Made by a program: the position numbers and the translations under genes
Shown: one piece after another, positions 1-64,000 of the stretch
How the letters are laid out: every line of letters starts with the position of its first letter
How positions within the stretch are numbered: the first letter of the stretch is position 1
Notes under the pieces: generated by a model
The model's input: the letters and a program-made list of their open reading frames with translations, nothing else
The model's database searches: none
What the model was told of the DNA's origin: nothing
Assembly: GCF_037042905.1 (NCBI RefSeq)
Contig: NC_087254.1
Location: 8,680,001-8,744,000 of the forward strand
Reading direction: 5' to 3'
Source: Lytechinus pictus
Lineage: Eukaryota
Length of the DNA: 64,000 nt

Positions 1-221
1 TCACAATACGTCTGCGACCTTTTGGTCGCACAACAGGCTGCACAGGCATCAATCGCTAATCGATTTTATAAGATCGCAGAAGGGCTTAAATAGATGCAAT
101 AAGAGGGCACCAGCCCCCACCAGGATCTAGCTAGGAATTTCCGTGGGTGATGCAAAACTGTTCTTTTTGAAATTATGTACTCGGTTGTATTTGTTAAGAT
201 CTCTTTTTTATTTGTTGTTGT

Positions 222-252
<31 letters not shown>

Positions 253-990
253 CAAAGGAACTGTTGCTGGGCTAGCGCCATGAGCGTCTATGGACGGTGT
301 GTGCGCTCAATTAAGATATCTCAATAGTTATTATTGTTATTATTAATAGCTGTCGTACAACAATTGCGACCAGTAAGTCGCAATAGCTTCATGGTCGCAC
401 TGACTCGCATTATGCTCGTGCGAGTCGCCTTGCGTTCACATGCAAGTGTAAATAGTTGCACGACCGACTGCATAGTCATAAGAGTTGACGTGAGGCATTG
501 CGATCGCTCGTACGATAGACCATTGCGACTAGTCGTACGATCTGATGTGAGTGAATTGATCGTATTTGATCGTGTTTGGATTTTGAAAATGTTCAAAGTT
601 CAGATTAGACCAATCACGATCACCTCGGGTTGCGAGTGCTCGCAAGACACCAAGAAAAAAAAAACTGTTGCAGGCCGTCGTAAACTGATCGGGAGTCAAT
701 TATGTAAGGGCCTTATAAAAGCGCGTTTCACAAGTGGTAATGGACTGCTTACGACTGTTGTGATTGAGTGCAACATAATTGTGACCAAGATCGCAAATGA
801 TCGAACGAGCAATTGTAAAAACACGTTAAGAAGTTACCAACGACTTTACTTGGTGAGGCTTTTTGGGGAGTAAATCTGTTCCAATAATTTCGGGTGTGAT
901 TTACCACAAAAAATGGTAAGCGGCCCCAGCTTTCAATCGATAATTTAGTTACCGATTACTAGACACTCCAAAACAAACGCTAGTCAAAAT

Positions 991-2004
991 TTATATTTTC
1001 TTACATGACATTTTCATGAAGCAACTACGAAATCCTTTTAAGCAAATGCATCTTGCTTCGGCGTTTGTCAGTATGTATACCAATGGTTGCAAACATGCAC
1101 AGGTTCCAGCAATAACGTCAAGCATGCGCTTTGTAGATTGATCAGTTGGTAGGAAGTAGGTGAAAATATATGGTAGCCACGATATATAAAAGGAACCTGT
1201 GAGGAGAAATACTTTATAGAAACCTTTAAACCTCCCTCGATGTGGCTTATAATTCATTTTTCCGTTCTGCACATCTCGAATTTGAAAGTTATCGGACGCG
1301 TCACGAGCTCGTACACGATCTGCAACTGTGGAAATGCCATTATCCATGTTAACATTATTAACATGGACACGTGGGTCTGCTTCAACCCTAAAAACTCGAC
1401 GTGCAATTACTAAAAGTTTAAAGTATAAGAGTGTCGTTAAAAGCAGAGTCGCCAAAATTGGACAGGTTTTGATTACTGTGTGAACGGTCGATACCCAATG
1501 AACCTCTACATTAGCTTGAACGAGGCAACGTTTCACATAGAGCTCAATGAAGGGTGAATTGGGAATAGGAAGATAAACTCCACATGACAATAAATTTATG
1601 ATGAGAGTTGCGACAAGTGTATTATAGAATCGGGTTCTTGTTACTAATGTAGGATATCGTAAAGGCCTCGTGATCAGTAGATAAAGATTGAGACACGTAC
1701 CACTGCGACACGTCAGTGCAGAGAGTAGGGATACTTGATACACGTATGGGAATGTCATGCTTACGATCATACAAGTTTTCTCCTTTGGGTAAGGTGTAAA
1801 GTACATTATGGCCCATAGGTTCCAGGTGCTCCCTAAAATCATATCTGAAATGGCAAGTACCTTATACAGCACACGCATGTATTCTTGTAGTTCCTTTTGG
1901 TTTCCTATTACATTGAGGACGATCATGTTCAAAATAATACACATTGCAATATTTACGATACTTAGTACGTCAGGTTTCTTTCCAAAATCGTCAGCTTCTT
2001 CCAT
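991..2004 (-). CDS. Intronless class A (rhodopsin-like) GPCR 'A', 337 aa, putative chemosensory/orphan receptor
   Basis: Seven hydrophobic segments; TM2 LAISD, TM3 end LNLYLLITRPLRY (DRY position degenerate), TM6 SWLP, TM7 QPLVY, helix 8 NAEAR. Confidence 0.92.
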   Translation of the reverse strand: MEEADDFGKKPDVLSIVNIAMCIILNMIVLNVIGNQKELQEYMRVLYKVLAISDMILGSTWNLWAIMYFTPYPKEKTCMIVSMTFPYVYQVSLLSALTCRSGTCLNLYLLITRPLRYPTLVTRTRFYNTLVATLIINLLSCGVYLPIPNSPFIELYVKRCLVQANVEVHWVSTVHTVIKTCPILATLLLTTLLYFKLLVIARRVFRVEADPRVHVNNVNMDNGISTVADRVRARDASDNFQIRDVQNGKMNYKPHRGRFKGFYKVFLLTGSFYISWLPYIFTYFLPTDQSTKRMLDVIAGTCACLQPLVYILTNAEARCICLKGFRSCFMKMSCKKI

Positions 2005-2490
2005 TCTGTTTCAGTCCCCTTTTTATAACTCTATCCTCAGAAGTATTTGTGATATCCAGAATTTTCTTGGCTACTATCGAGACATTTGGCACATAAGATA
2101 CATCTCATAAGTCTGCGGCTGTCGGCTCAGTTGAATGTGCCTGGAAACTCTCCTTCACAAATGTGGGGTCGACAGTAGCCTGGACGAGGTTTTTCCTTTA
2201 CATGATGATTCTGAGCGTACCAAGAATTCGCCAATGAAAGATCCTAACACTTCAAGCATGTACTTATCTAGTACCACTTTGAGATAGATAGCATTAGGTC
2301 AAAATTGTTGACTTCTGCATTGTAATATTCGGTAACAACGCACAAATCACTCCAAAAGTATTACTAATCTAACTGAACAATTGTTGGATATACCAGATCT
2401 AGGAAATGATTGACATCTTAATTGAAGTTGCGTTTCGAAAAACAAAACAGCCATCCATCATATTCTGGAATAAGTAGTCTCTCTTAATTG

Positions 2491-2889
2491 CAAGTTCGAA
2501 CGAAGTTGCAAATTCGTGACTTTAAATGTAAACTTGGTCGTAAGACAGCTACAAATATTTGGCCTAAAACATCTTACGTCAACGTAGTTTGAAATCGGGC
2601 ACAAATTTAATTGCCTATCGTAATGAGATACATTCTCACTCTGCAGTAGTTTAGTGTAAATAGTACATGTAAGGGAATAAATGTCAGTGTCAAGTTCGAA
2701 CGAAGTTGCAAATTCGTGACTTTAAATGTAAACTTGGTCGTAAGACAGCTACAAATATTTGGCCTAAAACATCTTACGTCAACGTAGTTTGAAATCGGGC
2801 ACAAATTTAATTGCCTATCGTAATGAGATGCATTCTCACTATGCAATATTTTAGTGTAAATATTATCTGTAAGGGAATAAATGTCAGTG
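2491..2889. repeat. Two near-identical 200-bp tandem copies
   Basis: CAAGTTCGAACGAAGTTGC...ATGTCAGTG starts at 2491 and again at 2691. Confidence 0.9.
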
Positions 2890-3023
2890 CGCGAACACCC
2901 CATCCGACTTCTTCATGGATCATGTTTGGTAAGACGGTCTTTTTTATAAGAGCAAATCAAAACCTCCATTGTGAAGGTACTGATGAAACACAGTCATAAC
3001 TAGAGAATAGAACCAAGTGATCA

Positions 3024-3154
3024 GGGGCCCGTATCACGAAGCTTAGCAATGATAGTAGAACAGTTTTCTACGATTGATTCTATTGACTACAATGTACAAT
3101 CAATCGTAAAAATCAAGCGTACGATTAATCGCTAACCTTTGTGTTACGGGATCC
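3024..3154. mobile_element. Short MITE (PIF/Harbinger-like); related copy at ~51776-51925
   Basis: Imperfect TIRs GGGGCCCGTATCACGAAGCTTAGC / GCTAACCTTTGTGTTACGGGATCC. Confidence 0.55.
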
Positions 3155-3399
3155 TGATCATCATTAAGAAATATGCACAATTTACGTCACAAACTGTAAA
3201 TTGGCAATCAGACGTATACTTTAGCATAACTTAACATTCAATAAAGCTTACGAACTCAAAATCTGAAACACTAAATGGTGGGGGTAGCAATTGTGGTGTA
3301 ACATGGATATCTTTTGTTTATTTGGCCTCAAATGCTTTACTACATCTCGAACGCAGTCTTTAAGAGAGAGCCAACAAGATCCTTCAGGTACCTCCTGGT

Positions 3400-3530
3400 G
3401 TGCTGCGATGGCGTTACTAACAGGTCAGACGTACAGATACGGATAAAAAGATCCCATTATTGATCCCTGCGGTACTCCCCATACCCTCACGTCCAGTATT
3501 GCTTAAGGTACTTTGAAGTCAGTCAGTACC
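3400..3530 (-). mobile_element. Degenerate non-LTR retrotransposon RT fragment
   Basis: Minus strand around 3452-3483 encodes WGVPQGSIMG, matching the GVPQGSxLG RT motif; no long ORF. Confidence 0.4.
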
Positions 3531-3613
3531 CCAAATTAGTTTGTCATTTCCAGTTTATTACATTACATGAATTCATATTTCCAAAAGTTATTCCGGTGTT
3601 GATAGAAATTTAA

Positions 3614-4166
3614 AGGAAACCAATACCCAAGAAGAGAAGCAATCTTATTGGTAAGAGTAAAATGAGAGGAACAATTAAAAAAAAAGTTTCATCTAAATCG
3701 GTAATGAAATGAGCAAGTTATGGACGTTTAAAAAGTCTTGTTGTACTTTGTATGGGGATCCTCAAATTGGCAAACGTGCTTCAAAATGGCTTATTTTGTG
3801 GACAACTCTCCATTTGTTTTGTACACAAATTTTCAGATTTCCCCCTTTATTTTACATATTTCACATTATCTCCTCCTGATGTTGACATATGGCGTGTGAA
3901 TTATATTTTCCCATGACACATGTTGTGCTCAGAAGGAGGCAAGATGCAAAATTTGTGTACAAAACAAATGGAGAGTTGTCCACAAAATAAGCCATTTTGA
4001 AGCACGTTCGCCAATTTGAGGATCCCTACTGAAAGTAAAACAAGAATTTTTAAACGTCCATAACTTGCTTGTTTCATAACCGATTTTGATGAAAATTTTT
4101 TTTTAATTGTTCCTCTCATTTTACTCTTTCCAATGAAATTGCTTTTCTTCTGAGTTTTTGTTTCCT
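3614..4166. mobile_element. Non-autonomous Kolobok-type DNA transposon
   Basis: TTAA|AGGAAAC...GTTTCCT|TTAA, with long (~200 bp) internal inverted repeats. Confidence 0.75.
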
Positions 4167-4616
4167 TTAAAGCGTGTTTAAAGGCAGTATTTGGCGAGTT
4201 ATAACAAATTCGTTTCACAATGACTTTATGTTTCGTTTAAAAGTAACAAAACTTTTTTTTTTCTAGATAACGGGAATAGACAATTCAAATTGTCTATTCA
4301 TTACTCATATTAAAGGTTTTGGTCATATTTGAACAAATCTTTCATTTGAAATTCATTTTTTTTTTTATTCAATTTGGAAGTCAATTTAAATCGCAGGGGA
4401 TTAACTTCATTAGGCCATATATGTTTAATGGAGGAATAGAGAATGTGCCCAAAAAGTGTCATAGACGCCTTTTAACTCTGGTTATAGAATGGCATAAATT
4501 GCGTTGTTGTGGCTATTATTTTTGCAATGTAATGTGGATCCTAGCAATTAACATCGATAGACCAGGGTATTGTTAGTGATCTATGGTTAGACTAAATACA
4601 GTGGAGATGCTTTCCA

Positions 4617-5648
4617 TTATCTTCTCAAACGTTTAAGGCAATGACGGAATCCTCCCAGGAAAAGACATCTTGCCTCAGCGTTTGTTAATATGTAGATAAC
4701 TGGTTGCAAGCAAGCAAAGCTTCCTGACAAAATGTCAAAGATTAGGATTTTAAAAGGATTCAGTGGTATCACGAAACGAAAGGTATATGGTAGCCATGAA
4801 ACATAAAAAGAACCTGTAAGAAGAATTACAGTTAATGAACCTTTCAACCCTCTTCTTTGCCGACGGACAAGGTTGATGTCGCCATTCTGCACATCTCGAA
4901 TTTGCCGACTTTCCGGTTTGTGACTGCGACCAAGAGGTTCAGAAAAACGGTCTTTATCTTCCATTCTAACATTATTAGCACGGAGACGAAGGTTGTTAGG
5001 GATGACTCCAATCTTACTTATTTTACATGCAATAAGTAGAAGTTTAATATAAAGTATTGTAGTAAATATCATTGTTACAGCTATTGGAAATAGTCTAACG
5101 ATCGTGTGAACAACTGAAGTCCAATCATCAATCTTCATCAAGCTGTCAGTCTCGATGCAACGTTTAACCAAAACTTTTATAAAAGGTGAACCGGGGATAG
5201 GCAGGTGTATTCCAGAGAGAAGTAGAATCGCGAATCCCGTAACACTAAGGGCCAGGTGGAATCGGGTTCTTGTTACAATACCATTGTATCGCAAAGGCCT
5301 TGTGACGAGAAGATAAAGATTAAAACACGTGGCAAAGCGAGAGGCCATTGAACACAGTAAAGATGCCTGATAAACATATGCAAATGACATGCTTATGATG
5401 GTGCAAGCATATTGGCTAGCATAAGCTCTCCAGAAAATGTCCCATAGGTTCCAACTGCTTGCGGCAATCATATCAGAAATAGCAACTATCTGGTAAAGCA
5501 CTCGCATGCAATCCTGAAGCTCTTTTTGGTGCTTTATGATAATAAGGAGCATCATGTTTAAAATAATAGACACAATAATTTTGACAATACTGAAGGCACT
5601 AGGCTTAAAAAGCTCCGTTGTACTTGTAACATTGTCCTGTTCTTCCAT
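4617..5648 (-). CDS. Intronless class A GPCR 'B', 343 aa
   Basis: Paralog of A; N-glycosylation sequon NVT, VAISD, FNLYLLVTRPLRY, SWLP, QPVIY. Confidence 0.92.
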   Translation of the reverse strand: MEEQDNVTSTTELFKPSAFSIVKIIVSIILNMMLLIIIKHQKELQDCMRVLYQIVAISDMIAASSWNLWDIFWRAYASQYACTIISMSFAYVYQASLLCSMASRFATCFNLYLLVTRPLRYNGIVTRTRFHLALSVTGFAILLLSGIHLPIPGSPFIKVLVKRCIETDSLMKIDDWTSVVHTIVRLFPIAVTMIFTTILYIKLLLIACKISKIGVIPNNLRLRANNVRMEDKDRFSEPLGRSHKPESRQIRDVQNGDINLVRRQRRGLKGSLTVILLTGSFYVSWLPYTFRFVIPLNPFKILIFDILSGSFACLQPVIYILTNAEARCLFLGGFRHCLKRLRR

Positions 5649-5804
5649 TTTAGATGCCTGTATTGGTTTCTTGCAGGGGAAAAAAAATCAATTTCAAACG
5701 TCGTGTTTCGATAGAGGCAGATAATAGCTCATGGCTCCAGGTTGACTCGTCTAGTGGATGGGTTTTCTGAATAAGGGGCGCTCGCCATTGCAGTCTTATA
5801 TCTC

Positions 5805-5954
5805 GGTCACATTTGCTCTACGGCGGCCGTACGGCGAGTCGAAAACAACCAATTAAACATTTCTTGTACCCGCTACATATAGGTGGTTTGAATAAAAATG
5901 AATAAAACGGCTGTTTTCGACTACCCGTAGGGCCGCCGTAGAGCAAAGGTGACC
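5805..5954. mobile_element. MITE upstream of GPCR B
   Basis: TIRs GGTCACATTTGCTCTACGGCGGCC / GGCCGCCGTAGAGCAAAGGTGACC; absent from the duplicated copy at ~15670. Confidence 0.75.
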
Positions 5955-6347
5955 AATTTGTTATTGCCAAATGAATGCATATCACGGGGATAAAGTTCCC
6001 TATTGCGTCAGCAGATATGGCATAATTTATCATTATTATACAGAAGAATGATAATCAGTCGTGTGGCTGTCCATTATGAAACTAATGAAAGGCATCAACC
6101 TTAATAGTCGACAAATATAAGCCTTAGGAAATGAAAGACAGTTTGATTAAACTTTTATACTGAGCACTGATCATCCATCAAAATTATATGAAATAAGCGA
6201 AGCATTTTTCTAAGATTTCAAACACCACCACAAACAGTGATTTCAAATTTAATCATACGATTAAGTAAAGTCCACAATTAACACGAGAGCGGTTTAAGTT
6301 CTAAGTTGTGATGCCTAGTCCTTGTCCATGTTGTTTGGCACAAGTTA

Positions 6348-6560
6348 CACTCTAAAAAAAAGTTTACCCAATATTGGGTAAAATGGGAACATGCATGTTG
6401 GTTTGGTAAAAAAGTACCAAATATTTTGTAAGTTTTACGCAATATGGTGTTGAAATTTACCCTTTTGCCCAATATGGGGTTAGAAAAAAATACACAGCAA
6501 ACATGCAAGTTCCTTTTCTACCAAATATTGGGTAAAATTTTACTCAGTGTTTTTAGAGCG
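6348..6560. mobile_element. MITE with CAC termini flanked by TA (CMC/EnSpm-like)
   Basis: TA|CACTCTAAAAA ... TTTTTAGAGCG|TA, with internal ACCCAATAT/ATTGGGT repeats. Confidence 0.6.
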
Positions 6561-7023
6561 TACGATGGCATCATAAAAAACAAAAGCTTAACTGGATCAG
6601 GATCAAGTCCATCAACGATCAAATACATCAATTTCTTATTCTTCCGAAGTGGTGGAAAAGACGGAGAATGATGTACAATAAAACATATATATATTCAAGA
6701 ACTTTTCACCCAGCAAGCAAATCAAAAGAGCATATACAGTATACTAACCATCAGGGAAATTAACCAGTGCTGTCCAAGCTAATTAAAAATGTTTGTCCGG
6801 TCAAAACACCTGGCCGCCACAACCGCGCAAGCCGCCATGCATACCTTAAAGGCCGACCAAAAACCATTTGCTTTTGACCACCTCAGGTCGACCTTGATTG
6901 ACCTTTAGGTCTTTCCAGTTAAAAATATCATGCCTTTCATATCTAAATTTTGGCCGGCTAAACATGATAAAAGGCTGGACCAGAGGGCAAATTGGAATCA
7001 GTGATCTGCAGTTTACACTTTAA

Positions 7024-7420
7024 AGATAAATTTCAGTTGTGGGGACGATCTCAAAATGACTATTTACAGAATTTAATATAATGATCACCAAAGTGTCTGT
7101 TTGTATGAATACAAAATATGTGCCAACGGATTCTGGAAGAAATTGAGTAACTGCTGAGAAATAAGCAAAATAAGCGCGGATTCTGTCACTTCCGTCGGGT
7201 CTTTATTCCAGCAATAATGATACACTGTCCCACGTGTGCCTATCTGTGTTGGCGATCTTCAGTGTGATCGTTTTTTAGCTCAGATATTATGATTTCACAA
7301 AGTTCAGTTTATGTAACTGTATCAGATCTAGATCGTCGATGATATAGTAATACTTATAACCTTGGTTTTACAGACTTTCCCACGAAATCAGTATTTTACT
7401 GCAACTACTGTCATTTAGCT
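7024..7420. mobile_element. Non-autonomous Kolobok-type element with TTAA target duplication
   Basis: TTAA|AGATAAATTTCAG...CTGTCATTTAGCT|TTAA; the paralogous site at ~16460 (CACTTTAAGGTTTG) is empty with a single TTAA. Confidence 0.85.
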
Positions 7421-7803
7421 TTAAGGTTTGTCTCCTTGAACAAAGGATAAGATGACTGTTGGGTTAACAACTTATGGTCGCCACCTGAAGATGGAGATAA
7501 AACTGATATTTCCATAAGAACAAGAAAGTACATACTTAATGTGGAAATCTGGTAGAAACTAGTTTGGAAGAGGGTCAAGATAGAAACATTTGGTTGAATC
7601 GACTAGTCTAAGTAAGATGTTGAAGTATAAAAATGTTACCAATCACTATAACATTACTTCTTCCAAATGAGAAATGTCCACTATTCTCAGGTAGATGGTT
7701 TTATAGCTTTTTCGCAGCCTATTATTTCGCATTCTGGGTTCCGTTTCGGCGTTCATCTTCAAACGGTAATTATGCTTATTCATCCAATGCTCACCTCCGA
7801 AGG

Positions 7804-8815
7804 TTATTCTTTTAGGTACTTCCTGAAAGCATTCAAGTACAATGTTCTAGCCTCAACATTATTAAGCAGGTAGAGAATAGGTTGCGTCCAGGTGCTGCTT
7901 ATTGCAACTCTGCTAACGATTTCCAAAGATGAAGAAAACATCGATATTACAAAGCTTAATACGAGAAATGGTGTCCATGCGACACAGAAAGACAATGTCA
8001 GAAGCGAAATCGTGAGGAACTCTTTGTATTGCCTTTGGTATTGGCGATTACGGTTTCCGTCAAGATCTACTGCATCCGCATCAGAAGTGATACGTCTCCA
8101 CGACCGAAGCAATAAATTGCAGATCCCTGTCTTGCCACGGTTAGGGTTTCCAGGAATGGCTACAGTATTCCTTATCTCACGGATGATGAACATAAATCTG
8201 GTGAAGATTGTCGTCGTGAACACAACAGTTGCACAAATTGGTAAGGTAGAGTACAATGTATGTGCAATATATCCAACGAGGTGCAGTTTTGACACTTTGA
8301 GATAGACATCGTTCTGTTAAGAGTTGAATGAAGGGCGACTGTGGAATTGGTAGGTATACCCCATGTACCAATATAACAAAAACATATGCTGTCGAAAGAG
8401 CAAGGTAAAACCTTGTTCTGGTTAGGATCGTGAAATATCGCAGTGGCTTTGCGATGAGAAGATAGCTGGTCAAACTGATTCCGCAAAGACATATCATCAC
8501 ATAATTCATAGAAACCTGATATAGATATGCGAACGTCATGCTCAAAATTGTGCATGTTTCCCTAATTTTAAGAGAAAACCAGAGAATATTCCAACCATTC
8601 CAGGTAATGCCCAGTGTCAGTGACATATTCGATAGTGTCAAAACCTGGTAAAGAAAACGAGTGTAGTCTTGATGTTTCTGTTGATGATGCATTACAAATA
8701 GTTGTATTGCGTTGAACATAATTGATAGAAATATTGCAATGACGCAGTAAACATCTATAGGGCCCTTCATTGTAGAGCTCGTATCTGCTGCGCCAGAAAA
8801 AGCTGTAGTATTCAT
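7804..8815 (-). pseudogene. GPCR 'C' pseudogene (frameshifted copy of 16818-17825)
   Basis: 2-bp deletion at ~8268 (TGCAAT-ATATCC vs TGCAATGGATATCC) splits it into ORFs 8177-8815 and 7804-8295. Confidence 0.88.
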
Positions 8816-9589
8816 GTCTCCAAACTACTCGGTATATGCTTTCGGGAATGAATTTGATGATTTTAGAAAAGACTGAGCAATTAGTACGTTTTATGTCCAT
8901 TCTTCATAGGCAACTCGTGTTTGCTTTATAATGAACTTGAAGATAACACAAATGATGGTGTTAATACAACGGACATGTACTTCACTCTCAACGTGTCATG
9001 TTAGGAAGCAGCAACATGGTACACACACTCATGTTAGGACTGGCTGTCTATTACATTTTTAATTATGCTTCCTATTATCATCAAGCACCATCAAAATCTG
9101 TCATGTTTACAAACCCATTTGATTCCTGAACATTATCTACATGCTCATTTATTACCAGTATCCCTTCTTAGAGTAGAAAGCATAGGAATTAGTAATTTGA
9201 TCAAAGGGACTATAATCTAGGCATATGTGACAATTTTCCTTAATTTTATGGGGGAACCATTCGAATTTTCGTTTGTGGAAGAATCATATTCTAATTCATA
9301 CTTTTTCATACATTGTCAATGTCATTCGTTCCTTTACAAATACATAAATCGGAATATTGCATTTGGTTAATCACATTTAGAGACTGGATATATTTAGATT
9401 GGTCATCAAGTTTTATAAGTATTCTTTATATTTGAATGAATATTGAACTGTTCTTTGATATGACAGGTACCCATGCACCCCATTTCATTCAATATCTATA
9501 TACTACTGTATCATTATCTGATACAGTATCAACACAAACAAATATGCATTTTAAAACTATAATTGAACATGTAACCAATTCTATGCCGA

Positions 9590-9800
9590 GTTTCTAGGAC
9601 AATGAACCCCCTGACAATGAACCCCCGGACAACTACCCCCTGATAATTACCCCCGAGGACAATTACTCCCCCCCCCGGACAACTACCCCCGAGGACAATT
9701 ATCCCTCCCCCCGTAAAACTACCTCCAGACAACTACCCCCCGAGGTCATTTACCTCAAAAAAACAATTACCCCCCGAAAAATCACACCCCCCCCCCCTTC
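9590..9800. repeat. C-rich GGACAA(C/T)TACCCC minisatellite-like repeat; other copies at 18565-18765 and, inverted, 19720-20040
   Basis: Many ~17-22 bp units with C4+ runs. Confidence 0.8.
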
Positions 9801-10627
9801 TCTCCGGCATCGATGTAGGAATCAAGGGAGACCCATTGTAAATCTTGGCCGTCGGCACAGGTTTTCGAAATATTATCTACTTTATCTTAATAACTTTCTC
9901 TTTCTCTTTCCCTTTCTCTTTTATATTGCTCTTTCTCCCCTCTCTCTCTCGCACTTTCTTTTTTCTTCCTTTTTCCCCCTTTTTCTTCCCCTTTTTTTTG
10001 GGCGGCGCCTTCCGCGTCATGAAAATGAGAGTATATGCATCAGACATTTTTATGTAAACTGAACAATTGAACAATCATGAAAGGACACAATTACACATAA
10101 TAATCACAAATGCTGAATATCTCTGATTCCAACAGATCTGATTTTTATCTATTTTGGGTTGAATTTCAGGAAAAATATAAGGCAAAGATAAAACGTTAAG
10201 AAGACACCTTCATAGGTAGAAGTATTGAAAGTCGATAACGCATCCATGAACACTAACACTGACGAGTATAAAATTGTTATTTTAAAACAATTCAACAAAC
10301 AAGAAGAAGCTAAGAATTATGAAACAATTGGTGCACATTCCAGATTAAGCTATGGCTCTATAACTTAATTAAGTTTAATAACTTTGAAGCAAAGATTAGG
10401 TTTGCCCGTATATTGACATGATAGGTACATTCACTACCTTTCCTTTTTCTCGTATATATTTCACCGTAATAAACTTTATATTTTGCTCAAACGTGACACA
10501 ACATACTATGGTGAAGAAAAAAAACAAAAAGGATTTACCGCAAAACAGTTTCCTAATTTGTATGTATTCAGCTTGGACTGGACAGACGTTTAAAAAGATT
10601 CATGAGCGCATATTCAAAAGATCAATT

Positions 10628-11048
10628 TCATCTCGGACGAATAGCCACATTGATTTTCAGGCACTTCTTAAAAACATTCAAGCACAATCTTCTCGCCTCA
10701 ACATTTGTCAGCAGGTAGAGTATGGGCTGCGACCAGGTGTTGCTTACCGATACCTTAACTAGTATATTTAAGGAATATGGGGGCATTGATATTAAGAAGC
10801 TTAAAAGAAAGGGCATCCAGGCAATACAGAACGAAGCAGTTAGAAGGAAAGTCATGAAGAATCCTTTATACCGCCTGTGATGTGGACGGTCACGGTGTGT
10901 GTTTAGATCTCCAACGAAATCCAACCGGGAAGCAAAAGGTGCTTCATCACTATGGCAAAAGCAACTGCAGAACCCTCTTTTGCCTCGTATACGGTTTCCG
11001 GGAATGGCTACTGTATTCCTCTTCTGATGGACAATATACATTAACCTG
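10628..11048 (-). pseudogene. GPCR 'D' 3' fragment (end of TM5 to C-terminus only)
   Basis: Nearly identical to 20961-21381 (RLMYIVHQKRNTVAIPGN...WSQPILY); homology ends abruptly at 11048. Confidence 0.88.
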
Positions 11049-13809
11049 TAAGTGGATACCAGGGAACATAAACCCCCGTGCAACCTTCGTTTCTAAACGC
11101 CTCTAAACATACTGGATGACCACTTAATTCAGTTTGTCATTTCAGAGATATATAAATAAAAATTCAAGTAACCAAATCGGCAATTGGGACAATATTCCCG
11201 TAATGGAGGGGAAAATAGATACATTCATTTTAACTCATAACACATTTATACAGCTACAAAGCAAATTACACTAACAAAATAATATTCCATACACAGGATT
11301 AAATTTGCCTCTCTCTTCTTGTTCTTGTTCTTCATCTTCCTTTACATTCTCGGTACCAAAAGTTATTCAAAATAGCCTGGCTGGTTTACGAAAAGTACAA
11401 ATGAGTAATATCTTACAATATTTTATCAGTTGAATATATGGATTTAATTGACGACCGATTTTAAAAATTGATAGCTGAAGAATTGCATGTGTTTGAGTTA
11501 AAGCTGTTGAAAACATAATCAGACCTGCCCCCCCCCCCCCGTTCCCACTCCATCCACCCCCTGAATTACTTCACATAATTCATTACTTCATAACTAACGA
11601 TTTGTGCGATATCAACTTTGCCAAATTCTCGTGGCACCACTTCAATTGCATATCAAATTATATGGTAACATTACTAGCTGGCACTACTTCCACCCCCCAC
11701 CCCTCATTCTGAGGGCCGGGTCGTGACGGTTAAATGTCAGCACGCAGCTGCATTATCATTATAATAGATGATTTGCGACTGTATTACAATTACAAATTTA
11801 AAAACGGTTTGATAATCTGCTATGCGATTCGATACTTGAGATAAATATCAAATTCCCATTCCAAGCAGAATCGTTGAGAAATCTTGAACATTTAAGTGTT
11901 ACTTTTATACGTAAATTTGCACTTTATATTTCGAAAGCAGCGCATGTATGTGAAATAATCAATGTACAACCGACACGTAAAACGGCTTCGTGGAAAAAGC
12001 GCAGTGCGTTGCCCGGCGCGTACAGTGCGTGATAAGCTGCGTTAATCGGCGCGTGATAAGGTGCGTGATACGGCGCGTTAATCGGGCCGTTAAAAATGAA
12101 TAAAATAATAAAATGAAAAAATCAAATAAATCTTCAATTTTTCTTCCAGTTTTTACTTTATATTGAAAAGTAAATATTAAGTCGTCGGCTTACCTTATTT
12201 TCTGCTTTTAGCAGTAAGTGTATTATTTTCTGTCCCATTTCTCAAACTTTCTGAAAAAGCAAGATTTTTTTTCTTCATTGATATTTTGTGACTTCTTTAA
12301 AACCCTCTAAACGCTTTCTAATCTTTGAAATGAATACCGTACGCCCTTTTCCGGGAACAAAAATACGCAATCCACTGATCAAGTTCCCGGAGAAAAGACG
12401 CTAACGCGAATGCGCAATCCAGTTCCAGGAAAAACGCTGCTAGCGCGAATCGGTCTATGCGCGTAAGCACTTTAAACGAAGATTATTTTACTGGGAACGA
12501 AATACGCGATCCAGTTCCAAAAGAAAACACGCATCTATGTGCGTAAAGCACGTTGGAATGATTTTGCTTATTACGTCATAATGATGTCACATTTAGGTTC
12601 GAGAATGGTACCAGAAGAAAGTTCATGACATGCTTTTTCATTTCAGCAATTAAACGACACAAGTTTTTTTTTTGAAAATGTCGATAAGTCCCTTCTTGCC
12701 GACAAAATTGTGATAAATTCAATAAGAAATTTATTTATGAATATCAATTGATAATACAGCGAAATCTCTTTATGAGGCCATTGGGGATAAAAACAATTCG
12801 CTCGTTACATTGGATATTTTATCCTATAAGTACTCCTTATACCAAGTTTCCACTGTGAATAATTTCATTAAAAGATAATAAATACGCACAACAAAAATGT
12901 AGCTATACCCCTTTTTTCGAACTCCCATTAATTTTTCGACGAAATGAGTTCTAGCAAAACGATTTGGCAGTAGCATTTTTACATTCATTAGCTAGCCTCT
13001 GTCGGAAAATAAGATTGTTCCGTCAAGCAATTCATGAGTGAGCAACTGAGCATACGTAAAAGGCAAAAATTCCACTTTTCAAAATTCAAAGGAATCACAT
13101 CTTATACCTTAATAATGGCAAATAACGGTAGTGTTTTGCTGAATTTATAAAGTGTGCTCACTGAACCATAACATGGCTAAAACCTCTCATATCCGTTCAT
13201 GTAAATAATACATTTTGCTGAAAAACTATTACCAAATATGTATATAGTAGACATATTTATCATTCAAATATTGGCTTTTATTGCACAACTAGTTTTCAAT
13301 AAAACAGAGACTACATACCTGTAGGTGTGCTAGACCATAGAAATCCCAAAACAGCACTAGAGCTTTATCTGTATATATTATCTTTCACTCGATTTTTTTT
13401 TTTCATTCATTTGTTTTCTAATTTATTTATTATTTTCTAATTCTATACCTGCCACTTTGGGAACCTTGCATGCTGTTATTTCATTTCAATAATTCTTCCA
13501 TAAATACATACAGACATGACATGAATAAATAGAGAATTGAATTGACGAAATAGAGGGAAACCCTTAAAAAAACACAATCTTGCAGGAAAAACCCCAATCG
13601 ATATATATGAATTGTACCTAACAAGCAAATATCACATTGATTGAAGTGTTTACTTATTGTCTCATTTCATTTAGTTTATCTTAATCGAGAATCAGGCGAA
13701 AGAATAGAACTATTTCTATAGGGACATGCGATATGTACAGTACAGGGTTCATGGAGTTTTAACTTTTTTGTGAAAAAGGATCTGAAAATTGAAATGTTTT
13801 CAACACCAT

Positions 13810-13978
13810 CTGCCAAAGCAGACCATCTTTTTTTAAAACAGAGTGCAACGTCATCATTGTCATATCTTCGAGTGTCGGGTGACCAGTTTAGTGCAATTGC
13901 ATTTCTACCAGATATTTTTGGAGGCACTTCTCGAAGACGTTCAAGATCAACCCTCTTGCTTCGACATTATGAAATTTA
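13810..13978 (-). repeat. Local duplicate of the last ~19 codons and 3' flank of GPCR E (also at ~27170-27298)
   Basis: ATTTTTGGAGGCACTTCTCGAAGACGTTCAAGATCAACCCTCTTGCTTCG matches 14181-14230. Confidence 0.75.
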
Positions 13979-14178
13979 TTCACCTTGAGATTGGAGTCCG
14001 CACTTTTGAAAGAGATTTACTCGAAACAAACTTTTTTTTAGTTGCGCGCTCATCCGTCACTTAGTGAAAACAGGAACGATATTATATCAACTGCCAAATT
14101 AAAGCAGACCACCTATTTTCAAAAGGGAATGAAGTGTCATAGTTTTCATCGTGCACAGGTGGAGTCCTAAACCTCCGA

Positions 14179-15208
14179 TTATTTTTGGAGGCACTTCTTG
14201 AAGACGTTCCAGATCGACCCTCTTGCTTCGGCATTTGTCATCAGGTAAAGCAACGGTTGCAGCCAGATGTTGCTCACCGATAGCTTGCGGATGATAGTCA
14301 AAGAAGACGGGGGCATCGACATAAAGAAGCTGAGAACGAATGGTATCTATGCGATACAGAAAGATAACGTCAAAAGTAGAATAACTAGGAACCTTTTATA
14401 CCGCATACGACGTAGACGGTCGCGGTTTACCTATGGACCTATTTGTAATACGTCCATGGTTTACCTTAAGATCTTCTACGAAAGTCTCTTGAGAGGGAAT
14501 CTGTGAATCATGGGAACCAGAGCAACTGCCAAACCTGTTGTTGCCACGAATGTGGTTTCCTGGCATGGCCACAGTATTCCTTATCTGACGGACGATAAAC
14601 GTTATCTTTATGAAGATTGTCGTCGTGAACACAACAGTTGCGCAAATTGGTAAGGTACTGTATAAAGTGTGTGCAATGGATGTCCAATAAACTGCAGTTT
14701 TGACACTTTGAGATAGGCAACGTTCTGTTAAGAGTTCAATGAAGTGCGACTGTGGAATCGGGAGATATACCCCATGTAACGACATGACAATGGCGTATGC
14801 TGCTGAAAGGGTAATATAAAATCGTTTTCTGGTTACAATTGTAAAATAGAGCAGCGGCCTTGCGATCAAAAGGTAGATGTTCATACTAATTCCACATAAG
14901 CATATCATCACAGATACCAACGAAACATGATATGCAAATGCAAACGTCATGCTTAAAATGTTACAAGTTTCTTTGCTTGCCAGAGAAAACCAAAGAAGAA
15001 GCCAACAGTTCCAGCTTATTCCAAGTGATACATTCGATACTGCTAGAATCTGATAAAGAACACGTGTGTATACATGAAGTTCCTGTTGTCGATTCAATAT
15101 GAATAATTGTATTTTGTTGAATATAATTGATAGAAAGACTGCAAAGATGTAGAAACTGTCAATTGAAGTATTCGTCTGAGAATTAATGTTTGACACTGTA
15201 CCATTCAT
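14179..15208 (-). pseudogene. GPCR 'E' pseudogene (34-bp insertion in ICL3 causes a frameshift; copy of 27551-28546)
   Basis: 1030 bp vs 996 bp for the intact paralog; the extra 34 bp lie at ~14425-14458. Confidence 0.88.
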
Positions 15209-15317
15209 TTCTTCATGCCTGTATATGGATGAGATTCTTTGGTTCTGATAGGGTGAGCTTACAAAATCAATCAGAATACCAAAGACACTTTACTTGTAGA
15301 GTGATGTAAAAAAAAAA

Positions 15318-15511
15318 TGCTTGCGGAAATCATGTCAGAAATATCAAGTATCTGGTAAAGCAGTCGCATTGCAATCCCGAAGCTCTTTTTGGTGCTTTAT
15401 GATAATAAGGAGCATCATGTTTAAAATAATAGACATAATAATTTTGACAATACTGAAGGCACGAGGCTTGAATAGCTCCGTTGTACTTGTAACATTGTCA
15501 TTTTCTTCCAT
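15318..15511 (-). pseudogene. 5' fragment of GPCR B (B') at the duplication junction
   Basis: Matches 5456-5648 (MEENDNVTSTTELFK...), has a +1 frameshift near 15370 and is truncated in TM2. Confidence 0.85.
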
Positions 15512-16817
15512 TTAAGATGCCTGTATTGGTTTCTTGCCGGGATAAAGAGAATCTCAATATCAAACGTCTTGTTTCGATAGAGGCAGAAAATAGCTCATGG
15601 CTCTAGGTTGACTAGACTTGTCTGGTGAATGGGTTTTTGAAAAAGCGGGCGCTCGCCATTGCTGTCTTATGTGAATGCATATAACGAGAGTAAAGTTCCT
15701 CATTGTGTCAGCACACATAGCATAATTTGCAATTAGTATGTAAGACTGGTAATCAGTCGTGTGGCTCTCCATTATGAAACTAGTGAAAGGCATCAGCCTT
15801 AATAGTCGACCAATATAAGCCTGGGGAATTGAAAGACAGTTTGATTAAAGTTTTAAACTGACAACTGATAATCCATCAACATTATATGAAATAAGCAATG
15901 CGTTTTTTCTAAGATTTCAAACACCACTGATTTCAAAGTAAATCACACAATTAAGTAAAGTTCACAATTAACGTAAGGGTGGTCCAAGTAACGAAGTTTC
16001 GATACATTGTCCTTGTCTGGCACAATTTACTTCCCCTACATTATGGATGACTTGATTTAAACGATGGCATCAAATAAACAAATTTTTCTGAAGTGTTGGA
16101 AAAGACGGAGAACGATGTACAATAAAACACAGATATGGAAGAAAAATTTCACCCAGCAAGCCAATCAAGAGAACATCTATACTAACCATCTGTGAAATTT
16201 ACCAGTGCTGTCCAAGCTTATCAAAAAAAAGTTGGTCCGGTCAAAACATCCGGCCGCCAAAGCAGCGCAAGCCGCTATGCATACCCAAAGGCCGGTCAAA
16301 AGCCCTTTCCCTTTGACCAGCTCAGGTCGAATTTGGTTGACCTTTAGGTCTTTCCATTAAAAAAAAATTATGCCTTTCAAATCTAGATTTTGGCTGGCTA
16401 AAGATGATAAAAGGCTGAACCAGAGGTGAAATTTGAATCAGTGATCTGCAGTTTACACTTTAAGGTTTGTCTTCATAAGATGATTGTTGGGTTAACAACC
16501 TAGGGTCGCCACCTGAAGATGTAGATAAAGCTAATATTTCCATACGTACAAGAAAGTACCTGCTCAATGTGGCAATCTGGTAGAAACAAGTTTGGAAGAG
16601 GGTAAGATGGAAACATTTGGTTGAATCGACTATAGTCTAAGACGTTGAAGTATAAACGTGTTACCAATCACAATAACATTACTTCTTCCAAATGAGAAGT
16701 GTCCACTATTCTCGGGTGGAGGGTTTTATAGCTTTTTCGCAGCCTATTATTTCGCATTATGGGTTCATCTTCAAGCGATAATTATGCTTATTCATCCAAT
16801 GCTCATCTCCGAAGGTT

Positions 16818-17825
16818 TTATTTTGGGTACTTCTTGAAAGCATTCAAGCACAATGTTCTAGCCTCAACATTAGTCAGCAGGTAGAGTATAGGTTGCGTCC
16901 AGGTGCTGCTTACTGCAACTCTGCTAACGATTTCCAAAGACGAAGAAGACATCGATATTACAAAGCTTACGAGAAATGGTGTCCATGCCACACAGAAAGA
17001 CAATGTCAGAAGTGAAATCGTGAGGAACCCTTTGTATTGCCTTTGGTAAGGACGATTCCGGTTTACGTCAAGATCTACTACATGTACATCCGCATCAGAA
17101 GTGATAGTAACGTTTCCACGACCGAAGCAATTGCAGATCACTGTCTTGCCACGGTTAGGGTTTCCAGGAATAGCTACAGTTTTCCTTATCTCACGGATAA
17201 TGAACATCAATCTAATGAAGATTGTCGTCGTGAACAGGACAGTTGCACAAATCGGTAAGGTATTGAATAATGTATGTGCAATGGATATCCAATGAAGTGC
17301 AGTTTTGACACTTTGAGAAAGACAACGTTCTGTTAAGAGTTCAATAAAGGGCGACTGTGGAATTGGTAGGTATACCCCATGGACCAATAGAACAAAAACG
17401 TATGTTGTCGAAAGAGCAAGGTAAAACCTTGTTCTGGTTAGGATCGTGAAATAACGCAGAGGCTTTGCGATGAGAAGATAGCTGTTCAAACTGATTCCGC
17501 AAAGACATATCATCACAGAATTCAAAGAAACCTGATACAAATATGCGAACGTCATGCTCAAAATTGTGCATGTTTCCCTACCTTTAAGAGAAAACCAGAG
17601 AATACGCCAACCATTCCAGGTAATGCCCAGTGACATATTCGAAAGTGTCAAAATCTGGTAAAGAAAACGAGAGTAGTCTTGAAGTTTATGTTGATGATGC
17701 ATTACAAATAGTTGTATTGCGTTGAACATTATTGATAGAAATATTGCAATGACGCAGTAAACATCTATAGGGCCCTTCATTGTAGAGCTCGTATCTGCTG
17801 CGCCAGAAAAAGCTGTAGTATTCAT
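16818..17825 (-). CDS. Intronless class A GPCR 'C-prime', 335 aa
   Basis: Full 7TM ORF; MNTT sequon, LCGISLNSYLLIAKPLRY, AWTP, QPILY. Confidence 0.92.
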   Translation of the reverse strand: MNTTAFSGAADTSSTMKGPIDVYCVIAIFLSIMFNAIQLFVMHHQHKLQDYSRFLYQILTLSNMSLGITWNGWRILWFSLKGRETCTILSMTFAYLYQVSLNSVMICLCGISLNSYLLIAKPLRYFTILTRTRFYLALSTTYVFVLLVHGVYLPIPQSPFIELLTERCLSQSVKTALHWISIAHTLFNTLPICATVLFTTTIFIRLMFIIREIRKTVAIPGNPNRGKTVICNCFGRGNVTITSDADVHVVDLDVNRNRPYQRQYKGFLTISLLTLSFCVAWTPFLVSFVISMSSSSLEIVSRVAVSSTWTQPILYLLTNVEARTLCLNAFKKYPK

Positions 17826-20800
17826 TTCTCCAAACTACTCGGTATATGCTTTCGAGAATGAATTTGATGATTTTAGAAAAGACTGAGCAAGTAGTACGTT
17901 ATATGTCCATTCTTCATAGGCAACTCGTGTTTGCTTTATAATGAACTTGAAAATAACACAAATGATGGTGTTACAACGGACATGTACTTCACTCTCAACG
18001 TGTCATGTTAGGAAGCAGCAACAGGGTACACACAATCATGTTAGGACTGGCTGTCTATTACATTTTTAATTATGCTTCCTATCATCATCAAGCACCATCA
18101 AAATCTGTCATGTTTACAAACCCATTTGATTCCTGAACATTATCTACATGCTCATTTATTACTAGTATCCCTTCTTAGAGTAGAAAGCATAGGAAATAGT
18201 AATGTTGATCAAAGGGACTTTAATCTAGGCATATGTGACAAGTGGAAGAATCATATTCTACTTCATACTTTTTCATACATTGTCAATGTCATTCGTTCCT
18301 TTACAACAGACATGAATCGGAATATCGTATTTGGTTAATCACATTTAGAGACTGGATATATTTAGATTGGTCATCAAGTTTTATAAGTATTCTTTATATT
18401 TGAATGGATATTGAACTGTTCTTTGATATGACAGGTACCCAAGCACCCCATTTCATTCAATATCTATATACTAATGTACCATTATCTGATACAGTATCAA
18501 CACAAACAAATATGCATTTTTAAAACTATAATTGAACATGTAACCAATTCTATGCCGAGTTTTTAGGACAATTAACCCCCTGACAATCATCCCCCGGACA
18601 ACTACCCCCTGACAATTACCCCGGAGGACAATTACTTCCCCCCCCCCGGACAACTACCCCGAGGACAATTACCCCCCCCCCCTTATAACTACCTCCAGAC
18701 AATTACCCCCCGAGGTCATTTACCCCAAAAAACAATTACCCCCCGAAAAATCACCCCCCCCCCCCTTCTCTCCGGCATTGATGTAGGAATCAAGGGAGAC
18801 CCATTGTAAATCTTGGCCGTCGGCACAGGTTTTCGAAATATTATCTACTTTATCTTAATAACTTTCTCTTTCCCTTTCTCTTTTTATTGTTCTTTCTCTC
18901 TCTCTCTCTCTCTCTCTCTCGCACTTTCTATTTTTCCTTGCTTTTTCCTTTTTTCTTCCTTTTTCCCCCTTTTTCTCCCCCCCCCCCCCCTTTGGGCGGC
19001 GCCTTCTGCGTCATGAAAATGAGGGGAGGGGCTTGCGCCCCAAACCTCCTGTTTGGCTACGCATAGAGTATATGTCTCAGAAATATGTAAACTGAACAAA
19101 TGAACAATCATGAAAGGACACGATTACAGATAATAATCACAAATGCTGAATATCTCTGATTCCAACTGATCTGATTTGATCTATTTTGGGTTTAATTTCA
19201 GGAAAAATATCAGGCAAATAGATAAAACATTAAAAAGACACCTTCATAGGTAAAAGTATTGAGAGTCGATAACGCAACCATGAACACTAACACTGACGAG
19301 TATAAAACTGTTATTTTAAAATAATTCAACAAACAAGAAGCTAAAAATTGTGAAACAATTGGTGCATATTCCAGATTAAGCTATGGCTTTATAACTTAAT
19401 TAAGTTTAATAACTTTGAAGCAAAGATACTACACACAAGAACACCTTGTATTATTTTACCATTTAAAGTGAAAGTAATTGAACATTAAAGGAAATTGAGT
19501 ACCAAAATGACTAAATTGTAAACGATATGACGTGATCAAATTAAAAAAAATCATAAAAATTGGCAATCATGATAGTGTTAAGCATATACAATTCCTTTAA
19601 CGTATCGGACACTTGTTAAAAAAAATACAGGTTTGCTAAATTTGAAGAAGAAAAGTTTATCACAATTCCCCTAAAGTACGTCAAACGTACGACCGTCGTA
19701 TGACTTTGTGCTCTCCCTTTGACTGGGGGGGGTAATTGTCATCGGGGGTAATTGTCCGGGGATCATTGTCGGGGGGGGGGGCAATTGTACGGGGTAATTG
19801 TCCATGAGATAATTGTCAGTTGGGGGAATTATCCGTGGGAGTAATTGTCCCCGGGGGTAATTGTCCTCGGTGGGCAATTGTCCGGTGGTAGTTGTCCGTG
19901 GGTGATTGTCCAGGGGGTAATTGTCCGGGGGTAATTTCATCGGGGGGTAACTATCCGGGGTAGTTGTTCGGGGTTAGTTGTACGGGGGTAATTGTCCGGG
20001 GGTAGTTGTCCGGGGGTGATTGTACAGGGGTAGTTATCCTAATACGCTATGCCTCCAAAAGAAAGCACTGCACGTCTGCACTCATTCGTGTTCTATATCC
20101 AATGCACATCCTATTTTCTATCGTTTGAAAACTTTTCAAGCAAACGTTTACCGCTGCCTTTTGGAAATATTTTCATTTACAACAAATTATTGTACACACT
20201 GGGGCGCCGCTAAATTGGGAATTGATGATGACCGTTTCCAACAAAACTTCAATCAAATCTTCAATAAGCCATTTTCAAACTAATAAACAGCGACAGAAAA
20301 GACTAGAAATTAGAGTTCTAACAAAACATCCATGCAAGTAATATACATGTATATATTTACATGATACCAAGACCAGTTGGTCTATCCCCTGTCTATATGG
20401 TAGTTGATGCTAAGGTGACATTGCTATAAATCGCCATCGTCCGAGAAAGTGGATTAAAAGAAAGTCTCCATGCATTGGTCTGTCCCTGTTTGTTTGTTGT
20501 TGTTTTTTTTTCAATGCAAAGATTCAAAAATTCCCCTAATTTAGATTAGAAGCGATTTAAAACTGAGGCAGAAAGCAAGGTCCTATGATGAAAACTATTC
20601 ATTCATTCAAATTCAAAATCAATTCGGTTTTATTATATTTCATATACACATGAAAATTAAGCATAATAAATTATCAGACGTAATCTGACATTTTATGTAG
20701 ATTGGCTCTTTACAGACCGATAGCCAAGATTAGGTTTGCCCGTATTTTGACATGAAAGGTACATTCACTATCTTTCCTTTTTCTCTTATATATTTCGCCG

Positions 20801-20960
20801 TAATAAACTTTATATTTTGCTCAATCGTGACACAACATACTATGGTGAAAAAAACCCATAAAGGATTTACCGCAAAAACAGTTTCCTAATCTGTATGTAT
20901 TCAGCTTGGACTGGACAGATGTGTGACTAGATTCATGAGCGCATATTCAAAAGATCAATT

Positions 20961-22131
20961 TCATCTCGGACGAACAACCACATTGATTTTCAGGCACTTC
21001 TTAAAAACATTCAAGCACAATCTTCTCGCCTCAACATTTGTCAGCAGGTAGAGTATGGGCTGTGACCAGGTGTTGCTAACCGATACCTTTACTAGTACAT
21101 TCAAGCAACAGGGGGGCATTGATATTAAGAAGCTTAAAAGAAAGGGTATCCAGGCAATACAGAACGAAGCAGTTAGAAGAAAAGTCATGAAAAATCCTTT
21201 ATACCGCCTGTGATGTGGACAGTCGCGGTGTTTGTTTAGATCTTCAGCAAAATCCACCCGGGAAGCAAAAGGTGCTTCATCACTATGGCAAAAGCAACTG
21301 CAGAACCCCCTTTTGCCTCGTGTATGGTTTCCGGGAATGGCTACTGTATTCCTCTTCTGATGGACAATATACATTAACCTGATAAAGATTGCAGTAATGA
21401 ACAAGACTGTCCCACAAATTGGCAAGGTATTGTTCAATGTGTGTACAATTGATGCCCAGTGGACCACGGGACTGAAAGTTTTGGACACACAGCGTTCTGT
21501 CAAGAGTCTCATGAATGGCGACTGAGGAATAGGTAGATATACCCCATATACCAATATAACGAACCCGTATGCTGCAAGAGCCAGGTAAAACCTTGTTCTG
21601 GTTACGATCGTGAAATACCGCAGTGGCCTTGCGATTAGAAGATAGATGTTCAAACTGATTCCACACAGGCATATCAGCACGGAACCTAAAGATACCTGGG
21701 GAGCGTTTCATGAAAGGACTTGTCAGACGTTTTATCCGACAAGTCCTATTTTATACGACAGTTACCATAGTAACATTGCTTATCAGCCAATCAAAATCAA
21801 GGAAAGATGTCAGATCTGACAACATGTCAGACAAAATTGTTGATGAAACGCTCCCCTGATATAGAAAAGCGAACGTCATGCACGTTTCTTTGCTAGCAAA
21901 GGAAAACCAGATAAAAAGCCAACCATTCCAGGTAATGCCCAGTGACATATTCGATCCTGCCAGAATCTGGTAAAGAAGACGGATGTATTCCTGTAGCTCC
22001 TGCTGATGGTAGATTACAAACAGCTGAATTGCGTTAGATAATATTGATAGAAAAGCTGCAAAGATGTAGAAACTGTCAAGAACACCATTCGTCTCATTGG
22101 CTGTTACATTATCGAATGTCGTACCATTCAT
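20961..22131 (-). pseudogene. GPCR 'D-prime' interrupted in TM3 by a MITE
   Basis: ORFs 21751-22131 and 20961-21680; removing 21699-21858 restores ...MTFAFLYQVSLGSVLICLCG... and a 336-aa ORF. Confidence 0.88.
21699..21855. mobile_element. 157-bp PIF/Harbinger-like MITE
   Basis: TIR GGGAGCGTTTCAT / ATGAAACGCTCCC with a 3-bp CTG target duplication. Confidence 0.88.
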
Positions 22132-22584
22132 TCTTTCAAACTACTCAGTTTATACTGAATGACGGTAAAAGAGCTGTGAAGGTTAGGCCATTATAATCCT
22201 TCCCAAGAACAGTCACCTGTGCGATGTTGCAAAGTCAATCACATGCTTAAAGGCACGATAAGAAATCTTGATGAGCATTTTAAGATATACTTTTACACAA
22301 ATCCAGTGACACTCGCCCGATGCAAAATCAGTAAAATTTTCGCCATGAAACTTGAATTTTACTGTCAAAAACTGATGGCATGACTGAAGCAGAGTGATCG
22401 CTTTCTCGATTAGTGACAAGAACTTCAGAAAAGGTCTATCCCTTTGTTACTTATATCATAATTGTTTATCCATCGTTTAGGTGAAATCAATCTCCCAAAA
22501 TCCAATGACTAATTGTCCAAAAATATATCAAGATTCACTAGATTCATGAAAGTGTGGCGTATCCTGAGAGAGGTACGGAATACC

Positions 22585-23350
22585 TATGTTCACATAGTTG
22601 ACTATGTGTTAATTGTGCGTTAACCATGTGTCCACAGTGTGGGACTTCAGATCACATAGTGAACCACATAATTACCCACATAGATAACAAACACAGTGTT
22701 GCCACTGTGTGCTCACATAGTTGACTATGTGCAAATTGTTTGTTAACCATGTGGTCACACTGTTGTCACAGTTTGGGACTCCTGATCACATAGTAACCAC
22801 ATAATTCTCCACATAGTTTGCACTCAGAACACAGAGTGGCACACATATACCACAGTGTGGTATTGTTGAACTATGTGTAAATCATGTGTAAATAGTGTTG
22901 CCAAAGTGTGTTCACAGAGTTGATTGTTGTAATTGTGTGTAAATTATGTGGTCACAGTTTCGTCACAATGTTGGACTCCTGGTCACATAGTGAACCACAT
23001 AATTACCCACATAGTTAGGTATCAAACACAGTGTTGCCACAGTGTGTTCACATAGTTGACTATGTGCAAATTGTTTGTTAACCATGTGGTCACACTGTTG
23101 TCGAAGTGTGGGACTCCTGATCACATAGTAACCACATAATTCCCTACATAATTTGCACTCAGAACACAGAGTGGCACACATATACCACAGTGTGGTATGT
23201 ATTGAACTGTGTAAATCTCATGTTCATAGTGTTGTCACAGTCTGAAATTTCATTTTATGTGATTTTCCACATAATTTCCACATAGTTGGTATATTGAACA
23301 CAGTATGGTATATTTTTAACAATGTGTACAACCTGTGTTTACTTATTTTC
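22585..23350. repeat. CACATAG/CACAGTG-rich tandem repeat, ~335-bp period
   Basis: TTTGCACTCAGAACACAGAGTGGCACACATATACCACAGTGTGG at ~22817 and ~23152. Confidence 0.75.
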
Positions 23351-25443
23351 ACACTGTGAGAGTTCAGATCATTCATTTACCACATATCATCCCCAAAGAC
23401 TTGGCATACTGAGCACAAACTGATTGGACCTAAGAAGTTCCAGTCCAGTAAAGAAAGAAAAAGAAGAGATACAAAAAGGAACAAGCGAAGACAAAAACAT
23501 ACAAGGGAAAAACAAACATTAACAAAGTGAAAATAAAGTGTTTGCCTTTCTAGAAAAATGATAGAAAAGGGTAAAGGACTAGCATGTGTGGAGGGTCACA
23601 GAAAATCGACAGGTGAAATTAGTAAGAATAAGAGACGAAGGGCAAACACAGACATTATGATCATGTTACAGTTACTTAGTTGTTAATAGTTGTTGAAATT
23701 TATTTATCAATCTACGAGAAATAAATTACATCGACACTTTAATATGAAGTGATTATTTATTGATTAATCAACGAGTAAATGTTCAGTTCTATCGGAGTGA
23801 CCAGACATTTATTTACCGAACAATCACATTTCTATAATGTTCCTCAGACGTTTTCTTGTATTATTTTGTGATGACTATTATTAATATTTTTGTTGTTTTG
23901 GTTACATCATTATCATTATTATCATGTTTTATTATAATATGTTCACTATGATCAGGTATACCATTTATTTATTTTGAACAAAACTCCTTTATATCGGAGG
24001 CATTCACAAAACATGGTGTGTTCATAGTAAAAAAAAAAATCTACATGCACTAAAAAAAAAACATAAAAATATTAATTCACCTCAAAACTACTGTGTTTGT
24101 TAAACATGATAAAGTAATATTCATTAACATCAACTTAATGTGTATTTGGCAACTCAGTATTCAGGTGACTATAAGGAGGAATCTGCAAATTCTTTTTAGA
24201 CTAGCTGGATATGCACAGAGCTAATGTGATTACCTTATTTTCTGCTTTTAGCAGCAAGTGTATTATTTTCTGTCAAATTTCTCAAACTTTCTGAAAAAGC
24301 AAGATTTTGTTCTTCATTGATATTTTGTGACTTCATTTAAAACCCTCTAAACGCTTTCTAATCTTAAGAATGAATACCGTACGCCCTTTTCCGGGAACAA
24401 AAATACGCAATCCACTGATCAAGTTCCCGGAGAAAGGACGCTAACGCAAATGCGCAATCCAGTTCCAGGAAAAACGCTGCTAGCGCGAATCGGTCTATGC
24501 GCGTAAGCACGTTAAACGATGATTTTTTTTCTGGGAACGAAATGCGCGATCCAGTTCATAAAGAAAACACGCATCTATGTGCGTAAAGCACGTTGGAATG
24601 TTTTTGCTTATTACGTCATAATGATGTCACATTTAGGTTTGAGAATGGTACCAGAAGAAAGTTCATGACATGCTTTTTCCATTTCAGCAATTAAAAGACA
24701 CAAGTTTTTTAAAGAAAATGTCGATAAGTCCCTTCTTGCCAACAAAATTGTGATAAATTCAATAAGAAATTTATTTATGAATATCAATTGATAATACAGC
24801 GAATCTCTTTATGAGGCCATTGGGGATAAAAACAATTCGCTCGTTACATTGGATATTTTATCCTATAAGTACTCCTTATACCGAGTTTCCACTGTGAATA
24901 ATTTCATTAAAGAGAATAAATACGCACAACAACAAAATGTAGCTATACCCCTTTTTTCCTATACTCCCATTAATTTTTCGACGAAATGAGTTCTAGCATT
25001 TTTACATTCATTAGGTAACCTCTGTCTGAAAATCAGATTGATCCGTCAAGCAAGTGAGCATACATAAAAGGCAAAAAAAATCCACTTTTCAAAATTCACA
25101 GGAATCACAAGTTATGCCTAAATAATGGGAAATAATGGTAGTGTTTTGCTGAATTTATAAAATGTGCTCACTGAACCATAACATGGTTACAACCTCTCAT
25201 ATCCGTACATGTAAAGAATACATTTTGCTGAAAAAGTATTTATACCAAATCTATATTTTGTAGACCTACTTATCATTCAGATATTGGCTTTTATTGCACA
25301 ACTAGTTTTTGATAATACAGAGACTACCTACCAGTAGGTGTGCTAGCCCATAGAAATCTCAAAACAGCACCAGAGCCTTATCTGAATAACTTATCTTTTA
25401 CTTTATTTTTCAAATTAATTTATTCATCTATTTTCTAGTTCTA

Positions 25444-26822
25444 CAGCGCGTATAAAAAAACGGGACAGATGTGAAAAGTCTATAAAATGTTTGTTTCAAA
25501 TTATGATGTCTATATTTTGGTGTTAATAGGTGCTCTGAAGTCTTATTTTTCAAATGCCATTAGAAAATTTTAGTTTCATTCATGCTTGAGCGAACACGGA
25601 ATGTTTTTGTCTGGGGTTAAAAAGGAAGCTTGCGCCAAAATGGCATAAAATTATAAATATGATGATCGGACTTCTTGCTAATCAGCAGACTTCCTCCTAA
25701 CCTTTATATTATCTTTGCCATAATTTTCAAATTATGCGGTCAAAATTATTTTTCAAATCTATTTATTTGCTTCAATTGTTCTGTTATTTCTTTTTAATAT
25801 GTTCTCGTTTAGCTTTGAATATTCCTTCTTCAAGCAAAAACAATTTTTTTTTTCAACCGAAGTATGGGAGAGCGTGATTTTTTTTCTTCAAATCCTTTCA
25901 TTGTGTGCTACAAACATGAAAAAGGTTATGGTGCCTTTTGAACAGTGCCATACAGATGTGCGGGGCTCGGGGGTGCCCCCCCCCCCTCAATAAAAAAAAA
26001 TCATGACCAAGAAAAAGTGGAAAGGAAATAAAAGGAAAGATAGAAAGTAAAATATGATATAATTTTCTGAATATTATGTAAAAATCTATCGCAAAATTTG
26101 ATATTGTGATAAAAAAGTCGGGATATTTGTGTGCTCGCTTCGCTCGCTCACAGCTTTTTAATACATTTTACCCGATCTGCCATATCTAGCTCCTTCAAAA
26201 TTGACTCAATACACCATTGCCATCGAAAGACATGAATCCCTTCCTGTTTGTCCTGTCAAGCATATAATTAAACTTGGTCAAGGAATAAATAACCCCTTGA
26301 AAAATTAATTTATGTCTTTTAAAGGTACCATAACATAATTTGTTTCACATAATAGAATTTGAATAATTAAAAGTTTTCCCAATTAAAAATGCAAATCTTC
26401 TTGCTGGGGTCGACAAAAAGTCTTCTTTTCTTACTTATTAAGGAAAATTCAAAGGTAAAAGAAGTTAAAATAAAAAAAAAACTAAATAATTCAAGTAAAT
26501 AAATAAATTTGTAAATAAAACTTGACAGCATAATTCGAAAATTATAGCACAGATAGTGAAAAGGTCATGAGGAAGTCTGCTGATTAGCAAGAAGTCTGAT
26601 CATCATATTTTACTCATATTCTGCCATTCTGGCGCAAGCCTCTTTTTGAACCCCCGACAAGAACGTCCCGTGTTCGCTCAAGCATGATCAAAATTTATTT
26701 TTTTTAATTGCATTTCAAAGACAAGATTTCAGAGCATCTATTAACATCAAAATATAGATATCATAAGTTGAAACAATTTTTTATAGACTTTTCAAAACTG
26801 TCCCGTTTTTTTATACGCACTG
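25444..26822. mobile_element. Tc1/mariner-type non-autonomous element with long TIRs
   Basis: TA|CAGCGCGTATAAAAAAACGGGACAG ... CTGTCCCGTTTTTTTATACGCACTG|TA; the paralogous site at ~13445 is empty. Confidence 0.85.
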
Positions 26823-27550
26823 TATATCAGATACTTTTTTAACCCTACATGCTGTTATTTCATTTCAATAATCCTTCAATAAATACATACATATAGAGAA
26901 TAGAATTGACGGAATAGTGGGAAACCCATTAAAAAACACGAGCTTGCAGGAAAAAACCCCAATCGATATGTATGAAATGTACCTAACAAGCAAATATAAC
27001 ATTGATTGAAGTTGTGTAATTATTGTCTCATTTCATTTAGTATATCTTAATAGAGAATCAGATGAAAGAACAGAGCTATTTCTATAAGGACAGGCGATAT
27101 GTACAGTACAAGGTTCACGGTGTTTTCACTTTTTTGTGAAAAAGAATCTGAAAATTGATCTGTTTTCAAACAAGAGTGTAATATCATTTTCATATCTTCG
27201 AGTGTCGGGTGACCGGCTTAGTGTAATTGCATTTCTACCAGATTTTTTTGGAGGCACTTCTCGAAGACGTTCAAGATCAACCCTCTTGCTTCGACATTAT
27301 GAAATTTGTTCACCTTGAGACTGGAGTCTGAACTTTTGGAAGAGATTTACTCGAAACTAACTTTTTTTGAAGTTACGCACTCATCCGCCACTTGGTGAAA
27401 ACAGGAATGATATATCAACTGCCAAATTAAAGCAGACCACCTATTTTCAAAAGGGAATGCAGTGTCATAGTGTTCATCGTGTTCGGGTGACCAGTTTAGT
27501 GTCCATGCATGCACAGGCGAAGTCCTAAATCTCCGACAATATTCACCAGA

Positions 27551-28546
27551 TTATTTTTGGAGGCACTTCTTGAAGACGTTCAATATCGACCCTCTTGCTT
27601 CGGCATTTATCATCAGGTAAAACAAGGGTTGCAGCCAGATGTTGCTCACCGATAGCTTGCGGATGATAGTCAAAGAAGACGGGGGCATCGACATAAAGAA
27701 GCTGAGAACGAATGGTATCCATGCCATACAGAAAGATAACGTCAAAAGTAGAATAACTAGGAACCCTTTATACCGCCTACGATGTGGACGGTCGCGGTTG
27801 ACGTTAAGATCTTCTCCGAAAGTCTCTTGAGAGGGAATCTGTGAATCATGGGAACCAGAGCAACTGCCAAACCTGTTGTTGCCACGAATGTGGTTTCCAG
27901 GCATGGCCACATTATTCCTTATCTGACGGACGATAAACATTATCTTTATGAAGATTGTCGTCGTGAACACAACAGTTGCGCAAATTGGTAAGGTACTGTA
28001 CAAAGTGTGTGCAATGGATGTCCAATAAAGTGCAGTTTTGACACTTTGAGATAGGCAACGTTCTGTTAAGAGTTCAATGAAGGGCGACTGTGGAATCGGT
28101 AGATATACCCCATATAACGACACGACAATGGTGTATGCTGCTGAAAGGACAATATAAAATCTTTTTCTGGTTACGATCGTAAAATATCGCAGCGGCCTTG
28201 CGATCAGAAGGTAGATGTTCATACTAATTCCACATAAACACATCATCACAGATACCAACGAAAAATAATATGCAAATGCAAACGTCATGCTTAAAATGTT
28301 ACAAGTTTCTTTGCTTGCCAGAGCAAGCCAAAGAAGAAGCCAACAGTTCCAGCTTATTCCAAGTGATATATTCGATACTGCTAGAATCTGGTAAAGAATA
28401 CGTGTGTATTCCTGAAGTTCCTGTTGTCGATTCAATATAAATAATTGTATTATGTTGAATATAATTGATAGAAAGACTGCAAAGATGTAGAAACTGTCAA
28501 TTGAAGTATTCGTCTGAGAAGTCATGTTTAACTCTGTACCATTCAT
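27551..28546 (-). CDS. Intronless class A GPCR 'E-prime', 331 aa
   Basis: Full 7TM ORF; MNGT sequon, LCGISMNIYLLIARPLRY, AWIP, QPLFY. Confidence 0.92.
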   Translation of the reverse strand: MNGTELNMTSQTNTSIDSFYIFAVFLSIIFNIIQLFILNRQQELQEYTRILYQILAVSNISLGISWNCWLLLWLALASKETCNILSMTFAFAYYFSLVSVMMCLCGISMNIYLLIARPLRYFTIVTRKRFYIVLSAAYTIVVSLYGVYLPIPQSPFIELLTERCLSQSVKTALYWTSIAHTLYSTLPICATVVFTTTIFIKIMFIVRQIRNNVAMPGNHIRGNNRFGSCSGSHDSQIPSQETFGEDLNVNRDRPHRRRYKGFLVILLLTLSFCMAWIPFVLSFFMSMPPSSLTIIRKLSVSNIWLQPLFYLMINAEARGSILNVFKKCLQK

Positions 28547-30147
28547 TTTCTTTAAGCCTATAAATGGATGTGATTCCGTGATTCTGACAGGGTGAGCTTA
28601 CAAAATGAATCAAAGCAGAATACCAGATACACTCTCTGTCAACCTGTGTTTACTTGTAGAGTGATGTCCGAAAACGTTTGGTCAAAGCAAGTCATTTGTT
28701 TTCGATATACAACGCACTTCATTTTTCATAAAGGCCTATCACATTTCTCATTAGAAGCGTTCCAAGTGCATGTCAGAAAGCACTTTCATACCGTTTCTCA
28801 AGGTTCAAAATATTCATGACAATTCTGCGAATCCTGGATGAGTATGATTGGTTTTGACATGAATAATGTAATGTAAAGGTAATAACACACAACAAAGGAA
28901 ATATCCTTGATTTTTTAATAGCCTTGAGGTTCGGGTTTGAATTTATATCATAATTTGAAATCCACGATTTTTCTGAAGGGGGTGAATTTTCCCCTAAAAG
29001 TTGTCGCCCCCCCCCCCCCCCCCTCTTCGAAAGGGGTCATCAATAAAAAAGTAGTTTGGGTCCTTCTTCTTTGCCTTTTAAATTTTGGGGGGTTGTTGTT
29101 GAAATTTTGCAGGATGCGCCCACACCTTTTACCACCCCCCCCCCCCGGATTCTCACCTGCTGTAGCTTCGATGAAAAAATAACACCACTGTATATCCAAG
29201 AAATTTGATCGAAGAGATACTACGTCAGGCAACACGCTACGTTGACTCTCTTCAAACAATAAAACATGTAAAATGGACCATCATAAGGGCATGAAATTCC
29301 TGATAGTAATTTTGCCATCGAATTGGAATTTCCATGGAACCCTTTAGTTGTTGGGCATTTCTACCACTTTCGACGAGTGGGACACGCCTACCGCCTCAGA
29401 GTCCTGGCATATTTTGACTTTGTAAATATACCAATACCTTGATTTATCACTACAATTTAGGACTGTGCTGAATAAATAAACTTGATTCTAAATCTCATTT
29501 TAATGGATATAGATATAAACAATATTCATCCTAGAAGAATATGTGGAAGAAAAGGCCCCGTCTGCACGAAACTTTTATAGGCATATGCGGATTCCAAAGT
29601 TGTAATGGATTTAATAGTAAGAGAGAGTGTGCGCGTACGTATGCGTGTGTGCTTGATCGAAAGGGAGAAAAGGAAATAGGTACGTTGCTATTAATTACAT
29701 TAAAGCTACCCTATCCCTATCTTTCGTATCCATCTTTTAGTCATTGATCACACCTCCTGTGTTTGCATTTCGCCGTCTTATCGAAATAAAAGCATGTAGG
29801 CCTATTATCCACGCTGTGCCAGTAAATCTTAATTAACATTCATATTAAAGCGCCCCCTCAAAATTCTGATATCAGATTGTATAACTGTATTGATTGGATT
29901 TCCGACTAAATTCAACTTTGCATTATTTCATGTGTACTCCGGTTGCTTCCTCATGAGCTTACTCGGCCTTCTCTTCATCATGCCAGTTCCCATATCTCTG
30001 ATATTCACACCCTTTCTCATCTTTAAGAATCGCTTGATTCGTTTTTTCCTCAATAATCCAATGTTTTCTATGTTTCATCATTTTATGTGTTTTACGCATG
30101 CATTTTTAAATATCTATGTTATATTCATTTTTGTATGGTTTTCCGGG

Positions 30148-31407
30148 GTGTCACCCAGATGTTCATATAATCATCTCGTCAGGTCTACATCTCTTAATAG
30201 GAAAAGGGTAAGATTACGAGATCTCGGATGTCGTCCTCCCGTGGAAGAGATGATCAGTTGACAAGATCTTAGATCTCGTCATGTCTACATCCTGTGTGAG
30301 AGATGCTCAGATGCCAAGATCTTGGATCTCGTCATGTATACATCGTGTGGCAGAGATGATCAGATGGCAAAATCTTGGTTCTCGTCATGCCTACATCTTT
30401 TAGAAGAGATGATCAGATGGCAAGATCTTGGATCTCGTCATGTCTACATCTTTTTGAAGAGATGATCAGATGGCGAGATCTTGGATCTCGTCATGTATAC
30501 ATCCTGTGGGAGAGATGCTCAGATGCCAAGATCTTGGATCTCGTCATGTCTACATCGTGTGGCAGAGATGCTCAGATGCCAAGATCTTGGATCTCGTCCT
30601 GTCTACATCGTGTGGCAGAGGTGATCAGATGACAAGATCTTGTTTCTTGTCATGCCTACATCTATTAGAAGAGATGATCAGATGGCAAGATCTTGGATCT
30701 CGTCATGTCTCCGTCTCTTTGAAGAGATGACCAGATGGCGAGATCTTGGATCTCGTCATGTATACATCCTGTGGGAGAGATGCTCCAATGCCAAGATCTT
30801 GGATCTCGTCATGTCTACATCGTGTGGCAGAGATGCTCAGATGCCAAGATCTTGGATCTCGTCATGTCTACATCGTGTGGCAGAGATGATCAGATGGCAA
30901 GATCTTAGTTCTCGTCATGCCTACACCTTTTAGAAGAGATGATTAGATGGCAAGATCTTGGATCTCGTCATGTCTACATCTTTTTGAAGAAATGATCAGA
31001 TGACAAGATCTTGAATCTCGTCATCTCTGATCATCTCTTCTAAAAGATGTAGACATGACGAGATCCAAGATCTTGCCATCTGATCATCTCTTCCAAAAGA
31101 TATAGACATGACGATAATCAAGATCTTGCCACCCGATTATCTCTTTTAAAAGATATAGACATGACGAGATCCAAGATCTTGTCATCTGATCATCTCTCCC
31201 ACAGGATGTAGACATGACGAGATCCAAGATCTTGCCATCTGATCACCTTTTCTAAAAGATGTAGACATGACGAGACCACAGATTTAGTCATCTGATCATC
31301 TCTTCCACAGAATGTAGACATGAAGAGATCCAAGATCTCGTCATCTGATCATCTCCCCCAAAGGATGTAGACATGAAGAGATGATTATATGAACATCTCG
31401 GTGGCAC
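30148..31407. mobile_element. Foldback-type element made of inverted arrays of a 53-bp unit
   Basis: Outer IR GTGTCACCCAGATGTTCATATAATCATCTC / GAGATGATTATATGAACATCTCGGTGGCAC; ~15 forward units switch to ~7 reverse units near 31025. Confidence 0.8.
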
Positions 31408-31914
31408 TTTTAAGCTTCCATAGCAACCCTTGTGCGGGTTATTTAACCTTTGTTGTCTCCCCGAGACATGCTTTTTTTTATACTTGTCTAAATAAAATCA
31501 ATTCAATTCAACTGTGAATGCAATCGCGTTGGTAAATCTGAGATGTGTTGGAGTTGTACTTCTTCAGATGTGTTAAAAACATTGAATCAACTCACTAAAT
31601 TATGAGATTATCCACCGGGTAACATTTAAAGACATTGATCAACATTACAACCATGCCAAGGGTCTTGTTTAAAAAAAAAGACTGTGAATTTCAATGTGTT
31701 GTATTTACATGATATACTGGTTCATATGGATGGAAAAAACACTCATATGTAAATAAAAACAAAAAAAATCCGGCACTCAGTGACAGAGTTTCTCTCTGTC
31801 ACTCTATCAGTGACAGAGTTTCTCTGCTCGGGACTCTAATCGCAGCACATTAAGTACATGTATTTGAAATAAATGGGGACGCTTTATTTTTCACTTCTAT
31901 GAAGCACTAAATGT

Positions 31915-32270
31915 GGAAGCGCCGTGGTATAGCGGTTCTGACTCTTGCCTTGTAATCAGAGGATCGTGTGTTCGATTCCCACCATGGCCTAGTGTCCTTT
32001 GGCAAGGCGTCAATCCACAATTTGCCACTCTCCATCCAGGTGTTAAATGGGTACCCGGTAGGATGCGAAAGCCTATGTAGTATGCCTAGCAATTGAGTCT
32101 TGGAACTCTTGTTGGAATGCTACCCAGGGAGTGGAGAAGTGCATACATTGTACGCGGGCATGCAAGGATCTGATGACCGGGGTAATAATATATCTGTAAA
32201 GCGCTTAGAGACGTCGTTCCGATGTATTAAGCGCTATATAATAAATGCGGAATATTATTATTATTATTAT
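31915..32270 (+). mobile_element. tRNA-derived SINE
   Basis: A box TGGTATAGCGG, B box GTTCGATTCC (31970), central CCAGGTGTTAAATGGGTACC, LINE-like 3' hairpin AAGCGCTT...AAGCGCTA and a (TAT)n tail. Confidence 0.85.
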
Positions 32271-33234
32271 TGAATGATGATTTGAGGGGTAGTTTCTTTT
32301 CAGGGCTTCGTGTTTACAGCATACCACAGACACAGGTTACACATGAAACCTTACAGCTTAGTTTTTATTTCATTCAAATCAATGTTAACCAAAGCAATTT
32401 AGCTATTATAGCTTTAAAGATACAAAATAACCACTACACGGATTTTTTCCAACAGAATACAGTCGATTGAAACGCTATAAGCAGCATGGAATATAAAGAA
32501 AATTAAACTTATTTAATTTCTCAGGGTCCTCATTTGTGTACTCAAAATTGTTTTTCAAATCAGATATGTCACGCCCCCAAAAAAAATCGTTATCATAATT
32601 GAATAAAAGCTTGCCAGGTTAGAACGGGATTTGATACTCCCATTTTGCCACTCTTTCTTTTCATTTTTAGTTTTATTTTGAAGATTTATAGTCTCAACCC
32701 GGAGAAAAGCTGGATAAATATTTGGCGCATACTTGTAATGGTTAAAACACGTGTGAGGATCTGCCAGAATACATATAATACAGGGCCTAACTGAATTTTC
32801 ATCGATCTTACTCACGTGGCACGTAGAAAATGGCAAATAGAAGTAAATCTAATACGATTAAAGTATGCAGGTCACGTGGAATATCCATTTATCGCAGCAT
32901 TAGGGGGTCCTTTGCAGAAATAGATGCAATCAATCGCATCTTTCAGATCATACTCGACTTCAACCAATCCAAATTGCGTACTCGGGACTTGCGCTTGATT
33001 TTTGTGCGTTTAAACGCAGCGCCTGCTGCAACGGGCCTCAAGAAACAGAAGTGCTTATAGTTTGTAATCAATAACGGGTCAGCACTGACCAATTCATTTA
33101 TTGCAAATACTCTACGAGTCACGATGGATAAATCCCGTTAATTCCGGCTAAGCATTTATTGCATTTACCACTTTATACATCGTCCTTGCATTTATCGACT
33201 CTTCCAAATTTCGGGAGAGCATTCAGATACTCGG

Positions 33235-34248
33235 ATGAAGATGAGTAGCTTTGAGGAAATGGCGTTAAACCAGACACAAAGGAGATCAGCAGTTCAATTC
33301 ACATTTGATATGGGTTTATATCTGTTCATCATATTGTGTTCAACGATTTTGAATATTATCATCATTGTCATCATTAATCAACAAACACAAATGCAGGATG
33401 TTATGAAAGTACTTTATCGAGTTCTGGCTGTTTTGGATCTCACCTTTGCCGTACTTTGGAATTTGTGGGGGATATTCTGGTTTCCTTTTACCGATTTGTA
33501 CTCCTGTAATCTCATCACAAGCCTTTTTGTGTTTCCTACCTATGTCATACTCAACGCCATCATGGCATGTTTATCAGGTATCAGCTTTACTCTGTATCTC
33601 CTCGTAAGCCGTCCCTTGCATTTTTACAGGATCGTCACTCCGACTAGATTCCGGATAGCTCTTGGGATTGTATCTCTCCTGATTCTTTTGGCATCAGGGA
33701 CATCACTGCCTGTCAACACTTCCCCGTTTCATCGGGCTCGCGTACAACAATGTATGTTGAACACGTCGTTAAACATCAATAACATCAACTGGATAGAAAT
33801 TGTCAGTGCTGTCTTATTCCTCGCTCCTGTTGTAGTGACATTTGTCATTTTGACCGTGATCTCGATCAAACTCATTGGAATTGTACGTCAGCAATCGAGA
33901 GCTATTGCCACAGACACTACAGAGGTGCAGGTCCGCAAGACAACCCTTACCGATCGCCAACAGCATCGGCTAGTACGGAATGGATACAACCGCCGGCAGA
34001 TAAAGGGCAAGCCCGCAATTTGTCAACGTTACAAAGGAATCATTACCATTCTCACTATCTCATGTGCATTCATTCTTGGATGGGCACCGTTCTGTATCAT
34101 GAGGACCGTACCAGGTCTTTTTTCTTCGAATGCTCTCGTCATCGTAGATAAGTTTGCTGTGTCCACTACATGGATACAACCGATCCTGTATCTAATGACT
34201 AATGGAGAGGCGAGGAAGATATTTCTTTCGAAAATAGGTGTACGTTGA
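33235..34248 (+). CDS. Divergent intronless class A GPCR 'F', 337 aa, same family
   Basis: LAVLD, LSGISFTLYLLVSRPLHF, GWAP, WIQPILYLMTNGEAR. Confidence 0.92.
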   Translation: MKMSSFEEMALNQTQRRSAVQFTFDMGLYLFIILCSTILNIIIIVIINQQTQMQDVMKVLYRVLAVLDLTFAVLWNLWGIFWFPFTDLYSCNLITSLFVFPTYVILNAIMACLSGISFTLYLLVSRPLHFYRIVTPTRFRIALGIVSLLILLASGTSLPVNTSPFHRARVQQCMLNTSLNINNINWIEIVSAVLFLAPVVVTFVILTVISIKLIGIVRQQSRAIATDTTEVQVRKTTLTDRQQHRLVRNGYNRRQIKGKPAICQRYKGIITILTISCAFILGWAPFCIMRTVPGLFSSNALVIVDKFAVSTTWIQPILYLMTNGEARKIFLSKIGVR

Positions 34249-34369
34249 AGTATACATCAGTGAGAACATTGAATACTGGTCTTTTCTTATTGACGATGTT
34301 TTTCTTTTGAATATGAGGGAACACACTGTCTTCAAAATACGTCTTTTTTTTGGTATTTCATTGTCAATG

Positions 34370-34715
34370 CAACTTTCCCCACTTAAAACTAAATCTTTCA
34401 ACTTCCAACCCTCACGAAACTTAAGATTCTCAAATTCTAATCTTCGTGAGATAACTGTTTCAAAGAAATCGTGGGGGACCGGTCTTTGCTCATGCAGGGC
34501 TGACACTGTGGAACTGTCCTCCACAGGGTTTGAAAACCCAGACATCCGCAACCGCCTTCAGGAGCATCAGATAACCATCTTTGAATAAAGCGCCACCCTT
34601 ATATAATTCCTACTTGTTTGTATAATATTTCTCCCTTTCTGTAATTTGCTCTGAAGCGTCTTGGGCATCTTATAAATATGGAAAGTACGCTAAACAAATG
34701 ATATGTATTATCATT
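34370..34715 (+). mobile_element. Degenerate 3' end of an L2/CR1-like LINE
   Basis: Frameshifted peptide resembling the ORF2 C-terminus (GDRSxxxAGxTLWN), followed by a tail with AAGCGTC...ACGCT and TATTA repeats. Confidence 0.5.
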
Positions 34716-34881
34716 TATTAGTAGTAATTACGTGTAGTATATGTACATATGCTAAAAGTGCAGTTCTCAATTCTAAATTTTTTTTTCCATACGTAACGCT
34801 ATTTGATTTTTTTTATGACTGTGTTGATTTTTCTTAACTATTATTTTGAAAGTTATGAATGAGAGCCATATTCACATGCTA

Positions 34882-36191
34882 CACACAAAAAACAGAAACT
34901 TGCATGTGTTAGTAATCGTACTCAAATGTCAAAATAATTTTGACACTATAGCGACATACTTTGATGAGTACTTTCACTCAATGAAGGTACTTTGAAAACT
35001 CATCTTGTCGAGTATATTTCATTTGACACTATAGTGACACATCAAGTGAGTAAATTTGAATAACTCAATCTAATGAGTAACTTAACCCAGTGTAATGAGT
35101 ATGTTTAAAGTATATTTACTGACTTTTTGAGTATGTGAGCATATTACACACTTGATTAGTTTTAGCGATAATCTGACGATTAACTGCGCTGAGAAAATGA
35201 GTAGTATATGACTCTTGTATGTGAGTTTTGGGGTGTTGAGATCATGCATCCAAGTAATTTTACTCGGATCTCGTGTTAATTGCTTGCGCGCACACGTGAT
35301 ACCGGCCAAATGTGCAGAGCATGAAGACTTTTCTGGTAAGTTCTACATGTCTTTTTATTTATTTTCCCCCTTTTCTTCTATAATTACTTTTCTTGACAAT
35401 AATAGCTTAGACCTACATGTATGGGGCAAACATAAATGCTATTTATGGTGACAACAGGGTGCATTGATCTACATTCTCATCCATCCGAGGCTCACGCCTC
35501 TCGGTTTGGGTAACCACACACCAGCCCGTTGTTGCGCCGCTACCCCGGGGCCAGAAGGGAGTGAAGGCCAGTGTGCCGCTACGATTGCTGGAGTCATTTA
35601 TGAGGAGGGCAAATAAGTGACATCGTCCATGATAATCATGTTTAATTTTAAATTTATGTTTGCCCCATACATGTAGGTCTAAGCTATTATTGTCAAGAAA
35701 AGTAATTATAGAAGAAAAGGGGGAAAATAAATAAAAAGACATGTAGAACTTACCAGAAAAGTCTTCATGCTCTGCACATTTGGCCGGTATCACGTGTGCG
35801 CGCAAGCAATTAACGCGAGATCCGAGTAAAATTACTTGGATGCATGATCTCAACACCCCAAAACTCACATACAAGAGTCATATACTACTCATTTTCTCAG
35901 CGCAGTTAATCGTCAGATTATCGCTTTACCTGGCTGTGAGTTTTTTCACCCGTTCTGCTATCATACCTTACAAACTTGAAGAAAAACTCATTTGTACGGA
36001 TTGTTTTACATACTTTCACTGACAGGGATACTCAAGAAAAGTAGTTAATAAGTAATGTCCTTGAAAAAAAGATCAGGTGTAACAGAAACCCAGATTCTCG
36101 AGTAAAAACACATACGTTACGAATTTTTGCACTTAATTCTTTATGTAAAAAACAATTTTACTCATGGAAAATAGTTCTCGTTTTTTGTGTG
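34882..36191. mobile_element. CAC-terminated, TA-flanked non-autonomous DNA element containing a long internal inverted repeat
   Basis: TA|CACACAAAAAAC ... GTTTTTTGTGTG|TA. Confidence 0.55.
35164..35925. repeat. 274-bp near-perfect inverted repeat with a 214-bp spacer
   Basis: Arms 35164-35437 and 35652-35925; the ORF track gives identical peptides on opposite strands. Confidence 0.95.
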
Positions 36192-36430
36192 TATATATTG
36201 TTAAGAAATGTCTATTTTGATAGCACTTATCTGTTTATTTTATGTTGGGTGCCTGATTTTAAGATTTATTTTGTCTTCTTTGGCTCACCCACAATAATGT
36301 ACATTTCTTTGTATTATTTTTGAATAACTCGGTTCACTTTCCTTTCCTTTTCAAATGATTTGATTTACTGATTTGATTTGATTTACTAATTTGCATTAAT
36401 AGAGAGCAAAAGCTCTATATACTAGTATCA

Positions 36431-37360
36431 GCAGGGGCGTCGATCCGTTTTTCAGATGGGGGGGGGGCAAAATCATGAGTCATAAATCAACATTACAATG
36501 GCGCTCGATCGCACAAAACAAACTCACACACACACCCACACACGTATATATATATATATAAGCAATGTTGGTGATCCTTAACAAGACGCGTATATAACTA
36601 AATAATTACTGCGACCGCGAAAAAAAATTGTCATTCCGACCTAACAACTGGAAATTCTAGGCACTTTTTGTAATCATGAATATATAACTAAATAATTGAT
36701 GCGAGCGAGAAGCGCGAGCGGGAAATAATAGACAGACCTAAAAATGAGGACGCGCATTATTGGTAAATGGTATAGGCATTGGCAATGGTTAAGCGCATAA
36801 AAAAGAATCACCAGTCGTTCTTATAGTCGCTCTTAACTTACAAACAGCTTTATGAAACGGCCCCCTAGATTGTGGGCATTCTAAATACATTTCTTTATTT
36901 ATGAAAGTCAATAATGCACTATTTCAAGCACTGTGTAGGGAAATTGCGATGTGGATGTGGATCACAATGAATAAATGATGCGAATGCAAGGCGCGAGCTG
37001 ATTATTATTGTTATTTTTATCGAAAACCGGGATATTTTAAAGACATAATGTCATCCGATATGAAAATGATGAATATCTTCCTATTCCTCTTCCTAAGCTC
37101 GAGATGAAACTTGTCGATATTCCTATCTGAAAAACGGGACAATTTGATTATTAGGAATTCTTGGATATATTATTATCTTATTCATTAATCTAAAAAGCCT
37201 AAAGAGAGTGCGAAATTAGTTGAGATATATTTTAACAATCGATGCGAGCGCAAATCTCGAGCCGAAATTTTTTTATCAAATGTCATGGAAAGTGTTTTTT
37301 TTTTACGTAGTATGTTAGAATCAATTAAGATATACATAACTCACCTGGATCCGCCTGTGG
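36431..37360. mobile_element. Non-autonomous element rich in GCGAGCGCGAAGCGCGAGC; same family as 47716-49837
   Basis: CAGGGGCGTCGATCC ... GGATCCGCCTGTG ends and shared internal blocks. Confidence 0.55.
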
Positions 37361-39692
37361 AAAAGGGGTTTTGCCATTTTCTTGTTTATTCATTGGCAGA
37401 AAAGAATTCGATGCCTGGATGAGATTCCTGCGTAAATGTATGGCCCAAGTTGCAATGATAGATGGAATCATTTCCCGCGCGGAGCGCGCTGAGAAATCAT
37501 GATTTTGTACTGTACCATAGATGTAAAAACTCAATTTTATATTGTATTTGGTTAATTTGCTGAGTTCTGTGTAACATTACAATTATATTTTATTTTTGCT
37601 CTTACGGAATTATTGGGGGACGATATGATCATCCATCCTCAGGATGGATGATCATGTACTTTATGAATGTTAACAGGGTATATCAGAAAATAATCCAAGA
37701 TTGTTTTGTACATTCTTCTGAAGAACCTACCGAATCCCGCTCCGAGGGTGCTGCTCACGGTCGCTCTCTATCCAGGGATGTCAAGAATAAATTTGCTGCC
37801 AAGAGTTCATAGTTTAAGGACTTCCTATGAAATTTGGCAACTTACGAGAAGAAGACTGATAAAATATTTAGAACATTCAATCGCCTGATACTCAGAACCG
37901 TCGATCCTTGGTGCCGAGGATGAGGACGGCAAATTGACTACAGGCTGTTGTCAATTTGCCGTTCTCATCCACGGCATCAAAATAAGACAAGAAAAGCAAA
38001 TACTGAAAGTGTGCGTGTATTGCATTGTAAAATAAGACAAGAAAAGCAAATACTGAAAGTATGAGTGTATTGCATTGTATTGCAGGATATCCCATCAAAG
38101 TAAAAAAAAATATTAAAAAAAATAAAACTCCCACAGTTCATTCAAACACACTAAGTACTAGTTGTAAGCCTACGATCAATCTTATTCACATTTGAATGTT
38201 TCCTTTGCAGTAAGACTTACGGAGTTATTTACCACGTAACTATGTTTGAATGCTTTCTTTGCAATAATGCCTATATATATTTGTTTCAATTTATGCAGGT
38301 TTTGCGATGAATATTTCTCAATCGTGTGTCCACTGTTTCATATGACATCTTGAATATTTTTATTGTAAACGAACAAAATTAAATGTAAATTGAATATGAA
38401 ATCAAGGTTAAATATTTTAATATTCCGCAGCGCTTATTCTTTCTTAAGATGGTCGTCGCTGGCTTTTTTTTACGAAGTATAATTTTTTTATTTGCATTTG
38501 ATTTGGTTGGGCAATTCACATGACTGTACAAAATTCTATATTCATTTGTTGCACAAATGAGCATAATTGCACGGGGTGCTGCTATTGTACCAACCCCGAG
38601 GATTCAAATTTGAACTCCTATTTCATATATTGTGTATGACAGATTGTGTACTAGAATTTAATTTCGATCAAAATATTGGAATAGAACATGTCATTATAAT
38701 GGCTTAGCTTAGCAAATGTGCCTGTGGAAATTGATATTTTTCACTTTCTTCTAAAAAAAATTCAACGGAACTTACATCAATAGGTATATTGATATTTTCC
38801 ATGCATGGGAATTTCGACAAAATATTATTTCCCTTTTATTCAAGATACGATAAGATCATATTGTTTTACTTTTATTTCGATGTCTCTTTCGGGGGGATTG
38901 TATAGATTTAATCGTTTACTTTATCGAACGAAAGCAAAATGCTCTTGACGTGCTCTTTGATGTGGAGAGGATCAAAATTGATCTAGTTCATCGACGTCTG
39001 TGTTTGCAGCATTTGTATTCGAAGTATCTTCGAAGACAAACAAAATAAATAAACGGTCCAGTGTCAAATAATGATTTGTAAAACTTTGAAAGTAGTCCGG
39101 TGGCGCTACAGGGGAAATGGAAGAAAATGAAGAAAAAGAAAGTAGACAAACAAAACAATCATTTTATCAATTGAGAAACAAAAACTCGCTGGTAGATATT
39201 CATTGGATGGTCTTAATAAAATTATCCAACGACTCTTAAAAAGGTGATGAAAGCTGAGTGGATGGTGAGAAATAAAATGCCAAACGATCCGCACCCTCTA
39301 TAAAGGAAAATGGGGAAAATTTACAAAAAAAGGATAATTAAATATCAAAATCAATTAATTGAAAAAGAATAGTCACAGACATTAATGGGATGGTCTGGTG
39401 ATGCGTGATAACTGAATGATAATATGGTAGATTGTTGGTTGCATTGGATACAAAGCAGTAATATAAGGGTCACGTGTTCTATAAGTTGTATAAGATTCAT
39501 AATCAATAATGGAAGAATGAAAATAGTTTTGTAAAACATCCAAGCAGTATTTGTAATCAAAGTAATTGATTCACTGTATTCTCTTATTATGAAATGTGAA
39601 TCAGATTCACCAGGGGCGGCGGAGCGAATTTGAAAGTGGGGGGGCACAGGGAAAAAAGGCACCATTTCTTTCGAAAAGGGCACTATCTTAAA

Positions 39693-39930
39693 CATGGCCG
39701 TATGCAGAAACTTTCTCGCTGGGGGTAGCATGCGTAAACTTTTTGGAAAAACTAAAAAGCGAGGGAGCGAAGCAACCGAGCTTAACATTGAGGCGCTTTT
39801 GCATTTTGTCAAGTGAAATTAATGGATTCTGAGCATACTTTTTGTGATTTTTGTGAAAATCTGCAGTAAGATAATGTGAGTTTCCAAATATTTCAGGGGG
39901 CAATTGCCCTCCCCCCTGCGTACGGCCATG
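39693..39930. mobile_element. MITE with CATGGCCGTA termini and an 8-bp TSD (hAT/P-type)
   Basis: ATCTTAAA|CATGGCCGTA...TACGGCCATG|ATCTGAAA. Confidence 0.7.
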
Positions 39931-40079
39931 ATCTGAAAACAAAGAAAAATGACTTATCTACCCCACTCACATGACTCATAAAACTTAAGGCACGTATGAT
40001 TATTTTTACAAGTTTTTTTAATTCATTATGCACTTGCAGAAGGAAGCAGAACGGCGCTAAATAATGAAAACTAAATAAA

Positions 40080-41910
40080 GGAAAACTTATCTGATATGAA
40101 GAACAGGCACCTATGAGAAGGCAAAAGGGCACTTGTTAAAACACAACAGGTCCTTCTCGGGTGAAAGGGGCACAGAACACGTTCGTGGGGGCACTTTTCT
40201 TAGGTAAAAAGGGACAATAATACGAGAAAGGGCACCTATAAGAAGGCAAAGGGGCACTTGCTAACGGCATAAATAGGATCCGTCTCAGGTGAAAGCGGCA
40301 CAGGACATAATCGTACGGGGCACTTTTCTTGGGTAAAAAGGGGCACTGATTCGAGGAAAGGCACTTACAAGAATGCAAGGGGGCACTTGCTCGGACATAA
40401 AACGGCTCCTTCTCAGGTGAAAGGGACACAGAACACGTTCGTGAGGGACACTTTCGGGGTAAACAGGGGCAATGATAGGAGAAAGTGCACCTATAAGATG
40501 GCAAGAGGGCACTTTCTTACGGACTATATACAACGGGTCCCAGTCAGACTGCAGGTCCCAAGAAAGTGGCTTCTTTCATCCAAGTGATATTCATGACTTG
40601 AGATGTTTCGCATATTTAATGAGCTTGATGCGGACCAAAACACCTCTTTTTATTCGGTCATCGCTGCTCTAATTGTGCATCGAATTTCATGAATTTGGTA
40701 CCATTGTAAAGAAGAAGAATCATTCTTTCAGGTCATGTGTTTGGATTTATTCAAAGATTTTGTAATATAGGTTAAAATTTTGATCTAAAATATGCTACAA
40801 AATAAATATTTTCACCTGACAAAAGCTGCTATTTTCACACTTTATTTTTGTTTGAGCCCAAATGATTTTTATATCATGATAAAGCTGAATATGTATGCTT
40901 TGAAATGATCTAGGTTTCAAAATAGGAATTGGTTTAATCGGGTCAAGATCACACTTTTCATTTGCCAAGTACATAAAGCAGTTTGAAAACAAGAATACTG
41001 CACTCTGATTGGTCAAAGAGACCACACAATGGCAAATTCCAACGGTCCCAGTGCCTGGGTTCGTGGGAAGGTCACACTTCCCATGTGGTAATCTCCTCAA
41101 ATACCCCGCGCCTGTTGTTCTGTGAACCTTATCCAGCCAATCAGAACTCTGGATTTCTTGCAAGTACAAAATTTCAGAAATCTCGTCTTGTACCTTGGTG
41201 GGAAAAGTGTGATCTTGACCCGATTAAAAGGTGCCGCATATCAAGAGTGGCATTGTGAGAAAGTACAGAAGTTCAGCTTTATGGTGATATAGATATCATT
41301 GAGGCTCAAAATAAAAAGTTTTGCACAATTTGCAAAAGAAAACAGAGGAAGAAAATTCAGTTTTGAGGCACATTTTCAGGCCAGAAATTTACTTATTTAA
41401 CAAAATATTGTACACAAAATAAATGACCAATATGAAATAGTAACTTTTACTCTATCTGATGGTGCAATAATATTTCATTTAACTTGAGGTTAAAACAGGT
41501 AAATTCTTAGAGAAAGAAAATCTCACGAATCACGAGATTTTGCAAGGAGGAGGATTCAGCCACGAGATGATTTGGATGAATCTGGCCTTTTTGCTCATTA
41601 GCATAGGGACCTGCGGTCTGACTGGTCCTTTTCATGTGAAAGGGGCACACAACACGTTTGTGAGAGTGAATTCTTTGGTAAAATTTGGCACTGATACGAG
41701 ATATGGCACTTTCTCACACATAAAACGGGTACTACTTAGATGAAAATGGCACAGTACACGTCTGTGAGGGGGCATTTATTTTTTACAAAAAAAAATGACA
41801 TTTACGAGAAAGGGCACTTGGTAACACCTAAAACCGGTCCACTGCCGATGAAAGGGGCGCACTACACGTTCGTGAGGGGTTATTTTTCTTGCATAAAAAG
41901 TGCACTTTTT
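40080..41910. repeat. ~128-bp tandem repeat array interrupted by a DNA transposon
   Basis: GTGAAAG at 40161, 40289 and 40417; the array resumes after 41628. Confidence 0.75.
40541..41624. mobile_element. Non-autonomous DNA transposon with a 4-bp TSD (possibly Academ-like)
   Basis: GTCC|CAGTCAGACTGCAGGTCCC ... GGGACCTGCGGTCTGACTG|GTCC; removal restores the repeat unit. Confidence 0.8.
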
Positions 41911-42147
41911 CAGTGTTAAAAGTGAGGGGCATTGTGCCCCCCCCCCCCCAGGATCGCCGCCCCTGAGATAGTGGGATTGACAAATAGAAACACGATAGAT
42001 ATTCACATTATATACTTGAATTATCGGGATCGACTTGAGCCTCATCTCGTGCATAATATCCTCGTATACAAATACGCCTGTACAGGGGTATATGGTCTCT
42101 TTGTGCTCTGTCACAGTGTGATGGTTACTTTTTCGCATCTTCCTTAA

Positions 42148-42738
42148 AGGTCAAGTCCACCCCAGGAAAATGATGACTTGAATAAATAGAGAAAAATCAA
42201 ACTAGCATAGTGATGAAAATTTCATTAAAATCGGATGTAAAATAAGAAAGTTATGACATTTTCAAGTTTCGCTTATTTTTCACAAAACAGTGATATGCAC
42301 AACTAGGTGAGTCAGTCGATGTCCATCACTCACTATTTCTTTTGTTTTTTTATTGTTTGACTTATAGACCTACAATATTTCATTTTGTATAGATTTGACA
42401 ATAAGGACCAACTTGACTGAACCATATAGTATCAAACAATGCTAATTTCACATGTTCAGGGAGGAATCAATCGTTGTATCACTTGACAATGAGGAGAAAA
42501 TGAGAATATTTCATATTTCATATAATAAAATACAAAAGAAATAGTGACTAGGTGACGTCATAGTCACCTCATTTGCATACCAGCCAGGATGTGCATATAA
42601 CTGTTTTGTGAAATTAAGCGAAACTTTAAAATGTAATAACTTTTTTATTTTACATCCGATTTTGATGAAATTTTCAATGTTATGCTTGTTGGATTTTTCT
42701 CTTTTTATTCAATTCAACTTTTTGTTGGGGTGGACTTG
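42148..42738. mobile_element. Kolobok-type MITE (reverse-orientation copy at 56873-57457)
   Basis: TTAA|AGGTCAAGTCCACCCC ... GGGGTGGACTTG; right terminus damaged. Confidence 0.75.
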
Positions 42739-44459
42739 AGTTTAGAGCTATGCATAATTATAACCCAACTATATCCGGGAACTAATCACTAGACGGCGGA
42801 TATCATCGATCAAAGAGCGCATCGCGCGAATGCCATGATCGACTCCTTTCCCCTTTTCTCATCAGCACTCTTGATTTTCATTCCACTAGCTTGCTTTGTC
42901 CTTCGAATACAATGTACAATGTTTTAATTTCCAATACTCAGTCACACATTCCCTCACATTCACTTTTCAGTAATAAATTTATTCTCAATCAACACTGACA
43001 AGAGGGTCGAAAGAAGTGAGATGTTCACATGTATACAAAATTATGGAAAGTTTATGCATTTGACGTGCAGCATTTACACCAAAATTAAACCACAAAGCAT
43101 TTATGAATAGACTTACCGGTGTACTGTATAACGCCACTTTGCAGCTGTCTCAAAACGGCGGGAAACTCATCCTCCTATTGAAATTCCTCCAACGATGACG
43201 AAAATGGCGAATGTATAGAATGTCACACGTTTATCCATTACGTATCCATCCTGAGTAATAAAATATATTGCACCGGTTTTTGTTTAATGAAACAAGACTT
43301 CGCTTAAAGGGGAAGTACCAATTCCCCTGGGGTAGTAATCTAAATAAAGGCCTAACCCAGACATATATTGGTTTATGTCCTCATGAAAGAAAAATATAAT
43401 TTGAAGTAAAAGTTTTGAAAAAAGTCACATTTTAGCCATTTTATGTAGGCCTATTGCAGTCCTTGCCTTACATAATCACTAGTCTATGACATCACATATT
43501 CGGCCAAATTGAAGTCTCCATGGGTATAGTGATTACCAATTTTTACAACTTTAAAAAATTCATAACTTTCTTACTGTCAAACCTTCACCGGCCTATCAAC
43601 TTGTCTGATTTTTCTTTTGGTTGGATTACCATTTAAAGGGGTATTCCAGGATGAAAATAAAATGAACATGATAATTGTGATTACTATGAATAGAAAAGGA
43701 AAAATCGAACAAATTTCAATAAAATCAGGAAAGTATAGTTATAATATTTTTGGCATTTAAGTGGGTAAAAACAGTTCTACATGACCAGTTCATGAATCAT
43801 ATGCAATGAGCGAGCTGATGATGTAGTATCCCCACAATATCATTAGGCCTACGTTTGGTCAAATTTTTAAAGAGCAGCAGGCCCTATGAACGATTTTACT
43901 GGGGGTGCAGATGTAAATATATACTAGGTCTAGATCTAGTACTAGTATAGTTACATGGTCTAACAATCTAACTTTAAGAAAATTAAAGAAATTATTGAAC
44001 TGGGGGAGGCCTACGAGGACTACATTGGCGCATCCTTCGACAAAACAGGGGGGGGGGGGCTTTGGACAAAGTCAAAGGATGTGGTTCCCTGACGAGACGC
44101 GACCGCCTTCGCGATTTCGCCTAACATGAGACCTGGCGCCTCAGCTCTTCGGATGCCGACGAGTTCATGGATAGGCTGCGCGCGGCTTCTACCCGTCTCC
44201 AATAACAAGAGGTCCGCTTACGATGCGCTGCCTAGCTGCCCGCCCCGCATTTTCGCTCAAGATGCAACATGCATGCTCTTTAGAAGTTATATTACGTTAC
44301 ATCTAAATTAGAGATCTAAACTTACCTGTTGTGTTTATCCAACATTATCCTCTACGAACTGTTCGAATTCTCGATGATCAGAATATGGCCTTTATATGAC
44401 TAAAACTATATTTTCCGCATGATAATTCCTGAACTAGATACAATTCCACAGTTCATTTC

Positions 44460-44680
44460 TCAAAGTAGGTTTGACTTTCAAGATGGTGGCACTCAACTAA
44501 TTCCGCGTAACACGTTACGCCGGCCAGATCGACCGGCCGCTTCGAAGCTTCGATCGCGCCACGCCGCCGCGGCGCGCCGGTACGTACCGGGTAAAACCAA
44601 ACCACACGCACAGTCTCCGGTCAATACACATCACGAATTCAGTACTGCGCAGGCGTGAACGGAAATTGTTGGATTTCAAA
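44460..44680. promoter_or_regulatory. CpG-rich putative promoter
   Basis: Dense CpG in an AT-rich background; YY1-like CAAGATGGTGGC, NRF1-like TGCGCAGGCG, ETS-like CGGAAAT; strong minus-strand donor CAG|GTAAGT at 44326/44325. Confidence 0.5.
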
Positions 44681-44690
44681 GAGTATGATC

Positions 44691-47598
44691 CATAGAGATG
44701 TATACTAGTAACGCTAGAGGGCGTACTTCGTCAAATCGCTGTGATTACGTGGAGACCGTCCGCCATTGCTCGATAGGTATTCGCAGCCTGCCATGCGCGT
44801 ACAGTACCTATGGGGCATGTACACGGATGAGCACAGAACATGACAAATTGATGACATATGAGCACGAAAGCATATGGAAAAGCAAAATTGTAAATATTGC
44901 ACTGGATTAAAGTTCAAATACAACAAAAATCTAGCAAAACTGAGGTCAAAAGGCCTATATAGGCCTATCTATAGCGCATAATATAGGCCGATACAGCTAT
45001 AATACAGGCAAACGATTTAAAGTCCCAATTGTTTTTGCTTAGGTAAAATTTCGATACATTAATATGACTTCTATTTTCTAATGATTTGGAAGAGATGAAT
45101 ATCAAAAATAACATTTAGGCCTAGGTCCTGATAAATAAATTTAATGTGTTTTAATATGATTTGATGTACATTAACCTAAGAAAATTCATAGGCCATATCA
45201 CAGTGTCTGATGCATCTGAGACGCTGTATCGAAAAAAAAACCACGATTGTATTTTTATAGTTCATAGTTTCCTAATTACTATTATGCTGATTGCTGATAA
45301 TTTATTTCTTCACTTAAGATAATTGTTATAATTCATTTTCCATATATATCTACACAATAGGGCCTATAATAACTCGATCCCTTTTCCCCATGTCTTACAC
45401 GCTGATGTAAACCAACATCACAAAAACTCGCGAATCATAAAATGACTTTTTATTGATATTTGGAAATGATTTACGCATTGATTCAGTTAAAAATTGATGA
45501 TTTAGATTTCCTTTGCTGGCAACCATCCCATCATATTTATAAATATGTATATAAAAGTATACTTTCTTACTTGCGATCAATGTATAGAAAAGTTTGTTGA
45601 CAGCAAAATTTGCATATCAAATGCGCGCATGCAGTCGTACAATTTTGCAATGTACAGGAGGCCTAATGGGGGGTTGGATGTTTATGTACAGTGTTATTGC
45701 CTTGCAAACATTTTAAAACTTCGGAGAGTAAACAAATCACAATGCGCAAAACAATTTTACTTTGATTTTCTGGAAAGTATAGACTTGATTCTCCCCGGCT
45801 GAAAATATGCTGATCGGCAAACTGGCTGAAATATTTTGTTTATCGCCGTTGTTTCTGATCCTATAATGATTGGACCAATATCATGTGAACAAATCAAGGA
45901 TAGAATAATAAGGAGAGGAAGAAGGGGGAGAAGGAGAGAAGAAAAGGGGCGGGATTATGATATATAATTTGTATTATACTATAAAGAATATTATTACTAC
46001 TGCAAGAGTGTATAAAACTAATATCATGAAAGACATCAATGCAAACTTATCATAATTATGAAAACGGTTGCAAAATTGTGAGTACTAAAACCAAACATAA
46101 TTATGAAACAATAATATTGCAAAAGTGACAATACTTGGAATAAGATATTAAAAATCCTAATTTAATCTCAAATTTGATACCTGCCTTGAAATTGTGTTAA
46201 TTAACTGTGTCTGTGTCGCTTGAATAAATGAACTTTATGGCAAATATTTGTAAGCACTGGCACCGGCCTAACATATAAACAGATAAACACGCGTTTTGAA
46301 TATCCAGTTTTGTTTTTCATTTTAAAAGTATAACTGAATTTGATTTTCTAGTTTTCTTCCTTTAATGTCATCTTCTGGCCTATGGACCTGAGTTTGGTTA
46401 TTCGATCAGTTTTTTTTAAATAAGATTTCCATGGATGAACAAAATTATTATATTATGTTACGGCGTCGCGGAATGATTTTGAAAGTGATGGGGTGTATAA
46501 AATCACAATCATTTATTATGTGTAATGTTCATTTTCATTTCAGGGAGGGGTCCGGTCGCGCCCCCTGTATTTTATTTTGATCAGTATGTTAAAGCGAATT
46601 TGCTTAGGTGTGTTTGTTATTTTAATTGCACACACGGCCCCTAAAAAGCGAATTAAAACAAATCTAACTTAAAGTGAAGGGAATTAAAACTGTCATTTTT
46701 GAAAAGTTTGAACAAATTAGGCTATATTCTCGACATTTTAAATCAATATTTTATTTTCGGGCCATATAGGCCTGCAGATTTTGGGGAATTTATTATGTTC
46801 CTATAAGAACAAAATCAGCACGTTCACCAAATAACACAAATTTCAACATTGATGGTGTACGGGAGGCTCACCAAGAACAATAATGAGATGCCCTTTAATA
46901 GCGCATGTAGATCAAAACACTAACTTATACAGAATTATTGTACAACTTAATATATAAAAATGATAGGCCTATATTTCATACAAATTAAAGCAAGTTACAT
47001 ATCATGTAGGCCTATATAGAAATTACAAAATTATATCCAACATAAACATAGAATCAAAGGACGTATATGTGGGAAGGATGGAAGGAGGACGATGCAGTTA
47101 AAGGTAGGGAAATCCAGAGAAGGGCTAATTCACTGCAGTCTTTTGAATTAATTGTCAATCTTTCTATTAATGTCCGCTGTATGTTTTTATTTTTATATGA
47201 TTGTTTATATGATAGTATATCAACATTGTTATCTATTACAGGCCTATAAACGGACAGGTAAATGCAAATTATTTAGAATTTCATCCCGAGAAATCAGGTT
47301 TTTAAAATGCCAAATTAATAGCATAATCCCCATGTAATCACTCTAATAGTGTATTGAGATGCAATTTGTCATTCATATTTTCGATTTTTATGAGGTTGTG
47401 TTCTTTTCTTCAAGATAAAGGCCGGAGACGGCACCCCTTTTCACAGCGTTACAACGCACGAGCTATGGGTACATCCGGGTACTTTTGCGAATCTATACCT
47501 ATCGAGCAATGGCCGCCACGCTCCACACAATCACAGACGTTAAGTACGCGCGCCTATGGCGACTCCGCACTCTAGCGTAGTTAGTATACATCTCTATG
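44691..47598. mobile_element. 2.9-kb non-autonomous DNA transposon, P-superfamily-like (or hAT)
   Basis: Perfect 8-bp TSD GTATGATC; TIR CATAGAGATGTATACTA perfect for 17 bp and extending to 29 bp with 3 mismatches; no transposase ORF. Confidence 0.88.
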
Positions 47599-47678
47599 GT
47601 ATGATCGAACTAGTGGTCAATGAAACCTACATTTTTAATGTGCGAAGTAGCAGCCCCATACAACAAGGTAAACGTTAG

Positions 47679-50068
47679 CAGGGGCGGAAATCTCTCCCAA
47701 AAGGTAGGGGGGACACAGGAGCGGATCCAGCCTTCGCCAATAGGGGGGGCGGAAATTTGTTTCAGCCATATTTCCCCGATCAGCAGCTCGAAGATGATTT
47801 TGTTTGTTTCTTTGAAGGGGTAGTCCTCATTAGTCACTTCTTAGCTTTATTCTAATAAATTGATATATAATATCATAATCCTTATTCATATGATGCGAGC
47901 ACGGAGCGCGAGCAAATTTTTTTGGAAATTTTATGTATTTTTCCTAAAATTTGAATTGATTCTGGGCAATGTTTGTTATCCTGAAAAAGATGTGTATGCA
48001 ACCTAATAATTACTACGACGGAAAAGCGCGAGCAGAAATGAACTGATGGAAAAGATACCTGTTAAAGTAGCATTTAACAATCAAATAATGCGAGCGCGAA
48101 GCGCGAGCTGATTTCTTTTTGACATTTTCACCTAAAGAATGGAAATTCTAAGCACTTTTTGTAACTCAAGCAGAATAGGTATATAAGTAAACAATTAATG
48201 CGAGCGCGAAGCGCGAGCGGAAAATTTCGAGGTTTAGTCCTATAATATTTACTGAACGAGACACTATTCACGTTTTGTAAATCCTGAAAAGGATGAGTAT
48301 TAAAAATGCAAGCGCAAAGCGCGAGCAGAAAATTTTTATATACGTTTTGAACTGGTACCTGTTGAAAAGGTACCTGTTTAAGGACTGCTTGCACTTAGCC
48401 ATGAAGGCGTTACATATTTCAACAATCAAAAAATGCGAGCGCGAAGTGCGAGCTGAAAAATTTTAAACTTTCTAAAGAAAGAATTGAAAATTTTAATCAG
48501 TTTTTGTAATCGTGAACAGGATAGCTATATTATTTAACGATTGATGAGAGTGCGAAGCGCGAGCAGAAAACAAATTCGAGATTTAGACCTAAAAATGGGC
48601 CACTCTGTTCATGTCTTGTAAATCATCAAAAGGATGAGTAATATGGGGTCTTCCTACATTAATAATGCGAGCACAAAGCGCGAGTAGAAAAATTTTGATA
48701 TTGTGATCTGAAACTGGATAATGATTTGAATTAGAGAACAAGTTGAGTATCTGAATAAACATGCGCGAGCGTGTTTCATATTTAGACCTAGAATCTAGGC
48801 ATTCTAAATACAACTTTAATCATGAAAATCATGAAACTTTGATATTCCGATTTGAAAAAAGAGTCAATTTCAGCTTTATATTTTAAGCACTTTGTAGAAA
48901 AATTGTAAGGTGGATATGGATCACACTTAAAAAAGAGCTGATATTATTATTAATTTGAGTTTTGACAGAGGACCGGGACATCCTTACGACATGTCATCAT
49001 ATGAAAATGATGACTATCTCTCTATTCCTCTTGCTAAGCGCGAGATGAAACAAAAGGGACAATATAATTATTTAATTAATATAACATTTATTAATGCCTA
49101 ATGAGGGCGCGAAATCTGATGATATCATGGCATAAAAACTGGACATTTCACTTTTGTGATTATGAATAGGATGCATCAGTTAATATATTTTTAACCATTA
49201 ATGCAAGCGCAAATCGCGAGCTAAAATTTTTGATAAACTGTCATGAAGAGGGGATTTTAAATACTTTGTTGTATAATCAATATTGAAACATTTATATAAC
49301 TCGCCAATCAAAATGCGAGCGTGCAGCGCGCTAGCTGATACGTCTTGACAATCAGACCTGAAAAGGGATATTTTGAAAACTTTATGGAATACACGAAAAT
49401 AATAGGTACCTGATAAATCAAAATTTGCGATCGCGCAGCGCAAGCAGCAAATGTTAACATTCAGAGCACTTTTTAAAAACCAATTGGTAAATTACAGAAA
49501 ATATTGAAAGTTCGATTTCCAAGGTGAAATATGTTATGTATATTGACTTCCAAACTTGATATTCGAACTCCATATTGAACAACATATGTAAATCACCTAA
49601 CAGGCAATGCGAGCGCGAAGCGCGAGCAACAATTTTGTATAGTGGCACGAAAGATTCTTTTTATTTTCCAAGTCTTCCCCTCATCTTATTTTATGCACTC
49701 GTTGTCTTTCTTTTCTTTTTCTCCTCTCTTTTCCCTCCTTTTTTCCTTCTTTCGTTCCCTTTTTTCTTTTTTTTTTGCTCCGCCAAGAGGGGGGGGGGGG
49801 GGAGGGCGGGCCCCTCGGCCCCCTGGATCTGCCTATGGGGACACTGGGGCGGGAAAATTTGATAAGCAAATAAAAATTAAAGGTTATCATCGCCAAAGTA
49901 AGGTCATCTCGTCCCAAAATACATGTTTTATTTCGATTTAGAATGATGTATTTCTTACCATCATAAAAGACCTAAAATAGTAGGGGGGACATTTGATATT
50001 GTGTCCCCCCCTACTATTTTGAGTAGGGGGGACACGTCCCCCCTGTCCCCCTGGGATTTCCGCCCATG
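47679..50068. mobile_element. hAT-type MITE with a ~2.1-kb element nested at 47716-49837
   Basis: AACGTTAG|CAGGGGCGGAAATC ... GATTTCCGCCCATG|AACGTTAG; inner element CAGGAGCGGATCCAG...CTGGATCTGCCTATG flanked by GGGACA. Confidence 0.8.
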
Positions 50069-53000
50069 AACGTTAGTAAGCTTCCGCCTCTCCACTTTTT
50101 TTAATAAACGTATAACTTTTTTTGTTAAAAAGGGCGTCACGGTGCTTGGTACGGTCAACCCCCATCCACCCTCCCCCTTCCGAAATTATTCCGCGGCCCC
50201 TACAGATTACATTCATTCTTCCAAAGACAAGAGTTAAATGCGAATGATTTTAGCATGACACTAAATGTAAATTTTAAGCTGGAAACGAAAATAGAAATAG
50301 GAAAATGCATGAACGATAAAGGCCTATCAGGATGCATGAGAAAGGCATTACCGTTTTTATCTGGGAAAAAGATGATATCGATAAACGGTATTTTATCTTT
50401 TTAAAGAATGTATGCGATTTTTAGAAATAAAACTCGGCAACATTAACACATGGGGATTTTTCCGAGAGAGTTATTGAACCCATTTCTGAGAACAAGGCGT
50501 GTACACGGAACAGCCGATTAGATTTTATCTTTCGGCAAAGGGTCCTCGATGATCTTGGAAAAATGGGGTTCGACCAAGAAAAATTATGAAACGGTAGTAC
50601 ACAAAGACAATTCACCAGATTTTAGCATCCTTGATAATGGCTATAGGAGGAGAGCTGAGGTACAATACAACTGTCTTTACAAGGTCGACACCATAGACAT
50701 GCTTGTCCACAAATTAAAGAGCAAATTGCATGCCAATTCATCTACTTCCATCTCGTCTACTTTCATTCAGTCGAATGTCATTTTGCACATCAACAATTCG
50801 TCCACCAACCATTCCATCCAATCATCTTTTCATCAAACAGCCATTTTCGTCCACTCACCATAACCAATTCGTCTACATGTACACCCAATTGGTCTACTAA
50901 CCAGTTATTTTGTATAAATCAGTCCATCTAATATTCATATGGTCCAATAACTAAATCAGCCAACTCCAGATATAGTCCAATATCCTCACGGTCTATTTGT
51001 CAATTCGTCCAATTTTCATTTTTGTCTTATCATTTCGTCCATTAGTCCAATCAGTTTGTCTAGTAGTCAAATGGTCTAATAACTATTTTGTCCAAACCTC
51101 AAATCATAAAATAGCCACTTAGTCCAATATGAACTTGGTCCAAGATCCATTTCGTCTTATTCTTCGATGGGATCGAAATAATTTAATGATTATTACATGT
51201 ACCTTATATTGATAGAATGATGGTAATTTCCTGGGTGGATTCAATAGACTAGCGTCCTTACACACACATAATCGAAAAATATTAAAGTGGGAAAAATGAA
51301 TGGTTTGAATAAAAGAGAAGCTGCGCCAAATTTGACATACCTCTGCCAAAAACATCTGGAAGGCGAATGGTTGGTTGGTTGGGTTTAGTGGTGATGGCGC
51401 TATCCGATGATTTACGCCAGGCTATGCGAGAGGGATTCCGACCTCACCTGTACAGCTCGCATTTTGCTATTTTGCTATTAATTGCACTGTATGTGAGATA
51501 AAGATTCACCTAGGAAAGGCGTAGTGCAGTATTAAAAAAAATTACCATTTTATTTAATAAACATCAGTTGTCAGATTTACGTTAGTACTCGTGCTTGTCT
51601 TTTCCCTTCATGGACCCGAGTGTTAGTTGATTGGTTTTAATAATGTGGTTTTAAAAATATATATTTTCTTTGTCAGCGAAGAAATCATCGGACTTTATAA
51701 AGGAAAGTAAAATGAAACTAAATAAAACAGTGAAGGAAAAGAGAAGAAAGAGATAAATCTACGTTAAATCGAGCAGGGCGCCGGAACACATAGGTTAGCG
51801 ATGAATAGCAAAATAAAGGCCTTGATCATCGTTGCATGCGTATTTTGCACAGTATACGGACTACGAACCAATCAGAATTGTTCCTTCAAATTAGCAATCA
51901 ATCGCTAACCTTTGTGTGTTACGGGAATCAGAAGAATCTTTGACACATGCATCTGGCAATTTGAGCACAACTTTCAGTCATACATGCCCCCACTTCGCTA
52001 TAATACCAAACCAAAATACTTCTTACACAAAATGTTACCTTCTTCTCACCTAAACATGACAACAAATCTCATAAATCATTACTTTTTTATACTATATTAC
52101 AAGAGTCTGAAATGTATGTTTTCTTTGTCAGTAGTATATTTGATTTTATTCAAAAATGTTCATATTGATCACAATTCTCTATCACATAGAATCCACAAAT
52201 TAGCATATAAAATCGGAAAAAGGGAATCCTCCCCTCCCCATCCTCCCCTTCATTAAATTTGGCATGCAAGTAAAAAAAAAAGAACCTCGTATGACATTTC
52301 TTTATAAGATCAGTTTACTGAATGTTTGACTTTTAATGGGCTGGGGCAAACCGACTCTGTGGCAGGGGGGGGCTTCTCTTACTCGCAATGTACCTTCGGG
52401 ATCAGGACGTACAATTTACCCACATAATAATAAGCTAACGCTCTTCATCTTAAGAATAAAAATATTCCGAGGACATGATTTACAATCCCACTACCCTTAT
52501 TCATCAATTATTCATCCATTTACATTAACATGTATAATGGATTTCGACTTGAGGATTCAAACCGTTTTGCTCCGAAGACAATTAATCCATGGATTGTTTG
52601 ATTTGATGTGAAATGATCATACTAATAATGCAACCATTGAACAATTATTGGCCCAAAGTGGCTTATCAAGGCATACATGACCTACATATGGAGGAATGAG
52701 GGCAAGGACTTGTCGCATCAACCAAGAAACTATTCCAATACTGTTACATAACTGCTGTCTTTTACACACTGGATGTCTCCCCCTAAAGACGAACTTACAC
52801 TTGATTCACGGCAGGAAGTGTTTTTTTTTTACAGTACAAGACCTATCCATCAGAAAATTACAAATCATCAACCTATTCATGGCCAACATGATTGATCAGG
52901 TAATTAACATACATTTATGAATAACATTTTTTTCTATCACAGCGTCAGGCAAAATCACATACATGTACTGTAAATGCGGCACTGGGAATCAACAAACACT

Positions 53001-54809
53001 AGAGTAATACCAGTTTGACTAGAATACAATTTCACTAATGGGTGATGGTGATCATTTAAAAAAACAAATTTTACAAAAAAGGTAAATTGTATTTATATGC
53101 TTTACATTAAGCAATCATAACAATCAAATAATTGTCAAGTTTACGTAAAGCTATATCAAAATGCACGGGGCCATGTAGCGATTTCACTAATTCATATATA
53201 ATAAATACAGAATAATTTGTTCAGCAGTGCATAATCAGTTTCTCCCCTAAATAACTACTATACATCCACTGACTTCATAATCATAAAATACACATCTGAG
53301 AAGAGTCGATCGCATCACATGTGATCACGGTTCATGAAAGCAAAACATGTTTACATTCCAAAAAAGCCCAACTGCCAACAGCTTTGTACAAACTGGTCAA
53401 TACATGTGGTATACCACCTATTGCCCTCACGAGGCAAAAAGTAATTAAAGGGCATTGAACACAATTCACAGAGTAGCCACATCTATGAATTTTACAATAC
53501 TGGGTTGAATCTTTAAGGCATACAAGTAACATATCAGATTAAAATCAATAAACACATGTATATACAGATGTATGTCATAACATGCATTTTACTGCTTTTA
53601 TTACACGTGTCTATTTATCCAAATGCACTGTAAAGAACTGCGATGACGACAGCTCACACAGCGAAAGTTAGCATCACTATCTTTTTCAATACATGCTCCC
53701 AGTGTGGAGAAAAAATAACAAGCAGAATACCCCCCTCTACGGACCAACTATTAGCAAGCATGTAAGAAATTAACCAATTAAAATTCACTATTGCAAGCCC
53801 ATCCCTATTTCAGCATTCTTACAATCATCCTAATCATCGTTTTGTTTGCCTAAGAAATCATCACATTGATAACATAGCCTATACTGTAACAAGGTGTAAC
53901 GAATCATGAAACTTCATCTCCATAAAGCATAGCATCGTAAACTTTTTACTTTCACTACTTTAGCTGCATCACTGACTACCCACACAGGATCATATAAAAA
54001 AACACCACAGGGAACTCATATCGTGTGTATGATTATATACTAAATGATATTCACAGAGTGCCATAAGCTTTGAAGCAAATTTACAATCATATTTTGATAA
54101 AATGTGATGTATATAGAGCAATGTGTTTCATACATGTTTTACCAATGTTGAAAAGTAGCAATTTCGATAATAAAAAAAACATTGTCCTATCATGAATACA
54201 GAACTGAGCTGTAATCCTCAAAATTAATCTCAATTTTAGAATCTTGAAGTAATTACATGTGGCTTATACTAGTAATACCCCTCGAAATCTCTAAAAAGAT
54301 AAATCAATAAAAATTAATAAAAAATGAAAAGTGAACACTGTGGGCATAAAACCCCCATGATCTCAATAAATGTTCATAAAATAATCACACAGAATCATGA
54401 AAGGAAAACAAGAAAAAAAAGCGATTAAATTAATAGTTATCTGAAGTACACAGAACAAAAAATTCTAAAAACCAATAAATTTTACAAGTCCAGTCATCCA
54501 ATGATTCGAGCTGTCCCTTTTTGAATGGACTATACATATACATATGAATATTTATTAATTTGGTGGTAAAGCCAGAGTATATATTTTGCAATTCCATAGG
54601 AAGGCAATCTAATTACAAAGTCATTCTCTCCAAATCCATCAACCCTATTCTCGACATCCATTTTCCTACTGATAATCCCGACAGCATTAAAATAGCCCTG
54701 TACAACCTTTTAAGGTACCCTCTCAATGATGTTACACTCCCTTCCCTTTTTTTCTGAATGACCTGCACTGCTTCTATATCCAAGTTGGTCATTGATGCCA
54801 TGTCCTCTC

Positions 54810-61824
<7,015 letters not shown>

Positions 61825-62309
61825 CTGATGGGGAAAAAAGTACAAAATTATTCAGGGTCAATGTAATGGCAAATTGGAAATTACATCCTATATCATTAAG
61901 GCCACTCTGAACAAATGATTAATTTAACAGCTCATCCAATCTTGTTTCCACTAATTCCTTTCTCTGATCAAGAAAACAAACAAAATTATATGCTGAATGT
62001 TCATGTACAATATACAGTGTATACACAATTTCAATTTTAAACCATGCATCCCTAATTAGTTAAATTGGAAGGGAAATGTTTTTATTACCGGTATGTAACT
62101 TTCTAACTCTACATTACATGTACATGTACATGTACTGGTATATCAAAATCGGCTTAAACTTCAGCTCATCTTTTCCTGTCCTTCAATGTGAACTTTATAC
62201 ACACAATACATTTAACTGTGTATGAATAAAATTGAAATTTAATGATAAAGGATTACAACATTCAGGAAATACATGTACAAGTGTAGTAGATACATGTACA
62301 TATATATAT

Positions 62310-63600
62310 GGGCTATTCCACGGTTACTCACGTTACATTTGGAGACACCTTGACTCATACTTGGAGCTGTTACTCCGTTATTATTGATAGGAACTAAACA
62401 TCTCCTTATCACAACAAAGTACACAGTCTGACTATCCTTTGTATAAAAACAAAACTTTGGAAATTTTATTATGCTCCTGGCAAATCTTTGGAATGTGTCG
62501 GTTACTCACGTTACATGATTTGGACATGCATAAAATGAAAAGTCGACATAAGTGAAAAGTCTCCTCATACAAGGCTTTTATGAAAGTTGATTATATCCAT
62601 TTCAAAGAAGTATATTAGGGAGACAAACTTTGTACATAATTAAAAAAATAAAGAACACATGGTTTTTACTTGGGGTGCAGATAATATGGTTACTCACGTT
62701 ACGGTTACTCACGTTACATTTTGTCCATGTATAGTTAACAACACAAATGTCATAAAAAATTCAATAATGTGTGTAAAATTCATTGCTAGGAACATCAAAA
62801 AGAGATTTTATACAAAAAATTGGAAATATTGGAGCTTTATTAGGGAGTAAGAGGGAAAAGTATGATTTTGCTTACTAATTATGCATAAATTAGCATAATT
62901 GCTTAATACCAATTTGCATGAAATAAATTACTGTATAGTATTGTAGATTATGTCCAAGACAACCTGCGTGCAAATTTTTGGCGTGATCGTGCGGCCAATG
63001 GCCGAGATCTCAAGGGGGGGCCTGGGAGGCCCCACCCACCCCCCCCCCCCCCCCCCCGGGCCATATTAACTCCCAAAATACCCAGCCTAGATAGGGTTAC
63101 AGGTAAGGACATTCAATGTGTTGTTCGAACACTCTTTAAAGTTTGGTTAATCGAAACCAAGTCTTACTAATGCACTCTCGCATTGTGAATACTTGTACTA
63201 ATATTCAATTTTTTGTGTGATTGTATGACCACTGATATTTTGATGAACAAAGAGTCACATCAAAGAGGTGTACCCTCATTTTGCTTTCAATTAATCAAAA
63301 ATAACTTCACAACTCACCATGAGACTTAAAACTTGACATCCCACTGAAAATATTACCTCACTGCATGATTTTTACTGGTTACTCACATTACATGATGGTT
63401 ACTCACGTTACAAGGTTACTCACATTACAGTTTTTCTTCATCATTTTTATAAAAAATTGTACTTTTTAATGATTTTGATAGTCATTACTGTATCAAAGAT
63501 TGTTTGAAGGAAGAGAATTTAAAATCCCACCAATTAACTGTAAAGAATTTTTCTCTCAGAAAACAAAGTCAGTTTTTTCGGTTACTCACGTTACATCACC
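62310..63600. mobile_element. DNA-transposon-like sequence with a reiterated GGTTACTCACGTTAC motif
   Basis: About 8 direct copies (62322, 62500, 62688, 62703, 63378, 63397, 63414, 63580); the other end is not identified. Confidence 0.5.
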
Positions 63601-64000
63601 TGAGCAGGTTGCAATATTCATTTTTGAATGAGTACTACAAATTTACTTGAAAAGCTGTTGTGTATTTTAGGTAATTTGACTCTTCTAAACTTCAGAAATA
63701 TATAAAATGGTATGTTGTTGCAATAACAAAATGGTAATAAGGCATATTTAATTTTTCACTATTTTTCTTGTATTTTGATACAGAATGGAAGACACAACTT
63801 TTGACCATTTTTTTCCAAAGTATACATAAGAAAATAAACTTTTTATTTCTTGTTCCTGAAACTATCATGCATGAAGGACTTAAAGTATTAAAAAATTCAA
63901 GAAAATATTGAATTTGAATTTTTAAGCTCATGTCCACCAACCTGTGGAATTGCCCATATGTTACCAACTTGATATCGAGTCTCAAAAACATGCTAATAAT

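What the first reader, a model, noticed from the sequence alone, without database searches (positions are those of the whole stretch)
991..34248. Expanding family of atypical class A GPCRs lacking the DRY arginine and NPxxY asparagine
Seen: every copy that retains TM3 has N-L/S/I-Y, T-S-Y or T-L-Y at the DRY position while keeping the flanking LxGIS and xPLRY context. All copies with TM7 have QPxxY. The C/D/E subgroup also has Asn at 2.50 (LxxSN) instead of Asp. Established: R3.50, N7.49 and D2.50 are among the most conserved activation and sodium-pocket residues of rhodopsin-type receptors. Inference: five intact, divergent ORFs suggest a lineage-specific, probably chemosensory family that signals by a non-canonical mechanism or acts as G-protein-independent or scavenger receptors.
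Basis: partly seen in the sequence, partly recalled or inferred. Interest (0 to 1): 0.75.

Follow-up and report, generated by a model that had tools for sequence, protein, structure and literature searches.

The report
Sea-urchin receptor family lacking DRY arginine
This stretch of the painted sea urchin genome holds nine tandem copies (five intact) of a roughly 50-gene, sea-urchin-only family of rhodopsin-type receptors. The family has replaced the arginine and asparagine that almost all such receptors use to signal, yet natural selection still keeps the genes intact; how they signal is unknown.

Summary
The window carries nine intronless 7tm_1 copies, five intact and four broken. Every copy that keeps TM3 has N/T-x-Y where other receptors have D-R-Y, and every copy with TM7 has QPxxY. 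Two independent alignments, to the apelin receptor and to GPR52/GPR21, put these motifs on 3.49-3.51 and 7.49-7.53.

The genome is Lytechinus pictus. Genome-wide I found about 49 intact paralogues in about ten clusters. Among the 44 analysed, none has Arg at 3.50 (34 Leu, 4 Met, 3 Lys, 2 Ile, 1 Ser) and none has Asn at 7.49. Asp2.50 is variable. N1.50, P5.50, F6.44, W6.48, P6.50, P7.50 and Y7.53 are kept.

dN/dS is 0.3-0.6, and the cytoplasmic face is the most conserved part. On a tree the family is nested among echinoid clades with K3.50 or DRY, which suggests a stepwise change from Arg to Lys to Leu.

My best reading is a lineage-specific, birth-and-death, chemoreceptor-like family with rewired activation switches. 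Coupling is untested. The scavenger idea is weakened because there is no C-terminal tail. No RNA reads covered the two copies tested. Other family members are auto-annotated in RefSeq under borrowed names. I found no paper describing the motif loss, and the key 2006 paper is not held in the library.

The parts
991..2004 (-). Intact receptor gene A (337 aa): D2.50, R3.43, N-L-Y at 3.49-3.51, QPLVY in TM7
   Evidence: ORF; 7tm_1 39.2 bits; motifs; no RNA reads in 3 runs
4617..5648 (-). Intact receptor gene B (343 aa): D2.50, R3.43, N-L-Y, QPVIY
   Evidence: no RNA reads
7807..8815 (-). Pseudogene C' (94% identical to C): a 2-bp deletion near 8268/8269 shifts the frame, with further +4/-4 indels; T-S-Y, QPILY, N2.50
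10628..11083 (-). Fragment F': only the 3' third of a gene (TM6-TM7-helix 8, SQPILY). The sequence upstream is unrelated.
14179..15208 (-). Pseudogene D' (95% identical to D): a 34-bp insertion at 14433-14466, and TAG at 14347-14349 when read in D's frame; N-I-Y, N2.50
16818..17825 (-). Intact receptor gene C (335 aa): N2.50, N-S-Y, QPILY; folded as a 7TM bundle with helix 8
   Evidence: AlphaFold2 pLDDT 81.9, pTM 0.78; Foldseek matches to class A GPCRs
20984..22131 (-). Probable pseudogene F: about 150 extra bases (21681-21858) split the gene in the ECL1/upper-TM3 region (codons ~94-100), and the six-frame match has in-frame stops. The downstream part keeps N-I-Y and SQPILY.
27551..28546 (-). 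Intact receptor gene D (331 aa): N2.50, N-I-Y, QPLFY
   Evidence: dN/dS against C = 0.31
33235..34248 (+). Intact receptor gene E (337 aa), the most divergent copy and on the opposite strand: D2.50, T-L-Y, QPILY
   Evidence: it sits in a different subclade on the tree
5453..28633 (.). Segmental duplication: block 5453-15289 (C', F', D', all broken) matches block 15315-28633 (C, F, D) at 82-94% nucleotide identity
   Evidence: self-blastn

Best explanation
The window is part of a tandem array on Lytechinus pictus chromosome-scale contig C10. The array continues upstream with three more intact genes. It belongs to an echinoid-restricted, intronless class A GPCR family of about 50 intact genes plus at least ten pseudogenes or fragments. 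The family evolves by birth and death, as animal chemoreceptor repertoires do.

In this family the polar activation network of rhodopsin-type receptors has been rewritten and then frozen:
- D3.49 became N.
- R3.50 became L (rarely M, I, S or K).
- N7.49 became Q.
- S3.39 became hydrophobic.
- W4.50 became L.
- D2.50 is free to vary.
- E6.30 is replaced, mostly by R.

The mechanical transmission switch is kept: P5.50, F6.44, W6.48, P6.50, P7.50 and Y7.53.

The ligand-facing extracellular half diverges fastest. The cytoplasmic face is the most conserved part (ICL1, the TM3 end, ICL2 'RPLRYxTIVTRxRF', the TM6 start 'KG', the TM7 end and helix 8 'TNxEAR').

I infer ligand-diverse sensory-type receptors that all address one conserved intracellular partner. 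That partner is most likely still a heterotrimeric G protein, engaged without the canonical Arg3.50 contact, as in TAS2R bitter receptors.

Shown here: gene structure, motif states, selective constraint, phylogenetic nesting and fold. Inferred: the chemosensory role and the intracellular partner.
For: - Family size and clusters. About 49 full-length, stop-free matches score at least 337 bits, followed by a gap down to 226 bits or less.
- Motif census in 44 intact genes.
- Generic numbering.
- Pairwise dN/dS is 0.2-0.8 for most pairs, typically 0.3-0.5 once dS exceeds 0.15.
- dN is higher in the extracellular half than in the cytoplasmic half in 16 of 17 independent pairs.
- Column entropy is 0.8-1.3 bits for ICL2 and the cytoplasmic TM3, TM6 and TM7 ends, against 2.0-2.3 bits for TM4 and the extracellular halves of TM5-7.
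- Tree. The core clade has SH-aLRT 98 and sits inside a 71-row clade (SH-aLRT 99). The other branches of that clade carry NKY, CKL or DKY, or DRY with RPxxY. The next sister clades carry NRY with HCxxY and xRY.
- Species and taxon range come from RefSeq names: L. pictus, L. variegatus, Diadema, S. purpuratus.
- The fold is a 7TM bundle with a long TM5, a TM6 starting near 6.32, and helix 8.
- There is no C-tail: a median of 16 residues follows NxEAR.
- TAS2Rs lack DRY and NPxxY, yet the same paper models TAS2R4 in complex with its G protein (PMC10392674).
Against: - No transcript evidence. Zero reads fell on genes A and B in three RNA-seq runs, each about 25% sampled and of unknown tissue.
- The five window proteins are not in the public protein collection in exact form.
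- Leu at 3.50 is one of the structural features given for the inability of C5aR2 to activate G proteins (bioRxiv 10.1101/2025.11.01.685996). Receptors lacking the Arg3.50 side chain are reported to fail to activate G proteins (as cited in PMC2700072).
- No ligand, tissue or partner is known for any member.
Confidence: 0.55

Rival explanations
1. These are G-protein-incompetent 7TM receptors. They might be arrestin-biased, decoy or scavenger receptors, or co-receptors in the manner of C5aR2 and the atypical chemokine receptors. On this reading, losing R3.50 is the mechanism that uncouples them.
For: L3.50 in 34 of 44 genes and K3.50 in the outer clades mirror C5aR2 (D-L-C) and, from my own recollection, ACKR2 (D-K-Y). 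N7.49, S3.39 and often D2.50 are also gone.
Against: There is no C-terminal tail to carry phosphorylation clusters. ICL3 has a median of only 4 Ser/Thr. The model does not show the shortened TM5 and TM6 reported for C5aR2 and ACKR1. Y7.53 is kept, whereas C5aR2 has F7.53. A repertoire of about 50 diversifying paralogues is unlike any known decoy receptor. The conserved cytoplasmic motifs are shared with the DRY-retaining sister clade.
Confidence: 0.25
2. These are constitutively active or self-activated orphan receptors related to GPR52/GPR21. A conserved ECL2 element would act as a built-in ligand, and D3.49N would remove the inactive-state lock.
For: The best solved-structure sequence matches are GPR52 and GPR21, at 3e-16 and 2e-14. 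RefSeq auto-names relatives 'GPR52-like' and 'GPR21'. The first half of ECL2 is unusually conserved (P154, S158, P159 and C168 at 93-100%). The statement that D3.49N-type changes raise basal activity comes from my general knowledge and was not tested here.
Against: The margin over aminergic receptors is small (62 against 55 bits). Extracellular TM halves diverge quickly, which argues for external ligands. I could not inspect where ECL2 sits in the model, because no coordinates are returned.
Confidence: 0.1
3. The family is decaying. The motif losses would then reflect relaxed constraint in genes on their way to becoming pseudogenes.
For: Four of the nine copies in the window are broken. No RNA was detected for two copies. 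Some very young pairs have dN/dS of 0.8-1.2.
Against: About 49 ORFs of about 330 codons remain intact. dN/dS is 0.3-0.5 in all pairs with dS above 0.15. The replacement residues themselves are nearly fixed (N3.49 in 43 of 44, Q/H7.49 in 42 of 44, P7.50 and W6.48 in 44 of 44) across paralogues only 30-45% identical. The family is shared by L. pictus and L. variegatus.
Confidence: 0.05

Closest known systems
Sea-urchin rapidly expanded GPCR lineages ('surreal-GPCRs', Raible et al. 2006, Dev Biol 300:461), as cited in PMC5442662 and PMC7042368
   Same: Echinoid-specific, intronless rhodopsin-type receptors in tandem clusters with independent expansions. They are presumed chemosensory and reported in tube feet and pedicellariae.
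   Different: I could not map this family to any surreal group (A-F), because the 2006 paper is not held and no S. purpuratus member of the core clade was named in my results. None of the accessible echinoderm papers mentions loss of R3.50 or N7.49. The holothurian OR-like sets are described as keeping the R of DRY and the N of NPxxY (PMC7042368).
GPR52 / GPR21 (orphan class A receptors)
   Same: They are the best sequence matches among solved structures. Both they and this family have a short N-terminus.
   Different: GPR52 and GPR21 keep D2.50, DRY and NPxxY. The similarity is weak (62 bits), so orthology cannot be claimed.
C5aR2 (C5L2) and atypical chemokine receptors
   Same: They are natural class A receptors with a non-Arg residue at 3.50. 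C5aR2 has Leu (D-L-C).
   Different: They are single genes with long phosphorylatable tails. C5aR2 has shortened TM5 and TM6 and F7.53, and keeps N7.49. The family here has about 50 diversifying paralogues, no tail, Y7.53 kept and Q7.49.
TAS2R bitter taste receptors (and, from my own knowledge, nematode chemoreceptor families)
   Same: They are chemosensory 7TM repertoires in tandem arrays that lack DRY, NPxxY and the sodium-site Asp, yet signal through G proteins (PMC10392674).
   Different: They are a different lineage with no detectable specific homology. TAS2Rs have H7.49-S7.50, whereas this family keeps P7.50, Y7.53 and CWxP-type W6.48/P6.50.

Membership tests
Rhodopsin-type (class A) GPCR, Pfam PF00001 7tm_1 | Scores above the 7tm_1 gathering threshold | tested here: met
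   37.2-50.1 bits against a cut-off of 30.5 for all five intact ORFs
Rhodopsin-type (class A) GPCR, Pfam PF00001 7tm_1 | Seven-helix bundle plus helix 8 | tested here: met
   AlphaFold2 pLDDT 81.9, seven long helices plus H320-332. At least 500 Foldseek matches to class A structures at probability 1.0.
Rhodopsin-type (class A) GPCR, Pfam PF00001 7tm_1 | Arg3.50 of the D/E-R-Y motif | tested here: not met
   0 of 44 genes have Arg (L34, M4, K3, I2, S1). Position fixed by alignment to the apelin receptor and GPR52.
Rhodopsin-type (class A) GPCR, Pfam PF00001 7tm_1 | Asn7.49 of NPxxY | tested here: not met
   Q38, H4, C1, V1 of 44. P7.50 is present in 44 of 44 and Y7.53 in 37 of 44.
Rhodopsin-type (class A) GPCR, Pfam PF00001 7tm_1 | N1.50, P5.50, F6.44, W6.48, P6.50 and the TM3-ECL2 cysteine pair | tested here: met
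   N 43/43, P 41/44, F 42/44, W 44/44, P 41/44, C86 43/44, C168 44/44. In the ungapped GPR52 alignment the TM3 Cys lies four residues N-terminal of 3.25.
Rhodopsin-type (class A) GPCR, Pfam PF00001 7tm_1 | Sodium pocket Asp2.50 and Ser3.39 | tested here: not met
   2.50 is D24, N7, T7, C3, Y2, E1. 3.39 is mainly V, I, M or A (37 of 44).
Echinoid surreal-GPCR expansions (Raible 2006) | Intronless, tandemly clustered, echinoid-specific expansion of rhodopsin-type receptors | tested here: met
   Single-ORF matches in clusters on C1, C2, C4, C5, C10, C14 and C16. Named relatives come only from echinoids.
Echinoid surreal-GPCR expansions (Raible 2006) | Assignment to one of the published groups A-F | not testable with these tools
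   The paper and its sequences are not held. The supplements of two citing papers contain no matching sequences.
Echinoid surreal-GPCR expansions (Raible 2006) | Expression in adult sensory appendages | tested here: inconclusive
   Zero reads on genes A and B in three RNA-seq runs of unknown tissue
Atypical / decoy 7TM receptors (C5aR2, ACKRs) | Phosphorylatable C-terminal tail for arrestin and internalisation | tested here: not met
   A median of 16 residues after the helix-8 NxEAR motif, so the protein ends with helix 8
Atypical / decoy 7TM receptors (C5aR2, ACKRs) | Failure to activate G proteins | not testable with these tools
   Needs cell-based assays

The most novel reading that the evidence does not exclude
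An entire, selectively maintained repertoire of about 50 class A receptors signals without Arg3.50, Asn7.49 and the sodium pocket. It would do so either through a G-protein contact mode not yet seen in class A, or through a non-G-protein partner. The echinoid sister clades (DRY, then NKY, then NLY) would preserve the evolutionary intermediates of that rewiring as a natural mutational series.
Probability: 0.3. Interest if true: 0.7.

Novelty: new variant of a known kind. Interest (0 to 1): 0.45.

Why it matters
Arg3.50 is the residue that touches the G protein in essentially every solved class A complex. Here a family of about 50 paralogues has fixed Leu at that position while staying under purifying selection. 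Living relatives carry Lys or Arg at the same site. Together they form a ready-made natural series for asking which parts of the class A activation machinery are dispensable. The family also adds a defined, countable set of genes to the poorly characterised chemosensory repertoire of sea urchins, in a species (L. pictus) that is now a genetic model.

Tried and rejected
- The search for homologous proteins, with both a single protein and the profile, returned only three hits each. The word filter misses this family. The exhaustive HMMER search was needed.
- I looked for RNA evidence. Only three raw RNA-seq runs of the species label were offered, and none covered genes A or B. Their reads fell only on intergenic repeats. 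Run X1, whose type (RNA or DNA) is only a guess, had a single 153-nt contig inside gene B at depth 2.3, which I do not count as expression.
- Logan contigs carrying relatives (SRR28370582 and SRR28370584) have no poly(A) tail. I could not tell whether they are RNA or DNA, or which species they come from.
- Raible et al. 2006 is not held. Motif strings were absent from the supplements of PMC7042368 and PMC5442662. Text searches for DRY-motif loss in sea-urchin GPCRs found nothing relevant.
- I considered whether Y5.58 is also lost. The conserved TM5 Tyr lies 12 residues after P5.50 rather than 8, and HMMER opens a 3-residue gap there against GPR52. Without model coordinates this stays undecided.
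- I did not run complex prediction. Its reference partners are limited to bacteria, archaea and phages, so no G protein could be supplied.
- I considered that copy F (20984-22131) might have gained an intron. I rejected this as less likely than an internal insertion or duplication, because its two pieces overlap in query residues 79-117 and the six-frame match contains stops.
Full report
**What is in the window**

Between 991 and 34248 there are nine copies of one intronless gene family. Five are intact ORFs of 331-343 codons:
- A, 991-2004(-)
- B, 4617-5648(-)
- C, 16818-17825(-)
- D, 27551-28546(-)
- E, 33235-34248(+)

Four are broken:
- C' (7807-8815) has a 2-bp deletion near 8268.
- F' (10628-11083) keeps only the 3' third of the gene.
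- D' (14179-15208) has a 34-bp insertion at 14433-14466 and a downstream TAG.
- F (20984-22131) carries about 150 extra bases and in-frame stops in the ECL1/upper-TM3 region (codons ~94-100).

A self-comparison shows that 5453-15289 and 15315-28633 are two copies of a 10-kb block, 82-94% identical. The older-looking layout is C-F-D. In the duplicate, C'-F'-D', all three genes are dead. This is birth-and-death turnover, not simple expansion.

All five intact ORFs pass the Pfam 7tm_1 gathering score. In alignment A1 the residues preceding the conserved (T/A/S)(R/K)PL(R/H)(Y/F) stretch are as follows:

| Copy | TM3 motif |
|---|---|
| A | NLY |
| B | NLY |
| C' | TSY |
| D' | NIY |
| C | NSY |
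| F | NIY |
| D | NIY |
| E | TLY |

All eight copies with TM7 read QPxxY. Asn replaces Asp2.50 in C, C', D and D'.

The generic numbering rests on two independent alignments:
- phmmer of copy E against the apelin receptor pairs 'GISFTLYLLVSRP' with 'GLSFDRYLAIVRP', and 'LAVLDLT' with 'LAVADLT'.
- The family profile against GPR52 and GPR21 pairs 'islnlYLLvtrPLrY' with 'ISVDRYLAITKPLSY', and 'vqPivyL' with 'CNPVIYS'.

An AlphaFold2 model of copy C (pLDDT 81.9, pTM 0.78) is a seven-helix bundle with helix 8. It matches class A structures throughout.

**Whose genome, and how big the family is**

One family member elsewhere in the genome, L041 (G000:C1:24080257-24081240), is the RefSeq protein XP_063959982.1, named 'G-protein coupled receptor 52-like [Lytechinus pictus]'. 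It lies on a contig of 44,300,000 bases, which is exactly the length of contig C1 of this assembly. The window is therefore L. pictus.

Six-frame searches of the whole genome were run with copy C and with a 27-sequence family profile. They find about 49 full-length, stop-free matches (at least 337 bits) and at least ten broken ones. A clear score gap follows, down to 226 bits or less. The matches sit in clusters on C1, C2, C4, C5, C10, C14 and C16. The array in this window continues upstream with three more intact genes (L011, L010, L007).

**Census of the switches**

In 44 intact paralogues that are 30-60% identical to copy C:

| Position | State in the family |
|---|---|
| N1.50 | 43 of 43 |
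| 2.50 | D24, N7, T7, C3, Y2, E1 |
| 3.39 | mainly hydrophobic (V, I, M or A in 37 of 44) |
| 3.40 | M in 40 |
| 3.49 | N in 43, T in 1 |
| 3.50 | L34, M4, K3, I2, S1 (never R) |
| 3.51 | Y in 40 |
| 4.50 | mostly L (no W) |
| P5.50 | 41 |
| 6.30 | R in 27 (no acid) |
| K6.32 | 40 |
| F6.44 | 42 |
| W6.48 | 44 |
| P6.50 | 41 |
| 7.39 | D in 40 |
| 7.49 | Q38, H4, C1, V1 (never N) |
| P7.50 | 44 |
| Y7.53 | 37 |

The polar network (ionic lock, sodium pocket, N7.49) has been replaced. The mechanical core (P5.50-x3.40-F6.44, the W6.48/P6.50 motif, and P7.50 with Y7.53) is kept. The replacement residues are as conserved as canonical residues are elsewhere.

**Selection**

Nei-Gojobori dN/dS is 0.29-0.62 for every pair with dS above 0.15 except one (L043/L048, 0.77). 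C against D gives 0.31. A few very young pairs reach 0.8-1.2.

I split the protein by the model's helices:
- Column entropy is lowest for ICL2 (0.77 bits), ICL1, and the cytoplasmic ends of TM3, TM6 and TM7 (1.2-1.3 bits).
- It is highest for TM4, ECL2 and the extracellular halves of TM5-7 (2.0-2.3 bits).
- dN is higher in the extracellular half than in the cytoplasmic half in 16 of 17 phylogenetically independent pairs.

This is the signature of a repertoire with diversifying ligand pockets and a shared intracellular partner.

**Where the family came from**

An exhaustive HMMER search of 1.84 billion representative proteins gave 39 hits at E of 1e-30 or better. Hits with source names are all echinoid:
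- L. variegatus and L. pictus for the core clade.
- Diadema antillarum and D. setosum, and S. purpuratus, for the outer clades.

RefSeq gives them borrowed names such as 'alpha-1B adrenergic receptor-like', 'GPR52-like' and '5-HT receptor 2-like'.

A maximum-likelihood tree of 97 sequences shows the following nesting:
- The core clade (57 rows, SH-aLRT 98) sits inside a 71-row clade (SH-aLRT 99).
- The other branches of that 71-row clade carry N-K-Y with QPxxY/H, C-K-L, D-K-Y, or D-R-Y with RPxxY.
- The next echinoid sister clades carry N-R-Y with HCxxY, and x-R-Y with NxxxY.
- Ordinary DRY/NPxxY receptors root the tree.

N7.49 was therefore lost before R3.50. Position 3.50 appears to have passed from Arg through Lys to Leu. 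At least four state changes are needed on the tree. Inside the core clade there is an NMY/NKY subclade, consistent with single-base steps between Leu, Met and Lys.

**How it probably works**

Shown: these are real, constrained, lineage-specific class A receptors with a rewritten activation network.

Inferred: they are chemoreceptor-like. Four features support this: tandem intronless genes, birth-and-death turnover, a short glycosylated N-terminus, and a variable pocket.

Coupling is open.
- For continued G-protein coupling:
  - The cytoplasmic motifs are shared with the DRY-retaining sister clade.
  - TM5 is long, and TM6 starts near 6.32 in the model.
  - TAS2Rs lack DRY, NPxxY and D2.50, and the same paper models TAS2R4 in complex with its G protein (PMC10392674).
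- Against it:
  - Leu3.50 is one of the structural features given for the G-protein incompetence of C5aR2 (bioRxiv 10.1101/2025.11.01.685996).
  - The proteins stop at the end of helix 8 (a median of 16 residues after NxEAR).
  - ICL3 has few Ser/Thr.

**Expression and prior description**

Three raw RNA-seq runs with the species label, each about 25% read, gave no reads on genes A or B. Only intergenic repeats were covered. The tissue is unknown, so this is inconclusive.

The five window proteins are absent, in exact form, from the 15-billion-protein collection, although other family members are annotated.

The umbrella phenomenon, the sea-urchin 'surreal-GPCRs', was described in 2006. I know it here only through citing papers (PMC5442662, PMC7042368), because the original is not held. 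None of the accessible papers notes a family without R3.50 and N7.49.

**Verdict**

This is a new variant within a known kind (echinoid GPCR expansions). It is of moderate interest, mainly as a natural series for dissecting class A activation.

Noticed in passing
window 1705-1707 and 5339-5341 region (TM3 of genes A and B): Genes A and B carry Arg at 3.43, where the family consensus is Leu (3 of 44 genes have Arg). Their closest paralogues L007, L010 and L011 have Q, L and L. An Arg has thus appeared two helical turns above the lost Arg3.50.
   Followed up: partly
family-wide; window genes A (D at 'RMLDVIAG'), B and E: Asp at 7.39, a pocket-lining position, is present in 40 of 44 paralogues. 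It is lost in the C/D subgroup (S/R), which also has Asn2.50. It could point to cationic ligands.
   Followed up: no
window 30173-31382: An array of imperfect tandem repeats (73-86% identity between offsets of about 50-630 bases) lies between genes D and E.
   Followed up: no
window 3070-3240, 3570-4240 and 5743-5900: These intergenic stretches are covered by many partly matching RNA-seq reads and by high-depth contigs. About 96% of the laid reads run on into unlike sequence. They are dispersed repeats transcribed elsewhere, not local transcripts.
   Followed up: partly
G000:C14:9963881-9978182 (loci L017, L019, L022, L030): This dense cluster of the same family includes three identical-scoring copies spaced 1,506 bp apart. 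Each has one in-frame TGA, so a pseudogene has recently been amplified in tandem.
   Followed up: no
window 35164-35437 vs 35652-35925: A 274-bp inverted repeat at 99.6% identity flanks about 215 bp. It may be a young foldback or MITE-like element.
   Followed up: no

Follow-up and report, generated by a model that had tools for sequence, protein, structure and literature searches.

The question raised by this locus is whether an arginine at position 3.43 of two neighbouring class A receptors of the sea urchin Lytechinus pictus is a selected feature of these proteins, and whether it gives them ligand-independent signalling or compensates for a missing Arg3.50. We analyzed a window of 64,000 nucleotides of contig NC_087254.1, and positions given below are those of this window. 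Receptor A is encoded by an intact single open reading frame (ORF) of 337 amino acids at 991-2004, and receptor B by an intact single ORF of 343 amino acids at 4617-5648, both on the minus strand. The Arg codon, read directly, is CGC in both genes, at 1705-1707 (Arg100 of A) and 5337-5339 (Arg104 of B), as the original prediction had reported. The minus-strand codons of this region are ctg acg tgt CGC agt ggt acg tgt ctc aat ctt tat in A (peptide L T C R S G T C L N L Y) and atg gcc tct CGC ttt gcc acg tgt ttt aat ctt tat in B (peptide M A S R F A T C F N L Y). In both cases the Arg lies seven residues ahead of the middle residue of an N-L-Y motif that replaces the D-R-Y of positions 3.49-3.51 (N106-L107-Y108 of A at 1681-1689, from the codons and the profile alignment; N110-L111-Y112 of B at 5313-5321; both on the minus strand).

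The register was set with a profile of 30 family sequences. Between 3.40 and ICL2 this profile could be aligned ungapped with GPR52 (M-W-C-L-A-C-I-S-V-D-R-Y) and with the alpha-1A adrenoceptor (I-M-G-L-C-I-I-S-I-D-R-Y). The family N-L-Y aligned with D-R-Y and the family Leu/Arg column with Leu3.43, so that the Arg of A and B takes the Ballesteros-Weinstein number 3.43, seven before 3.50, as had been claimed. Both proteins match Pfam PF00001 (7tm_1; 39.2 bits, E 7e-10 for A and 41.8 bits, E 1e-10 for B, with a cut-off of 30.5) and retain Asn1.50, Asp2.50, Trp6.48, Pro6.50, Pro7.50 and Tyr7.53, while position 7.49 is Gln, not Asn or Asp, and Thr occupies the aligned position 5.58. Neither receptor was found among the annotated proteins of the protein database that we searched.

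Structure prediction agreed with this register: the AlphaFold2 model of A has a seven-helix fold with a helix 8 (pLDDT 85.4, pTM 0.81) and places Arg100 inside a confident TM3 helix (residues 75-112, with a pLDDT of about 96 for the block). By the conserved class A geometry of 3.43, the side chain is expected to point towards the core rather than the lipid. The top Foldseek matches of the model in the PDB were all class A receptors (TM-score by target 0.6-0.76), most of them active Gs complexes. An active-state reading of A based on these neighbours was dropped, because the model of a Leu-bearing control paralog (L002) returned the identical list, and the Foldseek comparison of the two AlphaFold2 models did not discriminate activation states.

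Both receptors belong to an echinoid-restricted, tandemly expanded family of single-ORF class A receptors, with 102 genomic matches in tandem arrays (contigs C1, C2, C4, C5, C10 and C14) while a search of 1.84 billion proteins yielded just 40 cluster representatives at E<1e-30. One paralog ORF of the genome is identical to a named L. pictus protein. The DRY motif is replaced by N-L-Y in most members, with N-K-Y, N-M-Y, N-I-Y and N-S-Y variants, and Arg3.50 is absent family-wide except in the most distant paralogs (N-R-Y or C-R-Y). Besides, the family has Q-P-x-x-Y instead of N-P-x-x-Y and no acidic residue at 6.30. The surreal-GPCRs, or echinoderm odorant-receptor-like expansions (S. purpuratus groups A-F), are likewise single-exon rhodopsin-type tandem genes that have expanded within one lineage, include numerous pseudogenes and resemble aminergic receptors weakly (PMC7042368, PMC5442662). 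The likeness of A and B to them lies in gene arrangement and sequence traits, and these two accounts describe neither an N-L-Y subfamily nor the state of 3.43. Among solved structures, the best profile matches were the self-activated orphans GPR52 and GPR21 (E of about 4e-14), a weak match whose best-scoring stretch is TM1-TM4 only and which implies no orthology; unlike A and B, GPR52 has DRY and Leu3.43. One family member carries the automatic NCBI name 'GPR52-like'.

Nine family copies or remnants lie in the window. All the other TM3-bearing copies, three intact and three broken, have Leu at 3.43, which upholds the contrast originally drawn with the remaining paralogs. The intact copies are found at 16818-17825 (minus strand; codon CTT, N-S-Y), 27551-28546 (minus strand; codon TTA, N-I-Y) and 33235-34248 (plus strand; codon TTA, T-L-Y), the last being a more distant paralog. 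The broken ones, all on the minus strand, are a copy split by a frame change into two overlapping ORFs at 7804-8815 (TM3-bearing ORF at 8177-8815), a truncated paralog with a 270-amino-acid ORF at 14396-15208, and a paralog without an open frame in its 5' part at 20961-21680.

We then took a census of 3.43 across 71 members, which included 48 intact ORFs from the same genome and not every genomic copy. Leu is present in 56 of them, Ile in five, Arg in four and Val in two, with Gln, His, Thr and Phe in one each. His occurs at this position in at least three lineages and Gln in one (L005, a neighbouring paralog). Counted by parsimony on the best (maximum-likelihood, ML) tree, there are three changes to Arg, one each for A, for B and for a paralog on chromosome 4 (L025). 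The sister group of B in this tree consists of two Leu paralogs (support 100/90), and A branches beneath that group. Nevertheless, a single A+B clade with one origin was not rejected, and the AU test (p 0.17-0.18) does not separate shared inheritance from two gains. All Arg3.43 codons are CGC and the nearest Leu paralogs have CTC, one T>G step away; a single step from CTC can lead to six non-synonymous codons, of which Arg is one. Gene conversion between A and B was rejected, as there is no local peak of nucleotide identity around codon 100. B and L025 both have Ser3.42-Arg3.43, but with different Ala and Ser codons. Cys3.42Ser together with a non-Leu residue at 2.46 is common to B and L025 and is also found in the Val3.43 sister L022, but not in A; no family column changes consistently with Arg3.43.

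Regarding the persistence of the residue, the stretch 1568-1999 of A is also represented in independent DNA contigs from run X2, which differ from it by about 4%. None of the 16 differences listed, out of 18, falls at 1705-1707 (the other two presumably lie near contig ends), and given this copy the Arg in A is no private assembly error. A and the X2 copy show 15 synonymous and 21 non-synonymous differences (dN/dS 0.40), the former against about 8 expected under neutrality, as well as a 9-bp in-frame insertion; gene A is under purifying selection. The X2 contigs over B show no indels. In the third Arg lineage, L025 and P0024, which comes from another species, are sisters (100/99), 74% identical, and both have Arg; likewise, the His3.43 paralog L027 shares 91% identity with XP_041461588.1 of L. 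variegatus, and both have His. Arg and His at 3.43, once gained, persist, as shown across species for one Arg and one His lineage, and are therefore compatible with function. Since gene A has kept its Arg at the above dN/dS and a third lineage has kept it across species, Arg3.43 is not an accident of gene decay. The original argument that an Arg shared by two divergent paralogs is probably selected thus holds in part: gene A is constrained and the residue is maintained elsewhere, but conservation of the 3.43 column across the family is no more than moderate (13 parsimony changes, the median being 19), Arg is a single step from CTC, and A and B may have gained it separately.

The effect of such a residue has been described in human receptors. 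Leu3.43 belongs to a hydrophobic lock with 6.40 and 6.41 (PMC6954041), the position is hydrophobic in 96% of 286 class A receptors (10.1101/663153) and, as the original prediction stated, L3.43R is activating in several of them, with basal cAMP increases of 3.2-fold in TSHR, 5-fold in FSHR and 10-fold in LHR (PMC5136658). The activating mutations LHCGR L457R, FSHR L460R, TSHR L512R/Q, A2AR L95R and CysLTR2 L129Q fall at the same generic position as the Arg of A and B, the Leu-to-Arg replacement is the same and takes one nucleotide change, and the sea urchin L005 even provides a counterpart of Leu-to-Gln. The human mutants, however, are somatic, germline-disease or engineered, whereas Arg is the wild-type state of intact genes in A and B and, unlike in those mutants, is kept between species in a sister lineage. 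The mutants also have intact DRY, NPxxY and Tyr5.58, in contrast to the N-L-Y, Q-P-x-x-Y and aligned Thr5.58 of A and B. In A2AR, L3.43R gives only a 2-fold rise, compared with 28-fold for Ala (PMC6954041), and in CysLTR2, Arg at 3.43 reduces both the potency of the agonist and the activity that depends on it, and this substitution does not figure among the raised-basal variants (bioRxiv 10.1101/663153). Judging from these two receptors, we consider the direction of the Arg3.43 effect to be context-dependent. As A and B lack Arg3.50 and have Gln7.49 and Thr at the aligned 5.58, canonical activation rules may not transfer to them. By analogy with the human mutants, constitutive activity of A and B is plausible.

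The reading that we favor, and hold to be probable though well short of certain, is that A and B are functional orphans in which constraint on 3.43 is relaxed or changed, recurrent polar gains persist and the resting equilibrium is shifted. They would be rapidly evolving class A receptors of an echinoid-specific 'surreal' or odorant-receptor-like tandem expansion, whose N-L-Y, Q-P-x-x-Y and lack of an acidic 6.30 suggest that the canonical cytoplasmic switch was dismantled family-wide. Against that background the lock position would have repeatedly taken long polar N-H donors: Arg (A, B and the chromosome-4 paralog), His and Gln. The guanidinium of Arg3.43 would sit in the TM2-TM3-TM6-TM7 core below Asp2.50, where it should be unable to pack on Leu6.40/Thr6.41 as Leu does and could instead bond Gln7.49, Tyr7.53 or Asp2.50. 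The resting equilibrium would thereby be shifted, and the likeliest outcome would be basal signalling that is stronger and depends less on ligand. A bolder proposal, which we regard as improbable, is that in a family without Arg3.50 the recurrent Arg or His two turns higher at 3.43 forms a new cationic core switch for ligand-free or non-canonical activation, a natural and species-conserved counterpart of the disease mutations L3.43R/Q.

One could argue that relaxed constraint is the whole explanation, A and B being drifting or redundant birth-and-death copies in which Arg3.43 is neutral or slightly harmful and has no signalling meaning. This account is unlikely in our view, although it deserves serious weight. 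The terminal branches of A and B are the longest in their clade, at about 0.6 substitutions per site, and each receptor deviates at 5 of the 56 columns conserved in the family; constraint on A and B may thus have relaxed to some degree. At least four copies in the same array are broken, the 3.43 column is itself of moderate conservation only, and three Arg in about 12 non-synonymous changes is not far from the 1 in 6 that mutation alone would give. Depth over A and B was zero in RNA-seq runs X11 and X12 (two runs of unstated tissue), their reads in this region falling on repeats between genes only; a 153-nt contig in run X10 is identical to B at 4915-5065, and that X10 is RNA is a guess. But both ORFs have remained intact, with their core class A residues, over that branch length, and gene A shows the low dN/dS and the surplus of synonymous differences given above. 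The conservation of Arg and His between species in two other lineages also speaks against drift, as does the usual fate of a buried Arg in a redundant receptor, which is misfolding followed by decay.

The other two alternatives grant Arg3.43 a function different from the one we favor. Of 108 sequences without Arg3.50, 9 have Arg, His or Gln at 3.43, as against none of the 86 relatives that retain Arg3.50 (Fisher p 0.005, counting sequences as independent, although these residues go back to about 7 origins). A basic or polar residue at 3.43 thus seems to become tolerable once Arg3.50 is lost. Such confinement would be expected if Arg3.43 had replaced Arg3.50 as the cationic microswitch of TM3, contacting Tyr7.53 or the G protein and restoring coupling of A and B; the two positions share one helix face, seven residues apart, and every Arg3.43 member retains Asp2.50, Gln7.49 and Tyr7.53. 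We find this relocation very unlikely. About 90% of the family lack Arg3.50 and yet stay hydrophobic at 3.43, so the compensation put forward originally is not required and survives only in the weaker, permissive form, and no other column shifts consistently along with Arg3.43. In class A geometry, 3.43 lies two turns (about 10 Å) deeper than 3.50, which would put it out of reach of the G-alpha C-terminus. The remaining alternative predicts the opposite of constitutive activity: a salt bridge between Arg3.43 and Asp2.50 could stand in for the sodium ion, stabilize the inactive state and lower basal activity. The four Arg3.43 sequences all have Asp2.50, compared with only 44 of the 71 family members, a pattern expected by chance about one quarter of the time for three independent lineages. 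In A2AR, an Arg or Lys introduced beside the sodium pocket (L2.46R, N7.49K) reportedly holds the receptor in its inactive packing by way of Asp2.50 (PMC6954041), and the lowered potency of CysLTR2 points in the same direction (10.1101/663153). Still, L3.43R activates LHR, FSHR, TSHR and, weakly, A2AR (PMC5136658, PMC6954041), and we rate such a clamp as the least credible of these explanations.

Being a single-residue observation in orphan receptors, the finding carries moderate weight at present. Its practical yield is a set of matched receptors for direct comparison (A, B and L025 against L002, L003 and L022). Position 3.43 is among the best-documented sites of activating mutation in class A receptors, about 96% of which are hydrophobic there, and receptors with wild-type Arg, His or Gln at 3.43 constitute a natural experiment, with close Leu paralogs next door as built-in controls. 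They bear on the way in which the hydrophobic lock relies on the arginine of DRY, and on whether receptors without Arg3.50 use the canonical activation pathway.

A tandem array of genes with a single ORF, together with remnants of such genes, lies in the initial 35 kb of the window; all the intact copies hit Pfam 7tm_1 (PF00001) at E 1e-9 to 3e-13. Direct reading of the codons bore out the arginine predicted in two neighbouring intact genes, both on the minus strand: gene A (991-2004, 337 aa) carries Arg100 as CGC at 1705-1707, and gene B (4617-5648, 343 aa) carries Arg104 as CGC at 5337-5339. In both proteins the arginine lies seven residues ahead of the central Leu of the N-L-Y motif, and the same column is Leu in every other window copy, whole or broken, in which TM3 is preserved. 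Interleaved with the intact paralogs, and in the same orientation, are four broken or partial ones (7804-8815, 10628-11083, 14396-15208 and 20961-21680), as is typical of birth-and-death turnover of an array. The repeats between A and B (3019-3174 and 3487-4266) are of very high copy number, with a summed contig depth of 10^5 or more in the DNA run X2, RNA reads that number from the hundreds into the thousands and fall on both strands, and many inverted joints; they probably represent a transposable element that contains inverted repeats.

To place the arginine, we searched a profile built from 30 family members against all solved structures. Its alignment to GPR52 and to the alpha-1A adrenoceptor had no gaps between 3.40 and ICL2, so that N-L-Y sits on D-R-Y and the Leu/Arg column on Leu3.43 of both receptors; downstream, the family's P-L-R-Y corresponds to the usual P-x-x-Y of ICL2. 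The AlphaFold2 model of A (pLDDT 85.4, pTM 0.81), whose structural neighbours were all class A receptors, places Arg100 midway along TM3 (residues 75-112). Both results uphold the assignment to 3.43. In known receptors this position faces 2.46, 6.40, 6.41 and 7.49 (PMC6954041, PMC5136658), and from this geometry the side chain in A and B would point towards the core. The model of L002, a Leu-bearing paralog used as control (pLDDT 86.6), gave the same neighbour list rich in active complexes as that of A, and modelling is therefore uninformative on the activation state.

With protein A as query, the genome gave 102 matches, which form tandem clusters on six or more chromosomes; one paralog, an ORF of contig C1, is identical to an NCBI protein named 'GPR52-like [Lytechinus pictus]'. 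When 1.84 billion cluster representatives were searched exhaustively with a profile, only 40 reached E<1e-30, with Lytechinus as the sole source name and most matches nameless; this suggests a family confined to echinoids that expanded within them. It matches the description of the surreal/odorant-receptor-like GPCRs of echinoderms, which are single-exon genes in tandem (PMC7042368). Arg3.50 is missing (N-L-Y or N-K/M/I/S-Y), with N-R-Y or C-R-Y in the most distant paralogs only. The family also has Gln at 7.49 (Q-P-x-x-Y for N-P-x-x-Y) and Thr at the aligned 5.58, with a Tyr four residues on. Its conserved TM3 Cys is at 3.21, not 3.25. In ECL2, the motif L-P-I-P-x-S-P-F ... R-C hardly varies across the window array (991-34248) and all paralogs, which is unexpected for receptors presumed to bind diverse ligands.

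Neither A nor B was among the proteins of the large database searched, so both seem unannotated. In two RNA-seq runs, which share their species label with the best-matching DNA runs, depth was zero over A and B and heavy on the repeats between them. A 153-nt contig from run X10, whose status as RNA is a guess, is identical to B (4915-5065). X10 carries a different organism code from the DNA runs that diverge by 4-9% from A and B; this match suggests that those DNA runs may come from the sister species and not from the window's own.

We compared 71 near-full-length members, of which this genome supplied 48: position 3.43 is Leu in 56, Ile in 5, Arg in 4, Val in 2, and Gln, His, Thr or Phe in one each. 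The Arg carriers are A, B, the chromosome 4 paralog L025 (G000:C4:23055477-23056397) and P0024, a protein from another species. In a maximum-likelihood tree (IQ-TREE, LG+C20, with the 3.43 column left out), A and B fall inside one clade of seven members. The sister group of B there consists of two Leu paralogs located a short way upstream of the window (support 100/90); the next branch holds two Leu proteins of the same species as P0024, followed by A and, at the base, the Gln3.43 paralog L005. This topology requires three changes to Arg. Uniting A with B costs only 5.6-5.9 log-likelihood units, and the AU test does not reject it (p 0.17-0.18); Arg3.43 may have arisen either once or twice within the clade. 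All Arg3.43 codons read CGC, against CTC in the nearest Leu paralogs, so that each gain takes a single T>G change. Gene conversion does not account for the shared Arg: nucleotide identity between A and B does not peak locally at the codon, and B and L025 differ in the codons of the neighbouring Ala and Ser. The intact L005 (1498-2577; G000:C10:8668667-8669677, ~10 kb upstream of the window) combines Gln (CAG) at 3.43 with His at 7.49. Gln3.43 is the oncogenic activating change of CysLTR2, and Gln has been stated to be absent from 3.43 in all known GPCR sequences (10.1101/663153).

The original prediction held that an arginine shared by two intact paralogs is probably selected. Regarding recurrence, parsimony counts 13 changes at 3.43, where the median over columns is 19 (31st percentile), and the site is less conserved than 3.40, 3.42, 3.45-3.47 and 3.49-3.51. 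Three of some twelve non-synonymous changes at the site led to Arg. Mutation from CTC would be expected to give one in six, which is close, so the recurrence as such does not exceed chance. The unusual feature is that Arg, His and Gln are tolerated and retained at the site in the first place. Regarding persistence, L025 and P0024 are sisters (100/99), 74% identical, and both keep Arg. The His3.43 paralog L027 (1474-2505; G000:C4:8299794-8300714; codon CAT) shares 91% protein identity with L. variegatus XP_041461588.1, also His. Two more cluster representatives of other lineages, P0040 and P0051, have His at this position. Most of A is covered by X2 contigs ~4% diverged from it, from a different individual or a sister species. 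They show at least 37 single-base differences across the gene and, as the sole indel within it, a 9-bp in-frame insertion (three codons) at 1377, in the third intracellular loop; the ORF stays open under all listed changes. Since the listed differences comprise 15 synonymous (~8 expected under neutrality) and 21 non-synonymous ones (dN/dS 0.40), A is under purifying selection. Its Arg codon is unchanged among the 16/18 differences listed for the contig that covers it, which at 4% divergence is, taken alone, weak evidence for maintenance. X2 contigs matching B are 6-9% diverged, with no indels.

Arg3.43 had also been proposed to compensate for the missing Arg3.50. In its strict form this is unlikely, since roughly nine in ten members have neither residue. 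In the family pooled with its 150 best representatives, 3.43 carries Arg, His or Gln in 9/108 sequences without Arg3.50 and in 0/86 relatives with it (Fisher p 0.005, with ~seven independent origins and no correction for phylogeny), and the rarity in the latter agrees with a hydrophobic 3.43 in 96% of 286 class A receptors (10.1101/663153). These counts fit a permissive relation, in which loss of Arg3.50 would allow a basic residue at 3.43.

As for constitutive activity, Leu3.43 forms the hydrophobic lock with 6.40 and 6.41 (PMC6954041), and the literature agrees that Leu-to-Arg is activating in several class A receptors. L3.43R raises basal cAMP 3.2-fold in TSHR, 5-fold in FSHR and 10-fold in LHR, an effect attributed to active-state hydrogen bonds from Arg3.43 to 7.45 and 7.49 (PMC5136658); in A2AR the increase is 2-fold with L95R and 28-fold with L95A (PMC6954041). 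The rule is not universal: in a saturation scan of CysLTR2 at 3.43, Gln, Glu, Ala and Ser raised basal activity, whereas Arg lowered agonist potency (10.1101/663153). Basic residues adjoining Asp2.50 can, moreover, hold a receptor in its inactive state (PMC6954041). Candidate partners of Arg3.43 in A and B are Asp2.50, Gln7.49, Thr6.41 and Tyr7.53. On the reading we favour, Arg3.43 would loosen the packing of TM3 against TM6 and shift the resting equilibrium, probably upward, a direction we give with low confidence.

The natural Arg3.43 in two intact receptors is real and correctly located, and the functional roles proposed for it are hypotheses. Judged from the sequences compared, it is part of a wider pattern, beyond what the window alone could reveal: polar residues recur at 3.43, and are conserved between species, in a receptor family without Arg3.50.
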